Source of the DNA: Acidobacteriota bacterium
GTDB taxonomy: Bacteria; Acidobacteriota; UBA890; WLXD01
DNA: 64,000 nucleotides
Reading direction: 5' to 3'
NCBI GenBank assembly: GCA_963666215.2
Contig: CAXWPL010000004.1
Coordinates: 64,001-128,000 of the forward strand
Shown here: one piece after another, positions 1 to 64,000 of the stretch
Layout: each line of letters opens with the position of its first letter
How positions within the stretch are numbered: the first letter of the stretch is position 1
Program-made: the position numbers and the translations under genes
The notes under the pieces: generated by a model
Told to the model about the DNA's origin: nothing
The model's database searches: none
The model's input: the letters and a program-made list of their open reading frames with translations, nothing else

Positions 1-2
1 TC

Positions 3-209
3 ATCATCTGCGGCACGGTGGCCAACATCTGCGTCCAGTACACCGCGGCGTCGGCCGCGATCCGCTGGTACAAAGTCGTCCTCCCCATCGACTGCACGTC
101 GGCGCTGAACGAATTCGACATGCAGGCGGCAATCCGTAGCATCGCGTTTCTGTTCGGCGGGGTGATCACCACGGGTGGGGCGATTCGGGTAGCCGACTCG
201 GGGGATTGA
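3..209 (+). CDS. Cysteine hydrolase (isochorismatase/nicotinamidase family), 5' partial
   Basis: IICGTVANICVQYTAASA...VVLPIDCTS matches the family's catalytic GxxxxxCV motif; frame open from the window edge. Confidence 0.8.
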   Translation: MICGTVANICVQYTAASAAIRWYKVVLPIDCTSALNEFDMQAAIRSIAFLFGGVITTGGAIRVADSGD

Positions 210-250
210 CGAAGCTCGATCTGTGGGCTCCTTTTCGAGGACTTACACCC

Positions 251-276
251 GCGCGGGGAGGAGACACGGTTCTCCC
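251..276. repeat. REP-like hairpin repeat, copy 1
   Basis: 19-mer GCGCGGGGAGGAGACACGG identical to 23133-23151, followed by TTCTCCC closing a stem; intergenic between convergent genes. Confidence 0.5.
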
Positions 277-442
277 GGAGGAGGGTGGCCGGGGGGAGGT
301 CGCGCGCGAGCAAGCTAGGCGCTGTCAGGTCGCGAACGTAGGCGAGCAGCGCGACCACCCCCCAGCCACCCCCCTCAGCGGACGACATCTGTCGCCGCCT
401 CCGCCGCCACACCCCTCGACACCCACGCTCTTCCTACCGTCC

Positions 443-682
443 CTAACCGAGACTCCGGTGCGTCCCATCACAAAACGGCGCCCCCCGAGTCCGCTTGCAC
501 TGGCAAAGCGCCACCGTACGAGTCTCTTCGATAACGAACTTCTCGGGAACGAACTCCGTGCCTCGATGGCTGCCGTCGCAGAACGGGTGCTTTTCGGAGA
601 GTCCACAACGGCACCAGGCATGCCGCCCGGGCTCGAGCTCGACGATGGCGGGACGCGTGTCGATGATCGGAGGGTCGCTCAT
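443..682 (-). CDS. CDGSH iron-sulfur (NEET) protein with two CDGSH motifs
   Basis: WCRCGLSEKHPFCDGSH and LCQCKRTRGAPFCDGTH; AGGAGAGAGG RBS before ATG at 682. Confidence 0.92.
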   Translation of the reverse strand: MSDPPIIDTRPAIVELEPGRHAWCRCGLSEKHPFCDGSHRGTEFVPEKFVIEETRTVALCQCKRTRGAPFCDGTHRSLG

Positions 683-765
683 GGCCTCTCTCCTGGCTCG
701 GTGGAGGCGCGCTTGCGCCGTCGATAACAGTCTGCCGGACCTCGTCTTGTCGTCGGCAGCCACGC

Positions 766-1764
766 TCAGATGAACATGCGGGCGCGATCGGTGATCGCGG
801 CACGGACGTTGTCGAGCGCGCGATGCGCGGCCGCCTCGCCTGCCGCAATCGCCTCGTGCGGTTGCGAATAGTCGCTCCAGTGGCGAGCCCGGCCGCGGGC
901 GCTAATGATGACATCGGCGCGGCGCAGCTGTTCCCTCTCGAGCGCCAGTAGGCTGATCTCGCTCGAGCGCATGGCGATCTCGACGCCGTTGTCGAGCGCA
1001 CCGCAATCGATGCGGGTCATGCTGACGTCGACTGCGATCACGACGTTGGCACCGAGCGTTTGTGTTGCGTCGATGGGAACGGGGCTCGTGTAGCCGCCAT
1101 CGACCAACTTGCGCCCGCCCATCACAACGGGCGGGAAAACGCCGGCGACGGCCGAGGACGCGGCAACGGCGTGGGCGAGCGGTCCGCGGGTGATGATGGC
1201 CTCGCATCCGCGCTCGAGGTCCACCGCAACGGCGGCGAAAGGAATGCGCACGTCGTCGAAGGTGCGCTCCTCGAAGAGGCCACGGAATACCTGCAGCACG
1301 CGCTCTCCCTTCAGAACCGACTCGCGCGAAAGCGCCGCGTGCGAGGCGTAAAGACGTCGGAACATCGATTGAGCCCGCGCCAGCAGGCCCTGTTGTGCTC
1401 CGGCCCGCTGGGACGCCTCCGACCCGGAGGCCTGCGAAAGATCCAGCGGGTCGTCCTCGACCGAGGCCCTCCCCATCGCCTGCAGCACGCGCTGCAGGTT
1501 GAGCTCTCCCATCTCGGGCGACTCGAGCATCTCGAGCACACGGCGCTCGACCTCGCCGGCGTCCACCAGGGCGGCGTACAAGCCACCGACAACCGCGCCA
1601 ACGCTGGTACCGGCGATCAGATGGATGGGTACCCGCTCGCGCTCCAGCACCTTGAGCACGCCAATCTGCGCCAGTCCGCGACCACCACCCCCCGAAAGGG
1701 CCAACCCCACGCGAACATGAGGCGAGATCTCGCCCGCGGGCGACGCCGGCTCTGTGAGTTTCAT
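766..1764 (-). CDS. Patatin-like phospholipase (RssA family)
   Basis: LSGGGGRG, GTSVG nucleophile and DGG motifs; ATGA overlap with the nrfD-like stop. Confidence 0.9.
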   Translation of the reverse strand: MKLTEPASPAGEISPHVRVGLALSGGGGRGLAQIGVLKVLERERVPIHLIAGTSVGAVVGGLYAALVDAGEVERRVLEMLESPEMGELNLQRVLQAMGRASVEDDPLDLSQASGSEASQRAGAQQGLLARAQSMFRRLYASHAALSRESVLKGERVLQVFRGLFEERTFDDVRIPFAAVAVDLERGCEAIITRGPLAHAVAASSAVAGVFPPVVMGGRKLVDGGYTSPVPIDATQTLGANVVIAVDVSMTRIDCGALDNGVEIAMRSSEISLLALEREQLRRADVIISARGRARHWSDYSQPHEAIAAGEAAAHRALDNVRAAITDRARMFI

Positions 1765-2801
1765 GATCGTTTCTCCCAGACGCGCTGCCACTCGAAAGTG
1801 GCCCGCGGATCTTTCGCCGACTCGCGGCCCGCAGCTACCCAGGCGAAGCGCGAAAGCACGGATCCCGTGACGAAGAAAACCGCCGCGGCCAACCGAAGTA
1901 TCGGCGGCTGCCCGACCGCGCGAAGCGCCAGCGCGAGCGGCCCGGTGAGCACGCCCGCAACTCGGATCTGCAACCCCGAGGAGCCGTCGCGCAGAGGCTT
2001 GGTCCAGGCGTGCGTATGCATCTCCATCCACAGCAGCAGCAGCGTCTCGGCAAACGCCACCAACAGTCCAACTCGATTCAACGCGAGATCATGGTACCCG
2101 AGCAACTCGAGCACGGCCGCGGCGGAACCGGGGCTGGACAGGCCAAAATGGACCGGCAGCAGGGCACGGTGCGAGGCCCACACGGGTATCACGGTGGCCG
2201 CCAGCAGCACGCCGGTGTAGGTGGCCAGCATCAATCCAGCCAGGCCAGAACCGGCGATCACGAGTCGGTCGAGACGTCCCACCCATTCCGCGTCCGCCGC
2301 ATCGGCCATACCCCCAAGCAGCACCGCGACGCCAACCAGCGCGCCGAATACGGTGAGCAACCAGGCGCCGATCGACATCGGCGAGCTCAACTTGACGATG
2401 CGCAGCATGTAGAGAAATCGCGATGGTCGACCGAGGTCAGAAACCAGCAGCGCGCCAGAGAGCACCGCGCCCACCAGTGCCACGACTCGCGCCGTCCATC
2501 CGATTCCGATTCCGACTCCGATCGACGAGGTGACCGACCCTTCAACCGACGTGCTGGAGGTCCAGGCAACCGCCGCCGCGATCGCCGCCGCCATGCCTGC
2601 GATACCACCCACGGCAAAGTAAGTAGGCACTTCCCAGGTCCAGACCGGCGCCTTGACGACCGGCTGGCCGTAGTAGCCGTCCGTCACGCTCGGCCGCGAC
2701 TCCGGCGGTGTGTGCGATTCGCCCGAGCCCTCCGAAGCCTGCCGACGGAGCTCGAGCAGGCGTGCCTCGCTGGCGGCGTCGGGTTTGCGCTCTCGGCTCA
2801 T
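1761..2801 (-). CDS. NrfD/PsrC family membrane anchor of formate dehydrogenase
   Basis: YYGQPVVKAPVWTWEVPTYF, DLGRPSRF, SPMSIGAW; multiple TM segments; operon context. Confidence 0.88.
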   Translation of the reverse strand: MSRERKPDAASEARLLELRRQASEGSGESHTPPESRPSVTDGYYGQPVVKAPVWTWEVPTYFAVGGIAGMAAAIAAAVAWTSSTSVEGSVTSSIGVGIGIGWTARVVALVGAVLSGALLVSDLGRPSRFLYMLRIVKLSSPMSIGAWLLTVFGALVGVAVLLGGMADAADAEWVGRLDRLVIAGSGLAGLMLATYTGVLLAATVIPVWASHRALLPVHFGLSSPGSAAAVLELLGYHDLALNRVGLLVAFAETLLLLWMEMHTHAWTKPLRDGSSGLQIRVAGVLTGPLALALRAVGQPPILRLAAAVFFVTGSVLSRFAWVAAGRESAKDPRATFEWQRVWEKRS

Positions 2802-2810
2802 TCGCCCCCC

Positions 2811-3629
2811 CTAGCCGACGGCGAAGGCACCGAGGAGCACAATCCCCAGGGCCGCTGCGGTCAGTAGCGCCGAAGTCCAGGCGACTTTCAGATGCATGCT
2901 CGGCACAATCGGGTTGGGCGGCAGCCCAAAGGGCTCAGGCCGGTCGACGAGCAACGAGAAGGCGTTGGTGTGTCCGACGCTCGTTCCCTCGCCGGTCTCC
3001 AAGCGAGCCTCCGGCACGCCTCGGGCATGGAGCAGCTCCACGCGACGGTCGGCTTGCTCGCGCAGCACGTCGTAGGGTCCGAAGCGGATCGCGTCGGTAG
3101 GACAGGCCTTGGCGCAGGCGGGGATCTCGCCGACAACCTGACGGTCGTAGCAGAAGGTGCACTTGAAGGCTCGGCCATCGTCTGGACGCCGATCGATCAC
3201 GCCAAACGGGCAGCCAACCACGCAGTAGCCGCAGCCGTTGCACACGTCGGGCTGCACGAAGACGGTGTTGAACTCGGTGCGCACAATCGCCCCGGTGGGA
3301 CACAGCTCCATGCAGCCGGCGTGCTCGCAGTGCTTGCACACGTCCGAAAGGAACACCCAGCGGAACGGGTGCTCCGGATCGGTCAGCTGACCGCCGAGCG
3401 GTTGGTTCTGCTCGACGAACTTCACGTGCCGATAGCTGGAGTGGCCGAGCCCCTGGCCGTGGTCGTAGGAGCGTCCGCGCCAACGCATGTTGATCTCGTT
3501 GGTCGCGGGGATCAGGTTCCACTCCTTGCATGCCACCTCACAGGCTTTGCAGCCGATGCAGGTGGTGACGTCGGTGAAGAAGGCACTCGTCCTGCCAGGC
3601 TCGGGCAGTAGCTGGCCGTCGATGCTCAT
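2811..3629 (-). CDS. Formate dehydrogenase iron-sulfur (beta) subunit
   Basis: Four Cys clusters (CIGCKACEVAC, CKHCEHAGC..CP, CNGCGYCVVGCP, CTFC..C..CP) and a C-terminal TM helix. Confidence 0.92.
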   Translation of the reverse strand: MSIDGQLLPEPGRTSAFFTDVTTCIGCKACEVACKEWNLIPATNEINMRWRGRSYDHGQGLGHSSYRHVKFVEQNQPLGGQLTDPEHPFRWVFLSDVCKHCEHAGCMELCPTGAIVRTEFNTVFVQPDVCNGCGYCVVGCPFGVIDRRPDDGRAFKCTFCYDRQVVGEIPACAKACPTDAIRFGPYDVLREQADRRVELLHARGVPEARLETGEGTSVGHTNAFSLLVDRPEPFGLPPNPIVPSMHLKVAWTSALLTAAALGIVLLGAFAVG

Positions 3630-6600
3630 CCGCGTTCGCCGGGCTCATGCGACGCACCCGAGTCGAGCCCGGGTCGAAGCACAGGGGCGCCGCGGGGAAG
3701 TCGCCCGGGCTCGAGGTTGCAGAGCAGAGCTTTCGACTCGTGGATCGACACGTTGGGCTCGCCGAGAAGAGGGATCAAGTCGTTGGCGCTATCGCCCGTC
3801 ACGAGCCCTCGCCGCCCCCAGTGGAACGGCATGGCGACCTGATGAATCGTTCGAAAGTGCGAAGCGACGGAATCGCTGGTCGTGGCCGATTGGATGGAAT
3901 AGGACGGGTCGGCCGGATCAGGGCGAGGCGAATCGGACGGAGTGGCGGGATCGACCGGACCGATCGTACCGGCGACCCTCAGCTGCGTATCGATCCGCAG
4001 CGGTCGGATTCGACGGGTGACGAGAGCCCGCGCCTCGATCGCACCTCGCGGCGTCCGCACAACCACCCAATCGCTGTGACTCACGCCCACCTCCTCGGCC
4101 AGCTCGGGCGAGATCTCGCAGAACATCTCGGGTTGCAACTCGGCGAGACGCGAAAGCCAGCGCGACATCCCGCCGGCGGTGTGATGCTCGGTCAACCGAT
4201 ACGTTGTCAAAGCGTACGGATAGGCGGGGTCGCCGCTCGTGATGAGCGGGTTGTCGGGCCGCTCGAAACGCTCGGCGGCCGGGTTCGCCGCCTGCCCTGG
4301 GTACAACAGGTTACCCGTGGGCGACTCCACAGGCTCGTAGTGCGTCGGCAGCGGGCCGTCTTTGAGACCGATCGGCGCGAACAGCCAGGCCACACCGTCT
4401 GGCTGCATCAGGAAGGGTGACGTGCCCGCATGACCATCAAGACCGCTGAGGCCGTCCAGACCCTCTGGAGCCGGCCGTGCGGCCCCTGCCGCGATGTCGC
4501 TCTTTGCTGAGACTCCCGAGGCTCGGGGCCGTCCCGGTCGATAGTGAGGCGACTTGTCGACCGGAAAGTCGGGCGTATCGAACCCCCTCCAGCGCGCCTC
4601 GGCGGGGTCCCACCAAATCAGCTTCTTGCGCTCACTCCACGGCCGCCCCTCGGGGTCGGCGGAGGCGCGGTTGTACAGAATGCGACGATCGGCGGGCCAC
4701 GTGAATCCCCAACCGTGGCCGTAGCGGCCCTTCGGCTTCCTTTCGGCCGCACGGTTGCGGCCTTTCGACGGATAGACACCCGAGTAGATCCAGCAGCCGC
4801 AAGCAGTCGAGCCGTCGCCTCGCAGCTCGCTGAATCCAGCCACCGGGGCGCCATCACCGAATCGATAGCCGTTGATCTCTATGACGACCTGCTCGATCTT
4901 CGGCTCCAGGTACGCGCCTTCGAGCTCGTAGTCCCACGTCAGGGCCAACAGAGGCGCGTCCGCGCCTGTTGCGGCTTCGGCATTGGCCTTGGCCTCGGCT
5001 CTCGCTCGCGCCCGCAAGCGTCGCCCCAAGTGGACGATAAACCAGGCCTCGCTGCGGGCGTCGCCCGGTGGGTCAACGGCCTTTTCGCGCCACTGCAGCA
5101 GGCGCTGCGTGTTGGTGAAGGTCCCCTCCTTTTCGGCGTGGCCGGCTGCCGGCATGAGGAAGACCTCGGTACCGATCTCCCGGGTCCGCAGCTCACCGCG
5201 CTCGATTTCCGGGCTGTCGTACCAGAAGGCAGCCGTTTCGGTTTCGACGAGGTCGCGAACCACCAACCAGTCGAGCTGGGCCAGCGCCCGGCGCTCGAGG
5301 CGGCTGTTCTGACCGCCCACCGCCGGGTTCTGTCCCATGATGAACATGCCCTCCATCTTGTTGTCGGCCATGTCGCAGAAGGTCGGGAAGTGCGAGTGGT
5401 CACCGCAGATGCGCGGCAACAGCCCGAAGCCCCAGTCGTTGTCGGCGCGGGCGGCATCGCCGTACCAGGCGCGCAGCAGGCTGACCATGTAGGTCTCGGT
5501 GTGGGCCCACCATCCCAGGCGGTTGCCGTGACGTGAGACGTACGCGGCCAAAGTGTCGTCACCTTCGTGGCTCAACGCTTCGGGCATCTTCAGGTAGCCC
5601 GGGAGGATGTCGTACAGCGTCGGGATATCGGTGGAGCCCTGGATCGACGCGTGCCCACGCAACGCCATGATCCCGCCCCCGGGGCGGCCGATATTGCCGA
5701 GCAGTAGCTGCAAGATCGCGGCGGATCGAATGACCTGCACGCCCTTCGTGTGCTGCGTCCAGCCGAGCGCGTAACAGATCGCCGTCGTTCGCTCGCGTCC
5801 CGAGTTGTCGCACAGCTCCTGGGCGATACGGTGGAACGTCTTCTGGGGAACGCCGCAGGCACGCTCCACCATCTCGGGCGTGTAGCGCGCGAAATGGCGC
5901 CGCAGGATCTGGAAGACGCAGTTGTGGTGCCGAAGACTGGGATCACGCGCGCCGCTGCCGCCGGCTACCGCGCGATCTCGGGGGCTGCCGACGTCGGCAC
6001 CGTTATTCGAAAGGATCGGGTTCTTCTGGGACGTGGGGTCGTTCTGGGAACTCGCGTCCTTCGCAACCACGGGCTCGTTGGGGGAGTGCGGAGCCGGAGC
6101 ACCAGCGTCGTAGAACCAGCTTGCCGGGTCGTAGCTCTTGCTCGCCGGATCCCAGCCGGAGAACAGTCCGTCGAGCTGTTCCGTATCGACGTAGCCGCGT
6201 CCGACAATCGCCGCGGCGTTGGTGTAGTTGACCACGTAGTCGCGGAAATAGCGCTCGTGCTCGAGCACGTAGCGAATCAGGCCGCCGAGAAAGACGATGT
6301 CGGTGCCGACGCGCAGCGGAGCCCAGATGTCGGCCATCGCCGACGTGCGCGAAAAGCGCGGATCGACGTGAATGATCGTCGCACCGCGCTCCTTGGCCCG
6401 CATCACCCAGCGGAACCCCACCGGGTGAGCCTCGGCCATCGAGGAGCCCTGGATCAGCACACAGTCGGCGTGCTCGAGGTCCATCAAGGAGCTAGTGGCT
6501 CCGCCGCGCCCCAGCGTAGTGCCCAGACCGGGCACGGTGGAGGAGTGTCATGTTCGGGCTTGATTCGAGACGGCGACCATCCCGAGCCCGCCGGTGAACA

Positions 6601-7120
6601 GCTTCTTGATGAGGTAGTTCTCTTCGTTGTCGAGCGTGGCGCCGCCGAGGTGCCCCATCGCGGTCGTGTGGTTGAGATAACGACCGTCGCGGCTCTTGAC
6701 CAGGCTGCGCCTTCGCGTTGCCCATACGCGATCGGCAATCATGTCCATCGCCTGCTCGAGCGGGATCTCCTCCCACTCTGTGGCGCGGGCGGCACGGTAC
6801 TTCACCCGCGTTTCGCGGCCCGGATGCGTGAGCAGCTCGTACGAGGCAGCTCCTTTGGGGCACAGCGCTCCAGCGGAAATCGGCGACTCGGGGTCGCCCT
6901 CGATCGAGATCAACTCGTTGTCGCGCGAGCGCACCAGTTGGCCGCAGCCTACGGCGCAGTAGGGGCAAACGGAGCGGCTGACCTTCGTGCCCTGGAGGCG
7001 CGAGCCCAGGTTCCGCGTACGCTCGCTGAACGCCTCGGGGCCGGTGCCGTTGCCGCCGTCGAGCAGCTGGCGCAGCAACGGCCAGCGTCGCAAGCTCCCG
7101 GAAAGAGTCCGATCAGCCAC
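3626..7120 (-). CDS. Formate dehydrogenase alpha subunit, selenocysteine-containing (UGA at 6548-6550)
   Basis: ORFs 6548..7147 and 3626..6535 are in frame and join as SNQART-U-HSSTVPGLG; CPYCAVGC Fe-S motif, ALRGHASIQG; start approximate (GTG 7120 or 7147). Confidence 0.93.
6519..6535 (-). promoter_or_regulatory. Putative bacterial SECIS of fdh alpha
   Basis: GTGCCC-GGTCT-GGGCAC hairpin 12 nt 3' of the in-frame UGA. Confidence 0.7.
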
Positions 7121-7180
7121 GGCGGACCGCCGAAGTCGGGCCGGCACGTCGACTCTCGAGCTGCACAGCGTTGGCGATGG

Positions 7181-8053
7181 TCAAGACATACGTTCCTCAC
7201 CCGCGTACACCACCAGACGCCGGCCGCGGACGAAGCCGGCAAGCGCCATATTACTTTCACGAGCGAGCTGCACGGCCAGGCTGGATGCGGCCGACACGCC
7301 AGCGAGCACGGGGATCCTCGCCACCAGCGCCTTCTGGACGATCTCGAACGACGTCCGTCCCGACACGATCAACAGGTGATCGTGCAAACCCCGCCACGTG
7401 TCGTCCGCAAGCAAAGCATGGCCGATGACTTTATCGACGGCGTTGTGCCGACCAACGTCTTCGCGCAGCACGCGCAGGCTGCCGTCGAGACCGAAGAGCG
7501 CGGCCGCGTGGAGTCCGCCTGTCTCTTGGAACACCGGTTGCTCGGCGCTCAGGCGGTCCGCAGCCTCGAGCAGGACGGTATGCGGGATCCGACTGATCCT
7601 TCGACAGCCCTCCGCGTCGTCCGCCGAGCCGAACCCATCGGGCAGTGGATCGGCGTGCTGTTGAATCGCCTCGATACTCGCCTTGCCGCAGATACCGCAC
7701 GACGAGGCCGCATAGAAATTGCGCTGCCAGCCGGCCGCAGGCTCCTCGCCGTCCACCAGCTCGACCTCGACCAGGTTCTCGCCGTTGAGGCTCAGCTCGT
7801 CGGCGTCGCCACAGTGCGAGATCGTACCGATTTGACCCGGCGCAACAATGCCCTCCGTAAACAGGAAGCCAGCGACAAGCTCGGCATCGTGCCCGGGCGT
7901 ACGCATGACCACAGCAACCGCCTCACCCTGCAAACGGATCTCACAGGGCTCCTCGACGGCAAGGCGGTCGTCGTTTGCGGTGCGTTGCCCGTCGCGCCAC
8001 TCGAGTACCCGTGCCGCCAGCGAGCGAGGCGTAGATCCTCGAGCATCGTTCAC
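7181..8053 (-). CDS. fdhD: Formate dehydrogenase accessory sulfurtransferase FdhD
   Basis: MRTPGHD.EL..GFL, SSCGICG, TGGLHAA, REDVGRHNAVDK. Confidence 0.95.
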   Translation of the reverse strand: MNDARGSTPRSLAARVLEWRDGQRTANDDRLAVEEPCEIRLQGEAVAVVMRTPGHDAELVAGFLFTEGIVAPGQIGTISHCGDADELSLNGENLVEVELVDGEEPAAGWQRNFYAASSCGICGKASIEAIQQHADPLPDGFGSADDAEGCRRISRIPHTVLLEAADRLSAEQPVFQETGGLHAAALFGLDGSLRVLREDVGRHNAVDKVIGHALLADDTWRGLHDHLLIVSGRTSFEIVQKALVARIPVLAGVSAASSLAVQLARESNMALAGFVRGRRLVVYAGEERMS

Positions 8054-9252
8054 GGCGCGGAGGGTGCGGGCCTACCCGTGGCAACCACGGCTTCGATGTC
8101 CGCGAGCAGCTCCTCGGCGGTCCAGGTGTTGCCAACGTGGATCTTCGCGACGAGCCCGGCACGGTCGACGATAACGATCCGTAGCGAGTGTGCAAACTCG
8201 CCGCGCTCGGGGACGAACCGCAGGCCCACGAGCTGAGTGAGCTCACGCAGCTCGTTCAGGGTCGTGGTGGCGAATCGCCAGCGGTCGAACGGCTGGTCGC
8301 CATCCGCTAGGTAGCGCAACCCGTACTCGCGTAGCACTGCCGGGGTGTCGTTGTCGACATCGATGGTGATCGACAGCAGCTGCGTGCCGGCGCCGTACGT
8401 CTCTGGCTGCCTGCCGATAGCCTCGTGCGCTGCGGCCAGTCGCTGCGACATGCGCGGACAGAAGTCGGGCAGCGGGCAGCGTGTGTAGATGAAGGAAAAC
8501 ACCAGCACCTCGCCACGGTAGTCCTCGAGCCTGAGCCCGTTCTCGTCTTGATCGATGAGCCCGATCGCTGGCAAGGCTGTGCCGGGCTCGGCAATCGGCA
8601 CGGTCTCTACGACGCGATTCTCGGCTGGGCGCCAAACAACGGCGTTCGCGAGCCGGCTGCTGCCGGGTTCGGTGTTCGCGACCGCGCCCACCTGGCCACC
8701 GTCAGTGTCACCGCCGTCGCCGGTCGAGAGCTCCTCGTCCGGCGCCGCGGGAACCACCAGCTCGGCGCGAAGCCGCGCACCCGGCGCCGCCGTCTCGAGT
8801 AGCCAGTCGCCCCGAGCACCCACACCGAAGTCCATCGTCATGGCCGGCATGAGGCCCTCGATCGGCTCGTGCGCCAGCGTGATCAATCGGCGCTCCGCGT
8901 CCACGGCAACAACTTCGCCTTCAATCGGGAAACGAGACTCCTGCCCGGCGACCGTCAGATCGACAAGGTCAGAGCCGCCCTCTGCGGAGTCTGAGCTCGG
9001 AGCACCAGCGGAGTCGACCGCATCGGGTGCGGTTCTACACGCCACGGAGCCGAGTACGGGAAACGCCAGCACTAGCGCCAGCACCGCCGCCGAGACCGAC
9101 GCCGGAGCCGGGGTCGAGGCCGAGGTCGGAGCCGGGGTCGAGGCCGAGGTCGGAGCCGGGGCCGGAGCCGAGGTCGGGGCAGGGGCAGGGGCAGGGGCAG
9201 GGGCAGGGGCAGGGGCAGGGGTAGGATCTTGTTCCACGGACGGGGTCAGCAT
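8050..9252 (-). CDS. SCO family copper chaperone lipoprotein with N-terminal CusF-like copper-binding domain
   Basis: ITLAHEPIEGLMPAMTMDF (CusF-like), FIYTRCPLPDFCP and a conserved His (SCO); lipobox-like SVAC. Confidence 0.85.
   Translation of the reverse strand: MLTPSVEQDPTPAPAPAPAPAPAPAPTSAPAPAPTSASTPAPTSASTPAPASVSAAVLALVLAFPVLGSVACRTAPDAVDSAGAPSSDSAEGGSDLVDLTVAGQESRFPIEGEVVAVDAERRLITLAHEPIEGLMPAMTMDFGVGARGDWLLETAAPGARLRAELVVPAAPDEELSTGDGGDTDGGQVGAVANTEPGSSRLANAVVWRPAENRVVETVPIAEPGTALPAIGLIDQDENGLRLEDYRGEVLVFSFIYTRCPLPDFCPRMSQRLAAAHEAIGRQPETYGAGTQLLSITIDVDNDTPAVLREYGLRYLADGDQPFDRWRFATTTLNELRELTQLVGLRFVPERGEFAHSLRIVIVDRAGLVAKIHVGNTWTAEELLADIEAVVATGRPAPSAP
9102..9220. repeat. Tandem repeats encoding a Pro/Ala/Thr/Ser linker
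   Basis: (GGGGCA)x7 at 9176-9217 plus imperfect 24-bp units. Confidence 0.85.
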
Positions 9253-9254
9253 GC

Positions 9255-11681
9255 TCACAGGCCCATCGTAGCCCGCTGCGGCCACGGGTCGGGGTAGATC
9301 CGCCCGGCTCCAGCGGCCGAGGCGACCCAGGTGCGCAGTTGCGCAGGAACGGCGAATCGAGCCGGATTACCCGACGTCTTGTCGACCAGGTCAGCGAGAC
9401 GATCACACACCTCTTGCAGGCCGCGTGCTTCGGCGTAGCGGAACAGGCCACCCCGGAAGGGGGCGAAGCCGGTTCCAAAGACCATGGCGAGATCGGCCTC
9501 GAGCGGGCCCGCGACAATTCCCTCCTCGAGAGCCCTCGTGGCCTCCGCGAGCATCACCAGCACGCAGCGATCGACGATTACGTCGCGCTCTCTTGATCGC
9601 GCGCCGTTCGCCCCGTGGCCTCCGCGCCCTGCCCCACCGCGCGAGCCCGTGAACAGGCGCTCGATCTCGGGATCGGGCTTCGGCTCGTGCTTTCGCTTGT
9701 CGGAGTAGACGTAGAAGCCGCGCCCTCCCTTGCGCCCCACGAGCTCGAGATCAATCAAGCGGCCCAGCGCCGGTGCGCGCTGCATGCGATCGCCGAAGGC
9801 CTCCTCCATGACCATCGAGGCCTTGCCGGCGACGTCGAGGCCGACCTCGTCGAGGAGGCGTAGCGGTCCCATCGGCATGCCGAAATCGCGCAGCGCGGCG
9901 TCGATGGTGGCAATCGGCACGCCCTCCTCGAGGAGCAGCAAGGCCTCGTTGAAGTACGGCGCCAGCACACGGTTGACGAAGAATCCGGGCGCGTCAGCGA
10001 CGATGATCGGCACCTTACCCATGGCGACAGCGAAAGCAACGGTGGTCGCAATGGCCTCGGAACTCGAGTGCTCGCCACGCACCACCTCAACCAACGGCAT
10101 CTTGTGTACCGGGTTGAAGAAGTGCAGCCCCACCAGTCGACCCGGGTCGCGTAGCGCGTCACTCATCGCCGACAGGGTTAGCGACGACGTGTTCGTCGCC
10201 AGCACGGTGTCGGGCCCGGCGGCGGCCTCGACGTCGGCCAGCACTGCCCGCTTGATCCGTAGGTCCTCGACAACTGCCTCGATCACCAGATCGGCGCGAC
10301 GAAAACCCGAGTACTCGACCGTGGGCGAAATCAGCTGCATGCGCGTTGCGGCTTCGGCAGGGCTGAGCTTGCCCGAGCGGCGGCGCTCCTCGAATCGTCG
10401 ATGCGCAACCCGCATGGCGGTTGCCAGCGGGGCGCGCGCGATGTCTTTGAGTCGCACCGGCAGCCCCTGATACGCCCCGAGCTGGGCGATGCCACCTCCC
10501 ATGACACCCGCACCAATGACGCCGAGTTGCCGCACACCGGGTTGGGGTTGGCGCGCCGGCCGCGCCGCTGCGGTCGCGGTCACGTTCGGTGCGTCCTCGC
10601 GTGCGCCGCCGGCCGAGCGCTCCACCCGGCCCGTACGACGAGACGCCTGCCGCAAGAAAAAGAGCCCGACCAGGTTGCGGGCAACGTCGGAGACCACGAG
10701 CTGCCCCAGCAGCTCGGCCTCGTGACGCAGGCCGTTTTCGAGAGAGCCGCGCAGGCCGGTGCGCACCGCGTCGATCGCCATCGGCGGGGCCGGATAGTGA
10801 CCTGCCGCCTGCTTGGCCGTGCGCCGCGTCGCCTGCCAGAAAAGAAATGCCCGGCCAATCAGATTCCCCTCGAGCGCCCAGCGGCGCAGACGGGCGGGCA
10901 GCGCTCGATCTTCCGGGGGCCGCCGCCGGCCGCGCCGTTTCGACGGGCCGGGTCCGCTCGCACGCGTCTTGCTACTGGCACGGCCTGGCCCGTGTTCGTC
11001 GAGCAGGCGTCGGGCCTCACGATGCAACAGCGGCGCGGGGACAACCGCGTCCACCAGGCCGTAGCGCAGGGCCCGGCGCGCATCGAGCGAGCGCCCCGTG
11101 AGGATCGTCGTCAGGGCACGCTCGATCGACATCAGTCGAGGCAAGCGTTGCGTACCGCCGAACCCCGGGATGATCCCGAGCGTGACTTCGGGGAGGCCAA
11201 TCTCGACGGCGCTCGCGTCGGACGCCACTCGATATGTGCATGCCAGAGCCAGCTCGGTGCCGCCGCCGAGGCAGGTGCCGTTGATCGCCGCCACACTCGG
11301 CACCGGCAAGTCTGCGAGAAGCTGGAAGGCACGCTGCCCTTCTCGAGCCCCGGCCCTGCCCTCCGACGCGGTCTTCACCGCCGCAATCGAGCCCACATCC
11401 ATCCCGGCGATGAACGAAGTGCTCTTGGCCGAGCTCACCACGACACCCACCACGTCGCCGGCACGAGCGGCGGCGCGGACGTCGCCCATCAATCGCACCC
11501 AGCGACGCAGCAGCTCGGCCGTGAGCCTGTTGTGCTCGCTCTCCGGCTGATCGAACTCGAGGATCGCGATGCCCTTGTCATCGATCTCCAAGCTCAGCCC
11601 GGCACCCGAGATGGCGCGCTCGGAGTTGGTGGTGGCGCTGTGATGATTCGAGTTGCTTCGGCTCACGCGATCGTCGGGCAT
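9255..11681 (-). CDS. fadJ: Fatty acid oxidation complex alpha subunit (enoyl-CoA hydratase/3-hydroxyacyl-CoA dehydrogenase)
   Basis: CLGGGTELALAC, GLPEVTLGIIPGFGGTQRLPR, GAGVMGGGIA, GLHFFNPV. Confidence 0.9.
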   Translation of the reverse strand: MPDDRVSRSNSNHHSATTNSERAISGAGLSLEIDDKGIAILEFDQPESEHNRLTAELLRRWVRLMGDVRAAARAGDVVGVVVSSAKSTSFIAGMDVGSIAAVKTASEGRAGAREGQRAFQLLADLPVPSVAAINGTCLGGGTELALACTYRVASDASAVEIGLPEVTLGIIPGFGGTQRLPRLMSIERALTTILTGRSLDARRALRYGLVDAVVPAPLLHREARRLLDEHGPGRASSKTRASGPGPSKRRGRRRPPEDRALPARLRRWALEGNLIGRAFLFWQATRRTAKQAAGHYPAPPMAIDAVRTGLRGSLENGLRHEAELLGQLVVSDVARNLVGLFFLRQASRRTGRVERSAGGAREDAPNVTATAAARPARQPQPGVRQLGVIGAGVMGGGIAQLGAYQGLPVRLKDIARAPLATAMRVAHRRFEERRRSGKLSPAEAATRMQLISPTVEYSGFRRADLVIEAVVEDLRIKRAVLADVEAAAGPDTVLATNTSSLTLSAMSDALRDPGRLVGLHFFNPVHKMPLVEVVRGEHSSSEAIATTVAFAVAMGKVPIIVADAPGFFVNRVLAPYFNEALLLLEEGVPIATIDAALRDFGMPMGPLRLLDEVGLDVAGKASMVMEEAFGDRMQRAPALGRLIDLELVGRKGGRGFYVYSDKRKHEPKPDPEIERLFTGSRGGAGRGGHGANGARSRERDVIVDRCVLVMLAEATRALEEGIVAGPLEADLAMVFGTGFAPFRGGLFRYAEARGLQEVCDRLADLVDKTSGNPARFAVPAQLRTWVASAAGAGRIYPDPWPQRATMGL

Positions 11682-11685
11682 CGAA

Positions 11686-13005
11686 TCACCGCTCCAAGAC
11701 AATCGCGCCGCCCTGGCCGCCGCCAATGCAGAGCGTGGCGAGCCCGCGATGCGTATCGCGGCGGGCGAGCTCGTGCAGCAATGTGATCACGAGCCGCGCA
11801 CCTGTCGCGCCAACGGGATGCCCGAGCGCAATCGCACCGCCGTTGACGTTGAGGCGCTGGGGATCGATCTCGCCCAGCGCCACCGTGCTCAATAGCCCTC
11901 CGAGCTCATCACGCGCGAACGACGAGGAACGTAGGCAGAGCAAGCAGGCCAGTACCTGAACAGCGAAAGCCTCGTTGATCTCCACCAAATCCATATCCCC
12001 GAGCCTGCGACCGGCTTCTTTGAGCGCCATGGGCGTGGCGTAGCAAGGGCCCAGCCCCATGCGCCGTGGCGAGAGCCCCGCCCAGGCGTAGCCCGCCACG
12101 CGCCCGAGCGGCTCGTAGCCCAGCTCCCGCGCCATGTCGGCGTCCATCACCAGGGTCACGGCGGCGCCGTCGGTAACCATGCAGGCATTCCCGGGCGTCA
12201 CCGTGCCGAAGCGACGGTCGAACGCCGGGCGCAACTTGCCGAGCGCCTCGAGACTCTGGTCGGGGCGCGGCCCAACGTCCGCCTCCACGGCGTCGCTGTA
12301 GGTGGGCGGCATCAGCACCGGGATGCGCTCGTCGTTGAACCGGCCGGCCTCCTCGGCAGCGGCGGCGCGCTGATGACTGCGGAGCGCGAACGCGTCTTGC
12401 TGGTCGCGGTCGATGCCGAACTCCTTGGCGAGCACATCGGCGGTCTCCCCCATGTTGAGCCCGCACACAGGATCGGTGAGGCCGCGCGCCAGCGAGATCA
12501 CCGGCTTGAAGTCCCGCGGTCGAAATCGCGCCAGCGCGCGCAAGCGACTGGCCGTATCGCGCGAGCGCGCCAATACCTCGAAGATCCGCACCGCGCTGTG
12601 GCGAAAGACCAAGGGGTAGTTGCTCATCGACTCCACGCCGCCCGCAATCAACAGGCGTGCTCGCCCCGAGCGGATGCGCTCGGTGGCGGTGGTGATGGCC
12701 TCGAGAGCAGAGCCGCAGTTGCGCTGTACCGTCACCGCTGGCGTGCGCTGCGGCAAGTTCGCCCGCAGCGCCACCACGCGGGCAACGTTGGCGGCGTCGA
12801 TGGGGTTGCCGGCGCAACCGAGAATCACCTCGTCGACACGCTCCGGATCGAGATCGGCTGTGTGCAGCAGCTCCACAACAGCCTGGCGGCCCAGCTCGAC
12901 CGCCGACACGTCGCGCAACGCGCCGCCGATCTTGGCGAAGACCGTGCGCAGCCCATGCGTAATGACAACGTCGGGCCGCCGGGTCTGCAGCGCGGGAGAG
13001 CTCAC
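11686..13005 (-). CDS. fadI: 3-ketoacyl-CoA thiolase
   Basis: RNCGSA, NEAFA, GHPVGATG, LCIGGGQG. Confidence 0.88.
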   Translation of the reverse strand: MSSPALQTRRPDVVITHGLRTVFAKIGGALRDVSAVELGRQAVVELLHTADLDPERVDEVILGCAGNPIDAANVARVVALRANLPQRTPAVTVQRNCGSALEAITTATERIRSGRARLLIAGGVESMSNYPLVFRHSAVRIFEVLARSRDTASRLRALARFRPRDFKPVISLARGLTDPVCGLNMGETADVLAKEFGIDRDQQDAFALRSHQRAAAAEEAGRFNDERIPVLMPPTYSDAVEADVGPRPDQSLEALGKLRPAFDRRFGTVTPGNACMVTDGAAVTLVMDADMARELGYEPLGRVAGYAWAGLSPRRMGLGPCYATPMALKEAGRRLGDMDLVEINEAFAVQVLACLLCLRSSSFARDELGGLLSTVALGEIDPQRLNVNGGAIALGHPVGATGARLVITLLHELARRDTHRGLATLCIGGGQGGAIVLER

Positions 13006-13048
13006 CAGCCGCGACCGCTCTTCACACCGCCGCTCTTCATGACGCTCC

Positions 13049-15037
13049 TCACGCCCCTCTCGACGAGTAGATCTCTTCCATCAGGTCACCATAGCGCTCC
13101 GCCACGACGCGACGCACCAGCTTCAGCGTTGGCGTGAGCTCGCCAGCTTTCACACTGAACGACTCGGGCAACAGGCGGAAGGCACGGACCTTCTCGTAGC
13201 GCGCCAGGTCGACCTGCAGTCGTTGCAGCTCCGCCAGGTAGAGCTCCTGCACGAGATCCGAGCTGCACATCGACTCACGATCGGTGGGCAGACCCAAACG
13301 ATGTGCCTCCACCCACTGCGTGAGTCGCTCGTACTCTGGCACGATGAGCGCGGCGATGAACGGCCTGCCATCACCAATCGCCATCACCTGAGAGATGAAC
13401 GGGCTCTCGCTCAGCAGACCTTCGATCTGCTGCGGACCCACGTTCTTGCCTGTGGAGGTGACGAGCAGCTCCTTCTTGCGATCGGTGATGTACAGGCAAC
13501 CGTCGGCACCCATGCGGCCCACATCGCCGGTGTGCAACCAGCCGTTCACCACGGTCGCAGCCGTCGCCTCGGGATCGTTCCAGTAACCGCGCATCACATG
13601 GGGCCCGCGGGTGAGAACCTCGCCGTCCTCGGCAATGCGCACCTCGGCATTGTCCAAGGGCGCGCCAACGCTGCCCACGCGGTTCGTGTCGACGGCATTG
13701 ACGGAGATCACCGGCGAGCTTTCCGTAAGACCGTAGCCCTGCACGAGGTTCCACCCGAAGGAGAGGAACCACCAGTTGACCGACACCGGCAGCGCCGCTC
13801 CTCCAGCGGAGATCAAGCGCAGGCGGCCGCCGAGCCCGTCGCGAACTTTCGACAGGACGAGCCGTTCGGCCAGCCGATGCGAGAAACGCAGAAACAGGCC
13901 GACCGAGCTCCCGGCGCCCGTGCCGTCTGATCCCTCTGGCCTTTCCAAGCGTCGGCGTGCGTACCGCAGGCCGCAACGCTGCGCCCAGCCGAACAGCGCA
14001 CGTTTCATCGGGCTCGCCTGGGCAGCCCGAGATTCGATCGCCTGGCGGATCTTTTCGAAGAGTCTCGGCACGCCGATCAGGATTGTCGGCTGCACCTGCC
14101 GCATGTCCGCTCCCGCTTCAGCCGGCGAGCTGTACACGACGCGCGCCCCGGCCATCAGGTAGTTGTAGTCGATCATGCGCTCGTAGACGTGGCATAGCGG
14201 CAGTACCGACATGCCGACGTCGCCGGGGAATGTCGGCACTCGCCGTTGCACGCCCTCGATGTTGGCGAGGATGTTGGCGTGGCTGAGCATCACGCCCTTC
14301 GGCGGCCCCGTGGTGCCCGACGTGTAGATGATGGTGGCGAGATCGTCGCCGCTCGGCGGCGGCTCACAGCGCACCGACCGGCTTGTCTGCGAGTCTTCCG
14401 CCGCCGGTCTTGAACGGTCGGCCAAGTCGAGAAGAGCGGCGAAGCCGATCCAGTGGCACTCGCCCGCCGCCCCCGCCTCGGCGGCCGCGTCGATCTCGAC
14501 GGTCGCCTCGATCTCGGCATCGAGCCCCGTCGAGCGCGGTGCCTCGTCCAGCTCTGGCCCTTCGCGCCGCTCTGGGTAACTCTCACCGATCGTGACCACC
14601 CACCGGACGTCACCCAGCTCTTCGCTCGCCAAAGCATCACCCAGCTTGTCGGCCTGCTCGGCTGCCTCCACAACCACAACCGTGCAGCCGCTGTTGCCAA
14701 AGCAGTACCGCAGCTGAGCCGCCGTCAGCGTGTCGAAGAGCGGCACCACGACAGCTCCCACGCGATGACAGCCGAAGTCGGTGACGTGCCACTCGGGGCG
14801 GTTGGCGCAGATCAACCCCACGCGATCACCCGTCGACACACCGAGCGTGCGTAGCCCCGCCGCACAGCGCTCGATGTCGGCCAGGAAACGCGCCGCGCTG
14901 AGAGCGTGGAACGATGCCGCCCCACCGGGCCGATAGCGCAACAGGTCCGGCAGGTCGCGCTCGCGAACAACATCTAGGATGTCGCACAGCGAGCGGGCCG
15001 GGCCGGCGCCCTGCTGATCGTCGAAGGGCTCGCTCAC
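13049..15037 (-). CDS. Long-chain fatty acid-CoA ligase
   Basis: IYTSGTTGPPKG, GYGLTE, WLHTGD, ELTPTLK; GTG start inferred at 15037. Confidence 0.9.
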   Translation of the reverse strand: MSEPFDDQQGAGPARSLCDILDVVRERDLPDLLRYRPGGAASFHALSAARFLADIERCAAGLRTLGVSTGDRVGLICANRPEWHVTDFGCHRVGAVVVPLFDTLTAAQLRYCFGNSGCTVVVVEAAEQADKLGDALASEELGDVRWVVTIGESYPERREGPELDEAPRSTGLDAEIEATVEIDAAAEAGAAGECHWIGFAALLDLADRSRPAAEDSQTSRSVRCEPPPSGDDLATIIYTSGTTGPPKGVMLSHANILANIEGVQRRVPTFPGDVGMSVLPLCHVYERMIDYNYLMAGARVVYSSPAEAGADMRQVQPTILIGVPRLFEKIRQAIESRAAQASPMKRALFGWAQRCGLRYARRRLERPEGSDGTGAGSSVGLFLRFSHRLAERLVLSKVRDGLGGRLRLISAGGAALPVSVNWWFLSFGWNLVQGYGLTESSPVISVNAVDTNRVGSVGAPLDNAEVRIAEDGEVLTRGPHVMRGYWNDPEATAATVVNGWLHTGDVGRMGADGCLYITDRKKELLVTSTGKNVGPQQIEGLLSESPFISQVMAIGDGRPFIAALIVPEYERLTQWVEAHRLGLPTDRESMCSSDLVQELYLAELQRLQVDLARYEKVRAFRLLPESFSVKAGELTPTLKLVRRVVAERYGDLMEEIYSSRGA

Positions 15038-15038
15038 G

Positions 15039-15380
15039 TCAACGCAGCTCCTCGAATCCCTCCTTGGGGAAGCCGACGTAGAGCACATCGCCAACGCGCA
15101 GGGTCGGGGCCCGCAGGTTGCCGGTGGGACCGAGCATGTGTTCGAGGATGTCGCTCTTGGACGGCGACGAGCTCAGGTTGATGCGCGTGATGTTGCGCCC
15201 CTTCGCCACGATCAACCGGCGTGCGGCACGAGCCATTTCGAGCGCCTCCGCCTCGCCCAGCTTGCGTCTGGCGCTCACTTGCTCGGCCACTTGCGCCTGT
15301 TCCTGCTCGAGAAACTCCCGAGCTCGTGTGCAGGATGTTCAACCAGATCGGTGATAGTACCAATCGACTCGCAATGCCAT
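15039..15380 (-). CDS. ArsC/Spx-like thioredoxin-fold selenoprotein (UxxC; UGA at 15339-15341)
   Basis: RBS GGAG, then ATG 15380 MALRVDWYYHRSG-U-TSCTRAREFL in frame with LGPTGNLRAPTLRVG..LYVGF. Confidence 0.85.
15305..15323 (-). promoter_or_regulatory. Putative SECIS of the ArsC-like gene
   Basis: GCTCGGGA-GTT-TCTCGAGC hairpin ~15 nt 3' of the UGA, G in the apical loop. Confidence 0.65.
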
Positions 15381-15505
15381 TCGGGGTCTCCTTTTCCGAG
15401 GTGCAGACCTTACCTCCGCAGCGCCCACAATGCAGCACACCTGCCGCGAGCGGCGTGGGGTCGGCTGTGCGATCTTGCACGCATGCTCGACGAACGCGAA
15501 ATCGC

Positions 15506-16741
15506 ATGCTGAGCGCCGACAGCCCGGTGTTCGCCCCGGTACTGCTGCCCACCGATCGGCCGACGCTCGAGTCGCTCCCCGAGCTCCGGCTGCGCGCCGC
15601 GGTCCTGTCGGCGACATACGGCGTCAACCCGCGCACGCAACCACTCATCAACGACGTCCGCCGCCGGACCGATCTCCTCCTGGTCGACCCGAAGACCGCC
15701 GCGTATCAGTACGAGGGCTACATGAGCATGGAGGACTACCGCGCAGTGGCCTACAGCCCCGGCCGCAGCAGCCTCGGCACATTGTGGGAGCCGAGCCACT
15801 TCGCCACACCCGAAGCCCGAAAGAGTCTCATCGAGGCCGTATTCAGGGCTCAAATCGAGATGGAAGCCGATCTGCTCCTGGCGCCCTACTTCGCCATTCC
15901 CGACGCGTCCCACCCCTGGCTCGACGTCGCAGTGCAGACCGCGAGCGAAGCCCTAGCGCTGGCCGGTGAGGGCATCGGAGCGTCGGCGTCGACGGACGCT
16001 CTCCCCGTGGGCGCTGCGATCTGCATCGACATCGACGCGTTGCTGCGGCCAGGTGCAGTCGATGAAGTCGGCGAGCGCTTCGCCTCGCTGCCGGCGGCCT
16101 TCTACTGGGTAATGGCGACGAACTATGACGAGCGCCAGGCGTCGCCACAGGATGTACGCGCGGTCATGCAGCTGCTCGAGCGCCTGCAGCGCAACGCCAC
16201 GCCGACGTTGCTCGCCTACTGCGGCCGCAGCGGCCTCGTTGCAGTTGCTCGCGGCGCCGCCGGCTACTGCTCAGGCCTGCTCGAGCTCGAGGCTTATCCG
16301 CAACGGTATCTGCGCGAAGGCCTCATTAACCTGCACGCCAACAACTACTACCTCGAGGACTACCTCGTGCAGCTGCCGACCCGACTGGCCGACGCCGTGC
16401 TCTCCTGCGCGGGCGCGCCGCCGTGCGAATGCACCGCTTGCCAACTGCCGGGGCCGAGCTCCTCGAGTCCGCCGCTTCGACCCACTCGGATGGTGTCGCG
16501 TCGTCTCGGCGCCCACGGCCTCGTCTGCCGCCAGCGCGAGATCGCGGCGCTGGGAGCCCAACAGGTTCCACAGCGCGAGGACTACCTCAGAGGTCGCTTC
16601 GACGACGCCCTGCGGCGCTGCGCGGCGGTACAGACAACCCTGCCCGAGCTGACCAACGACGCGTTCCACTACCTGGATGTGCTGCGCGAGCTCGTCGGCG
16701 GTCCGGCGGCCTCGATACCCGACGCCGGCGCGGTGTTCTAG
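15506..16741 (+). CDS. Hypothetical protein with a TGT-like C-terminal Zn motif (possible TIM barrel)
   Basis: ~411 aa with GC-rich codon usage; CECTAC-x24-H near the C-terminus. Confidence 0.6.
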   Translation: MLSADSPVFAPVLLPTDRPTLESLPELRLRAAVLSATYGVNPRTQPLINDVRRRTDLLLVDPKTAAYQYEGYMSMEDYRAVAYSPGRSSLGTLWEPSHFATPEARKSLIEAVFRAQIEMEADLLLAPYFAIPDASHPWLDVAVQTASEALALAGEGIGASASTDALPVGAAICIDIDALLRPGAVDEVGERFASLPAAFYWVMATNYDERQASPQDVRAVMQLLERLQRNATPTLLAYCGRSGLVAVARGAAGYCSGLLELEAYPQRYLREGLINLHANNYYLEDYLVQLPTRLADAVLSCAGAPPCECTACQLPGPSSSSPPLRPTRMVSRRLGAHGLVCRQREIAALGAQQVPQREDYLRGRFDDALRRCAAVQTTLPELTNDAFHYLDVLRELVGGPAASIPDAGAVF

Positions 16742-16781
16742 CGCCGCGACCTGGGGGGCGCCCTGAGCACCAGGGAGCGCG

Positions 16782-17417
16782 CTAGCAGTTGATCCGGCGC
16801 CTCATATCCTGTGAAACCAGCGGCCCAATCGAATCGAACGACAGCGTGAGATCGTCGCGCTTGCCGGTCTGGCAGCAGTAGACACCGCAGCACGAGAACG
16901 GTCGCGAATACACGTGCAGGCTGATGGCCCGCTCGCCCCACTCGGCCAGATTGGCGATGCGGTGCACGGACGCGCAGCGGTCGATATGGACATCGCCCGA
17001 CTCGCCACCAACCACTTCGGCACTCATCAGCTTCGGCGCGCCGCCGTCTTCTTTCCACAGAAAGTCGGCCACCTCGATGCGGCCGCGCTCGAGCGTCATC
17101 CAGCAGCGCTGGCCGGCGTGGTCGTGAACCGGTGTCAGAGCCCCGACCTGCCAGCACAGCACCATCACCTGGAAGCGCTCGTCGAGATAGACGAGGTGCC
17201 GGGTGTAGCGGTCGGGCTCCCACGATACGTGGCGCTCGAGCTCGTCAGGGCACACGCGGTTGGCGCGCACGGTTTCCATCATGAGCCGATCATCAGGATC
17301 GCGGGGCGGCAGCGCGCAGATGGCGTCGATGAACTGGCGCATGCTGACTTGCCCGTCGGACGTACTCGATCTGCTCGTCGAGCTCGATGTAGGCGATGTA
17401 TGCGGAGAGTCGCTCAT
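16782..17417 (-). CDS. Cysteine dioxygenase family cupin
   Basis: YTRHLV, LCW...TPVHDH..QRCW, VHRI.N, SLHVYS. Confidence 0.88.
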   Translation of the reverse strand: MSDSPHTSPTSSSTSRSSTSDGQVSMRQFIDAICALPPRDPDDRLMMETVRANRVCPDELERHVSWEPDRYTRHLVYLDERFQVMVLCWQVGALTPVHDHAGQRCWMTLERGRIEVADFLWKEDGGAPKLMSAEVVGGESGDVHIDRCASVHRIANLAEWGERAISLHVYSRPFSCCGVYCCQTGKRDDLTLSFDSIGPLVSQDMRRRINC

Positions 17418-17567
17418 GACGGTTGCCCATCCCTCGACCCGACGGACTTGCCGGACTTGACGACACGGCGGCCCGTGCGGCGTCGCGCGCCACCGGGCCA
17501 CGCGGCATGGCACGATGCCCATGGGTCGTGACGGCGCCAGTGTAGCAATTCCCGTGAGGCAGACAAG

Positions 17568-18140
17568 ATGGCGTTTATCCGCATCATCGAAGAATCGGAA
17601 GCCGAGGGCGCCTTGGCGCGCGAGCACGAGATAGCTCGCAAGCGATCGGGTCGCGTCTACAACGTCCTCAAGATCCAGGGAGCGCGTCCACACGTGCTGC
17701 GTGCCAGCGTGCGTCTGTACCTCGAGATCATGTACGGCGAGTCGGCTCTGAGCCGCGCCGAGCGCGAGATGGTGGCCGTCGTTGTCTCGCAGGTGAACAG
17801 CTGCCACTACTGAGTGCGCTCCCACGCAGACGACCTCCGGGGTGAGGTCGCCAACGTCGAAACCGCCGACGAGCTCGTCGACCAGCTCGCCGCCGACTGG
17901 CGGGCCGTTTCGCGCGCTCAACTCGAGAAAATCTCTCGGCGCGCGGCCGCACTGTGTGCGCATGCTGAAAAGCTCACCCGCGCACCCGCTTCGATTACAG
18001 CGTCGGACGTCGACACGCTACGCGCCGCGGGCTGTACCGACGAGGCGGTCCACGACCTCACGCAAGTCGTCGGCTTCTTCAACCACTACAACCGGCTCGC
18101 CGACGGGCTCGGCATCGACCCCGAGCCCGACTGGGCGTAG
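17568..18140 (+). CDS. AhpD/peroxidase-related (CMD family) selenoprotein (CxxU; UGA at 17811-17813)
   Basis: Abutting in-frame ORFs join as LSRAEREMVAVVVSQVNSCHY-U-VRSH; FNHYNRLADGLG C-terminus. Confidence 0.88.
17831..17850 (+). promoter_or_regulatory. Putative SECIS of the AhpD-like gene
   Basis: CGACCTC-CGGGGT-GAGGTCG hairpin 17 nt 3' of the UGA. Confidence 0.65.
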
Positions 18141-18183
18141 GAGCTGGACCGCTAACCGTCGCGCCTACTCGCAATCGCCGCGG

Positions 18184-20343
18184 CTACTGCACCCAGAGCA
18201 TCAGCTCAGCGATGAGCCGGCGGCCGATGATGTCGCCGAACACGTGCTGCAGGATCTGGTCGTCGAAGAGGTTCGTGGCGCGAACCGAGGCCTCGAGCGT
18301 GCCGTCGAGAAACAGATGGCCAATAGAGGCGTTGACGGTGGTGAACGCGTCGGTGGTGCCGTAGAAGCGCGAGTCGAGCACGTCGGTCCAGTAGGCCTCG
18401 CCGACGTAGTTGACCGAAGCGCTGTAGTAGGTGCGATCGACCCAGCCGCTCCAGGCAACATTAAAGCGGGTGGCCGGCGCGATTCCGACCTCAATCTGAG
18501 GGACCCCGGTGACCTCGGGCTCGTCCTGCCAGGAGTAGTTCACTGCCAGCTGCTGGCGGCTGAAGGGACGCGCCGTGACGCCGACTTCGATGCCCTTATT
18601 GACGGTCTCGCCGATGTTCCGGTAGCTGAACAGGTTCGGCAATAGCACCACCGGCAACACGCCCGCCGGCGGGCAGGGCGGCGACGGGGCGCCCGGCAGG
18701 ATGCACACCAACGCGGCGGGGAAACCTGGCGGCGGCGTGAAGAAGGTGTAGACCCCGGCAGGGTAGAAATCGATGTCGTCGGTTGACTCCATACGGTAGG
18801 CGGCAACGTCGACAGAGATGTCGCCGAACACACCGCGATAGCCGATCTCGAACTGATCGAGCGACTCCTCCTTCAGCTCCGGGTTGCCCACGGCTCGCGA
18901 CGCGAACACGAAAGGCCCGGTAGGCAGCGCCACCGCGTTGAAGATGGTGACGTCGAGGAAGTTGTTGATGAGCGAAGGTACCTGGTACGCGCGTCCGAAC
19001 GAGAATCGGAACACGTGGTTGCCGCTCTCGGTGGGGCGCACGAGCAACGCGCCGCGCGGCGACCAAACGGGTTGATCGAGCACGCTGAACCAGTCGACCC
19101 GGGCTCCGGCGTTGAGTGTTACATGGTCGCCGATCTGGATGGTGTGCTGGTTGAAGATGCCGCCCTCAGTGCGCGCATCCTCGCCGGGTGCAATCGACAG
19201 GTCGAACGTCAGCGAGCGGTAGTTGCCGCCATAGGTCATCGCGTCGCGGTCGTTGAACAGAAAGTTCGTGTTCGTCAGCGAGACGTTCGTCGTTGTGGTC
19301 TTGAAGTTGAAGAGCAGGCCGTTCAGCAGGTTGACGCCGTTGCCGTCGAACACGTTGACGTAAACGCGAGCGTTGAGCGCGTCGCGGTTGTAGTCGGCCT
19401 GGACGTTCCAGAAGTTGCTGCCGTCTTCGATGGTGAAGGGACCGATGCCCGTATGAATGATGCCGCCGGTACCCGCGTACCCGGCGCCGAACGAGAGGGA
19501 GGACGTCGGGCCGAGCCGCTTGTCGACGCGAATATCGAACTTCGGCTGCGCGGTGCCGCGGTTGGGGAACAGGTCACGGGGCTGGCCGCTCGGCAGCGGT
19601 CCGGGACGGTCCCATGCGTCTTGAGTGGAGTAGCCGGCGCCGGCGCGGTACGACCAGTCGTCTCGAACGCCCGAGTACAGGATGTTGCCGAAGCCCGTGC
19701 CGCGCTCGCCGCCACCGGCCTTGAGCTTGAAGGCGTTGCCCATCGAGCGCGGCGACTTGGTGATGATGTTCACCACGCCGCTCATCGCGTTCGCTCCCCA
19801 AACCGCCGAGCCAGGGCCACGAATCACCTCGATCTGCTCGATCTCGCTGAAGTCGAGCGGCAGCAAGTCCCAGGCAACGAATCCGAAGAAGTCGAGATAG
19901 GCCGAGCGTCCGTCGATGAGCACCAGCTGCTGGGCGTCGAGAGTGCCTGTGGCGGTGCGCGAGCTCAGGTTGATGTCGCGCGCGCTGGTTTGGACGACGT
20001 TCAGACCCGGGACCTCGCGCAGCAGGTCGGCGTAGTTCTTGGCCGGCGAGATTTCGATTTCCGAGGCGCCGATCACCGTCATCGCCGTTGGCGCATCGAG
20101 CAGCCGTTCCTCCGAGCGCGACGCCGTGACAACGATCACTTCCTCGTACTTCAGGGGAATCGGCTTCTTCTTCGGATCTTGACCCTGCTGGCCAGCTTGG
20201 CCTGCTTGGCCTGACTGCCCGGATTGGCCCGAGGCCCCCGACTGGCCAGAGGAAGATCCCTGAGCAGCGAACGCCGCTGGTGCGATCAACAGCGCGACGG
20301 CGAGCGTGGTGACAAGGGTGGCACCGAGGGTAGATCGCTTCAT
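18184..20343 (-). CDS. TonB-dependent receptor
   Basis: Signal peptide, EVIVVTASR TonB box, plug IEQIEVIRGPGSAVWGANAMSGVVNIITK, terminal NLFD. Confidence 0.92.
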   Translation of the reverse strand: MKRSTLGATLVTTLAVALLIAPAAFAAQGSSSGQSGASGQSGQSGQAGQAGQQGQDPKKKPIPLKYEEVIVVTASRSEERLLDAPTAMTVIGASEIEISPAKNYADLLREVPGLNVVQTSARDINLSSRTATGTLDAQQLVLIDGRSAYLDFFGFVAWDLLPLDFSEIEQIEVIRGPGSAVWGANAMSGVVNIITKSPRSMGNAFKLKAGGGERGTGFGNILYSGVRDDWSYRAGAGYSTQDAWDRPGPLPSGQPRDLFPNRGTAQPKFDIRVDKRLGPTSSLSFGAGYAGTGGIIHTGIGPFTIEDGSNFWNVQADYNRDALNARVYVNVFDGNGVNLLNGLLFNFKTTTTNVSLTNTNFLFNDRDAMTYGGNYRSLTFDLSIAPGEDARTEGGIFNQHTIQIGDHVTLNAGARVDWFSVLDQPVWSPRGALLVRPTESGNHVFRFSFGRAYQVPSLINNFLDVTIFNAVALPTGPFVFASRAVGNPELKEESLDQFEIGYRGVFGDISVDVAAYRMESTDDIDFYPAGVYTFFTPPPGFPAALVCILPGAPSPPCPPAGVLPVVLLPNLFSYRNIGETVNKGIEVGVTARPFSRQQLAVNYSWQDEPEVTGVPQIEVGIAPATRFNVAWSGWVDRTYYSASVNYVGEAYWTDVLDSRFYGTTDAFTTVNASIGHLFLDGTLEASVRATNLFDDQILQHVFGDIIGRRLIAELMLWVQ

Positions 20344-20388
20344 CAAGTACGTCCTCTCAAAGGAACCTGCTGGCCCGCTCAAAGGAAC

Positions 20389-21006
20389 CTAGGTACCGCC
20401 ATCCAGACCAGTGGCGATCGTCTGCAGGAGCTCTTTGTAGTTGGCAATATCGGCGCTGGAGATGTCGGCGATTCGCCTAAAGACGCCGCCAGCGTCACGA
20501 TAGTAGAGATCGGAGATCTCCGCGCCAGAGTCGGTCAACATCGGCTGCCCGAGCCCGTTCCAGCCGTAGTCGGTGGCGCGCACGGTCATCAAGGCGTTCC
20601 GCATGAAGACCTTGTAGGCCGCTTCGGTGTCGCCTCCCTCGAGATGAGTGTAGAACTCGTCGATCGACGAGCCTCGAATCGAGCCGCGCTCGAGGAAGAA
20701 GTAGAGCGGCGTTGTGGTGTCGATTGCCAGCACGATGCTCCGGGACCCTGGGAGAGGCATCACGAAGCGAGTCGACCCTGAGCTCGCCATTGCGTCGCGA
20801 ATGCGACCGAGGAGCGCGTCAACCTCGGCGTCTTGCGCGGCGCTCGCGGCGGTGATCGCCGGACCTGCCAGCACGAACGAACCGAGCGCGACCACCAGAC
20901 CAACCAGAGCCGCGCTTCGTGACCACTGCGACCTATTAGCCGAATAACTCACTGTTGTTACTCCGTCAGAAACCGCCGTGGGCGTAAGGGATGCGCGCGT
21001 TGCCAT
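20389..21006 (-). CDS. Hypothetical exported protein
   Basis: Hydrophobic signal ending ASA-AQD and a protein-like body; start uncertain. Confidence 0.55.
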   Translation of the reverse strand: MATRASLTPTAVSDGVTTVSYSANRSQWSRSAALVGLVVALGSFVLAGPAITAASAAQDAEVDALLGRIRDAMASSGSTRFVMPLPGSRSIVLAIDTTTPLYFFLERGSIRGSSIDEFYTHLEGGDTEAAYKVFMRNALMTVRATDYGWNGLGQPMLTDSGAEISDLYYRDAGGVFRRIADISSADIANYKELLQTIATGLDGGT

Positions 21007-21277
21007 AGCGTTTGTGGTGGGCGGTCTCTCCCGCAGGCACCTGCGTGTCTCAGGCTCGGCAGCTCTCTCGCAAACGCGCCCCACGGTAGCAAAGCGCGGT
21101 GTTGTGCACAACGGTACAAGGGTCGCACGGGACACTACAGCACCGCCAGTCGACCCGAGCGAAGGCCGCCCGAGCTCCGGTCCACTAAAATGACCTGGTA
21201 GGCGCTCGCTGGCGTGTCGTCGTCCCCCGGTGCCTTCTGCAACCTTTCGTTTTATGGCCCAAATGGAACCACCACTC

Positions 21278-22663
21278 ATGTCGCAATCGTCAGATAACGT
21301 CCGCGAGCACATCGACGGCAATCGCGGGCCGTGGCTCGACGAGCTGTTCGAGTTTCTTCGTATCCCCAGCGTTTCCACCGATCGCGAACGCGCCGATCGC
21401 GTGCGCGAGGCGGCCGATTGGCTCGCCGGCAAGCTCGGCGACGCCGGCTGCGCCGAGGTTGAAGTGTGGGAAACGGAGGGACACCCCGTGGTTTACGGCG
21501 CCTGGCGCGGTGCCACCGACGCACCCACCGTCCTCGTTTACGGACACTATGACGTGCAGCCCGAAGACCCCGTCGAGCTCTGGAGAACTGCGCCGTTCGA
21601 GCCCGAAGTCCGCGACGGCAGACTCTTCGCCCGCGGCGCTGCCGACGACAAGGGTCAGCTCTACATCCACGTGAAAGCACTGGAAAGCTGGCTTCAGGCC
21701 ACCGGCACCTGCCCGGCGAACGTGGTGTTCCTTATTGAAGGCGAAGAAGAGGTCGGCAGCCCCAACGTCGAGGCCGTTGTCCGCGAGCACCTCGAGCAGC
21801 TGCGCTGCGACGCCGTGATGGTTTCCGACACCGCCATGTTCGGTCCGGACATGCCGACGCTGTGCAACGGGCTGCGCGGCCTGGCCTATCTACAAATCGA
21901 CGTCGAGGGTCCGAAGGGCGACCTGCACTCGGGCGTCTACGGCGGCACCGTCGTCAACCCTGCCGAGACGCTCGCCAAGATGCTCGCCACGTGCCGCAAC
22001 GCCGACGGCCGCGTGGCGATACCCGGCTTCTACGACAAGGTGCAGACCGTCGATGACGACGAGCGCGCCGCCTGGGCCGACCTACCGTTCGACGAGGAGG
22101 CCTACCGCGAGGATCTCGATGTTGATGCGCTGCTCTCGGTAGAGGGCTTTTCGGTACTGGAAGCGCGCTCGATGCGCCCGACCTTCGAAGTCAACGGATT
22201 GCTCTCGGGCTGGACCGGCGAGGGCAGCAAAACCGTGCTGCCCGCCACAGCCATGGCCAAGGTCAGCATGCGCCTGGTAGCCGACCAGGACCCCGACGAA
22301 ATCGCCGATGCCTTCACGGCTCACATCCACAGCGTCACGCCACCCGGCGTACGCGTGAAGATCAGCCGCATGCACGGCGGCAAGCCCTGGTCGGCACCAC
22401 GCGACCATCCCGTTCTGCAGGCCGCCTCGCGTGCCCTTCACCGCGCCTTCGATGCCGAAACCGTGTTCATCCGCGAGGGCGGTTCGATTCCACTCGTCGG
22501 CACACTCCAAGGCCTCTTCGGCGTTCCGACTGTGCTCATGGGTTTCGGCTTGCCCGGCGACAACCTCCACGCTCCCAACGAGAGCTTCGTCCTCGAAAAC
22601 TTCTACACCGGCGTGCTCAGCGCCGCCTACTTCCTCGAAGAGCTCGCCGGCTCGTCTGACTAA
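21278..22663 (+). CDS. M20 family dipeptidase
   Basis: YGHYDVQP, RGAADDKG, EGEEE, DLHSG, HAPNE. Confidence 0.93.
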   Translation: MSQSSDNVREHIDGNRGPWLDELFEFLRIPSVSTDRERADRVREAADWLAGKLGDAGCAEVEVWETEGHPVVYGAWRGATDAPTVLVYGHYDVQPEDPVELWRTAPFEPEVRDGRLFARGAADDKGQLYIHVKALESWLQATGTCPANVVFLIEGEEEVGSPNVEAVVREHLEQLRCDAVMVSDTAMFGPDMPTLCNGLRGLAYLQIDVEGPKGDLHSGVYGGTVVNPAETLAKMLATCRNADGRVAIPGFYDKVQTVDDDERAAWADLPFDEEAYREDLDVDALLSVEGFSVLEARSMRPTFEVNGLLSGWTGEGSKTVLPATAMAKVSMRLVADQDPDEIADAFTAHIHSVTPPGVRVKISRMHGGKPWSAPRDHPVLQAASRALHRAFDAETVFIREGGSIPLVGTLQGLFGVPTVLMGFGLPGDNLHAPNESFVLENFYTGVLSAAYFLEELAGSSD

Positions 22664-22736
22664 CCCCTCGCGCGATCAGGTCGACCTCGGTCGACATCGG
22701 TCGACACCAGCGCCCGACTCAAGACTGGCTCCACAG

Positions 22737-23099
22737 ATGAAACGCAAGACCTTCCTTCGCAAGATGCGCGATCACCGCCGTGGCGACCGCGAGCTCGAGC
22801 TTCGCGACTCCGAGCAGCGTCGCCGTGTCGACTGGCGAACTCTTCGTGTGGAGTTGCCCGATGACGGCGAGGTGGAGCAGCAGGTGGCCGTCGGCGTGGT
22901 GCTGCTGCGCCCGGAAAACGTCGAGTTGCGTGCCAGCGAGAGCTGCTGGGTGCGGGGTTATCGGCGTTGGGAGAACAACGAGGGCGAGGGGCGGGCCGAG
23001 TTTCAGTATCGGCTGGCGCAGAACGGCAATGAGCCGCCGCCGGGGTCGACTTCGGTGGAGGCGGATGGGGCTTGGATTGCTGAGGGCGACAGGGAGTAG
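22737..23099 (+). CDS. Hypothetical protein
   Basis: 120-aa ATG ORF after the peptidase with plausible composition; no recognisable motif. Confidence 0.45.
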   Translation: MKRKTFLRKMRDHRRGDRELELRDSEQRRRVDWRTLRVELPDDGEVEQQVAVGVVLLRPENVELRASESCWVRGYRRWENNEGEGRAEFQYRLAQNGNEPPPGSTSVEADGAWIAEGDRE

Positions 23100-23132
23100 G
23101 TGGGGGGCGGTGTGATGGGTGTTCTGGGTGGG

Positions 23133-23159
23133 GCGCGGGGAGGAGACACGGGCCTCCCC
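23133..23159. repeat. REP-like hairpin repeat, copy 2
   Basis: GGGGAGG-AGACACGGG-CCTCCCC stem-loop sharing a 19-mer with 251-269. Confidence 0.5.
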
Positions 23160-23415
23160 CCATCCGCGGGATTCTGGCCGTTGCTGGGGAAAGGTGGTGG
23201 TTTCTGACCGAGTTCGAGCAGCTCGTCCTGCTCGCCCTGGTGCGACTGGAGGGGGACGCCTACGGCATGAGCGTTTCCCCGTTCCCCGTTCCCCGGATCT
23301 ACTGCTGCAAGTGAAAGAAATCCTCAGTGATTATTTCTACATCAAAATGAATTAAATCAGGTCTCGAGACCGAATCGGGAGCCCGACCACGGCTGACTTC
23401 GGAGATCTCGCCGGC

Positions 23416-24120
23416 TCACGCGTACAGCTTCACCAGCGCAAGGATGTGGCCCAGCATGAACAGGGGCACGGTGAAGTTGGGCGCCAGGGCCATGGGAAAC
23501 CGAAAGACGATCGTGGAATCGGGCTTGGTCTCGAAGATCCTGAAGGGCGATGGAACCGAGAAAAACATCGAGAGGCCGGCGCCAGTGAACAGTGCGAAGC
23601 CTACCCAGTGCCACGCGATCAAGAAGGCGGGCGTCAAAGCCTGGCTGTCGGCCATGCCGGCCACGAACACCGCGCTCGCCCCGAACAGGAAGTCGGGTAT
23701 CGCCCCGAGCAGGATGAAGTGAAGCGGTAGCTCGCCCTGCCAGTACTTGATGACGGTGCCGATCGCCAATAGCCGGAGGGCATGTATCCACGCCAGCTCA
23801 GCGTGGGTGGCTTGCGAGGCCGCAATCAGAACCCCCTCCCTGCCGACCTCGGTGCCGCAGAACAGGGCAGCTCCGAAGCCGACGACGAGAGCTACGCCCA
23901 CCAGGTTGGAGAGCCGCGGCGCGTGCTTCAGGAGGAAGTCCCTCCTGGCGGCGACCACCCCGGACACCAGCCAGCCCAGCATCACGGCGATCCACACGCC
24001 CACGGTTGCGACGTAGCCGGCTGCCGCGTCATCGGGTCGTAGAAGCCACGACGCGATCCACGCCAACTCGGTGAGTCCCAACCAGACAATCAAGGCTCGC
24101 AGATTCTCGTAGGTGTTCAT
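23416..24120 (-). CDS. Hypothetical integral membrane protein
   Basis: About 7 hydrophobic segments; directly downstream of the NmrA-family gene. Confidence 0.7.
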   Translation of the reverse strand: MNTYENLRALIVWLGLTELAWIASWLLRPDDAAAGYVATVGVWIAVMLGWLVSGVVAARRDFLLKHAPRLSNLVGVALVVGFGAALFCGTEVGREGVLIAASQATHAELAWIHALRLLAIGTVIKYWQGELPLHFILLGAIPDFLFGASAVFVAGMADSQALTPAFLIAWHWVGFALFTGAGLSMFFSVPSPFRIFETKPDSTIVFRFPMALAPNFTVPLFMLGHILALVKLYA

Positions 24121-24163
24121 CTCTGGGTTCCCTCGGCTACGTCGGCTACGTCGCGGGCGGCGG

Positions 24164-25261
24164 TCAGGACGTCGAGCTTGGCAGCAGGTACAGCTCCTGC
24201 CGCTCGGCGTGGGCGCGCCATTCGGGGCTGTCGCTGGCCAGCACGATGTCGCTCAGCACCGGATGCCCGTGGTCTCGTTCCCAGCGATCGAAGCGCGGCG
24301 GTCGGCTCAGCAGCATCCGAGCCATGAATGCCATCGCGCCGAGCTTTCCTGTGTTCGTCAAGCCAGGTGCGATGAGCGACGGGTTGTCGAGGTAGCGCCG
24401 GGCGATCGTCTCGAAGCTCTCCGGCTTGCGACCCGTGATGGCTTCAACGTGGTCGGTCGGTGCGCCGACCTCGAACACACCCTGGCGGATCTCCTCGGCG
24501 TAATGGAGCATCTGTGAGATTTCGAAGTCGGTCACGCCCAGTGTTGTGGCCGCCTTCGCGAACATCCTCGGCGAGCTGTCCTGGTACCGGACCTTGCGTC
24601 CCACGACGCGAGTCAGGATGTCGGCGATATCACCAGGCGACAGAAGCTCAGGACCGGTAGGTCGATACGTCTTGCCAATGTGGCGCGCCGGATCGGCTAG
24701 CACGCCGGCCGCCACCCGTCCGATGTCGCCGTTGAAAGGGGGTGCGTTGCGGCCGTTGCCGAACGGAGCAGCGAGCATGCCCAGGTGCACGATCGCCGGC
24801 AGCCCGAGCAGGTAGATGAAGGCGAAGATCCCCGGATTCACGTGGATGACGTCGACCGTCGGCATCCAGCGGTACAGCTGGTTGGCCATCCAGTGCTCGC
24901 GCGTGACGATGGCCGGATGCGTGGGATGCGGATTCCAGCCACTCATGAGTGCCACGACCTCGAGCTTGGCCTCCTCCGCGGCAAGCGCGAAGAGGCTGGC
25001 GCCGTTGAGCAGGTTGGGCCCGAAGGGTGGACAGTGATACGCGCGTTGCACCCCATCGAGCGCCCTGCGCAGATCCTGAAAGTCGAACAGGTCGCCGGTG
25101 ATGATCTCGGCGCCGGCCTTCTCGAGCGCCGCGCTGCGAGCATCGCGCCGGCGGACGAGGGCCCGGACGGGAAAGTCCTTGCTCAGAAGATCCAGCACGG
25201 CGGCCGAGCCGGTGCGTCCTGCCGCGGCGGTAACCAAAATTCTGGGTTTGCTAGTATTCAT
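24164..25261 (-). CDS. NmrA/atypical SDR NAD(P)-binding protein
   Basis: ILVTAAAGRTGS..VRALVR Rossmann start; DIGRVAA..YRPTGPELLS. Confidence 0.85.
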   Translation of the reverse strand: MNTSKPRILVTAAAGRTGSAAVLDLLSKDFPVRALVRRRDARSAALEKAGAEIITGDLFDFQDLRRALDGVQRAYHCPPFGPNLLNGASLFALAAEEAKLEVVALMSGWNPHPTHPAIVTREHWMANQLYRWMPTVDVIHVNPGIFAFIYLLGLPAIVHLGMLAAPFGNGRNAPPFNGDIGRVAAGVLADPARHIGKTYRPTGPELLSPGDIADILTRVVGRKVRYQDSSPRMFAKAATTLGVTDFEISQMLHYAEEIRQGVFEVGAPTDHVEAITGRKPESFETIARRYLDNPSLIAPGLTNTGKLGAMAFMARMLLSRPPRFDRWERDHGHPVLSDIVLASDSPEWRAHAERQELYLLPSSTS

Positions 25262-25313
25262 GATGGGTCCTTTTGGGTTGTGCGCCCGCCGCTCCATGGG
25301 CTGGCGCTTGATA

Positions 25314-25327
25314 AGTGTAGATACACG
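25314..25327. promoter_or_regulatory. Putative MarR operator upstream of the NmrA-family gene
   Basis: AGTGTAGATACACG (palindromic GTGTA-GA-TACAC), identical to 25860-25873. Confidence 0.7.
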
Positions 25328-25385
25328 TTTCGGAACAAAGGAAAGCGCCGCGCCGCGGTTTTGGCGGGAACGGGACAGATCGCGC

Positions 25386-25820
25386 TCATTTCGATTCATC
25401 CGCGAGGCTCGCAAGCGCCTCGATATCGGCACGCAATCTCGGCCAATCGCCCAGCTCCTGCGTGATCGAGCCCTGAATCCGCTGCCAGAGAGGTATCGCC
25501 GTTTCGAGCGCCTCGCGCCCGGCCGTGGTGACGGCCACCAGCTTGACTCGGGCATCCTGCCCCGCGTCGAGGCGTACAAGACCTTCACGAACCATGAGCT
25601 TGAGGTTGCGCGTCAGCGTCGTCCGGTCGACGCCCATGCCGGCGGCCAGCTCGGTGATCGTGAGGCCGTCCGCGGAACCGGAGATCGACGCGAGGGTGGC
25701 GAATTGTGTGTTGTTGAGCCCGCTCGGTTCCAACGCGCGGTCGTAGGCCTGCGCGAGCAACCGGGCCGCTTTTCGTGTGTTGTAACAGGCACAGGCGCCC
25801 AGATCGGGGCTGGCGTTCAT
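25386..25820 (-). CDS. MarR family transcriptional regulator
   Basis: CACYNTRKAAR..YD..L...GL...QF; HTH ITELAAGMGVDRTTLTRNLK; DAR wing. Confidence 0.92.
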   Translation of the reverse strand: MNASPDLGACACYNTRKAARLLAQAYDRALEPSGLNNTQFATLASISGSADGLTITELAAGMGVDRTTLTRNLKLMVREGLVRLDAGQDARVKLVAVTTAGREALETAIPLWQRIQGSITQELGDWPRLRADIEALASLADESK

Positions 25821-25854
25821 GGATGGTCTCGCTTCGTTCGGTAGCATGGCGACG

Positions 25855-25883
25855 AATATAGTGTAGATACACGCATATGTCAA
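25855..25883 (-). promoter_or_regulatory. Sigma70 promoter of marR with the operator in the spacer
   Basis: TTGACA-17 nt-TATATT on the minus strand; spacer contains GTGTATCTACAC. Confidence 0.75.
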
Positions 25884-26051
25884 CCAGCTCAAACCGGCAT
25901 CCCGCGGATTCGTCTTCCGGTGGCCATCTCATCCCAGTGAGGGGTTTGCCTGAGGAGTCGGCCTGAGGGCGCGATTGTCTGATCCGTTGAGCGCTGAGTC
26001 GACAACCCCTCGAGCCTGTTGTGCGGTATCGATTTTCCTGGGAGGAACAGC

Positions 26052-27266
26052 ATGCGACGACGGCGCCTCGCCGCCCCAATGGTGGCATTCATGATCACCT
26101 CCGCAGTGGCCGCTGCTCCCGCGCGAGTGCAGTCTTCTGAGCCCCAACTCGTGCCGAGCGAGCCAACGTGCGCCGGCTGCTCGATCCGCCTCGAGCGCAA
26201 GGTCACGCTCGCAAGTGAAGCGCTGTTGTGCAGGATCCCCGCCGGGGTCGCCCGCGACAGCAACGGGCGCATTTATGTGGGGCCTGCCTGTGATGAGCAC
26301 CGCTACTACGTTTTCGATGGCGACGGCCGGCTGATGGATGAGCGTGGCAAGCGCCGCGCGTCCGTCAGCCGGCGTAGCGTGCCCGGAGAGATCAACCAGC
26401 TTTGGGTCGACCCGTTGGATCGGCTGCATGTTTACGACGCGTCCGATCGCGAGGTCGTCCTGTCGGCACATGGCGGAACTCTGATGACGAAGACCGGCGG
26501 GCGAGCGCCATTTTCTGTTCTCGCTGTGGGTGACAAGCGCCAGTTGCATCACATCCCAGGCGCCTACCACCCTTCCGGCGAGCCGTTCCACGTGCTCGAC
26601 GATCGCAGTCGTTTGGAGCGTTCGTTCGGCGCAAGCGGCAACCCCGCCGTCGTGGCAGGTGGCGGGGCTAGGGCGGCTGAGCCGGGCAGCGCGGGCGATT
26701 CGAGCGCGACGGGCGCGGCGGGCGCTGTAGGCGCCGCGAGCGCCATGAGCGACTATCGACCGTGGCTCACCAAGCGCTCAATCGCGCGCCACGACGAGAG
26801 CTCGTTCTGGTCGGCTCGGGTCGAAAAATACCGACTCGAGCTTTGGACCCACGACGGTGAGCTGGTGCGCCAGCTACAACGCGACCTCGAGTGGCTCCAG
26901 CCCGGCGCCAGCTCCGGCACCGACCCACCGGAGTGGCCTGAGAACGTGGTGGCGGCGATCCACCAAGATCGCGACGGGTATCTCTGGGTGATGCTCCACA
27001 GGCTGGTCGACGCGTCGGCCGAGCCGGCGATCGACTGGCAGCGCCGCTACGACACTGTCTTCGAAGTCCTCGATCCAGATGCCGGCCTCCTGCTGGCCAC
27101 ATTACAGGTCGATGATCTGTTCGACGGTTGGGTCGACGGGATGCTGCGGACGCTGCGCGAGGGCCCCGACGGCAACTACCGGCTGGAGCTCTGGGAGGCG
27201 GGTCTATGTAAGGAGCCTGGTCCGCATAAAGAGCCTGGTCCGCGTAGAGAGCCTTGTCCGCGGTGA
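26052..27266 (+). CDS. Exported beta-propeller-like protein
   Basis: Signal peptide; NHL-like repeats (VARDSNGRIYV, LWVDPLDRLHVYD, IHQDRDGYLWV); 18-bp x3 repeat at the 3' end. Confidence 0.65.
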   Translation: MRRRRLAAPMVAFMITSAVAAAPARVQSSEPQLVPSEPTCAGCSIRLERKVTLASEALLCRIPAGVARDSNGRIYVGPACDEHRYYVFDGDGRLMDERGKRRASVSRRSVPGEINQLWVDPLDRLHVYDASDREVVLSAHGGTLMTKTGGRAPFSVLAVGDKRQLHHIPGAYHPSGEPFHVLDDRSRLERSFGASGNPAVVAGGGARAAEPGSAGDSSATGAAGAVGAASAMSDYRPWLTKRSIARHDESSFWSARVEKYRLELWTHDGELVRQLQRDLEWLQPGASSGTDPPEWPENVVAAIHQDRDGYLWVMLHRLVDASAEPAIDWQRRYDTVFEVLDPDAGLLLATLQVDDLFDGWVDGMLRTLREGPDGNYRLELWEAGLCKEPGPHKEPGPRREPCPR

Positions 27267-27344
27267 CGCCGAGCTACGGCGGCCTTGCTCGAGTCGACCC
27301 CGTATCGCTCGGGTGCACACCGAATTCGGTACGAGGAGCCGGGC

Positions 27345-28130
27345 TCAGGTCGAGGACTTGCGATAGAGCCGCAGGTGGAAGCGGCGCGTCCATCGTTCTT
27401 GGGCCGCCTCATCGATGAAGTCCATGCGGCAGCCGGCCACGCGCTCCAGCGCTGGTGTGGACGTGGTGAACATGTCGTCGAGCTCGGTGGCGAGAAACAG
27501 CTGGTTGCGGATGCCCGTGTTGGGGTCCTCCACCACCCAGTCGACGAGTGTGTCCGGCTCGCCGGTCGATCGCGCTGACCAGAGCTTGAACTCGCGGTAG
27601 TAGCCGTCGTCGCGGTGGAAGGTGACGAGCATCAACCAGCCGCCGGGTCGCAGCACGCGAGCGATCTCGGCGGCGTAGTGCGCCTGGTACTCGGCCTCGA
27701 CGAGGTTATCGACGGCCGTGATGTCGAGAACGGCACCGACGCTGGCGTCGCGCACGGGGAGCGGCTGGCGCAGATCGTGTTGCGCGGGCTGTGCGCGAAG
27801 CGGGCTCGGCCCGGCTCCGGCGGCAGTGCCAGCGGCAGTGCCGGCGAGGGCGCGCGCCGCATGCCCGGTGATTCGATCGCGGAACTGCCGCAACGCCACG
27901 AGCGAGTGGTCAACGCCGAGCACGACGTGCCCCGCCTCGGCCAGCGGAACGGCGTTGCGACCGCGGCCGCAGGCGCACTCGAGAATCGGGCCGTCGATCG
28001 ACTCGCCACGAGCCGCCAGGTAGCCGAGAAAAAACTGCACACCGCGATCGAGCTCGTCGCGGTACGACGTGGTGTACGCGTGGACCTCGGCGTACTCACG
28101 CTCCCACGCGGCGCGCGCGCTTTGCGTCAT
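27345..28130 (-). CDS. Class I SAM-dependent methyltransferase
   Basis: ILECACGRGRN, GVDHS, RVLRPGG. Confidence 0.88.
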   Translation of the reverse strand: MTQSARAAWEREYAEVHAYTTSYRDELDRGVQFFLGYLAARGESIDGPILECACGRGRNAVPLAEAGHVVLGVDHSLVALRQFRDRITGHAARALAGTAAGTAAGAGPSPLRAQPAQHDLRQPLPVRDASVGAVLDITAVDNLVEAEYQAHYAAEIARVLRPGGWLMLVTFHRDDGYYREFKLWSARSTGEPDTLVDWVVEDPNTGIRNQLFLATELDDMFTTSTPALERVAGCRMDFIDEAAQERWTRRFHLRLYRKSST

Positions 28131-28225
28131 GAGCAACTCAACCGAACCGCCGGATGGGGTCTTTTCTTGGAGAACGGGCAGCTCGCGCTGGCTGCGCGAT
28201 CGACCGATCTTCCCGGAGGATCCCG

Positions 28226-29317
28226 CTAGGCGTTGAGGAACACCCCGTCAGGATCGCGATCGGCAGAGCGGCTTCCGGGGGCTCGCGAATAGAGCACGCG
28301 GGCCGCCGCAACGTCACGCGACGACAGGTCGCCGGCGCCGGCGGGGTTGAGAATCGAGGGGGAGCCGTCGTCGACGACGTAGCCGCCAAGCGAGTGCGCC
28401 AGCATGCGATTGAACAGCGCCAGCGTCGAGTCGACGCCGCAGTAGACGCAAGCTCGGTTGATGTCGAAGCGGTTGCTGATGCTGCTCGCGTGACTCGATC
28501 CGAGCAGGCTGTCCTCGCGTTGCAGAATCGCGATGGTCCCCGTCGCGCCGCCCGACAACGAGTCGGGCGGCGTGCCCGTGCGGACGTCAATCGCCGGCGC
28601 GAATCCGAGTGCTCCTCCGGTCAGAGGGCCGAATAGCGCGAGAATCGAGCTCTCCATGGCGGCGATGCGGGCGTCGGAGGCAACACGCTTCGGTACGTCG
28701 ACCAGGCGGCGGTAAATCCGCACGACCGGAAGCGAGCGCCAGCGGTTGGTCGCGCCCGGGGTCCGCGGCCGTACACCTTCCTTGCGCGGCCCGGTGCCAC
28801 GCGCGTACTGATCGAGATGCGAGAGCGTTACCGCGCCGTTGCGCTCGAGCAAGCTCACGTTCACGTCGGCGTTGCTCTGCAGTCTCAGCACCGACTCACG
28901 AACGTGATAGCCCGGTCCCCGTACCGAGATTCCGAAGTCGCCGAGCTCGGGAACACGAAACTCGAAGCGACCCGACTCGTCGGTTTCGACCGTCTCCCAG
29001 CCGACCAGGCGCACGGCCATCCCGGCGAGCGCGGCCCCCGACAGCAGATCGGTGACGAGACCCGTGAGCACTGCGCCCGCCTGAGGGGACGTCGGCTCGG
29101 TGGACGTCAACACGATGTCTTCGTCGGGCCGGTTGCGGCAGCCGGCGAGACCGACGCCGAGGGCGCCCATGCCGAGCATGCTGGCGCGGCGTAGCAGCTC
29201 GCGGCGATCGAGATTCTTCAGACGATCGCGCGCGGCGTTCACGCCATCGACCACCTCGTGACTGTCGGAATTGTCAGCTTCGTGCACGTTTGATTTTCCC
29301 CCGAGCGTCGAGCGCAT
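28226..29317 (-). CDS. Tat lipoprotein with carboxypeptidase-regulatory-like domain and degenerate matrixin-like domain
   Basis: RRELLR twin-arginine and LAGC lipobox; LTGLVTD..TDESGRF; C-terminal NRMLAHSLG..SILNP..DV...LY. Confidence 0.6.
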   Translation of the reverse strand: MRSTLGGKSNVHEADNSDSHEVVDGVNAARDRLKNLDRRELLRRASMLGMGALGVGLAGCRNRPDEDIVLTSTEPTSPQAGAVLTGLVTDLLSGAALAGMAVRLVGWETVETDESGRFEFRVPELGDFGISVRGPGYHVRESVLRLQSNADVNVSLLERNGAVTLSHLDQYARGTGPRKEGVRPRTPGATNRWRSLPVVRIYRRLVDVPKRVASDARIAAMESSILALFGPLTGGALGFAPAIDVRTGTPPDSLSGGATGTIAILQREDSLLGSSHASSISNRFDINRACVYCGVDSTLALFNRMLAHSLGGYVVDDGSPSILNPAGAGDLSSRDVAAARVLYSRAPGSRSADRDPDGVFLNA

Positions 29318-29320
29318 CTT

Positions 29321-29695
29321 CTATGGATTGTCCATCGCCGTGCGGATACGGCGAGCCTGCTTGGGGAGACGTACATCGGAATTGCGAAAACGGCCGAACC
29401 CGGTGTTATAGAGCGGCTTGAGCACGTCGATCTCGGCCTCGGCGGCAGCCTGGGCTGCGTCGGCCGTCATCACTTCGTACTCCACGAACCTGACACCGGT
29501 CATCGACTGCCCTGTCAGCAAGGTGGTCAGCGCCTCGCGAAGCCCTTCGTCGCCCGCGTGACCCACGTACATGATCCGCTGCCCAGAACTACGCAGGCGG
29601 TAGATGGCAGGTTCCTCGGGCATTCGATCAAAATCGAGCGCGCCCTCCTCGATGCCCACGATTCCGGAGGCAAGGGGGGACGTATGCTGCGGCAT
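29321..29695 (-). CDS. Small GIY-YIG-like domain protein
   Basis: MPEEPAIY..IMYVG..LR..E..KPLYN resembles the UvrC N-terminal domain. Confidence 0.6.
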   Translation of the reverse strand: MPQHTSPLASGIVGIEEGALDFDRMPEEPAIYRLRSSGQRIMYVGHAGDEGLREALTTLLTGQSMTGVRFVEYEVMTADAAQAAAEAEIDVLKPLYNTGFGRFRNSDVRLPKQARRIRTAMDNP

Positions 29696-30095
29696 GCTCA
29701 CGAAGAAACTCCGGTCGGCGTCGGAATCGCGAAGAAGATCAGGGTCTCGAGATCTTGCGACTTTGCGGATTCGATGTGCGAATTCTAGAGGAAGGGCGCG
29801 AGGAATGGGCGCGCTGCAGCTCCCGTTTTTACCCCAGCGCCAGGAAAGGAGCAAGGATCGTGACGTTCGCGCACCTTCCGACCCCTCCGACGCGCGGCAC
29901 GGAGGCCACCCTGCCTCCGATTCGAGGTCATGAAAAGCGTCTTGAGCGCGACATAAGGCAGGTGAGACCATCTTCAGCGCGTATACTTTCAGGTTCGCGC
30001 CCGGTCGCAGCCTGGGCAATGCCCGATTTCACGTGAGTCGACGTGGCTGGGTAAACCCTCTGCGTGCCGTTTCGAGCCACAACAGCGGCCAATCC

Positions 30096-31160
30096 ATGCT
30101 TTCCACACCCGCCACCACGAGCCCGCAGCTGCGCCGACCCGGCGCCCTTGCGGTAGCCCTTGCGCTCGTTCTGGTGAGCGTTGTCAGCGCCGCTGCCGCC
30201 ACCTCGTTGACCTCGCTCACCGCCGACAACGAGGCCCGCAGCGTCATCGAGAACGGCGACTTCGAGTCGGGCGCCGTCAGCCTGAGCCTGTCGCCCGTAC
30301 AACCGTTCCCACTCGTCGTCGGCGGCTGGGGCGTACGCGGCGAGCGCGTGACTCAAATAGCGGTCGGCCGGCGCCAACCGTTCAGTGGCCAGCACGCCCT
30401 GCGCATCGTCACGAGCGCGAGGCGTCCGGCCCACCTCCTGCAGGACGCACCCGTCGGCACCCGCTCCTTCGCGCTGCAGGTGGCGTTCCTGCGCATCAAG
30501 GGTCGCCAAACCCTGCGCCTGGTGCCCACGTGGGACCGCAACGACCCCGACCTGACCGATCTCGCCGCCGGGCCCGCCACCGGCATCGCCATCGAGCTCA
30601 CTCCCAACGGCCTGCGTGTCAACATCGACGGCGAGACCTGGCGCGTTGACCGCCCGCTCGAAGCCGGTCGTTGGTCCCGCCTCTCGCTCGTCTCGGACGT
30701 CCGCACGGGTCAGCTCCTACTCAGCATCGACGACGATCTCGTTGCCTCGCTGCCCGCCGTTCCCGCGCTCGCACCGCAAACCCTCATCCTCGGCGGCACC
30801 AACAACACCCGCGGCCTACCCGGCACCAGCCGCTACCGCTACGACGCCATCGAGCTCCTCCGACTGCACGACGTCGAGCTCGCCGAGCTGCTGCAAGGAG
30901 CTCAACGCTCGCTGCCGCAGGATCTTTCCGGATCGGTGATGCACCGCCTCGAGTCCGCCGTCCTGGCGCTCGCCAACGGCTCCCCCAGGCTCGCGACCCC
31001 GGAGCTACGCGCCGCCAGCCGCATCATCGAACGCGCCGAGCGCCAGACGATCGCTGCCGGCGCTGCGAACAACCGAGCCTCGCTCGGCCAGCAGCTCGAA
31101 GACCTCGCCACGCTGCGCGTCGCCGCCGGCGACCTGATCGCGCTGCTGAACGCGTCGTAG
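30096..31160 (+). CDS. Hypothetical exported protein (carbohydrate-binding/LamG-like)
   Basis: Signal peptide, IENGDFESG, beta-rich core. Confidence 0.55.
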   Translation: MLSTPATTSPQLRRPGALAVALALVLVSVVSAAAATSLTSLTADNEARSVIENGDFESGAVSLSLSPVQPFPLVVGGWGVRGERVTQIAVGRRQPFSGQHALRIVTSARRPAHLLQDAPVGTRSFALQVAFLRIKGRQTLRLVPTWDRNDPDLTDLAAGPATGIAIELTPNGLRVNIDGETWRVDRPLEAGRWSRLSLVSDVRTGQLLLSIDDDLVASLPAVPALAPQTLILGGTNNTRGLPGTSRYRYDAIELLRLHDVELAELLQGAQRSLPQDLSGSVMHRLESAVLALANGSPRLATPELRAASRIIERAERQTIAAGAANNRASLGQQLEDLATLRVAAGDLIALLNAS

Positions 31161-31240
31161 GCCTCCTCGAAGACCTCGACCTCGCCACGCTGTGCGTCGC
31201 CGCCGGCGATCTGATCGCGCGACTGACCACGTCGTGGGCC
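31095..31240 (+). repeat. Imperfect tandem duplication of a gene 3' end
   Basis: 31095-31163 is repeated with changes at 31166-31240 (LEDLATLRVAAGDLIA vs LEDLDLATLCVAAGDLIA). Confidence 0.8.
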
Positions 31241-31468
31241 GGGCCGACTCGCTCGGTGCCGTCGTGCGGGACTCACGTCTGAGCCCAGTCTCGTCCTCCG
31301 CGATCGCTTCCTCCTCGTTCTGCGTCTTGTCTGCTTAATCCCGAAAAAAGGCATGTTTCCCGCCACGGCGAGCACGTCTCGCGTGTGGGCGCTGGCTGTT
31401 ATCATCGCCTTCGGCAGACAGTCGCGGGACAGTCGTGAACTTCGCTCGGCGCGCTCGAAACGATCTAG

Positions 31469-32248
31469 ATGGCCACGTCCTCAGCACCGATCCGGATTCA
31501 GCTCCCCGGCTCCTACCGGACGCTGCGAACCGACAAGTGGTGGATCCTCCCCGCATGGACGGTGTTCGCGCTCACCAGCTTCATCGTCTACTCGACCTGG
31601 GCCGCGCTGCAGAACGCCTACTACTACTCGGCGCCGTACCTGTCGCCGATGTACTCGCCCTGCCTGGCGGCGAACTGCGACCGCGTGACCTTCCCGCTGG
31701 TCGGCGACTGGTTCACCTTGTCGCCCGCCTTCCTGATTCTCTGGGCGCCGGGCGTGTTCAGGGTCACCTGCTACTACCACCGCGAGGCCTACTACCGCTC
31801 GTTCTGGGGCTCGCCGCCCGGCTGCGCGGTGCAGGACGTTCATGACTCCTACAGCGGTGAGACCGGCTTCCCGCTGATCCTGCAGAACTTGCACCGGTAC
31901 GCCTGGTACCTGGCGGTGGTCTTCATTTTCTTTTTGAGCTACGACGCGCTGATTGCCTTCCGCTTCCCCGACGGCTTCGGCATCGGCGTCGGCACCCTGG
32001 TGATCTGCCTGAACGTCATGCTGCTGGCCGGCTACACCTTCTCGTGCCACTCGTGCCGCCACGTCTGCGGCGGTCACGTGAACCAATTCTCGAAGGCCCC
32101 GGTGCGCTACGAGATCTGGAGGTTCGTCACCAGGATCAACATGCGCCACCCAACGTACGCCTGGTGCAGCCTGTTGTCGGTTGTCCTGACCGATCTGTAC
32201 ATACGGTTCGTGGCAATGGGCGTCATCACAGACATTCGGATCATTTAG
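31469..32248 (+). CDS. Sdh1-type (Rv0249c-like) succinate dehydrogenase membrane subunit
   Basis: RTLRTDKWW, YLSPMYSPC, FRVTCYYHR.AYYRSFW.SPP.CAV, YTFSCHSCRH. Confidence 0.85.
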   Translation: MATSSAPIRIQLPGSYRTLRTDKWWILPAWTVFALTSFIVYSTWAALQNAYYYSAPYLSPMYSPCLAANCDRVTFPLVGDWFTLSPAFLILWAPGVFRVTCYYHREAYYRSFWGSPPGCAVQDVHDSYSGETGFPLILQNLHRYAWYLAVVFIFFLSYDALIAFRFPDGFGIGVGTLVICLNVMLLAGYTFSCHSCRHVCGGHVNQFSKAPVRYEIWRFVTRINMRHPTYAWCSLLSVVLTDLYIRFVAMGVITDIRII

Positions 32249-33750
32249 CTGAATCTCGAATCAGCGTTAACCGGTATCGAGCGCCACGACTACGACGTGA
32301 TTGTCGTCGGCGCCGGTGGAGCTGGACTGCGGGCCGCCATCGAGGCCTCGGCGCGGGGGGCCAGGACCGCGGTGATCTGCAAGTCGCTGCTCGGCAAGGC
32401 CCCAACGGTGATGGCCGAGAGCGGGCTGGCGGCGGCTCTGGGAACCGTTGACAGCGACGACGACTGGAAGCTGCACTTTCGCGACACGATGGAGGCGGGA
32501 AAGGGAGTCAACGACCCGAAAATGGTCGCATTGCTCGCCCAGGAAACCCCCGATCGGCTGCGCGAGCTGGAGGGCTGGGGAGCGCTTTTCGACCGCAGCG
32601 CCGACGGCGCGATTGCTCAGGTCGCGGCCGACGGTCACTGCCGCGCTCGACTGGTGCGCGCTGACGACCGCACCGGCCTGGTGCTGCTACGCGCGCTGCA
32701 ACAGCGTGCCGTGCACGAGGCGATCGACGTCCACATGGAGTGCACGGTCACGCGTCTGTTGAAGGACCCTGGCTCGGGCAGCCTGGCGGGCGCGGTCGGA
32801 TACCGGCGGGCATCGGGCGACCTCGTCGTCTTCGGTGCCAGAGCGACGGTGCTGGCGACCGGCGGCATCGGCCGCGTTTACGACCGCAGATCGCCCGCCG
32901 ACAGCACCGGCGACGGCCTAGCGCTCGCCTACCTGGCCGGCGCCGAGCTCATCGACATGGGGTTCGTGCAGTTTGGCCCGTCTGGGCAGCCTGCTCGGTC
33001 TCGCCGGTCGGGATCCTTGCATAGAACTCTGACGGGAGGCATTCGAGTCGACGCCGACACCGCGCAATCGCCGATCCCGGCCTGTTCGCCGCGGGCGAGG
33101 TGGCGGCAGGGCTGCACGGCGCCGCACCGCTGGAGGGTAACTCGCTGTCCGATCTGCTGGTGTTCGGCCGTCGCGCCGGACTCGGAGCTGCGGTGTACGC
33201 TGCCAAGCTCGACGCGGCGCCGAGTGTCGACGACACCCAGGTCGCGGCCGCCGCCGAGGAGATGCTCGCGCCCTTCGATGCCTCTTCCGAGTGTCCTCGC
33301 GAAGAGCGGGAGCGTCCGTACGAGATCGAGGACGAGCTGCAGTCGACGATGCAGCGCGGCGTCGGCGCCAGCAACGGCGGCGACGATCTGGCCGAGTCGT
33401 TAGAGAAGATCCAAGCTCTTCAACGCCGAGCTGTTCTCGAGAAATTCCACCTCGACGGCGATCGCCGGTACAACCCCGGTTGGCACCTCGCGATGGAGCT
33501 GCGCAACCTATTGATCGTCGCGGAGGCCATCGTGCGCTCCGCGCATCAGCGTACAGAGAGCCGCGGCGTGCACTCGCGGGTCGACTATCCGGAGGAGGAC
33601 CCACAGCTCGGCGGCGTCAACAGCGTCGTTCGGTACATCAACGGCGCTATGTCGGTCACCCAGGAGCCCGCGCACGCTCGGCTGCACGAACGCGCCGATC
33701 TCGCCGAGCTGCTCGATGAATCGGACGCGGCGGAGTACGCCGATGCCTGA
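32249..33750 (+). pseudogene. sdhA: Degenerate SdhA-type flavoprotein (frameshift near 33080, capping domain deleted, catalytic residues substituted)
   Basis: [15 protein letters not shown]; GKAPTVMAESG; frame switch at IP/GLFAAGEV; ESRGVHSR tail; no clear ATG start. Confidence 0.75.
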
Positions 33751-34534
33751 TTTGACGTTGAGCGTTTTTCGGGGAACCGACAAGGGCGGTGAGTTCGTCG
33801 AGTTCACGGTCGAGCACGGTATCAACGGTGTCAAGCACCAAGACGACACGGTCGTCCTCGACCTGCTGCACCTGCTGCAGGCCACCCAGGCTGGCGACCT
33901 GGCCGTACGCTGGAACTGCAAATCCGGCAGATGTGGCTCTTGCTCGGTCGAGATCAACGGTCACCCGCGGCTCGCCTGCGCGACTCGTGTCGCCGACCTG
34001 CCGCCCGGCCCGATCACGATCGCGCCGATGAAGGCGTTCCCCGTCGTCAAGGACCTCGTCTGCGACGTCGCCTACAACTACGAGGTCTCCAAAAAGACCC
34101 CTGCGGTGCAGCTGCGTGAGCCTGACAACGACGACGACTGGCGGACGATTCATCAAATCGACATCGAGCGCTCACGCGAGCTCGGCCGCTGCATCGAGTG
34201 CTTCCTGTGCCAGGACGTCTGCCACGTCATCCGCGATCATGGCCCCGAACCGGCGAGCTACGCCGGCCCGCGCTACTTCGCCCGCCTCGCCGAGATCGCC
34301 TGGCATCCCCTTTTGAACAATTCCAGGGAACCGGCAACCCCCGCTGTTTCAAAGAATCCCGGCGGCCTCGGGCTGTGCAATGTCACTCGATGCTGCACCG
34401 ACGTTTGCCCGGAGGGCATCCGGATTACCGACGACGCCATCATTCCGTTGAAGGAACGCGTGGTCTCGGAGCACTACGACCCTGTTCTGTGGGTCCTCCG
34501 CCAGCTGCGTAGGCCTCGGGCTCGAGACGGGTAA
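33743..34534 (+). CDS. sdhB: Succinate dehydrogenase/fumarate reductase Fe-S subunit (Sdh1 type)
   Basis: RWNCKSGRCGSC..C, CIECFLCQDVC, CNVTRCCTDVCP. Confidence 0.88.
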   Translation: MPDLTLSVFRGTDKGGEFVEFTVEHGINGVKHQDDTVVLDLLHLLQATQAGDLAVRWNCKSGRCGSCSVEINGHPRLACATRVADLPPGPITIAPMKAFPVVKDLVCDVAYNYEVSKKTPAVQLREPDNDDDWRTIHQIDIERSRELGRCIECFLCQDVCHVIRDHGPEPASYAGPRYFARLAEIAWHPLLNNSREPATPAVSKNPGGLGLCNVTRCCTDVCPEGIRITDDAIIPLKERVVSEHYDPVLWVLRQLRRPRARDG

Positions 34535-34802
34535 AGGCGTCGACGTCACGGGGCGCTCGCCAGAGCTGCGGCGACGCGGCCCGGCCCTCGCGCCGAGTCG
34601 TGCCGGCGACCGCGCGGCCGGGCCAGATTGCAGGTTGCGCCGCGGTTTCCTGCCCGGCGAGCGAGCTCGCTACGTGGTAACGTCGCCGGCCGTGGCACGG
34701 CCCGTCGGATTCGAGAATCTGGACCGGGCGACAAGCTTCGAACGGGCCTTCAGACGGACCTTCAGACAGACCTCGAGACGGCGACCCAGATAGCGACGAA
34801 AC

Positions 34803-36641
34803 GTGAGCCTGAAGCACGACATTGTGATCGTCGGCGGCGGCGGCGCTGGCCTGCGAGCCGCCATTGCCATTGCCGAGACCAACCCCTCGCTGAGCATCGC
34901 GCTGGTCAGCAAGGTCTACCCGATGCGCAGCCACACCGTGGCCGCCGAGGGGGGCGCCGCCGCGGTCATCCGCGACGACGACAGCTTCGATAACCACTTC
35001 CGCGACACCGTCGGCGGCAGCGACTGGCTCGCCGATCAGGACGCCGTCGAGCTGTTCGTCAATGCGGCGCCGCGAGAGATGACGCAGCTCGAGCACTGGG
35101 GCTGCCCGTGGAGCCGCAACCCCGACGGCACCGTGGCGACGCGACCGTTCGGCGGCATGAAGATCGAGCGCACCTGGTTTGCGGCCGACAAGACCGGCTT
35201 TCACATGCTGCATGCGCTCTACCAGACGTCGCTGCAGTACAAGCCCGTCACGGCGTACAACGAGTGGTTCGCGACTCGGCTGCTGGTCGAGAACGGTCGC
35301 TGCCAGGGTGTGACCGCGCTGGAGCTGCGCACCGGCAAGGTCGAGACCGTGCTCGCGGGCGCGGTGATCATGTGCACCGGCGGCGCCGGCAAGCTGTTCC
35401 CGTTCACTACCAACGGCTCGATCAAGACCGGCGACGGCATGGCGATGTCGTACCGCGCGGGCGTCGCCCTCAAGGACATGGAGTTCATCCAGTACCACCC
35501 GACCGGGCTGCCCGGCACTGGCATCCTTATTACGGAAGCCGCGCGCGGCGAAGGTGGCGTTCTGGTCAACAACAAGGGCTACCGCTACCTGCAGGACTAC
35601 GAGCTCGGTACGCCGCTCGAGGTCAGCGACCCGAACCACCCGGTCAAGAAAGCGATGGAGCTCGGGCCGCGCGATCGACTCAGCCAGGCGTTCATCAAAG
35701 AGAGAGATCGCGGCGGCACCATACCGGGCCCGCACGGCCATGTCGTCCACCTCGACGTCCGCCACCTCGGCGAGAAGAAGATCGACAAGAAGATCCCCTT
35801 CGTGCGCGAGCTCGCCAAGAACTACGCCGGTATCGATCCGGTGCACGCGCCCATACCCGTCCGCCCCGTCGTGCACTATTGCATGGGCGGAATCGACACT
35901 CTCAACGACGGCTCGACCTCGCTCCCCGGCCTCTACGCCGCCGGCGAGGTGGCATGCGTGTCGATCAACGGCGCCAACCGGCTGGGCTCGAACTCGCTCA
36001 CCGAGCTGTTGGTCTTCGGTGCCCTGGCCGGCGAGGCCGCGGCCGAGTTCGCGACGGCTCACGGAGAGCTCGACGTGTCGGCGCTCGAGAGGCAGGGGGC
36101 CGACGAGCAGGCGCGCATCGCCCGCGACTTCATCAACAAGCACGGCGGCACCGAGCGTATTGCCGCGCTCCGCCGCGAGATGAACGAGACCATGGAGAAC
36201 GGCGCCGGGATCTACCGCACCCACGCCAAGCTCCAGGCCACGCGCGACAAGCTCGGCGAGCTGCGCGAGCGCTTCGCGAATATCGTGATCGAAGACCGCA
36301 GCTTGACGTTCAACACCGAGCTGACCTCGGCCCTCGAGCTCGACTTCATGCTCGATCTGGCGCTCGCCCTGGCGCATAGCGCGCTGGCCCGCACCGAGAG
36401 CCGCGGCTCGCACCAGCGCACCGACTATCCGGAGCGCGACGACGAGCGCTTCCTCAGCCACAGCCTGGCGTACCGCGGTCACGACGACACCGCCGTTCGC
36501 ATCGATTACAAAGACGTGGTGATCACGAAGTGGCCGCCCGAGAAGCGCGTCTACGGCCAGCAAAGTTCCGCAGAGAAAAGCCCAGAACAGACGCCCCCGG
36601 GTTCGCCAGCAGGCAATCCACCGGTCGACCCGCAGAGTTAG
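34803..36641 (+). CDS. frdA: Fumarate reductase flavoprotein subunit
   Basis: [42 protein letters not shown] all intact. Confidence 0.93.
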
Positions 36642-36651
36642 GACCCTCGCC

Positions 36652-37404
36652 GTGGCCCAAACCATGCAGCTCGAGATCTTCCGCTACCGGCCGGAGCAGG
36701 AGAACGAGCCCACATTCCAGACCTACGAGGTGCCGTTCGATGAGGAGTGGGTGGTGCTCGACGCCATCAACTACATCAAGGACGAGATCGACGGCACCTT
36801 GTCGTACCGCTGGTCGTGCCGCATGGGCGTGTGCGGCTCCTGCGGCATGATGGTCAACGGCGTCCCCAAGCTCAGCTGCTCCGCCTTCCTCAGGGACTAC
36901 TACCCCGGCACCATTCGTGTGGAGCCCCTCGACGGCTTCCCGGTGGAGCGCGATCTCGTCTTCGAGATGGAGGGCTTCGTCAACAAGCTCACCAGCGTCA
37001 GCCCCTGGATCGTGCGTAAAGAGGGCGAGAAGAAGCCCCTCGAGGAGGGGCCCTACAAGCAGAGCCCCGGCGAGCTGTCCGACTACAAGCACTACTCGAT
37101 GTGCATCAACTGCATGCTCTGCTACGCCGCCTGCCCGGTGTTCGCCCTCGATAACGACTTCCTCGGCCCCGCCGCCATCGCCCTCGGCCAGCGATACAAC
37201 ATGGACTCGCGCGACCAAGGACGCGACCAGCGCCAGGAGGTCATCGCCGCCCACAAGGGCATCTGGAAGTGCACCTTCGTCGGCGAGTGCAGCGCCGTCT
37301 GCCCCAAGGACGTCGACCCCGCCGGCGCCATCCAGCGCGCCAAGGTCTCGAGCACCGCCGACTACTTCCTGGAGCTGCTGATGCCGTGGAACAAGAGCCG
37401 GTGA
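36652..37404 (+). CDS. frdB: Fumarate reductase iron-sulfur subunit
   Basis: [33 protein letters not shown]. Confidence 0.93.
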
Positions 37405-37781
37405 GCTACCGCCGCCCCATCCCCGCCACCTGGTGGCTCAAACGCCGCCCCTACACCATGTTCATGGTCCGCGAGCTCAGCAGCCTCGCGGTCGGCGGCT
37501 ACTCGTTCTTCCTCTTATATCTGGCCTGGAAGCTCGGCCAGGGCCCCGAGCCCTACGCTGCCGCCATCGGCGTGCTCACCTCCCCCGTGAGCATCGTCCT
37601 GCATCTCGTCGGCCTGGCGTTGGCGCTCTACCACACGACTAGCTGGTTCAACGTGACCCCCAAGATCATCATCGTCCGCCTCGGCGACGAGCCTCTGCCC
37701 GAGCCTGTCATCGCCGGCGCCCATTACGCCGCCTGGATCGCCGCCTCCGCGGTGGTCGCCTGGATCATCCTCGGGATTTGA
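37401..37781 (+). CDS. frdC: Fumarate reductase subunit C
   Basis: [26 protein letters not shown]; GTG overlaps the frdB stop. Confidence 0.88.
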
Positions 37782-37815
37782 CCCCCTAAAGCCCAATAGC
37801 TGAGTAGCGAGGCCA

Positions 37816-38169
37816 ATGGCGAAGTCCAACGAGCCCATCTTCTGGTCGCTGTTCTCGGCAGGCGGCATGATGGCAGCACTGTTCCTGCCGATCCTGATGG
37901 CGATCACCGGCATCCTCATCCCCTTCGGAATCGTGCCGTCAGATGTGCTGGGATACGACCGCGTCCACGCCGCGGTTTCGGGCAATCTGATCGTCAAGGC
38001 GATTCTCCTGGCCCTGATCTCCCTTCCGCTGTTCCACTGGGCCCACCGCTTCAAGTTCGTGCTCGCCGACATTGGGCTTCACAGCATCGAGCGTCTGCTC
38101 GGCGTGCTCTGCTACGGCAGCGCGATCGTCGGTACGGCTCTCGCCGGGTTCGTCCTCTGGGGCGTCTGA
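37816..38169 (+). CDS. frdD: Fumarate reductase subunit D
   Basis: SNEPIFWSLFSAGGMM, LPLFHWAHR, LCYG. Confidence 0.92.
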   Translation: MAKSNEPIFWSLFSAGGMMAALFLPILMAITGILIPFGIVPSDVLGYDRVHAAVSGNLIVKAILLALISLPLFHWAHRFKFVLADIGLHSIERLLGVLCYGSAIVGTALAGFVLWGV

Positions 38170-38340
38170 TCTCAAGGTCGCAATCATCCCGCTGAAGGAG
38201 CGGGTGGTGTGTCTGGACTCGAGAAGGAAAACGACGGCTTACGAGGTCGGTTACCCCCGATCCCCCTTGACCGACCTCATCAGCTGCAACTCAGAGATAT
38301 GCTGCGAACTGCGCGACAGCAGGTACGCATGGATCCCGGC

Positions 38341-38548
38341 GAGTCGTTACGAGGAAGCCCTCGAGTTGGTCGACGAGATCGTTGCCGACCGTGAGCTCGG
38401 CGTCGAGGCGCTCAGCAAGTCAGTCCGCTGCGGCCATCCGTCGTACGACCTCGTCTACGCGGTGCTGGCGCGAAGAACGGCGTCGGCTGTTCTCACCCGC
38501 GACCGCCGACTCGCAACCTTGCTCGAGGCGATGGCGATCCCCCTGGCC
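38341..38548 (+). pseudogene. PIN/VapC toxin C-terminal fragment
   Basis: HPSYDLVYAVLA...AVLTRDRRL PIN motif; the N-terminal D motif is missing. Confidence 0.6.
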
Positions 38549-38677
38549 GGTACTGTCAAGTTAAGTAGGATCCGAGGAGGACCGCGTGATCGAGGAGCCG
38601 CAAACCGCTGATTCTCGGCCGTTCTCAGTCAGTGCCGCCGTCCGAAAGGGCGAGAATCGAGTTAACTTGACAGTACC
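38549..38677. mobile_element. 129-bp MITE-like element
   Basis: Perfect 16-bp terminal inverted repeats GGTACTGTCAAGTTAA / TTAACTTGACAGTACC; internal GATTCTCG/CGAGAATC; no ORF. Confidence 0.7.
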
Positions 38678-38716
38678 TCACGTGCGCATCAGCGCCGCTA
38701 CGTTGGCAGTGCCCTG

Positions 38717-39859
38717 CTATAGAAGCGCGGCAAGGCCCGCGAGCCCGACGACCTCCAATTCCACACCGCCGAGCGAGCGGGCGAACGATCGATCGACGTC
38801 GGCGGCCACGAGCAGATTGCGTCCTTCTGGGTAGTGACTCCGAAAAACACGCAGGTTGCGCGACTCGAAGTGATCGGCCGACCACTTGCACTCGATAGCG
38901 ATCGGTGGGTGTCCCCGCCGCAGGAGGACGAAGTCGATCTCGTTGCCATGCTTGGAGCGCCAGTAGCGGACTTTCGCGCCGGGCGGAAGGTGCGCCTGAA
39001 TCTCGTTCAGCACGAGATGCTCCCAAAGCAGGCCCTTGTCCTCGGGCCGGAGCGCGGTCCATCCGCGGAAGTAGGCGACGAACCCGGTATCGAAGCCGTA
39101 AACCTTTGGGGCCGAAACGATCTCGGCGCGCGGACGGCGGGAGAACGGCCGCACTACGTGGGCAACGAGCGTGGCCTCGAGCACCTGTAGATAGTTCGCA
39201 ATAGTCGGGCGGCTCACCTCGCACGGTCGGGCATAGCGCGTGGCTTCGAACATGCCACCGCTGTGAACCATCACCAGCTCGAGGAAGCGCATGAACGACG
39301 ATCGCTCGCGAAGCCGGAACAGCTCGAGGATATCCTTGGCCCAATAGGCGTCGACCCACTCCTGGAATTCACGCTCGGGAAGCTCGCCGGGCGCACTGAG
39401 AAAGAAGGGCGGCAGGCCGCCGTGGAGCATGCGGGTGTCGACGCTCGATGACTCGAACGCCGCCAGATCGGCGGCGATCATCGGCGTCAGCCAGATCTCT
39501 TCTTTGCGACCGGTCAGCGTGTCGGCGAACTTTGCGCTCGCCGACAGACTCGACGACCCGGTCGCCAGTAGACGAGTCTCGGGAAAATGATCGGCCGCGA
39601 TCTTGAGCAGCTCCGCCGGCGCGGTAAGGCGATGGATCTCGTCGAGCACTGCGGTCCCGTTGCCCAGGGAGCGGAGGAACGCCTCCGGATCCTCCATCTG
39701 GCGGCGAACCCGCGGCAGCTCGCAGTCGAAGTACTCGCTATCGGCGATGCTCTGCGCCAACACCGTCTTTCCGGCTCGGCGGACGCCTTTGAGCCACACG
39801 ACGGTTCGGCGGTTCCATGCGTCGAGGATTCGATCGATCCAGAATTGACGCGGATACAT
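38717..39859 (-). CDS. AAA+ ATPase (AAA_14) with DUF4143 domain
   Basis: GVRRAGKT, LDEIH, TGSS, HGGLP, KVYGFDTG, EIDFV..IECK. Confidence 0.9.
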   Translation of the reverse strand: MYPRQFWIDRILDAWNRRTVVWLKGVRRAGKTVLAQSIADSEYFDCELPRVRRQMEDPEAFLRSLGNGTAVLDEIHRLTAPAELLKIAADHFPETRLLATGSSSLSASAKFADTLTGRKEEIWLTPMIAADLAAFESSSVDTRMLHGGLPPFFLSAPGELPEREFQEWVDAYWAKDILELFRLRERSSFMRFLELVMVHSGGMFEATRYARPCEVSRPTIANYLQVLEATLVAHVVRPFSRRPRAEIVSAPKVYGFDTGFVAYFRGWTALRPEDKGLLWEHLVLNEIQAHLPPGAKVRYWRSKHGNEIDFVLLRRGHPPIAIECKWSADHFESRNLRVFRSHYPEGRNLLVAADVDRSFARSLGGVELEVVGLAGLAALL

Positions 39860-39980
39860 GCAGATATTATTCCATATAGTTCAACTATTTGAAACCATGG
39901 ATCGCGCCACGCACCACGCAGGCTAACAAAACGGACCGTCAGCTCGCGCGTGTGGTACGCCGTCGGCGCCGACAGATTCG

Positions 39981-40421
39981 TCACGTCGACGAAGGCGCGT
40001 TGTTTCGGTGGATTTGCCCTTGAGACCGTGCCGTGAAATCTCGACTCTGAGAGGCCAGCTCCTCGACCGCGATGTCGCGACGGTTCCCGGCCCTGAGATG
40101 ATCCAGGCAGACGTTGGTGACGATGCGGTACAGCCAGGTCGAGAAGCGCGCTGTTCCCTTGAAGCTGTCGCGGTACCGCAGCACCCGCAGGAACGACTCC
40201 TGCAGCAGATCGTCGGCATGGTGACGGTCGCCGACCATCTGAAAGCACCGCCCCAGGACCTTGCCCGAGTAGCGCCCAAACAGCGTGCCCAGGAGGTCGA
40301 GGTGCCCCTCCTGAATGGCTCGCATGGTCGCTTCGTCGGATGGATAGTCCAAGCTCTCCGCCGGGGCCGACTCGTTGTGGCGCTGTGGTAAACCTCGCTC
40401 GCCCGTTTTAGACCGCGCCAC
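39981..40421 (-). pseudogene. Truncated ECF sigma factor (region 2 only)
   Basis: ADDLLQESFLR..FSTWLYRIVTN.CLD; ends before any region-4 HTH. Confidence 0.7.
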
Positions 40422-40465
40422 ATAACGGGTTGTTACACGGAGGCCAACATCGTCGGGCGTTGCGG

Positions 40466-43108
40466 TCAGCTCGTTCTCAGCGAGGTCAGCGGATCCATCC
40501 GACTTGCACGTAGGCCTGGCACCAGAACCGCCAAGACGCTCACGCCGCCAAGTGCGGCGACGACAATCAGGAAGGTCATGGTGTCGAGCGGACTCACCTC
40601 GTAGAGGAGGGTCTCGGCGTAGCGCGTCACTGCGATCGCGGCGGGAACGCCAATCGCGATGCCGGCGACGACAAAGAGCGCTCCCTGCCGTAGGACCATC
40701 CGCAGCACATCACCGGTCTGGGCGCCGAGCGCCATGCGCACGCCAATTTCCGTACGTCGCTGGGTCACGCTGAACGAAATCACGCCGTAGATGCCGAGGG
40801 CCGCGAGCACCAACGACGTGGCACCGAGACTGCCGAACAGGAGCATGCTCACGCGCCGGCCGGCCACCGAGTCGTCGACAATCGCGCCCATGCTGCGGAT
40901 CCACGATACGGGAACGTCAGCGTCGACGGCGCGAACAGCGCCCCGAAGTGTGGGCGCGAGCGCGGTGAGATCGAGCTCCGAGCGGACCACCAGGTCACGC
41001 GGCATGAAGAAACTGATGCCTTCCCATTGGAGATAGGACACGGTGAGCTCGGGCTCCGGGGAGGCCTCGAGCTGGAACTGGCGGACGTTGCCGGCGACGC
41101 CGACAACTCGCCAGGTCGGGCCCGACCAGAAGGCTAGCTCCTTGCCCAACGCGTCTTCGCCAGGCCAGAAGGCGTCGACCATTGCTTCGTTCACCACGGC
41201 GACTCGTTCGCCCTCGGCACCGTCGACGGATGTGAACGCTCGGCCGCGAACGGGAATCCCGGTCGTCTCGTAGTAGCCCGGGCCGACCACGCGGAGCACC
41301 GGGTACACGGTCTCTTCGGGCGGCGGCACGGGACGATCCGTGGCCTGCGCGCGGGTCGATCCACCTCGGAAGGTCATGGGCGTGAAGGTCACGAAACCAG
41401 CGTCGTCGACTCCGGGAATGGCCCTCACACTCTGAAGAACCTCCTCATAGAAGGTGGCACGCGCGCCCGGGGCGTCGTACTTGGCGTCGGTCAGGGCCAG
41501 TCGAGCCGCCACCACGCCCTCGGTGGCAAGCCCTGGGTCTTTTGAAATAACACTGGCGAAGCTGCGCATGGTGAGGCCGGAAACCACCAAGAGCACTATG
41601 GCCAGCGCGATCTCCGCCACCGAGATCACGCCACGCAAACGATGCACACCTCGACCGCCCGTGCCGCGACTCGCTCCGGCATTGATGAGCGCGCCCAAGT
41701 CGGTTCGCGCGGCGCTTAGTGCCGGAGCGAGCCCGAAGAGAGCAACTGTTGCGAGCGACACCAGCATCGAGAACGCGGCGAGTCGGGCGTCGACGCCAAT
41801 GCGATGGGCCACCGGCACCCCATCGGGCACCAAAACGCTGAGTAGCGTCATTCCCCAGGTAGCAAGCAACAGGCCGGCCACTCCGCCCATAACGGCGAGG
41901 GTCACGGCCTCGGTGAGGAGCTGTCGAACGATTCGACCCTTCGAGGCGCCGAGCGCCGTACGTAGCGCGATCTCGGCGGTCCGTGAGCTGGCGCGGGTGA
42001 GCAGTAGGTTGGCCACGTTGCCGCAGGCAATCAGGAGAACCAGGCCGGCTGCCGCGAGCACGAGCAACAAAGCATAACGGATCTCGCCCACCATCCGCGT
42101 GTGCAGCGGCGTCACCCGAGCGCCATGGGTCTGGCGAACCTGCCCGGCACCGGTGTCAGCGGCTTGCAATGCGCTCAGCGCGTCGAGCTCAGCCTGCGCG
42201 CTGGCGGCCGACACGCCGTCGGCCAGCCGACCGACCACTCCGAGATAGTGATTGTTGTCGCTGGCCGCGCCGGGGCCGAAGCCGGCCGGCATCCAGAGCT
42301 GGCTGGTGGTGTCGGGAAAGGCGAAGCCGGCGGGCATCACTCCGAGCACGACGACGGCGACGCCGTCGAGCAAGAGTGTGCGGCCAACCACCCCAGGATC
42401 AGCGCCGAACCGACCCTGCCAAAGGCCGTGGCTCAACACAACGTAGTCGCTGTTGCCTGGCGTATGTTCGTTCGCCGAGAAGGTCCGCCCAGCGAGCGGC
42501 GCCACGCCGAACAACGGAAAGAACGAGTGCGTCACCCGCTGGCCATGCAAGCGGAGAGGCTCTTCGACGCCGGTGAGATTCACATCCACGCTGATGTACG
42601 CGGCGATCTCTGAGAGACCTTGGGTGCCTTCCTCCCAGGCGGTGTAGTGCGCCGGCGACGGTGTGTCGGCATCTTCGTCCTCCACTGCAACCAACAGCTC
42701 GGGAGCAGCGAAGGGCAATGGCTGCAGCAACGTAGCGTCGATGATGCCGAAGATCGAGCTGGTGGCGCCAATGCCGAGTGCCAGCACCAGCACGGCGGTG
42801 AGCGTGAACGTGGGCGTGCCGGCGAGCGAGCGAAAGGCGTACCTGACGTCCTGTCCGAGAGTATCCAATTTCTGGCTCCAGTCTGAATCTGCGGGGATGC
42901 GTTTCGCGGTGCCGGCGGTGTTCCAGATCAACACCGCGGCCAGTTCTTTCCAGTATTCGGCCTGCGCGCGTAGTGACCCTCTCGAGTCGCGGGTGCGCGA
43001 GAAGAGCTGATCGAGATCGACCCGTGTTTGCTCGCGACGAGCCTCCGGTAGCAGGCGATCGAGCAGCCGGTCGCCAACGCCTCGCCGGCGACTCAACCGC
43101 GCGCCCAC
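40466..43108 (-). CDS. Duplicated MacB/FtsX-type ABC permease (ADOP-like)
   Basis: QDVRYAFRSL..P.FT, LLIACGNVANLLL, EIGVRMALGA. Confidence 0.9.
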   Translation of the reverse strand: MGARLSRRRGVGDRLLDRLLPEARREQTRVDLDQLFSRTRDSRGSLRAQAEYWKELAAVLIWNTAGTAKRIPADSDWSQKLDTLGQDVRYAFRSLAGTPTFTLTAVLVLALGIGATSSIFGIIDATLLQPLPFAAPELLVAVEDEDADTPSPAHYTAWEEGTQGLSEIAAYISVDVNLTGVEEPLRLHGQRVTHSFFPLFGVAPLAGRTFSANEHTPGNSDYVVLSHGLWQGRFGADPGVVGRTLLLDGVAVVVLGVMPAGFAFPDTTSQLWMPAGFGPGAASDNNHYLGVVGRLADGVSAASAQAELDALSALQAADTGAGQVRQTHGARVTPLHTRMVGEIRYALLLVLAAAGLVLLIACGNVANLLLTRASSRTAEIALRTALGASKGRIVRQLLTEAVTLAVMGGVAGLLLATWGMTLLSVLVPDGVPVAHRIGVDARLAAFSMLVSLATVALFGLAPALSAARTDLGALINAGASRGTGGRGVHRLRGVISVAEIALAIVLLVVSGLTMRSFASVISKDPGLATEGVVAARLALTDAKYDAPGARATFYEEVLQSVRAIPGVDDAGFVTFTPMTFRGGSTRAQATDRPVPPPEETVYPVLRVVGPGYYETTGIPVRGRAFTSVDGAEGERVAVVNEAMVDAFWPGEDALGKELAFWSGPTWRVVGVAGNVRQFQLEASPEPELTVSYLQWEGISFFMPRDLVVRSELDLTALAPTLRGAVRAVDADVPVSWIRSMGAIVDDSVAGRRVSMLLFGSLGATSLVLAALGIYGVISFSVTQRRTEIGVRMALGAQTGDVLRMVLRQGALFVVAGIAIGVPAAIAVTRYAETLLYEVSPLDTMTFLIVVAALGGVSVLAVLVPGLRASRMDPLTSLRTS

Positions 43109-43398
43109 AGTCGCTGCCGTACGTCTTGCGCCTCCTCGAGCGCGCGCGTTCCGGCACCAGTGAGCTCGTAGCAGCGGCGCGGCCGACCACCGCCGGCAGG
43201 AGCCGCGCCGACCCGGGAGGTCACAAGGCCCTTGCGCTCGAGGCGATCGAAGACGTTGTAGAGCGACCCCAGCGACGCGTTGCGTCCGGCTATCTCGAGC
43301 AACGAGTCCTTCACATCGAGAGCGCTGCCGCCGGCGCCGACCGATCGAAGGCCTAGGAGAACGATCTCTTCGAACTCACCGAGTCGCTCGCCCTTCAT
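43093..43398 (-). CDS. PadR family transcriptional regulator
   Basis: LGEFEEIVLL, GSLY..RLERKG, GGRPRR.Y.LT..G; overlaps the permease start. Confidence 0.9.
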   Translation of the reverse strand: MKGERLGEFEEIVLLGLRSVGAGGSALDVKDSLLEIAGRNASLGSLYNVFDRLERKGLVTSRVGAAPAGGGRPRRCYELTGAGTRALEEAQDVRQRLWARG

Positions 43399-43722
43399 CC
43401 CTCGTCTCCCTCCTCTGCCCCACCCGTCGGCCAGGCTCGGCAGGATCACTTTCTGTGTCTGGTCACGATCAATTACGACATTCTAGAATAAAAAGTTCCA
43501 ACGAGCTGCCGATTCCCGTCACCAGTACCAAGAAGGTCGTCGACGTGGCTACCCACTGCAGCGAGGACCGGCTGCGTCCGCGCTACCGACGGACGGGCTC
43601 GAGGAGCTGAAGGCGCGCGGGCCGACCGAACGCTGACGGGTCGTGGACGGAGCATCCCGGCCGACCGAGCGCCAGATCGCCAATCGGGTCGATCACCGCC
43701 GCTCGGATCTAGAGAATCGGAT

Positions 43723-45396
43723 CTAGAGAATCGGGACCTCGTCGTAGGTTCCCCAGACGTTGCGCAACGCGCCGCAGATGTCACCGACCGTGCAATCGGC
43801 CTCGACGGCGTTGATGATCGGGTAGACCGTGTTGTCGCCTCCTCGTGCCGCCGCCTCGACGTGAGAAAGCGCCTCGGACACACGCGCGGCGTCGCGGCGC
43901 GCCTTGAGATCTTTGATTCGGGCCACGATGCGCTCCTGGCCCGCCGGATCGACCTCGAACACCGGGATCTCGACCTTCTCGGACGACACGAACCGGTTGA
44001 CGCCGACGACCACGCGCTCCTCGCTCTCCACTTGCATCTGGTAGCGATAGGCCTGGTCGGTCAGCGCGCGCTGAAACCAGCCGCTCTCGATGCATCCGAG
44101 CGCTCCGCCACGCGTTTCGATCTCGTCGATGCACTGCCAGACGCGGCGCTCGATCTCGTCGGTGAGATGCTCGACCGTCCATGAGCCACCGAGCCCGTCG
44201 ATCACATCGGTAACGCCGGTCTCGTGTGCGATGATCTGCTGCGTGCGCAATGCGAGGGTCGCCGCGTCCTCGGTGGGAGTGGCGAAGGCCTCGTCGAAGG
44301 CCGTGGTGTGCAGCGTGTTGACGCCACCCAGCGCCGCCGCGAGCCCCATCAGCGCCACCCTCACGATGTTGTTCAGCGGCTGTTGCGCCACCAGGCGACC
44401 ACCGAGGGTGAACCCGAAGATCTTCAGGGCCATCGCCTGCGGATCTTCGGCGCCGTAGCGCTCCCGCATGAGCTTGGCCCACACGCGGCGCGCGGCGCGG
44501 AACTTCGCCACCTCCTCGAGAATCTGGATGTCGCTGGCGAGGAACGACCAGATGTTGGGCGCGAAGGTGTTGATGTCCACCCCACGCCGCACGGCCTCGT
44601 CGAAGTAGGCGATGGCGTTGGCGAAAGCGAAGGCGAGCTCCTGAACGGCCGTCGAGCCACTGTCGCGGATATGGTACCCGCTGATGGCCAGCGGCGTCCA
44701 GCTCGCCAGGCCTTCGCGGGCGCAGTACTCGATGACGTCGACGCTGTGTCGCAAGGATGGGGCCGGCGGGTAAATCTGCGTACCGCGGGCGATGTACTCC
44801 TTGAGCACGTCGTTCTGGATGAACAGCTTGATGTCGCGCGGATCCACTTCCTGCTTCTTGGCCATCGCTACGACCATGGCGGCGAACACGGGACCCATCG
44901 CGTTGGCTGTGGTTCGGATCTGCCGCACCTTGTCGAAGGGAATACCGGCGAAGAGGCTCACCATGTCTTCGAGCGACGCCAGGCTGACGCCCACCTTGCC
45001 CACCTCACCCTGGCTGATGGACGCATCGGGGTCGTAGCCGTTCTGCGTCGGCAGGTCGAGAGCCACCGAGAACCCCGTCTGCCCCTGGGCGAGGAGATGC
45101 CGGAAGCGCGCGTTGGTGTCGTCCGCCGACCCAAATCCGGAATACTGGCCGAAGATCCAGAGGTCCTGGCGGTACATGGCGGGATAGACGCCGCGCGTGA
45201 AGGGGTAGGCGCCGGGGAAACCCACCTTCTCGTCGCGATCCACCGCTTCGTCGAGCGCGTCGTGGAGCCGCTCCAGCGGTATGTCGCTGGCAGTGGCGAA
45301 GGCCTCCTTGCGTTCTCCTCGGCCCTCGAGGGCCGGGGCAAGAACCTCCTGCTCCCAGTCGGCTCTCGCCTCCTTCTGGCGTTTCCGATCGCTCAT
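43723..45396 (-). CDS. Acyl-CoA mutase large subunit (methylmalonyl-CoA mutase family) without a B12-binding domain
   Basis: [60 protein letters not shown]. Confidence 0.92.
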
Positions 45397-45453
45397 CGGG
45401 CTACGACCTCCCCTCGACACTCGACGACGTTAACGCCGCGACCAGCATGCCAC

Positions 45454-47013
45454 TCAAACCTGCCGCTCGCGATCCCGCCAGTGAGGCTCGCGCAACTTCT
45501 TCTTGAGAATCTTGCCCGCCGGGCTCTTGGGAAGCTCGTCCACGAGCTCAACCGCCCTCGGCAGCTTGTAGCTCGCGAGGAGTCCGCGGCAGTGCTCGGT
45601 GAGCTCCTTCGGGCTCGCCGCCCGGTCGGGCTTGAACGCCACGACTGCCGTGACCCTCTCCCCCCATTCGCGGTCGGGCACTCCGATGACGGCGCACTCC
45701 GCCACTGCCGGGTGTCGGTACAACACCTCCTCGACCTCCCGTGGATAAACGTTGTAGCCGCCCGAGATGATCATGTCCTTCTTGCGGTCGACAATGAAGA
45801 GGTAACCCCCGGCATCGATCGTCGCCAGGTCGCCGGTCGAGAACCAGCCGTCTCGTAGCACCTCCGCGGTGGCTTCCGGCTGGTTCCAGTAACTGGCCAT
45901 CACGTGATCGCCGCGGATGAGCACCTCGCCGATCTCGCCGGCAGCAACCTCGTCGCCGGTCTCGTTGACCACCCTGACGTCGACGCCGATACAGGGACGG
46001 CCAGCGCTGGCCAACCGCCCCATTTGTTCGGGCGTCCCGTCCACCACATGGTCTTCTTTGGCCAGCGCCGTCGCCGGCTGCGGGGCCTCGCTGAGGCCGT
46101 ACACCTGGACGAAGACCGGCCCGAACGTCTCGATCGCTTCGCGCAGCCGCTCCGCCGGCATGGGCGCGCCCGCATAAACGATCGTGCGGAGGCTCGAAAG
46201 GTCGTACTGGGATCGATCGGGAAAGTCCAGGAGCCTGCCAATCAGCGTCGGCACCAGCCAGGTGGTGGTCACCCGGTGACGCTCGATGGCCTCGCAGTAG
46301 CTAGCCATGCTGAACTCGGGCAAAAAGACGTTGGTAGCGCCCTTGACGTAGTGGGTGAACACCTTGGTGCCGCTGCCGTGGGCCAGCGACGCAACGTGGA
46401 GCATGACGTCGGTCGAGTGGACGAAGTCCTCGTTGGCATACACCGTGAACGTCGAGACCCATCGCGACCGCACCGTCGTCATCGCGCCCTTGGGCCGGCC
46501 GGTGGTGCCCGAGGTGTACAGAATCATGTAGGGGTCTTCCATCTCGGTGGCGACGTGGGAGGGCTCGGGATCACCTGCCGCGACGATCTCGTTCCAGCCG
46601 AGGAACCCGGCGGGCGCGTCGTCGACGGCAACGAGATGGCGGACCGGCGTGGCCTGCGAGCGAATGCGCTCGATTACCTCGGCGAACTCGCCACCGTAAA
46701 TCAGCGCCGCCATTCCCGAGTCCTCGACGATGTAGGCGATCTCGGGGGGCGCCAGCCGCGGGTTGATCGGCACGCGCACCAGCCCGGCCTTGATCAGCGC
46801 CCAATCGGCGATGGTGAACTCGGGTCGATTCGGCAGGATGATGCCAACACGGTCGCCCTTGGCCAGCCCGAGGTCACCCGACAACACTTGTGCCAGGCGA
46901 TTCGACTCCGCCTCGATCTCGGCGAACGTCGCCTCGCGTCTACCCCAGATGATCGCCGTTTTCGCCGCGTGGTTGCGGCCGGCTCGCGACAGCAGGTCGG
47001 CGAGACGGTTCAT
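45454..47013 (-). CDS. AMP-forming acyl-CoA synthetase
   Basis: YTSGTTGRPKG, YGLSE, TGD, PKSPAGKILK. Confidence 0.92.
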   Translation of the reverse strand: MNRLADLLSRAGRNHAAKTAIIWGRREATFAEIEAESNRLAQVLSGDLGLAKGDRVGIILPNRPEFTIADWALIKAGLVRVPINPRLAPPEIAYIVEDSGMAALIYGGEFAEVIERIRSQATPVRHLVAVDDAPAGFLGWNEIVAAGDPEPSHVATEMEDPYMILYTSGTTGRPKGAMTTVRSRWVSTFTVYANEDFVHSTDVMLHVASLAHGSGTKVFTHYVKGATNVFLPEFSMASYCEAIERHRVTTTWLVPTLIGRLLDFPDRSQYDLSSLRTIVYAGAPMPAERLREAIETFGPVFVQVYGLSEAPQPATALAKEDHVVDGTPEQMGRLASAGRPCIGVDVRVVNETGDEVAAGEIGEVLIRGDHVMASYWNQPEATAEVLRDGWFSTGDLATIDAGGYLFIVDRKKDMIISGGYNVYPREVEEVLYRHPAVAECAVIGVPDREWGERVTAVVAFKPDRAASPKELTEHCRGLLASYKLPRAVELVDELPKSPAGKILKKKLREPHWRDRERQV

Positions 47014-47035
47014 GAGATCGGCTCTCCGCGCTCGG

Positions 47036-47854
47036 CTAGCACATGAAGCGGCCACCGTTGGCGTCGATGACCGTTCCGGTGATGTAGCGGGACCCTGGTC
47101 CCGCGAGAAAGACGACCACCTCGGCCTGCTCCTCGGCGCTCGACAGCCGCCCGAGAGGGATCGTGCTCAAGGTCTCCTGCTGCTGCGCCGGCGTCAGCTC
47201 GTTCCATAGATCGGTCATTCTCTCGCCGCTGAGAACCGTCCCGGGCGCGGTCGCATTGACGTTGATGTTCCACTCACCGGTCTCCTTTGCCAGGCGGCGA
47301 GTCAGGCCAATCAGCCCGGCCTTGGCGGCGGCGTAGGGCACGCCCGTGACGATGCTGGCCGTGCGGCCACCGATCGACGAGATGTTGATGATCCGCCCAC
47401 CGCCGAGCTCGCGCATGACGGGCACTACCGCCTGACAGAAGAGGAACGCCCCCTTCAGGTTGACGTCGAGGACGAGATCCCAGTGGCTCTCCTCGATCTC
47501 GTCGAGGTTCTTAGGGGTGTACAGACTGCCCCCGGCGTTGTTCACCAGGATGTCGACGCGCCCCAGCCGCTCGCGCACCTGCGACACCGTTTCACGTACT
47601 TGCGGGGGCTCGCGCACGTCGCAGGAGATGCCCACAAAACGCCTTTGCGGCACCGCCGCCGCGAGCTCCACCGCAGCCGCATCGAGGCCTTCCCGATCGA
47701 CATCGACGATCGCCACGTCGGCACCGGCCTGAGCCATCGCCCTCGCGAATGCGCGCCCCAGGCCGCCGGCACCGCCCGTCACGATGGCCACCTTGCCGCC
47801 CAGGGTCGCTGCCGTTCCGCCCTTGTTGGAATCCGAAACAACCGGTTCGTTCAT
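47036..47854 (-). CDS. SDR oxidoreductase (FabG-like)
   Basis: TGGAGGLG, NNAG, NISS, YAAAK. Confidence 0.92.
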   Translation of the reverse strand: MNEPVVSDSNKGGTAATLGGKVAIVTGGAGGLGRAFARAMAQAGADVAIVDVDREGLDAAAVELAAAVPQRRFVGISCDVREPPQVRETVSQVRERLGRVDILVNNAGGSLYTPKNLDEIEESHWDLVLDVNLKGAFLFCQAVVPVMRELGGGRIINISSIGGRTASIVTGVPYAAAKAGLIGLTRRLAKETGEWNINVNATAPGTVLSGERMTDLWNELTPAQQQETLSTIPLGRLSSAEEQAEVVVFLAGPGSRYITGTVIDANGGRFMC

Positions 47855-49959
47855 GGCGAAGCCCTTCCCGTCAACAGAGCGTCTACGACCCGCGCCCCTT
47901 CGCCCGCCCCGAGCACCACGACTGGGTTGAGGTCGAGCTCCCACTCGCCCGCAGCGGAAGCCGCGAGCTCAGACACGCTCACGATCAGTGAAACCAGGGC
48001 ATCGAGATCCGCGGGGCCGCGGCCCCGCACGCCGCGCAGCAGCGCCATTGATCGCAGCTCAGACACCATGGCCTCGGCCTCCTGCCGATCGACCGGCACC
48101 AAGCGCATCGCGGTATCTCGAAGCACCTCGACGAGAACGCCGCCGGCACCCACGGTGATCATCGGCCCAAACTCCGAGGGGACAACTCCAATGAGCATCT
48201 CGACGCCGCCCGACACCTGCTCTTGCACCAGCACCCCGCTGATGCGAGCGCCGGGCACGAGCGCGCGGACCGACGCCACCACATCGCCATAAGCCGTGGC
48301 CACGTCGTCGGGGCCATGCAGGTCGAGAGTAACGCCGCCCACCTCGGTCTTGTGCAGGATGTCCGGAGACTCGATCTTGAGCGCCACCGGGTAGCCGATG
48401 TCGGCGGCCAGCGCCACGGCGGCTTCGGCCGACTCAGCCAGTCCTTCTCTCGTCACCGGTAGGCCGTGTTGCCCCAGAATCTCCTTTGCGACTCGCTCGC
48501 TGAGCGACTCCCCCGGCGCCGGGAATCCGGCCGGCGGCTCGCCGGCAGCCGCAGTGTGCTCGCCGGTTCCTGAACCGTCGCGCACCCGCTGGAAGTGAAC
48601 GAGTGCAGCGATCGCCCGTACCGCCTGCACCGAGGTCTCGAAAACCGGGATGCCGGCCGCGAGCAGGCTCGGCCGTGCCTCGGGAGCTAGCGAGTCGGCG
48701 CCGGTCTTGGAGAACAGCACCGGCTTGTCGGTTTCGGCGGCGGTCTGCAGCACATCCTCCACAACACGCAGCGCCGAGTCTCCCGTGAGCACACAAACGG
48801 AGCACAGCAACAGGTCGACTCCCGGGTCAGCCGCCATCAAACCGATGCAGCGGCGAAACAGCTCGCGGTCGGCGATGACCTGGGCGGTCACATCCACCGG
48901 GTTGAGGACGGAGCCGAACCAGGGAACGATCTCCTGCAGTTGCGCCCGCGTGTCGTCACCGAGTACGGCGACCTCGAGTCCGAAGTCGGCGCACGCGTCG
49001 GCTGCCATGACACCGGCGCCTCCCGAGGTCGTCAGGATGCCGACCCGGTTGCCCTTCGGCCGGCGTGGCTGCCGCAGCGTCGCCGCAACATCGAGCAGAT
49101 GGTCGACGTCGTCGACACGGACGATGCCCAGCTGTCGACAGACCGCGGAGAGAACCTCGTCGTCGCCGGCAAGGGCCGCGGTATGCGATGCCGCCGCGCG
49201 ACTTCCCACCTCGGAGCGACCAACCTTGAGCATGACGATAGGCTTGTCGCGCTGCAGCGCCAGTCGCGCCAGCGCGGGCCACTCGTCTGCCTTCTGCAAG
49301 CCCTCGCTGTACACCAGCACAACACGGGTGACGTCGTCGAGCAGCAGGTCACGAACCGCTTCGAGCGAGCTGAACGCCGCCTCGTTGCCGGTGTTGAGGA
49401 CGCGGCTGAATCGCAGGCCGCGATCCAGTGCCAGGCTGACGATCCCGTACCCGAGGGCGCCAGACTGCGACACCAGACCGATCTCGCCGGGCCGCCATTC
49501 GGCCTTCGCGAACAGCGGGCTGAAGCCGGCGACAAGGTTGAAGTGCGGGTTGACGAGACCAATGCAGTTGGGCCCGATGAGCCGTAGCCCCCCGGCCTCG
49601 GCCAGGCCGATCAGCTCGCGCTGACGGCGCTCGCCCTCGGCGCCCGACTCGGCGAATCCGGAGGCGAGCACCACAGCAAACCCGACGTTCTTCGCGGCGC
49701 ACTCTTCGATGACCCCTGGCACGTGGTCGGCACCGACCATGACCAGAGCCAGATCGACCGGTCCGGGACAATCGGCCACCGACGGATAGCAGCGATAGCC
49801 CAGCACCTCCTCGGCCCGCGGATTGACGGGGAGAATGTCGCCGCCATAGCCGTTGTCACGCAGGTAGCGCACCGGCGCCTGACCCATCGAGCCGGCGCGG
49901 CCCGACGCGCCGATCACCGCCACACCGCGAGGCTCCCAGAGACGTCGCAGACCGCTCAC
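47851..49959 (-). CDS. ADP-forming acyl-CoA synthetase (acetate-CoA ligase family, fused)
   Basis: VAVIGAS, GPNCIG, SQSGA, ASHTAAL, HKTEVGGV, LDLNP. Confidence 0.9.
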   Translation of the reverse strand: MSGLRRLWEPRGVAVIGASGRAGSMGQAPVRYLRDNGYGGDILPVNPRAEEVLGYRCYPSVADCPGPVDLALVMVGADHVPGVIEECAAKNVGFAVVLASGFAESGAEGERRQRELIGLAEAGGLRLIGPNCIGLVNPHFNLVAGFSPLFAKAEWRPGEIGLVSQSGALGYGIVSLALDRGLRFSRVLNTGNEAAFSSLEAVRDLLLDDVTRVVLVYSEGLQKADEWPALARLALQRDKPIVMLKVGRSEVGSRAAASHTAALAGDDEVLSAVCRQLGIVRVDDVDHLLDVAATLRQPRRPKGNRVGILTTSGGAGVMAADACADFGLEVAVLGDDTRAQLQEIVPWFGSVLNPVDVTAQVIADRELFRRCIGLMAADPGVDLLLCSVCVLTGDSALRVVEDVLQTAAETDKPVLFSKTGADSLAPEARPSLLAAGIPVFETSVQAVRAIAALVHFQRVRDGSGTGEHTAAAGEPPAGFPAPGESLSERVAKEILGQHGLPVTREGLAESAEAAVALAADIGYPVALKIESPDILHKTEVGGVTLDLHGPDDVATAYGDVVASVRALVPGARISGVLVQEQVSGGVEMLIGVVPSEFGPMITVGAGGVLVEVLRDTAMRLVPVDRQEAEAMVSELRSMALLRGVRGRGPADLDALVSLIVSVSELAASAAGEWELDLNPVVVLGAGEGARVVDALLTGRASP

Positions 49960-50495
49960 CCGGAGATTTCCGGCGCTTGGGGCGCTTCAGGCCCCGTGCG
50001 AGCCGCGTCGTCGTTGCCGTCAGCCGCCGCCCGCGCCTCGGGCCCCGCCCCAGGAGCAGCGTCGTCGTTCGTGTGCGCCGCGGCCGGCGCCTGAGGACTG
50101 AACTTGAACCCATAACGCACGACACCTTCTTCGTCGTACAGACGACGCACCTGCGCTCTGACTGGCGTGCCTATGGTCGGCTCTCCGATGCCGTCCGTCA
50201 GCTGAGCCGTGATCTTGGGTCCCTCCGCCAGCTCGACAATCGCAACGTGGTAGCCGCCCTGACGGCGGGCCTGCTCGGCGAATTCCGGAGGCGCCCCGGC
50301 GGGAGTGATGCGCGTCACTGCCAGGATCTCCCCACGCCCGGAAAGCACCATGGCCTGCAGCACGCCGCCGCAATCCCGGCAGCCGCCAACAGGGGGAAAG
50401 AAGACCCTCTCGCAGCCTGTGCAACGCCGGCCCTCGAGGCAGAGGCGCTGCGACAGGCTGCGTCGATACATGGGAACGGAGACATGGGCGCCCAC
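49956..50495 (-). CDS. DUF35 Zn-ribbon/OB-fold protein
   Basis: CTGC..FFPP..CRDC, IVELAEG.KITAQLTD, YGFKF. Confidence 0.9.
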   Translation of the reverse strand: MGAHVSVPMYRRSLSQRLCLEGRRCTGCERVFFPPVGGCRDCGGVLQAMVLSGRGEILAVTRITPAGAPPEFAEQARRQGGYHVAIVELAEGPKITAQLTDGIGEPTIGTPVRAQVRRLYDEEGVVRYGFKFSPQAPAAAHTNDDAAPGAGPEARAAADGNDDAARTGPEAPQAPEISG

Positions 50496-50497
50496 GA

Positions 50498-51502
50498 TCA
50501 GATCTCTCCGCGGAGCTTCAAGTAGGTCAGGTAGTCAACATCGGTGGCCGCGGCGAGGGAGCGCGCCAGCACCCCCTGACCCGACTCCGGGCCGGCGACC
50601 AGGCTAATCGCGTCGGCCGCCGAACCACTGCCGTGGCCGAGCAGGAGGATCCGATCCCCGGGATGGGCGGCATCGAGAGCCGCAACCAACTCCAGGAGCG
50701 GCTGCGCGGCGCCGACGTTGGCGGTTTCGGGGAAGGCACGCGCCGGCCGCCACTGGTCGTCCCGCAGCTCGAGGGCGCGAGCCGCTGCACTCGCGAGTCG
50801 GGGATGCGGAGCGTTCATCGCCACGAAGCGGTACTCGGCAAGCTCGCGGCCCAACACCCGCAGCAGCCCGGCGGTCGCCCCACCCATAGCGGCCGTATAG
50901 GCATCCGCGGCGTAGTCCGGCACCTGCACATCGCGCCGGCGCTCGTCGTCTGCCCGGGTGAAATCGAGCCCGGGATCCTCGGCCACGAAACTGGAGACCG
51001 CCTCGACGGAGGCGACGGCACCGTTCTCTTGAAGCACGAATGCCGCGGCGCCCGCTCCCATGAGCGCGTCGCTGCCGGCACGCGCCGATCCGCTAGCGAC
51101 CTCCGAGGCCACGACCAGGGCCACGCCGCCCGCGGCGTGTTGGGGCGCCGGCGAGCCCGCCACCGCGAGCGCCGAGATGAAGGCCTCGGTGCCCGCGCGG
51201 TCGGAAGTCGTGCACTCGACGGTGAACGGGCTGCTGCCAAGGCGGAGCGCGTGCGCCAGCAGCCCCGCCTGGACCTTGTGACGATAGGGAAGGCTGGTGG
51301 AAGCCAGTGCCAGGACGTGCACTGGCGGAGCGGCAATGTCTGCCGCCGACGCCACTGCGAGGGTGAGCGCATCCTCGTCGAGCCCAGCCACGCGCTTGCC
51401 CTTCAATCCGGGAATCGCGGGCCCCCAGGCGCGAGACAGCTCCTCGGCAGAAAGTCGGTGAACCGGGAAGCGACAACCGTAGGCCGCGATGCCGAGAACC
51501 AT
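50498..51502 (-). CDS. HMG-CoA synthase-like protein, probably non-catalytic (PhlA-like)
   Basis: GIAAYG, DEDALTLAV, GAGAAAF, GDRILL..GSGSAADA, YL.YLK.RG; catalytic Cys position reads SDRAG. Confidence 0.8.
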   Translation of the reverse strand: MVLGIAAYGCRFPVHRLSAEELSRAWGPAIPGLKGKRVAGLDEDALTLAVASAADIAAPPVHVLALASTSLPYRHKVQAGLLAHALRLGSSPFTVECTTSDRAGTEAFISALAVAGSPAPQHAAGGVALVVASEVASGSARAGSDALMGAGAAAFVLQENGAVASVEAVSSFVAEDPGLDFTRADDERRRDVQVPDYAADAYTAAMGGATAGLLRVLGRELAEYRFVAMNAPHPRLASAAARALELRDDQWRPARAFPETANVGAAQPLLELVAALDAAHPGDRILLLGHGSGSAADAISLVAGPESGQGVLARSLAAATDVDYLTYLKLRGEI

Positions 51503-52726
51503 CTATGCGCCTCCGAGCCGCGAGGAAGACTGAAACACGTGCACCGTCGCCGACGCCCCGCTGCCTCCCATGTTGTAGGCGAGGCCGGTCCGGGCGCCTT
51601 CTACCTGACGGTCCGCCAGACTTGCCGTCCCCCGCAACTGATCGAACATCTCCACCGCCTGTCCGATGCCGGTCGCGCCGATGGGGTGCCCCTTGGCCTT
51701 GAGGCCGCCCGAGGTGTTGACCGGCAGCCGTCCACCCAGATCGAACTCACCGGCGGCCAGCCGTCGACCGGCCTCCCGGATATCGCACAACCCGAGCTCG
51801 TGGTAGGCAACGAGCTCGGCCACGGTGAAGCAGTCGTGCACTTCGATGAGGTCCAGGTCGCCGGGGCTCAGCTCGGCCATCGCCAGCGCTTGTTTTGCCG
51901 CCCGGCCCGCGGCCTCGAGCCGCGTTATGTCGTCGCGGCCGTGAAGCGCCAGGGTGTCGCTGGCCGCCCCCCATCCGGTAATCCACACCGGATGGTCGGA
52001 GAAGCGCGACGCCAGCTCGGCGCTGACGACGAGCACACACGCCGCGCCGTCGGTCGTCGGGCAACAATCGAAACCGGTTAATGGAGCTGCCACCATCGGG
52101 GCGCCGAGAACCTGCTCCAGGGTCAGCGGCCGGCGCAGCATGGCATGGGGATTCAGCGATGCGTGGCGGTGGTTCTTCACGGCCACTCGCGCCATGTCCT
52201 CGCGGGTGATCGCTCCGATGTGAATCAGCCGCGCCGCCATCAACCCGAAGATCCCGGCAAAGGTGAGCCCCGCCAGACGCTCGTACTCGGTGTCACCCGA
52301 GATGCCCAGCCAGTAGCGGCCCTTCTCGCCGGAGACATCGCGCATCTTCTCGACCCCGGCCGCCAGCACGCAGGAGTACTGCCCCGAAGCCACCGCCTGC
52401 ACGGCCTGCAGCAGGGCGTAGCCACCGGACGCGCAGGCGCTCTCGACATGCAACGCCGGAACCGGCGGTAGCCCGGCGTAGTCCAGCAGCGCCGGCGCGA
52501 AGTTACCGAGCTGCATGCCCTGGCCGCACGCCAGGCTGCCGATGAACGCAGCTTCGATACGGTCGCGCTCCAACCCGCGGTCCACCGTGCCAACCATGTC
52601 GTCGAGGGCGGCTTGAAACAGCTCCTTGACGCCGAGATCGGGGTGCTTACCGAAGGCCGTTTGCCCTGCCCCGACGAGCGCAACGCGCAATGCCCCAGCC
52701 CCTTCCGACGATCCGGTGGATTTCAA
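51503..52726 (-). CDS. Thiolase (archaeal/SCP2-type)
   Basis: ESACASG, GVEKM, DGAAC, EVHDCF, KGHPIGATG, NMGG. Confidence 0.9.
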   Translation of the reverse strand: MKSTGSSEGAGALRVALVGAGQTAFGKHPDLGVKELFQAALDDMVGTVDRGLERDRIEAAFIGSLACGQGMQLGNFAPALLDYAGLPPVPALHVESACASGGYALLQAVQAVASGQYSCVLAAGVEKMRDVSGEKGRYWLGISGDTEYERLAGLTFAGIFGLMAARLIHIGAITREDMARVAVKNHRHASLNPHAMLRRPLTLEQVLGAPMVAAPLTGFDCCPTTDGAACVLVVSAELASRFSDHPVWITGWGAASDTLALHGRDDITRLEAAGRAAKQALAMAELSPGDLDLIEVHDCFTVAELVAYHELGLCDIREAGRRLAAGEFDLGGRLPVNTSGGLKAKGHPIGATGIGQAVEMFDQLRGTASLADRQVEGARTGLAYNMGGSGASATVHVFQSSSRLGGA

Positions 52727-53002
52727 CGAGTTCTACTAACCAGTCAACTTATGAAGGCGACGACGGTCGCGAACTCTGCGGTTCGAGACGCTCTACAACA
52801 AGCAGGCCGGGATAGTAAGTGGCTTGATCGTAATGACTTGGGGGAGTCTTTCCAAGCTTCGCAACTGCTTTCTGGACCTCCGCGCCCAGAAGTTGGATAC
52901 TTACCCGCGAGTTGATCCATTGGCAACATCCAGTTTCCGCCCCTCACCCCTGCCGACTCGAACCGCTTCGAGTCGGCAGGGACAGCCGGACAGGCCAACA
53001 AC

Positions 53003-53122
53003 ATGACCCCCTTGCCCCACTGGATTTTCCTGTTCGGGACCATGATCGTTTACTTCATCATTGGGTTCGTCGTCTACGCCTTCTACGGTCGTGCAGGCCG
53101 CGGCTCTGGAGGCGACCGATGA
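53003..53122 (+). CDS. 39-aa single-TM symporter accessory protein
   Basis: MTPLPHWIFLFGTMIVYFIIGFVVYAFYGRAGRGSGGDR; ATGA overlap with the symporter start. Confidence 0.7.
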   Translation: MTPLPHWIFLFGTMIVYFIIGFVVYAFYGRAGRGSGGDR

Positions 53123-54612
53123 ACCCCATGCTAGTCGCCTTCGGCCTGTACCTGGCGGCGATCGTTGCAATCGCCGTCTGGCACATGCGGAGCATCCAGT
53201 CGTCCTCCGACTTCTTCCTCGGTGGGCGGGGAATCGGCCCCATCGGCACGGCCATCAGCGCCGCGGCATCTGCCCGCAGTTCCTCTGCCATGGTGGGCCA
53301 GGCCGGTCTGGCGTTCATGGTGGGCTTCCAGGCCGTGTGGATCGTTTTCGCGGCGACGATTCTCGAGTATCTGGCGATGCTCTACCTGCTCGGGCCAAAG
53401 CTGCGACGGTTCTCGAGTCGGCGTGGAGCCATCACCATCCCCGAGTATCTCGAAGAACGGTTCCGCGACAGCAACAACCTGTTGCGCTTGCTGTCGGCGT
53501 TGGCGCTGATCGTATTCATGATGGCGTACATCGCGGCCCAGTACGTGGGCATGAGCTTCGTGGTGTCACAGGTGTTCGACTGGCCGCTGGTGCCCGCCAT
53601 CATTGTCGCCGCGATCATCACCGCCGCCTACACCATGTTCGGAGGCTACAAGGCCGTCGTCTACACCGATGTGATGCAGGGCTGCATGATGGTCCTGGCG
53701 CTCGCCGTTGTGCCTTTCTTGGCCTGGCGCGCCGCCGGCGGCCTCGAGAACGTCGTGTCCGAGCTCAACGTGATTGGTGGCCCCGGTCTCTCGGGCATCA
53801 TCGGAAGCAACGGCTGGCCCTTCGCCATCGGGATGCTCTTCGCCGGTCTCGGTGCTTTCGGCAACCCCCATATCGTCGTGCGCTACATGAGCATCAGGTC
53901 GGTGCGCGACTTCCGACTCGCAGCACTGGTGAATCTGATCTTCAACATCATCATCGGCTGGGGTGGCATCATCCTGGGGCTCGCCGGCAGGGTGCTGTAT
54001 CGCGACGTCACGAGCCTACCTTTCGAGAATCAGGAGATGGTCTTCTTCAGTATCAGTCGCGACATGATCCCGTCGGCTTTCCTGCTGGGGGTGATCTGGG
54101 CCGGCGTCTTCGCCGCCATGATGTCCTCGGCAGACTCCATGATCATGGTCGTCACGTCCTCAGTGAGCCGCGACATCTATAAGAAGATCCTGAAGGCCGG
54201 CGTGGAGATCAAAGAGAGCACCGAGTTGACTATCGATCGCGTCACCGTGGCGCTGGTCGTGCTCGTCTGCCTGTTCCTCACCTTCTTCCTCGAGAAATCC
54301 GCCCTGGCCATCGCGTTGTTCGCCTGGGGCGGCCTGGGAGGCGCCCTGGGCCCGGTGATCCTGCTCTCGCTCTGGTGGCCACGGATGACCAAGTGGGGTG
54401 CGGTGGCCGGCCTGGTGGGTGGCATCGGCATGGCGGTGTTCTGGCGATTCACGCCGGCGCTCACCGCCATCGTCAGCTACGAGGCTCTGCCGGCGTTCCT
54501 GTTCGCCACCGCCGCCGCTTGGCTCACCAGCCTGGCCACCGAGCCGCCAGACGATCCAACGCTCGAAGAAGACCTGGCGTTCCCCGATTGGGACGACATG
54601 GAGCTGCGCTAG
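53119..54612 (+). CDS. Sodium:solute symporter (PutP-like)
   Basis: DFFLGGR, ITIPEYLEERF, YT..GG.KAV.YTD..QG, GNPHI..RYM, AAMMSSADS. Confidence 0.92.
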   Translation: MNPMLVAFGLYLAAIVAIAVWHMRSIQSSSDFFLGGRGIGPIGTAISAAASARSSSAMVGQAGLAFMVGFQAVWIVFAATILEYLAMLYLLGPKLRRFSSRRGAITIPEYLEERFRDSNNLLRLLSALALIVFMMAYIAAQYVGMSFVVSQVFDWPLVPAIIVAAIITAAYTMFGGYKAVVYTDVMQGCMMVLALAVVPFLAWRAAGGLENVVSELNVIGGPGLSGIIGSNGWPFAIGMLFAGLGAFGNPHIVVRYMSIRSVRDFRLAALVNLIFNIIIGWGGIILGLAGRVLYRDVTSLPFENQEMVFFSISRDMIPSAFLLGVIWAGVFAAMMSSADSMIMVVTSSVSRDIYKKILKAGVEIKESTELTIDRVTVALVVLVCLFLTFFLEKSALAIALFAWGGLGGALGPVILLSLWWPRMTKWGAVAGLVGGIGMAVFWRFTPALTAIVSYEALPAFLFATAAAWLTSLATEPPDDPTLEEDLAFPDWDDMELR

Positions 54613-54649
54613 TGTTCACGGCAGCAGCCGGGCACGCCGCGGCAAACAG

Positions 54650-55657
54650 ATGACGTACGGCGAGATCTGGGAGCGCGGCATGGCTCGCCTCGAGGAGATG
54701 GGGCGGGCTAACGACCTCGACCTGGCGTGCGAGACCAGGTCGTCCACCTCTCTCAATCGCAAGTACCTCGACTCGATAGCGATCGAGATGCGGTTGCTGA
54801 AGGCCGTCGTCGCCGACACCACGACGCAGCTCTTTGGCACACAGCTGCAGTCGCCGGTAATCGGCGCCCCGTTGGGCTTCGGCCGCGTTTTAGGACAGCT
54901 CGCCGAGCACGGTCCCCAGTACGGCACGGGCTACCTCGAGCCCATCGCCGCCGGGCTGGCCGACGCCGGCTCCATGATGGGCGTCGGCGTGGCGCCTGCC
55001 GAGCAGTTGCAAAGCGTGCTCGACGTCGGAGCCCCAACCTACGTCATCGTCAAGCCGTACCGGGAGCGCGAGCGGATCCTCAGCAAGATCCGCGACGCCG
55101 AGGCGCGCGGTGTGGTCGCCGTGGGCATCGATATCGACGCTGGCTACGGCGTTCGCACTCGTTACGAACCGGTGGGAGAGACGTACAACGCCCCGCTCAG
55201 CCCCGCGGAGCTGGCCGAGGTTCGCGCCAGCACCAAGCTCCCCTTCATCCTCAAGGGAATCCTGTCGGTCAGCGACGCCAGGGCCGCCGTCGACGCCGGG
55301 GTCGACACCATCGTCGTCTGCAACCACGGCGGCGAGATCATCGACTACGCCGTGCCTCCTCTCAAGGTGCTGCCCGACATCGTCGAGGCGCTGGCGGACT
55401 CGAAGATCACGATCCTGGTGGGCTCGGGACTGCAGACGGGCACCGACGTCCTCAAGGCTCTGGCACTCGGCGCCGACGCCGTCATGCTGGGGACTCCGCT
55501 CATCGTCGGCCTGGCGGCCGCTGGCGCCGACGGGGTTGCGGCGCTGGTGCGGGGCCTGAGCGACGAGCTTCGGCGCAATCTGTCGATCGTGGGCGCGGCG
55601 ACTCCGAGCGACGTCGACCGCTCCATCCTCCATTTCCCCTTCCTCGGCGGCTCGTGA
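54650..55657 (+). CDS. FMN-dependent alpha-hydroxy acid oxidase-like protein
   Basis: LPFILKGILS..DA, CNHGG, DVLKALALGADAV. Confidence 0.85.
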   Translation: MTYGEIWERGMARLEEMGRANDLDLACETRSSTSLNRKYLDSIAIEMRLLKAVVADTTTQLFGTQLQSPVIGAPLGFGRVLGQLAEHGPQYGTGYLEPIAAGLADAGSMMGVGVAPAEQLQSVLDVGAPTYVIVKPYRERERILSKIRDAEARGVVAVGIDIDAGYGVRTRYEPVGETYNAPLSPAELAEVRASTKLPFILKGILSVSDARAAVDAGVDTIVVCNHGGEIIDYAVPPLKVLPDIVEALADSKITILVGSGLQTGTDVLKALALGADAVMLGTPLIVGLAAAGADGVAALVRGLSDELRRNLSIVGAATPSDVDRSILHFPFLGGS

Positions 55658-55691
55658 TGCGGCGGCCCGGGCAACACGCCGCGGGTTCGTC

Positions 55692-57056
55692 GTGCTGACA
55701 CCTCGCGTGCTGCAGGCGCTGGCAGACTCGTGGCCAAATTCCCGCGAGGGCTACGACCGTGCGTCGCGAGTCATCCCGTCGGGCACGGTGAGCCGCGCCC
55801 GCATTCTGGACCCGTTCCCGTTCCTCACCGCGCGGGCCGCTGGTGCACGTGTTGTCGACGTGGACGGCAACGAGTACATCGACTGCGCGATGGGGTTCGG
55901 CTGCCACCTGCTCGGCCACGCGCATCCCGTGGTGGTCGAGGCAATCCGCGAATCGGTGCTCGAGGGCACCGGCTACGGCACCCCCCATCCGCGCGAGGCC
56001 CGTCTCGCGGAGCTCCTGGTAGACAGCATTGCGTGCGCCGACAAGGTGACCTTCGCTAACTCGGGATCTGAGGCCACGCTCAATGCCATCCGAATCGCCA
56101 GAGGTTTCACCGGCAAGTCGGGCATTGCCAAGTTCGAGGGTGGGTACCACGGTTGGTACGACGCGGTGCTCGGCAGCGTGTACCACGACCCGGCGGCCAG
56201 CGGCGCCATCGACGAGCCGGCGTTCTTCTCGCACTCCATCGGCGTCCCCGCCGAAAACCTGGCTCACACGTACGCCCTTCCGTTCAACCATGAGGCTGCC
56301 TTCGAGCGCATCCGTAGCCTCTCGGACAAGCTCGCGGTGGTTCTGGTGGAGGCCGTTCAGGGAGCTGGCGGAGCCATCCCAGCGGATCGCGCATGGCTGC
56401 ACGGGTTGCGCAGAGTTTGTAGCGAGTGCGGCGTCCTGCTGCTCATCGACGAGGTCATTACCGGCTATCGCCTGGCGCGTGGCGGCGCCCAGGAAACCTA
56501 TGGCGTCGAGGCAGACTTGGCGACCTACAGCAAGGTGGTGGGCGCCGGGTTGCCGATTGGCATCATCGCCGGCACCGAATCGGTCATGGGAATGCTCGGG
56601 ACCACCGGAGACCCGGCTCGCGATCTACGCGACAAGGTCTACTACGGCGGCACCTTCAACGGCTCCGTGCCCGTCATGGCGGTGGGAATCGCGGTCCTCG
56701 AGTACCTGGAGGAGCACCCGGAGGTGTATGGGCGACTCAACGATCTCGGGGCAACCCTACGCCAGGGCCTCACCGAGATGATCGCGGCTGGCGGCTATCC
56801 AGCCACCGTTCTCGGAACCGGCTCGATGTTCATGCTCCGGTTCATAGAACATCCGGTGCATAGCTGCAGGGACCTGAGCGGCGAGAACGGCGGCGCCTAT
56901 CGCGAGCTTTTCCCGCGGCTGCTGCAGCAGGGTGTGTTCATGGCGCGGACACATTTCGGGCTGCTCTCCACCGCCCACACGGACGACGACGTGAGCCGCA
57001 TCGTCGAGGCACATGCCGCCGCGCTAGCTGGCATGCGGAAGGACGGAGTGCTCTAA
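55692..57056 (+). CDS. Class III PLP aminotransferase (glutamate-1-semialdehyde aminomutase-like)
   Basis: DVDGNEYID, NSGSEA, FEGGYHG, DEVITGYR, SKVVGAGLPIG, GTFNG. Confidence 0.88.
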   Translation: MLTPRVLQALADSWPNSREGYDRASRVIPSGTVSRARILDPFPFLTARAAGARVVDVDGNEYIDCAMGFGCHLLGHAHPVVVEAIRESVLEGTGYGTPHPREARLAELLVDSIACADKVTFANSGSEATLNAIRIARGFTGKSGIAKFEGGYHGWYDAVLGSVYHDPAASGAIDEPAFFSHSIGVPAENLAHTYALPFNHEAAFERIRSLSDKLAVVLVEAVQGAGGAIPADRAWLHGLRRVCSECGVLLLIDEVITGYRLARGGAQETYGVEADLATYSKVVGAGLPIGIIAGTESVMGMLGTTGDPARDLRDKVYYGGTFNGSVPVMAVGIAVLEYLEEHPEVYGRLNDLGATLRQGLTEMIAAGGYPATVLGTGSMFMLRFIEHPVHSCRDLSGENGGAYRELFPRLLQQGVFMARTHFGLLSTAHTDDDVSRIVEAHAAALAGMRKDGVL

Positions 57057-57168
57057 GGGAGTGCTCTAACAGTCCACGTCGACGAGCCGGCGGGGCGGCG
57101 GGCAGCGGGGCGGCGGGCACGGAGACATCGTACCGAGCACATGATCAGACTGTCGAGGAGGGAATGGA

Positions 57169-58614
57169 ATGGCGAGGTGCTGGCAGTTTTATACGCTCAC
57201 GCTGGTTGCAGCGATGGCAATCAGCGGGTCGCCTCCCCTGGCCGCGGGCGCCCAAACCTCGGCGACCGCGCTCCTCTATCGCGACGGCCACAAGGAAGCG
57301 GCGAGCGCCCGACGTGCCGCGATGATGACGGCCATGGAGGGCGGGCTGGCGGTCATCACCAGCGCCGATCGCAGCCAGCCGAACCTCTACGAGTACTACC
57401 CCGACGATACGGAGAGCCACGACTTCATCTTCTTGACTGGCATGTACGATCCGGCGCCCCCGGGATCGATCCTCGTGCTCAACCCCGACGGAAGCACCTA
57501 TCGCGAGGTCCTGTACACCGCCGATGATCTCGAAGAGGCGAGGCGCGTCACCGGAATCGAGCACATCTTCCAACACGAGAAGTTCCTCGAGCACTTCTCC
57601 AGCGCCCTCACCGACTATCGTAACCTGCGCATCACGCAGCTGCGCTTCAAGCCGGTCGCCTCGGACCTGGCCCGCGGCTGGGGCAACTCCGACAAGATCC
57701 TCTACGTCAACTACCCCCGCTTCAACAACCTGAGCGAGCCCGCGAATCCCCGGCTCGAGTTCGTCGACCGCCTGAGGGAGGCCACGCCGGAGCTCGACCT
57801 GCGTGACGCTGGCGACATCCTGGACCGGATGCGGATGGTGCTCGACGATTTCGGCCAGATTCAGGTGCGGCGCGCCATCGAGATCACCGGTAGGGGGCTG
57901 ATGGAGGGCATGAAGCTGGCTCGCCCGAGCCTCAGCACGAAACAGGTGATGGAGGCGGTCAACCACGTCTACCGCCTCAACGGGGCCCGCCTCGGGTTCA
58001 ATACCGGTGTTTCGCCGGCCAGCAATCTGAACGTCGAGCTGCGATGGGAGAACACCCGCGACGAGGAGGCGGCGCGAAAGGGCGACGCCCCGATCTTGCC
58101 GGGCAGCCTGGTGCATTTCGACACCGGAGCCGCGTTCAATCACTACTCGGCCGACATTCAGCGGACGGTCCCAGCCGACGGCACCTTCACGGACGAGCAG
58201 CGTCACGTGTATCAGACGGTTCTCGACGTGCAGAAGACTGTGATCTCGAACGTACGTCCCGGAGTCACCTGGCAGGAGCTCCACGACATGGCGGTGACGA
58301 TGCTGCGCGACGCCGGGGGCTGGGACGAGAGCTACACGTACGGGATCGGCCACTTCATCGGCATGGAGGTGCACGAGCACGGCGACTACACGATTCCACT
58401 GGAGCCGGGCATGGTCCTCGCAATCGAGCAGGGCGTCATCGTCGACGGCACGCGTGTGGCCTTCGAGGACGACGTGCTGGTAACCGGGGATGGCCACGAG
58501 TGGCTGAGCCGCTTCATCCCAATCGAGATCGACGAGGTCGAGGCGTTGCGACGGGAGGCACCGGCTAGCGACCCGAGCCAGCTCCTCCTCCCGCTGCCGA
58601 AGCGGCAGCGGTGA
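57169..58614 (+). CDS. Exported Xaa-Pro aminopeptidase (M24)
   Basis: Signal peptide; DTG..YSADIQRT, GHFIGMEVHE, IEQG, FEDD. Confidence 0.88.
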   Translation: MARCWQFYTLTLVAAMAISGSPPLAAGAQTSATALLYRDGHKEAASARRAAMMTAMEGGLAVITSADRSQPNLYEYYPDDTESHDFIFLTGMYDPAPPGSILVLNPDGSTYREVLYTADDLEEARRVTGIEHIFQHEKFLEHFSSALTDYRNLRITQLRFKPVASDLARGWGNSDKILYVNYPRFNNLSEPANPRLEFVDRLREATPELDLRDAGDILDRMRMVLDDFGQIQVRRAIEITGRGLMEGMKLARPSLSTKQVMEAVNHVYRLNGARLGFNTGVSPASNLNVELRWENTRDEEAARKGDAPILPGSLVHFDTGAAFNHYSADIQRTVPADGTFTDEQRHVYQTVLDVQKTVISNVRPGVTWQELHDMAVTMLRDAGGWDESYTYGIGHFIGMEVHEHGDYTIPLEPGMVLAIEQGVIVDGTRVAFEDDVLVTGDGHEWLSRFIPIEIDEVEALRREAPASDPSQLLLPLPKRQR

Positions 58615-58624
58615 TTGGCGGCAA

Positions 58625-59446
58625 ATGAGCGTCGACCCGGAAACACCGTCCGGCGGATCGTCGGCGGCGGGTGTGGGTCAACGCCTCGAGATCGTGGCAG
58701 TCCCCGGTATTCCGGAGGTGCGGCCCGGTGACGATCTCGTGGAGCAGATACTCGCCGCTCTCGAGGGGGCCCGGCTCGAGCTCCGTGACCACGACATCGT
58801 CGTTGTGGCTCAGAAGATCGTCTCGAAGGCTGAGCAGCGAGTGGTGGATCTCGCCTCCGTGCGTCCGGGGCGGATGGCTCGCGAGTGGGCAGAACGGCAC
58901 GGCAAAGACGCCCGCCAGGTACAGGTGGTGCTCGACGAGTCGGTGCGCATCGTCCGCATGGATCGCGGCGTCATGATCTGTGAGACCCGCCACGGGTTCA
59001 TCTGTGCGAATGCCGGGGTCGACGCCTCCAACGCCCCGCCGGGGTGTGTCCTGCTATTGCCAAGCGATCCCGATGCGTCGGCGCGCCAGTTGCGCGTCGG
59101 CCTCCAAGGTGCCACGGGGGCCCGCATCGGCGTCATCGTCACCGACACCTGGGGACGTCCATGGCGGCTCGGAATCACCAACGTCGCCATCGGCGCCAGC
59201 GGCGTGCCGGTGCTGCGCGACCATCGGGGCGAGCAGGATCCCGCAGGACGACCGATCCGCGTGACCGTGGTGGCGGTGGCAGACGAGTTGGCAGCCGCGG
59301 CCGAGCTGGTCATGGGCAAGGTCTCGCGGATTCCGGCGGTGATCGTCCGAGGTCTCGAGAGCGGACGGCTCGACGAGGGGCCCAACGCGAGCGGCTGCGG
59401 CGCCGGCAGTTTGGTTCGCCCCACCGAAGACGATCTCTTTCGCTAG
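58625..59446 (+). CDS. cofE: Coenzyme F420-0:L-glutamate ligase
   Basis: PEVRPGDDL, QKIVSKAE, ANAGVDASN, TDTWGRPWR.G, ADELAAAA. Confidence 0.9.
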   Translation: MSVDPETPSGGSSAAGVGQRLEIVAVPGIPEVRPGDDLVEQILAALEGARLELRDHDIVVVAQKIVSKAEQRVVDLASVRPGRMAREWAERHGKDARQVQVVLDESVRIVRMDRGVMICETRHGFICANAGVDASNAPPGCVLLLPSDPDASARQLRVGLQGATGARIGVIVTDTWGRPWRLGITNVAIGASGVPVLRDHRGEQDPAGRPIRVTVVAVADELAAAAELVMGKVSRIPAVIVRGLESGRLDEGPNASGCGAGSLVRPTEDDLFR

Positions 59447-59477
59447 CGGGAGCAGCCGCGGACTCGAGTACCGCCGT

Positions 59478-60011
59478 TCAGCTCGCCGGCCGCCGCCCCA
59501 CGAGCATCCGTGCATCCCAGACCAGCACGATCTCGTCGTGCTGGTTGATGACCTCTCCATGGTAGTGGAGGATGCCGCGGGCATCGTCTTTGGCGATGAG
59601 ATCGACAACTCGATTCGCCGAGTGCAGCGTGTCGCCGATCCGCACTGGAAGCAGGAAACGGATTCTGTCGATCCCCGAAAAGGCGATGAACGTGCGTGGT
59701 AAGTACTGGTGAGGACCGTGCCGCAGGATTAGCGTGGAGCCGATCGCCAGGGTCAGCAGGCCATGGGCGATCCGCTCCCCGAACTGACCCGCCTCTGCGG
59801 CGGGGGCATCGGTATGCAAGGGATGCCAGTCGCCGGTGAGGCTGGCATAGGTCACGACGTCGGTCTCGGTGACCGTCCTGGCAGGGCTGACCAGCACCTC
59901 GCCAACCTCGTAGTCCTCGAGATACACACGCTCGACGTGCGTCCGCCGATCCGAGGTGGCATCGCCGCCGACTGTCGAGGTCGCTTCTGCCTGGGGCATA
60001 TCAGTGGTCAC
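59478..60011 (-). CDS. MaoC family dehydratase
   Basis: RTVTETDV..YA.LTGDWHPLH.D, IAHG, PVRIGDT. Confidence 0.9.
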   Translation of the reverse strand: MTTDMPQAEATSTVGGDATSDRRTHVERVYLEDYEVGEVLVSPARTVTETDVVTYASLTGDWHPLHTDAPAAEAGQFGERIAHGLLTLAIGSTLILRHGPHQYLPRTFIAFSGIDRIRFLLPVRIGDTLHSANRVVDLIAKDDARGILHYHGEVINQHDEIVLVWDARMLVGRRPAS

Positions 60012-60168
60012 CTATAGTTGCGAAGATGAAAACCTACGCATTATTTACTCCCTGGTAGAATTCAAGTCAACCGTTAACCGGACAGTCGGTAGAAAACATG
60101 CCGGTTCGGCACCGAACGAAGCCCTCGATCTCCAGCGCCCGAGGCAACCCGATGGCACAGCCAACTCC

Positions 60169-61884
60169 GTGAGAACACTGGCTCCGAAGTGGATCCTGGC
60201 GATCGTCGTAACGCCGTCGCTGGCGCTCGCCGCGCAGCAGCCGACGCCGCGATTCGTCGCGGTCGAGTCGCAGGCTGGACTGTCATTCGTTCACGATCAC
60301 GGCGGCACCGGCCGGTTCTTCGTCTGGGAGAGTGTTGGGCCCGGCGTGACCGTTCTGGACTACGACACCGACGGTCGGCCCGACGTGTACGCGCCCCAGG
60401 GCGCCCCCCTAGAGCAGGGCGGCCCCAAGCCCCGGCCGCCCGTCAACATGCTATTCCGTAACCTCGGCGGTCGTTTCACAGCGCCGATCGAGCTGGCGGG
60501 ATATCGCGATCGCGCGGCGGCGGTGGCTGGCGATTCCGGCTACGGGATGGGCGCGGCCGCAGGCGACTTCGACGGCGACGGCCACACAGACCTGTACCTG
60601 ACGAACTGGGGAGCCAACGTGCTGCTCCGAAACAACGGCGACGGGACCTTCGACGACGTCACCGCGCGGACTGGCGTGGGCGACGAAAGCTGGTCGACGG
60701 CGGCTGTCTGGATCGACATCGACGCAGACGCCGACCTCGACCTCTACGTCACCAACTACCTCGACGCCACGCTCGACAACCATCTGACCTGCCGCTATGG
60801 CACCGAGGCCGTGGAGTCGTACTGCGGGCCAGCGGTCTTCGACGGTGTCGCCGACCGTTTGTATCGCAACGAGGCCGACGGAACCTTCGCCGATATCAGC
60901 CTGGCCGCCGGCATTGCCAATGCTGAGGACGGCAAGGGAATGGCAGCCGCGGCCATCGACGAGGACGGCGACGGCTACATCGACCTGTACGTTGCCAACG
61001 ACACCCGCGCCAATTTCTTGTATCGCAACAATCGCAACGGTGGCTTCGAGGATGTGGGCATGTTCTCGGGCACGAGCATGAGCGGCGACGGTCGCCCGCA
61101 AGCGGGAATGGGGATCGTGTGGGACGACCTCGACGGCGACGGCGACCCCGACCTGACGGTCACCAACTTCCAGGACGACTACAACGTCCTGTACCGCAAC
61201 GAGGGGGGCTTCTACTTCGACGATTCCGCCGCCGCCGGCCTCCGTGGCCCGAGCCTCGCGTATGTCGGCTTCGGGCTCGTCGGCTTCGATCCCGACCTCG
61301 ACGGCGACCGCGATCTGTTCGTGGCCAACGGCCACATCTACGACGTTCGCGAGCACTACGACTCCCGCCTCAGCTACGCGCAGCAGAACCAGCTGTTCTT
61401 GAATGGGGGCGCCGGCGTGTTCGTCGACGCGTCGGAGGCTGCCGGCCTCGGGCACACGGCTCCCGGTGTGTCGCGCGGCGCCGTGGCGGCCGACCTCGAC
61501 GGCGACGGCGATGAAGATCTGCTGATAGCCAACAACGCCGGCGAGCTGCAGCTGCTGGCCAACGGCGCGTGGGCGGCAGACTCCGTGGCGGAGCGGCGCT
61601 CGATTCACATCCGTCTGGTCGGGCGCAACGTGGTGCGGGAGGGCTACGGCGCTACCGTCACGTGCCGAGTGGCAGGTCGTTCGTCAACCCACCGGATCAT
61701 CTCGGGAGGATCGTTCATGTCACAGGGCGATCCGACCGTGCTCTGCGGTCTCGGCGACGCGCTCGAGGCGAGCGTCCAAGTGCGTTGGCCCCGTGGAGGG
61801 CAGGATCTGGTGGCCGGAATCGAAGCAGGCGAGACCGTGGTCATCACGGAGGGGCGCGGCGTTACCGCCCGCCGATCGCGATGA
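60169..61884 (+). CDS. CRTAC1 family protein (FG-GAP/VCBS repeats plus ASPIC/UnbV)
   Basis: Many DxDxDGxxDL repeats; C-terminal SGGSFMSQ..GLG..VRWP; start approximate. Confidence 0.88.
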   Translation: MRTLAPKWILAIVVTPSLALAAQQPTPRFVAVESQAGLSFVHDHGGTGRFFVWESVGPGVTVLDYDTDGRPDVYAPQGAPLEQGGPKPRPPVNMLFRNLGGRFTAPIELAGYRDRAAAVAGDSGYGMGAAAGDFDGDGHTDLYLTNWGANVLLRNNGDGTFDDVTARTGVGDESWSTAAVWIDIDADADLDLYVTNYLDATLDNHLTCRYGTEAVESYCGPAVFDGVADRLYRNEADGTFADISLAAGIANAEDGKGMAAAAIDEDGDGYIDLYVANDTRANFLYRNNRNGGFEDVGMFSGTSMSGDGRPQAGMGIVWDDLDGDGDPDLTVTNFQDDYNVLYRNEGGFYFDDSAAAGLRGPSLAYVGFGLVGFDPDLDGDRDLFVANGHIYDVREHYDSRLSYAQQNQLFLNGGAGVFVDASEAAGLGHTAPGVSRGAVAADLDGDGDEDLLIANNAGELQLLANGAWAADSVAERRSIHIRLVGRNVVREGYGATVTCRVAGRSSTHRIISGGSFMSQGDPTVLCGLGDALEASVQVRWPRGGQDLVAGIEAGETVVITEGRGVTARRSR

Positions 61885-63767
61885 AGATGCGCGGCGCCCG
61901 GGGGCCCGTGCCAATGGCGCGGGGGGCCATTCTGGTGGCTGGCATCGAGCTATTCCTGCCGGTGCTGCTGCCTGCCACCGCGGTTGGCATCACTGCGGCG
62001 CCTGCCCGGTCGGTCGAGCCGCCGCGAGCCGCGGCCCCAATCGGCGGCACCAGGGTTCCTCACCGGACAGCCGAACGCGCCTCGAATCCGGCAGGCCAGG
62101 ACGACCGCCTGCCGACGGCTGTCAACGCGCTCATGGGTGGCAATCCAGCCGCCGCCCTGGCGCAGCTCGACCGGATCCTTGCCGATTCACCGGAACTGGC
62201 GGCCGCCCACTTCTATCGTGGGATGGCGTTGCTCGAGCTGGGTCGCGCGGCGCAGGCTGCCGTTGCACTCTCGCTTGCCACCACGCTCGCCCCGGATGCC
62301 GATGAAGCGTGGGCCTACCTGGGAAGCGCTCGTAGGCTCGCGGGGGACCCCGAAGCGGCGCTTTCCGACCTGAGGATCGCCGCCGATCGGCTCGACGACA
62401 ACCCCGGGCTCTTGGCATCCGTCTATCACGAGCGTGGGCTAGCGCTGATCGCCCTCGACGACATGGACGAAGCGCTGGCGGCCCTTCGGCGCGCAGTCGA
62501 GCTGGCACCCGAGCGCCTGAGCATCCAGTTCGATCTGGCGGTGGCGAGCCTGCGCACCGGCAATGTCTCCGACGCCCGATCGCGATTGTGGCGCATCACC
62601 ACCATGGCTCCCGATTTCGTCGACGCGCCACTGACGCTCGCCCGGCTCGACTACGAACAGGGGCGCTCCGAGGAGGTCGTGCGTCTACTGGGTCCGTTGG
62701 CCCTTCGAGCCCCCGCCCGCGGCGACCTCCAGTACGTCCTCGGCATCGCCTATCGTCAGCTCGAACAGCTGGCCTTGGCGCAGGCGGCGCTGGAGCGCGC
62801 TCTCGAGTTGGGCCACGACGTGCCCGCGGTGCGCTACCACCTGTCGGCGGTTCTGCACGCGGTCGGCGAGCTCGAAGACGCCAAGCATCACCTTCGGCAA
62901 GCGGTGACCCAGGACCCGTCTTTCTTCGAGGCCTACCTGGCACTCGGGCGAGTCGAGGTCGATCTCGGACACCTGAACGAGGCGCTGATGGCTCTGACAG
63001 CGGCGAGCCAGCTGTCTCCGGCGAGCGCCGAAGCACGGGCTGCGCTCGGCGATGCACAGCTTCAAACAGGGCGCATCGATGACGCGATCGTCAGCCTCCA
63101 ACGGGCTCTGGAGATCGATCCCGGTGACCGCCGGGCTCTGTACGCGCTGGCCCAGGCGTTGCGACGGCGCCGGACCGAAGGCGACGCAGCCGAGGCCCGA
63201 CGTCTGCTCGAGCGCCACCGCGAGTTGGAACTGGCGGAAGTGCATCGGATCGAGGCCGTGGCGCGCGGCCAAACCGATCTGATACTGGGGCACGATACTC
63301 TCGACAGAGGACAGCTCACGGAGGCCCGAGAGGCCTTTCAGCGGGCCTTGGCGGCCGACCCCGGGCTCGTGCGCGTTCGCTACTTGCTGGCCTTTCTGGG
63401 CTCACAGCTGGGCGAACCGGGGCCGGCGGTCACGGAGTTGCGGGCTCTGGTCGAAGGCGACCCCGCGTCGGCGGATGCCCGCTTCTATCTCGGCCGAGCG
63501 CTCGAGGCCGTTCCCGACGATGCAGCGGCCGAAATCGCCTACCGGGGCGCCCTCGAGCTCGAATATAGCCGGCCCGACGTCCGGCTCGAGCTCGGCCGCC
63601 TGCTGTTGCGCTCGGAGCGACCTCGCGAGGCCCTCGAGGTGCTGGAGCCTGCGCTAGCGGTCGCGCCCAACTTGCAGCCGCTGCGCGACGCCGTCGAGCA
63701 GGCCCGCGATGCGCTCGAGCGCGTCCAGGGTCAGCGGGGCTCGGGAATCGGCTCGCGCGTCCAGTAA
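61881..63767 (+). CDS. Tetratricopeptide repeat protein
   Basis: Repeated A...LG......A...AL.L.P units; ATGA overlap with CRTAC1. Confidence 0.88.
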   Translation: MKMRGARGPVPMARGAILVAGIELFLPVLLPATAVGITAAPARSVEPPRAAAPIGGTRVPHRTAERASNPAGQDDRLPTAVNALMGGNPAAALAQLDRILADSPELAAAHFYRGMALLELGRAAQAAVALSLATTLAPDADEAWAYLGSARRLAGDPEAALSDLRIAADRLDDNPGLLASVYHERGLALIALDDMDEALAALRRAVELAPERLSIQFDLAVASLRTGNVSDARSRLWRITTMAPDFVDAPLTLARLDYEQGRSEEVVRLLGPLALRAPARGDLQYVLGIAYRQLEQLALAQAALERALELGHDVPAVRYHLSAVLHAVGELEDAKHHLRQAVTQDPSFFEAYLALGRVEVDLGHLNEALMALTAASQLSPASAEARAALGDAQLQTGRIDDAIVSLQRALEIDPGDRRALYALAQALRRRRTEGDAAEARRLLERHRELELAEVHRIEAVARGQTDLILGHDTLDRGQLTEAREAFQRALAADPGLVRVRYLLAFLGSQLGEPGPAVTELRALVEGDPASADARFYLGRALEAVPDDAAAEIAYRGALELEYSRPDVRLELGRLLLRSERPREALEVLEPALAVAPNLQPLRDAVEQARDALERVQGQRGSGIGSRVQ

Positions 63768-64000
63768 CCCTCGACCTCGTCGCTCAGCCCGGTCAGCTCC
63801 CAACGGATCAACGAAGTGGGAATCCGACCGGCGGCAAGGTATTCGTCGTGAAACTCACCGAGGTTGAACTCGGCGTCGCCGAGCTGCCTGTATCTGTCCG
63901 CGACAAGCTTGCTGATCTCGAGACCGCCGATCAGGTAGCTGAGTCCGTAGCCCGGCGGACGACGCAGGTAGATCTCGGCGTCGACCCGAGCGACATTGGC
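63731..64000 (-). CDS. DUF885 family protein, C-terminal part (5' partial)
   Basis: Own translation: YLRRPPGYGLSYLIGGLEI..FNLGEFHDEYLAAGRIP..TGA at 63731-63733. Confidence 0.75.
   Translation of the reverse strand, partial: ANVARVDAEIYLRRPPGYGLSYLIGGLEISKLVADRYRQLGDAEFNLGEFHDEYLAAGRIPTSLIRWELTGLSDEVEGYWTREPIPEPR

What the first reader, a model, noticed from the sequence alone, without database searches (positions are those of the whole stretch)
43723..57056. Candidate undescribed B12-dependent catabolic pathway for an amine or amino acid
Seen: two divergent, tightly packed operons. Left: thiolase, HMGS-like, DUF35, ADP-forming CoA ligase, SDR, AMP-forming CoA ligase and acyl-CoA mutase. Right: small TM protein, PutP-like symporter, FMN oxidase and class III aminotransferase. 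Three enzymes show non-canonical active sites. Inference: uptake, deamination/oxidation, CoA activation, radical carbon-skeleton rearrangement, oxidation, thiolysis and substrate-level ATP formation, probably for a branched or quaternary-carbon substrate. I recognise no described pathway with this gene set. A biosynthetic direction cannot be excluded.
Basis: partly seen in the sequence, partly recalled or inferred. Interest (0 to 1): 0.85.

Follow-up and report, generated by a model that had tools for sequence, protein, structure and literature searches.

The report
Unassigned B12 mutase–thiolase catabolic operon
A tightly packed seven-gene operon is built around a vitamin-B12-type acyl-CoA mutase from an uncharacterised branch of that enzyme family, and probably breaks down an unidentified organic acid, while the neighbouring transport and amine operon is inherited separately.

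Summary
The left operon (52726 to 43723, minus strand) encodes thiolase, a catalytically dead HMG-CoA-synthase-like protein, DUF35, an ADP-forming acyl-CoA synthetase, an SDR, an AMP-forming ligase and a mutase large subunit. Gaps between genes run from -4 to 57 nt.

The mutase keeps the Tyr/Arg pair of methylmalonyl-CoA mutase. It belongs to a separate clade (support 1.0) in which residues invariant in the sampled MCM-, ICM- and HCM-type sequences are replaced (RQY to GQY, SMTIN to RTTAN, H/Q to F/F). In 18 loci of this clade, an AMP-ligase homologue lies within 6 kb in 14, against 2 of 99 MCM-type loci. Thiolases, often with DUF35, recur nearby. So a conserved, apparently undescribed ligase–mutase–thiolase module exists in several phyla.

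No B12-binding subunit is in the operon; the only free-standing one in the genome sits beside another mutase. The right-hand block (small TM protein, symporter, FMN enzyme, aminotransferase, M24, CofE-like) is conserved in a sister genus without the left operon, so one integrated amine pathway is not shown. The substrate is unknown. A succinyl-CoA analogue (substituted dicarboxylyl- or 4-oxoacyl-CoA) is my inference. An earlier scan note (e1-3186125) reported a similar unassigned mutase branch on other DNA.

The parts
43723..45396 (-). Acyl-CoA mutase large subunit (TIM-barrel, substrate-binding) of the 'GQY' clade. 557 aa from ATG 45396; the ORF is open back to GTG 45420. It has no B12-binding domain.
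   Evidence: PF01642, E 5.4e-179. TIGR00641, 577.6 bits, over its cut-off; MCM equivalog NF006944, 489 bits, under its cut-off of 876. Best solved relative is HcmA 4R3U, 508.6 bits. Motif residues G91, Y93, A120, Q202, R212. Separate clade with support 1.0.
45454..47013 (-). AMP-forming acyl-CoA ligase (519 aa from ATG 47013).
   Evidence: PF00501 and PF13193. NF004837, 502.6 bits, over its cut-off of 476. Best solved relatives are fatty-acyl/feruloyl-CoA synthetases 8WEU/8WEV; also anthranilate-, OSB- and malonyl-CoA ligases. Homologues of 38-63% identity lie next to the mutase in 14 of 18 clade loci.
47036..47854 (-). Classical short-chain dehydrogenase/reductase (272 aa from ATG 47854; its start overlaps the stop of the upstream gene).
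   Evidence: PF13561 and PF00106. FabG-type subfamily NF009466, 226 bits, over its cut-off of 222. Start codon. Homologues of 55-61% identity sit directly before the ligase in L140, L141 and L061.
47851..49959 (-). ADP-forming (NDP-forming) acyl-CoA synthetase, fused alpha and beta parts, 702 aa.
   Evidence: PF13380, PF13607, PF19045 and PF13549. Nearest NCBIfam models are acetate--CoA ligase (ADP-forming), 479 bits, and 4-hydroxybutyrate--CoA ligase, 443 bits; both are under their cut-offs. A homologue lies near the mutase in 8 of 18 clade loci.
49956..50495 (-). DUF35 protein (zinc ribbon plus OB fold), the usual partner of SCP2/archaeal-type thiolases.
   Evidence: PF12172 and PF01796. DUF35 also lies beside the clade's mutase in L279, in L221, and fused to an HMGS-like domain in L061.
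50498..51502 (-). HMG-CoA-synthase-like protein without the catalytic Glu/Cys/His; a probable non-catalytic scaffold.
   Evidence: NF003274, 163 bits, under its cut-off of 244. In the alignment to archaeal HMGCS 6ESQ chain I and to a PhlA-like chain, Asp stands at the Cys position. The same losses occur in 5 relatives, while a canonical HMGS row keeps E, C and H. Only 8 proteins reach E <= 1e-20 in the 5.8-billion-protein collection.
51503..52726 (-). Thiolase of the archaeal/SCP2 type; the active-site Cys is present.
   Evidence: PF22691 and PF00108. NF004720, 417.4 bits, against a cut-off of 420. Best solved relatives are archaeal acetoacetyl-CoA thiolases 7YVY and 6ESQ chain A (257 and 256 bits); BbsB 7PXP scores 168 bits. 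The Cys aligns in 'ESACASGG'.
52727..53002 (.). Divergent intergenic region, 276 bp, between the two operons.
   Evidence: ORF maps. No Rfam family in the window reaches its gathering score, so no cobalamin riboswitch was found. No promoter-like match lies here in the simple scan.
53003..53122 (+). 39-aa single-helix membrane protein. Its stop overlaps the symporter start. Part of the separately inherited right block.
   Evidence: ORF. 62% identical copy in the same position in G003.
53119..54612 (+). Sodium:solute symporter, PutP-like (right block).
   Evidence: PF00474. TIGR02121, 313 bits, under its cut-off of 515. 83% identical orthologue in G003.
54650..55657 (+). FMN_dh-family protein, 335 aa, lacking the substrate-binding Arg that follows the catalytic His (right block).
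   Evidence: PF01070. Alignment to L-lactate oxidase 7F20: 'NHGGEII' against 'NHGARQL'. Orthologues of 78% (G003) and 69% (G234) identity. 45 clusters of 63-86% identity in metagenomes.
55692..57056 (+). Class III (GSAM-like) aminotransferase; the Schiff-base Lys is present (right block).
   Evidence: PF00202. NF000818, 365 bits, under its cut-off of 398; hemL TIGR00713, 353 bits, under its cut-off of 527. Best solved relative is GSAM 2E7U; beta-transaminases score 180-185 bits. 73% identical orthologue in G003.
57169..58614 (+). M24 metallopeptidase-family protein (Xaa-Pro aminopeptidase/creatinase fold); continues the right block.
   Evidence: PF00557. 78% identical in G003 in the same order. 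64% identical next to the FMN enzyme in G234.
58625..59446 (+). CofE-like gamma-glutamyl ligase; continues the right block.
   Evidence: PF01996. TIGR01916, 289.9 bits, over its cut-off of 180.65. 67% identical in G003 in the same order.

Best explanation
Two units lie back to back.

Unit A, the left operon. This is a probably horizontally acquired CoA-dependent catabolic module. The proposed steps, with their basis, are:
1. The AMP-forming ligase activates an organic acid to its CoA thioester (inferred from family and conserved adjacency).
2. The mutase large subunit shifts the thioester group to the neighbouring carbon. It belongs to a distinct clade that keeps the carbonyl/carboxylate-binding Tyr93/Arg212 and the Tyr249-His250 pair of methylmalonyl-CoA mutase, but has a rebuilt, more hydrophobic pocket (residues shown; reaction inferred). 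It needs adenosylcobalamin held by a small subunit encoded elsewhere.
3. The SDR oxidises a hydroxyl group to a 3-oxo group (inferred).
4. The archaeal/SCP2-type thiolase, held by DUF35 and a dead HMG-CoA-synthase-like scaffold, cleaves the 3-oxoacyl-CoA (inferred).
5. The ADP-forming acyl-CoA synthetase recovers ATP from one product (inferred).

The substrate is unknown. The most likely class is a succinyl-CoA analogue, R-CH2-CH2-CO-SCoA, where R is a carboxyl group carrying a further substituent, or an acyl group.

Unit B, the right block. It comprises the small membrane protein, symporter, atypical FMN enzyme, GSAM-like aminotransferase, M24 hydrolase and CofE-like ligase. It is an older, vertically inherited uptake and conversion operon for an amino compound. 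A link to unit A is possible but not shown.
For: Gene families and tight packing.

The mutase forms a distinct clade:
- All 121 rows (the query and its best 120 homologues) carry G91, Y93, A120 and R212.
- Among 182 distinct mutase sequences from fetched loci, the motifs were RYAQR 135, RFAQQ 25, GYAQR 20, RIDQQ 1 (Methylibium HcmA) and EYAQR 1.
- In a FastTree LG+gamma tree of 149 sequences, the 65 GQY-type rows plus the EYAQR row form one clade with support 1.0.
- Twelve positions are at least 90% conserved in the clade and differ from a residue at least 85% conserved in the MCM type. They include R->G91, S->R169, T->F200 and H->F335. Q->F337 and HTN->HTT come from the consensus lines.
- The human equivalent of G91, Arg108, lines the catalytic cavity next to His350. 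The substrate contacts Tyr110, His265 and Arg228 (passages of PMC11988910).

The module is conserved:
- An AMP-ligase homologue lies within 6 kb in 14 of 18 clade loci, against 2 of 99 and 0 of 18. An ADP-forming synthetase does so in 8 of 18, against 0 of 99 and 0 of 18.
- L140 reads thiolase(-), MarR, SDR, ligase, mutase, B12 subunit, ADP-synthetase, at 54-63% identity for SDR, ligase, mutase and synthetase and 34% for the thiolase.
- L279 reads M20, DUF3870, ligase, mutase, DUF35, thiolase.
- L221 reads PrpD-like, mutase, B12 subunit, DUF35, thiolase.
- L061 reads SDR, DUF3870, ligase, mutase, HMGS-like::DUF35.
- Family III CoA-transferases replace or join the ligase in L060, L061, L220 and L221. 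In 3 of these 4 the best NCBIfam model is a succinyl-CoA:mesaconate or succinate-glutarate CoA-transferase, all under the cut-offs.

B12 dependence in relatives: a small subunit lies next to the mutase in L140, L221 and L250, and MeaB in L250.

Separate inheritance:
- The right block is conserved in G003 without the left operon.
- No mutase above 53% identity was found in 300 other genomes of the phylum. The ten same-family genomes gave only MCM-level matches or none.
- The closest mutase homologues (70-73%) include one named Symbiobacteriaceae.
Against: - No B12-binding subunit, MeaB or adenosyltransferase lies in the operon. The only free-standing small subunit in the genome (91.7% complete) sits beside an ICM-type mutase. 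The mutase here could therefore be inactive or depend on a borrowed partner.
- No enzyme activity is known for any member of the clade, so every chemical step is inference.
- Ethylmalonyl-CoA mutase and the phenylsuccinyl-CoA mutase IaaGH could not be placed in the tree, because no sequence was available. The clade might coincide with one of them.
- The neighbour counts rest on 18 loci. Seven come from one actinobacterial family, and several were fetched because they belonged to the clade.
- Thiolase/DUF35/HMGS-type complexes are biosynthetic in archaea and in PhlACB, so the direction is not settled.
- Two minimal operons of the clade (L279, L221) lack an SDR, so the oxidation step is not universal.
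Confidence: 0.55

Rival explanations
1. Both operons form one pathway: uptake of an amine or amino acid, transamination or oxidation to an acid, CoA activation, B12 rearrangement, oxidation, thiolysis and ATP formation.
For: - The operons are divergent, with a shared 276-bp control region.
- A GSAM-like class III aminotransferase also lies about 8 kb from the clade's mutase in L063. Another class III aminotransferase lies beside the L221 operon.
- RidA sits inside the operon in L250, L251, L252, L253 and L105.
- An M20 amidohydrolase heads the L279 operon.
- The right block of G003 contains an acyl-CoA dehydrogenase, so it also touches CoA chemistry.
Against: - G003 keeps the whole right block (62-83% identity, same order) with no left operon and no GQY-type mutase.
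- G234 has the FMN enzyme with M24 on a different contig from its GQY-type mutase.
- In 0 of 18 clade loci does a homologue of the symporter or the FMN enzyme lie within 6 kb. An aminotransferase homologue also scored 0 of 18 at that distance and coverage.
Confidence: 0.2
2. A 2-hydroxyisobutyrate-type route, as in Aquincola and Methylibium: ligase, 2-hydroxyisobutyryl-CoA mutase, 3-hydroxybutyryl-CoA dehydrogenase, acetoacetyl-CoA thiolase, then acetate plus ATP.
For: - The best solved relative of the mutase is HcmA, 508.6 bits, against 346 for MCM.
- The hcm cluster of Methylibium has the same logic: B12 subunit, AMP ligase, MeaB, mutase, 3-hydroxybutyryl-CoA dehydrogenase.
- The thiolase is nearest to archaeal acetoacetyl-CoA thiolases.
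- The ADP-forming enzyme is nearest to acetate--CoA ligase models.
Against: - The residues I recall as defining HCM specificity (Ile90, Asp117, Gln208 in HcmA numbering) are Tyr93, Ala120 and Arg212 here. The Methylibium HcmA reads RIDQQ against GYAQR.
- HcmA groups with the ICM type, not with this clade.
Confidence: 0.07
3. Biosynthetic direction. The thiolase complex condenses acyl-CoAs, the SDR reduces, and the mutase makes a branched or substituted malonyl/succinyl-CoA for a metabolite.
For: - Thiolase/HMGS/DUF35 trios are condensing machines in archaea.
- PhlACB-type complexes use an inactive HMGS-like subunit, as seen in the solved chains matched. See also the abstracts listed (PMC12960953, PMC6392133, 10.1101/2024.07.05.601840).
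- Substituted malonyl-CoAs made by B12 rearrangement are mentioned in the introduction of PMC8360864.
Against: - Two CoA ligases sit in the operon, one of them the ATP-yielding ADP-forming type.
- No PKS, NRPS or tailoring genes were found in the window.
- Relatives sit with transporters, amidohydrolases, beta-oxidation genes and catabolic-type regulators (PaaX, IclR, MarR).
Confidence: 0.08
4. The mutase gene is an orphan here. After transfer the operon lost its small subunit, and the rearrangement step no longer works in this organism.
For: - The closest context, L140, has the small subunit directly after the mutase. In the window the mutase is the last gene, followed by 273 bp and an unrelated PadR/ADOP pair.
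- No remnant was found in the genome with the L140 small subunit as query.
Against: - The frame is intact and all clade-conserved residues are kept.
- GC3 of the gene is 0.86, like its neighbours.
- 15 of 18 clade loci also lack an adjacent small subunit, so partners encoded in trans seem usual.
- An ICM-type small subunit 58% identical to that of L140 is available.
Confidence: 0.1

Closest known systems
2-Hydroxyisobutyryl-CoA mutase pathway (HcmAB, HCL ligase, MeaH, 3-hydroxybutyryl-CoA dehydrogenase; Aquincola tertiaricarbonis, Methylibium petroleiphilum PM1)
   Same: - The mutase is split, with a large subunit of about 560 aa.
- HcmA is the best solved relative.
- The operon logic matches: AMP ligase, mutase and dehydrogenase (annotated Methylibium locus).
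   Different: - The specificity residues differ (RIDQQ in HcmA against GYAQR here), and the two fall in different clades.
- The operon here has no B12 subunit and no MeaB.
- It adds a thiolase/DUF35/HMGS-like trio and an ADP-forming synthetase.
Methylmalonyl-CoA mutase (MCM; P. shermanii 1REQ, human 2XIJ)
   Same: - PF01642 barrel.
- The Tyr and Arg that hold the substrate carboxylate, plus Gln, Tyr-His and the DEA motif, are kept.
   Different: - About 38% identity.
- The equivalog cut-off is not reached (489 bits against 876).
- R87/R108, S164, T195, H328 and Q330 equivalents are replaced.
- Most genomes with this clade also carry an ordinary MCM.
- Ligases rather than carboxylase and epimerase are the neighbours.
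Substituted succinyl-/malonyl-CoA mutases: phenylsuccinyl-CoA (benzylmalonyl-CoA) mutase IaaGH of anaerobic indoleacetate degradation, ethylmalonyl-CoA mutase, alkylsuccinyl-CoA mutases
   Same: - These are carboxylated acyl-CoAs with a bulky substituent. That would fit retained Tyr/Arg plus an enlarged hydrophobic pocket.
- The iaa cluster combines a ligase, a family III CoA-transferase and a mutase (PMC8360864, introduction, figure legend and passages).
   Different: - Membership was not tested, because no sequence of these enzymes was available to me.
- The window has no decarboxylating acyl-CoA dehydrogenase, hydantoinase-like genes or enoyl-CoA hydratase in the operon.
Thiolase/HMG-CoA synthase/DUF35 complex of archaea, the PhlACB acyltransferase, and BbsAB benzoylsuccinyl-CoA thiolase
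   Same: - Three adjacent genes of the same three families.
- The thiolase is nearest to the archaeal enzyme (257 bits).
- As in PhlA, the HMGS-like subunit lacks the nucleophilic Cys.
   Different: - The HMGS-like protein is only about 25% identical to either HMGCS or PhlA and lacks Glu, Cys and His.
- The context is a CoA-ligase and mutase operon, not mevalonate or phloroglucinol genes.

Membership tests
AdoCbl-dependent acyl-CoA mutase, large subunit (PF01642) | Full-length match to the substrate-binding TIM-barrel domain | tested here: met
   PF01642, E 5.4e-179, profile positions 2-512 of 512. TIGR00641, 577.6 bits, over its cut-off of 303.8.
AdoCbl-dependent acyl-CoA mutase, large subunit (PF01642) | Catalytic and substrate-contact residues equivalent to MCM Tyr89, Gln197, Arg207 and Tyr243-His244 | tested here: met
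   Y93, Q202, R212 and Y249-H250 in the alignments. MCM numbering is recalled; the human equivalents Tyr110, Arg228 and His265 are named in PMC11988910.
AdoCbl-dependent acyl-CoA mutase, large subunit (PF01642) | A B12-binding domain (PF02310), either fused or encoded beside the large subunit | tested here: not met
   - None in the operon or the window.
- Of six PF02310 matches in the genome, the only free-standing small subunit is at C2:517640-518029, beside an ICM-type mutase.
- In relatives, a small subunit is adjacent in 3 of 18 clade loci.
AdoCbl-dependent acyl-CoA mutase, large subunit (PF01642) | Motifs invariant in the MCM, ICM and HCM types sampled: W-T-M-R-Q-x-A-G-F, S-M-T-I-N, G-T-x-Q-N-D, R-F-H-x-Q-T, H-T-N | tested here: not met
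   The window reads [27 protein letters not shown] and HTT. The clade consensus is similar.
Methylmalonyl-CoA mutase (EC 5.4.99.2) | Score over the curated equivalog cut-off and placement with MCM-type sequences | tested here: not met
   NF006944, 489.4 bits, under its cut-off of 876. The tree separates the clade from 57 RYAQR-type sequences with support 1.0.
2-Hydroxyisobutyryl-CoA mutase (HcmA) | Ile at the MCM-Tyr89 position, Asp117 for the substrate hydroxyl, and Gln at the MCM-Arg207 position (residue roles recalled) | tested here: not met
   Tyr93, Ala120 and Arg212 against I, D and Q in 4R3U and in the Methylibium HcmA.
Phenylsuccinyl-CoA mutase IaaG / ethylmalonyl-CoA mutase | Sequence clustering with a characterised member | not testable with these tools
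   No sequence of IaaG or ECM could be fetched. The key paper PMC3370604 is not held. No ECM-annotated row was seen among the 30 best and 45 spread rows listed of about 425 plasmid records.
HMG-CoA synthase | Catalytic Glu, Cys and His | tested here: not met
   Thr, Asp and Asn stand at the aligned positions (D101 against Cys114 of 6ESQ chain I). The same losses occur in 5 relatives, while the canonical row P0129 keeps E, C and H. NF003274, 163 bits, under its cut-off of 244.
Thiolase (archaeal/SCP2 type) with DUF35 partner | Thiolase N- and C-terminal domains, the nucleophilic Cys, and an adjacent DUF35 gene | tested here: met
   PF00108 and PF22691. The Cys aligns with that of 7YVY. The DUF35 gene lies two genes downstream.
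FMN-dependent alpha-hydroxy-acid oxidase/dehydrogenase (PF01070) | The carboxylate-binding Arg three residues after the catalytic His (NHGxRQ) | tested here: not met
   'NHGGEII' aligned to 'NHGARQL' of lactate oxidase 7F20. The family match itself is met (PF01070, E 3.2e-65).
Glutamate-1-semialdehyde 2,1-aminomutase (HemL) | Score over the curated cut-offs | tested here: not met
   TIGR00713, 353 bits, under its cut-off of 527.3. NF000818, 365.1 bits, under its cut-off of 398. The class III fold and the Lys in 'YSKVVGAGLP' are present.

The most novel reading that the evidence does not exclude
The clade is a new acyl-CoA mutase specificity that turns a succinyl-CoA look-alike, R-CO-CH2-CH2-CO-SCoA (a 4-oxoacyl-CoA; or the 4-hydroxy form, in which case the SDR comes after the mutase), into a 2-methyl-3-oxoacyl-CoA. 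The DUF35-bound SCP2-type thiolase then cleaves that directly.

This would be a B12 route for gamma-oxo, gamma-hydroxy or, through a GSAM-like aminotransferase, gamma-amino acids, and it would be unlike the known levulinate pathway. It would explain three things:
- why Tyr and Arg are kept while the pocket around them becomes hydrophobic;
- why minimal operons are just ligase, mutase, DUF35 and thiolase;
- why aminotransferases and RidA recur nearby.

I found no such reaction in print in the one search made for it.
Probability: 0.15. Interest if true: 0.8.

Novelty: new variant of a known kind. Interest (0 to 1): 0.62.

Why it matters
Only a handful of acyl-CoA mutase specificities are known: methylmalonyl-, isobutyryl-, ethylmalonyl-, 2-hydroxyisobutyryl-, pivalyl- and aryl/alkyl-succinyl-CoA. 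Each opened a pathway and a tool for carbon-skeleton engineering.

This is a well-defined further clade. It has a rebuilt pocket and is found, by record titles, in Chloroflexota, Bacillota, Actinomycetota (including abundant freshwater actinobacteria), Pseudomonadota, Armatimonadota and the window's own phylum. It is always embedded in ligase or CoA-transferase plus thiolase modules.

Finding its substrate would add a reaction to B12 enzymology. It would also explain a B12 requirement in these bacteria, and it gives a directly testable set of seven genes.

Tried and rejected
- The genome-contig scan with the HMGS-like protein found no relative. Among 60 relatives the best match was 32% identity. 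The protein is therefore too divergent to serve as an anchor.
- I considered that the clade might work without B12, because one small actinobacterial genome (G304) gave no PF02310 match. I rejected this. Five related genomes all have B12-binding proteins, and G320 has MeaB and a small subunit 1.6-2.4 kb from the mutase.
- The best plasmid hit (Brevibacillus) proved to be an ordinary MCM with epimerase and carboxyltransferase.
- No cobalamin riboswitch or other Rfam family was found in the window. The promoter and terminator scan was uninformative.
- The protein atlas gave only generic 'alpha-hydroxy acid oxidase family' clusters for the FMN enzyme.
The link between P0005 (mutase, 70%) and P0125 (HMGS-like, 51%) therefore rests only on an identical longest-contig length of 25063.
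- The Ebenau-Jehle 2012 paper is not held.
- I did not run structure prediction or complex prediction. A pass for a split-mutase pair would mostly reflect likeness to solved HcmAB/MCM structures.
- Ectoine degradation as a role for the right block was considered and dropped. The M24 protein scores 19.7 bits against a DoeA cut-off of 575.

Full report
**What is there**

The window is about 66% G+C. It carries an ADOP-family permease (TIGR03434, 852.8 bits) just left of the region. An orthologue of one gene is named 'Acidobacteria bacterium' by its source. The genome is therefore probably acidobacterial; the link of ADOP permeases to that phylum is recalled.

On the minus strand, seven genes run from 52726 to 43723:
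- thiolase
- HMG-CoA-synthase-like protein
- DUF35
- ADP-forming acyl-CoA synthetase
- SDR
- AMP-forming acyl-CoA ligase
- acyl-CoA mutase large subunit

With start codons refined (mutase ATG 45396, ligase ATG 47013, SDR ATG 47854), the gaps are 0, 2, -4, -4, 22 and 57 nt, so this is an operon.

After a 276-bp gap, the plus strand carries:
- a 39-aa single-helix protein whose stop overlaps the next start
- a PutP-like SSF symporter
- an FMN_dh-family protein (true start 54650)
- a class III aminotransferase
- an M24 hydrolase
- a CoF420-type gamma-glutamyl ligase

Downstream of the mutase lie only 273 bp and then an unrelated PadR/ADOP pair. The rest of the window shows nothing obviously connected: a FadBA-type beta-oxidation set, succinate dehydrogenase, and a formate-dehydrogenase-like gene.

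**The three unusual active sites are real**

- *HMGS-like protein.* Its best solved relatives are archaeal HMGCS (6ESQ chain I) and PhlA-like chains, at 71 bits each. Asp101 stands at the catalytic Cys position, and Thr and Asn stand at the Glu and His positions. Five relatives show the same losses, while a canonical HMGS in the same alignment keeps all three residues. It is a dead enzyme and most likely a scaffold, like PhlA.
- *FMN enzyme.* It reads NHGGE where lactate oxidase reads NHGARQ.
- *Mutase.* See the next section.

The thiolase keeps its nucleophilic Cys and is nearest to archaeal acetoacetyl-CoA thiolases (7YVY 257 bits, 6ESQ chain A 256 bits, BbsB 168 bits).

**The mutase belongs to its own clade**

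Its best solved relative is HcmA (4R3U, 508.6 bits), ahead of the MCMs at about 346 bits. At the positions that I recall as setting specificity, however, it reads like MCM:
- Tyr93 (MCM Tyr89, HcmA Ile90)
- Ala120 (HcmA Asp117)
- Gln202
- Arg212 (MCM Arg207, HcmA Gln208)

Two residues before the Tyr it has Gly, where every other type has Arg.

Evidence for a separate clade:
- The query and all of its best 120 homologues, out of 7990 proteins at E <= 1e-100, share G91, Y93, A120 and R212.
- Among 182 distinct mutase sequences in the loci I fetched, the five-residue motif was RYAQR in 135, RFAQQ in 25, GYAQR in 20, RIDQQ in 1 (the Methylibium HcmA, as expected) and EYAQR in 1.
- I built a FastTree LG+gamma tree of 149 sequences. 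RYAQR rows were randomly thinned to 57, and rows shorter than 470 aa or containing stops were dropped. All 65 GQY-type rows plus the EYAQR row form one clade with support 1.0. HcmA sits with the ICM type.
- Twelve positions are at least 90% conserved in the clade and differ from a residue at least 85% conserved in the MCM type. In context:
  - WTMRQ(Y/F/I)AGF becomes WIFGQYSGF.
  - S(T)SMTIN becomes IRTTAN, with one extra residue.
  - GT.QND becomes LFIQND.
  - FAPRLSFFF becomes FAPNIWSFL.
  - LRFH.QT becomes LKIFGFT.
  - SLHTN becomes TLHTT.
- In human MCM the substrate contacts Tyr110, His265 and Arg228, and Arg108 lines the cavity near His350 (passages of PMC11988910). The equivalents of Arg108 and His350 are Gly91 and Phe335 here.

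The pair that holds a carboxylate or carbonyl oxygen is therefore kept. The space around it is enlarged and made hydrophobic, and a new Arg appears at position 169.

**The left operon is a member of a conserved module**

No orthologue was found close to home:
- The best non-self mutase among 300 other genomes of the phylum is 53% identical. The ten genomes of the same family gave only MCM-level matches or none.
- The HMGS-like protein has no relative above 32% in 60 relatives.

Closer homologues (60-73%) exist in metagenomes and MAGs. One source names Symbiobacteriaceae; others name Burkholderiaceae, Anaerolineae, Armatimonadetes and Acidobacteria.

Contexts that I could read:

| Locus | Origin | Gene order |
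|---|---|---|
| L140 | metagenome | thiolase(-), MarR, SDR, ligase, mutase, B12 small subunit, ADP-forming synthetase; 54-63% identity (thiolase 34%) |
| L141 | metagenome | SDR, ligase, mutase |
| L061 | Alkalihalobacillus MAG | SDR, DUF3870, ligase, mutase, HMGS-like::DUF35 fusion, then the contig ends |
| L279 | low-G+C Bacillota | M20 amidohydrolase, DUF3870, ligase, mutase, DUF35, thiolase |
| L221 | same phylum as the window | PrpD-like, mutase, B12 subunit, DUF35, thiolase; next to ACAD, family III CoA-transferase and class III aminotransferase |
| L220 | same phylum as the window | CoA-transferase, mutase, thiolase |
| L060 | Anaerolineales | 2-oxoacid dehydrogenase E1-beta/E2, mutase, thiolase, CoA-transferase, thiolase |
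| L250-L254, L105 | one freshwater actinobacterial family | in L250-L253 and L105: thiolase(-), SDR, RidA, ADP-forming synthetase, ligase, mutase; L254 begins at the synthetase and reads synthetase, ligase, mutase, PaaX(-), thioesterase |

In that actinobacterial family the clade occurs in 8 of 41 genomes.

As a control I counted homologues of the window's genes within 6 kb of the mutase, in all loci with at least 2 kb of flank:

| Neighbour | GQY type | MCM type | ICM type |
|---|---|---|---|
| AMP ligase | 14 of 18 | 2 of 99 | 0 of 18 |
| ADP-forming synthetase | 8 of 18 | 0 of 99 | 0 of 18 |
| SDR | 6 of 18 | 6 of 99 | 0 of 18 |

Forty-six further loci were too short to count. Seven of the 18 GQY loci come from one family and are not independent.

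The HMGS-like protein travels with the module at least once. P0125 (51% identical) and the mutase homologue P0005 (70%) both report a longest contig of 25063 bases from the same source. I could not confirm this, because the look-up tool was off.

**B12 dependence**

The window's operon has no B12-binding subunit and no MeaB. The genome, which is 91.7% complete, has three mutase large subunits:
- the GQY-type gene described here;
- an ICM-type gene (RFAQQ) on contig 2, with the genome's only free-standing small subunit next to it;
- a fused MCM-type gene (RYAQR) on contig 1.

The small subunit of L140 finds only that contig-2 protein (58% identity) and MetH. One MeaB gene lies elsewhere on contig 2.

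In relatives, a small subunit is adjacent in 3 of 18 GQY loci (L140, L221, L250), against 17 of 18 ICM-type loci. L250 also has MeaB. The clade is therefore B12-type and commonly uses a partner encoded in trans. In this genome the partner must be borrowed or lies in unassembled DNA. Otherwise the step is dead.

**The right-hand block is inherited separately**

The FMN enzyme has orthologues in 2 of 300 other genomes of the phylum: G003 (same family, another genus, 78%) and G234 (69%).

In G003 the order is small TM protein, symporter, an extra acyl-CoA dehydrogenase, FMN enzyme, aminotransferase, M24, CofE-like and FG-GAP protein, at 62-83% identity. This matches the window. Upstream, however, lie a TPR protein, AtuA-family genes, a carboxyltransferase, a cyclase and an HpcH-type aldolase, not the mutase operon. 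G003 has no GQY-type mutase.

G234 has the FMN enzyme next to M24 on a contig other than that of its GQY-type mutase.

The FMN enzyme has 45 clusters at 63-86% identity among its 120 listed homologues. None shares a contig length with the closest mutase homologues.

So the right block is older and vertically inherited, and the left operon was added beside it. Horizontal acquisition is my inference from this patchy distribution.

**How it most likely works**

*Shown:*
- the gene families;
- the retained and replaced residues;
- the conserved association of the clade's mutase with CoA-activating enzymes and thiolases.

*Inferred:*
1. An acid is activated by the AMP ligase. In some relatives this is done by a family III CoA-transferase whose nearest models are succinyl-CoA:mesaconate or succinate-glutarate transferases, all under their cut-offs.
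2. The mutase shifts the thioester carbon.
3. An SDR makes the 3-oxo group where needed.
4. The thiolase complex cleaves.
5. The ADP-forming synthetase conserves one thioester as ATP.

Because Tyr and Arg are kept, the group beside the migrating centre should be a carboxylate or a carbonyl. Because the rest of the pocket is larger and greasier, an extra substituent is expected. Candidate classes are:
- substituted succinyl/malonyl-CoAs, as with the known phenylsuccinyl-CoA mutase IaaGH (PMC8360864);
- hydroxy-dicarboxylyl-CoAs;
- 4-oxoacyl-CoAs, my most novel reading. Their rearrangement gives 2-methyl-3-oxoacyl-CoAs, the classic substrates of SCP2-type thiolases. This would explain the minimal operons that have no redox enzyme (L279, L221). 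I found no paper describing such a reaction.

**Comparison with the known**

The module works like the 2-hydroxyisobutyrate route, whose Methylibium cluster I read. It fails the HCM residue test, however. It also fails the MCM equivalog cut-off and the MCM clade test. ECM and IaaG could not be tested. It is therefore best filed as a new variant, an unassigned subfamily, of the acyl-CoA mutases within a new module.

It shares only 4 of 180 words with this gene, so I cannot say it is the same clade. My analysis reaches a compatible view independently.

**Limits**

- Claims about L063 (hydantoinase, ligase, mutase, thiolase, GSAM-like aminotransferase) and about the EYAQR variant rest on genome G303, which the tool flags as unpublished.
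- The tallies include three other unpublished genomes.
- Supplements of papers were not consulted.
- Papers seen: PMC8360864 (introduction, figure legend, passages); PMC11988910 (passages); all other papers only as search listings or abstracts.

Noticed in passing
window 3626-7147, minus strand: A molybdopterin oxidoreductase is split into two ORFs by a single in-frame TGA. Read as selenocysteine, it gives '...SNQARTUHSSTVPGLG...'. An FdhD gene (7181-8053), a 4Fe-4S subunit and an NrfD-like subunit are adjacent. It is probably a selenocysteine-containing formate-dehydrogenase-type enzyme.
   Followed up: partly
L250 (G320:C1:70700-90600) and L252: In streamlined freshwater actinobacterial genomes, the GQY-type mutase module (SDR, RidA, ADP-forming synthetase, ligase, mutase) has tryptophan 2,3-dioxygenase nearby in both loci. 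In L250 it is also flanked by kynureninase, MeaB and a B12 small subunit. Other members carry PaaX and a thioesterase instead. This hints at a link with tryptophan or aromatic acid breakdown.
   Followed up: partly
L279 (G507:C1:1981000-2000900): In a low-G+C Bacillota genome the module M20, DUF3870, ligase, mutase, DUF35, thiolase is followed 365 bp later, on the same strand, by a complete glycine-cleavage operon with lipoate ligase and dihydrolipoyl dehydrogenase. DUF3870 also precedes the ligase in L061. No paper in the library mentions DUF3870.
   Followed up: no
L262 (G003:C2:1938500-1958400): In the sister genus, the right block has an extra acyl-CoA dehydrogenase between the symporter and the FMN enzyme. 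The place of the mutase operon is taken by AtuA-family genes, a carboxyltransferase, a cyclase and an HpcH-type aldolase. This may be a different way of handling a branched acyl-CoA, or it may be unrelated.
   Followed up: no
window 58625-59446: A CofE-type F420-0:gamma-glutamyl ligase scores over its equivalog cut-off (289.9 against 180.65 bits). It is conserved in the same block as the FMN enzyme, aminotransferase and M24 hydrolase in G003. Whether the genome makes F420 was not checked.
   Followed up: no
G000 contig 2, 515978-518029 (L007, L268): The genome also encodes an ICM-type (RFAQQ) split mutase with its small subunit, and a fused MCM-type mutase on contig 1. That makes three acyl-CoA mutase large subunits for one free-standing small subunit.
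   Followed up: partly
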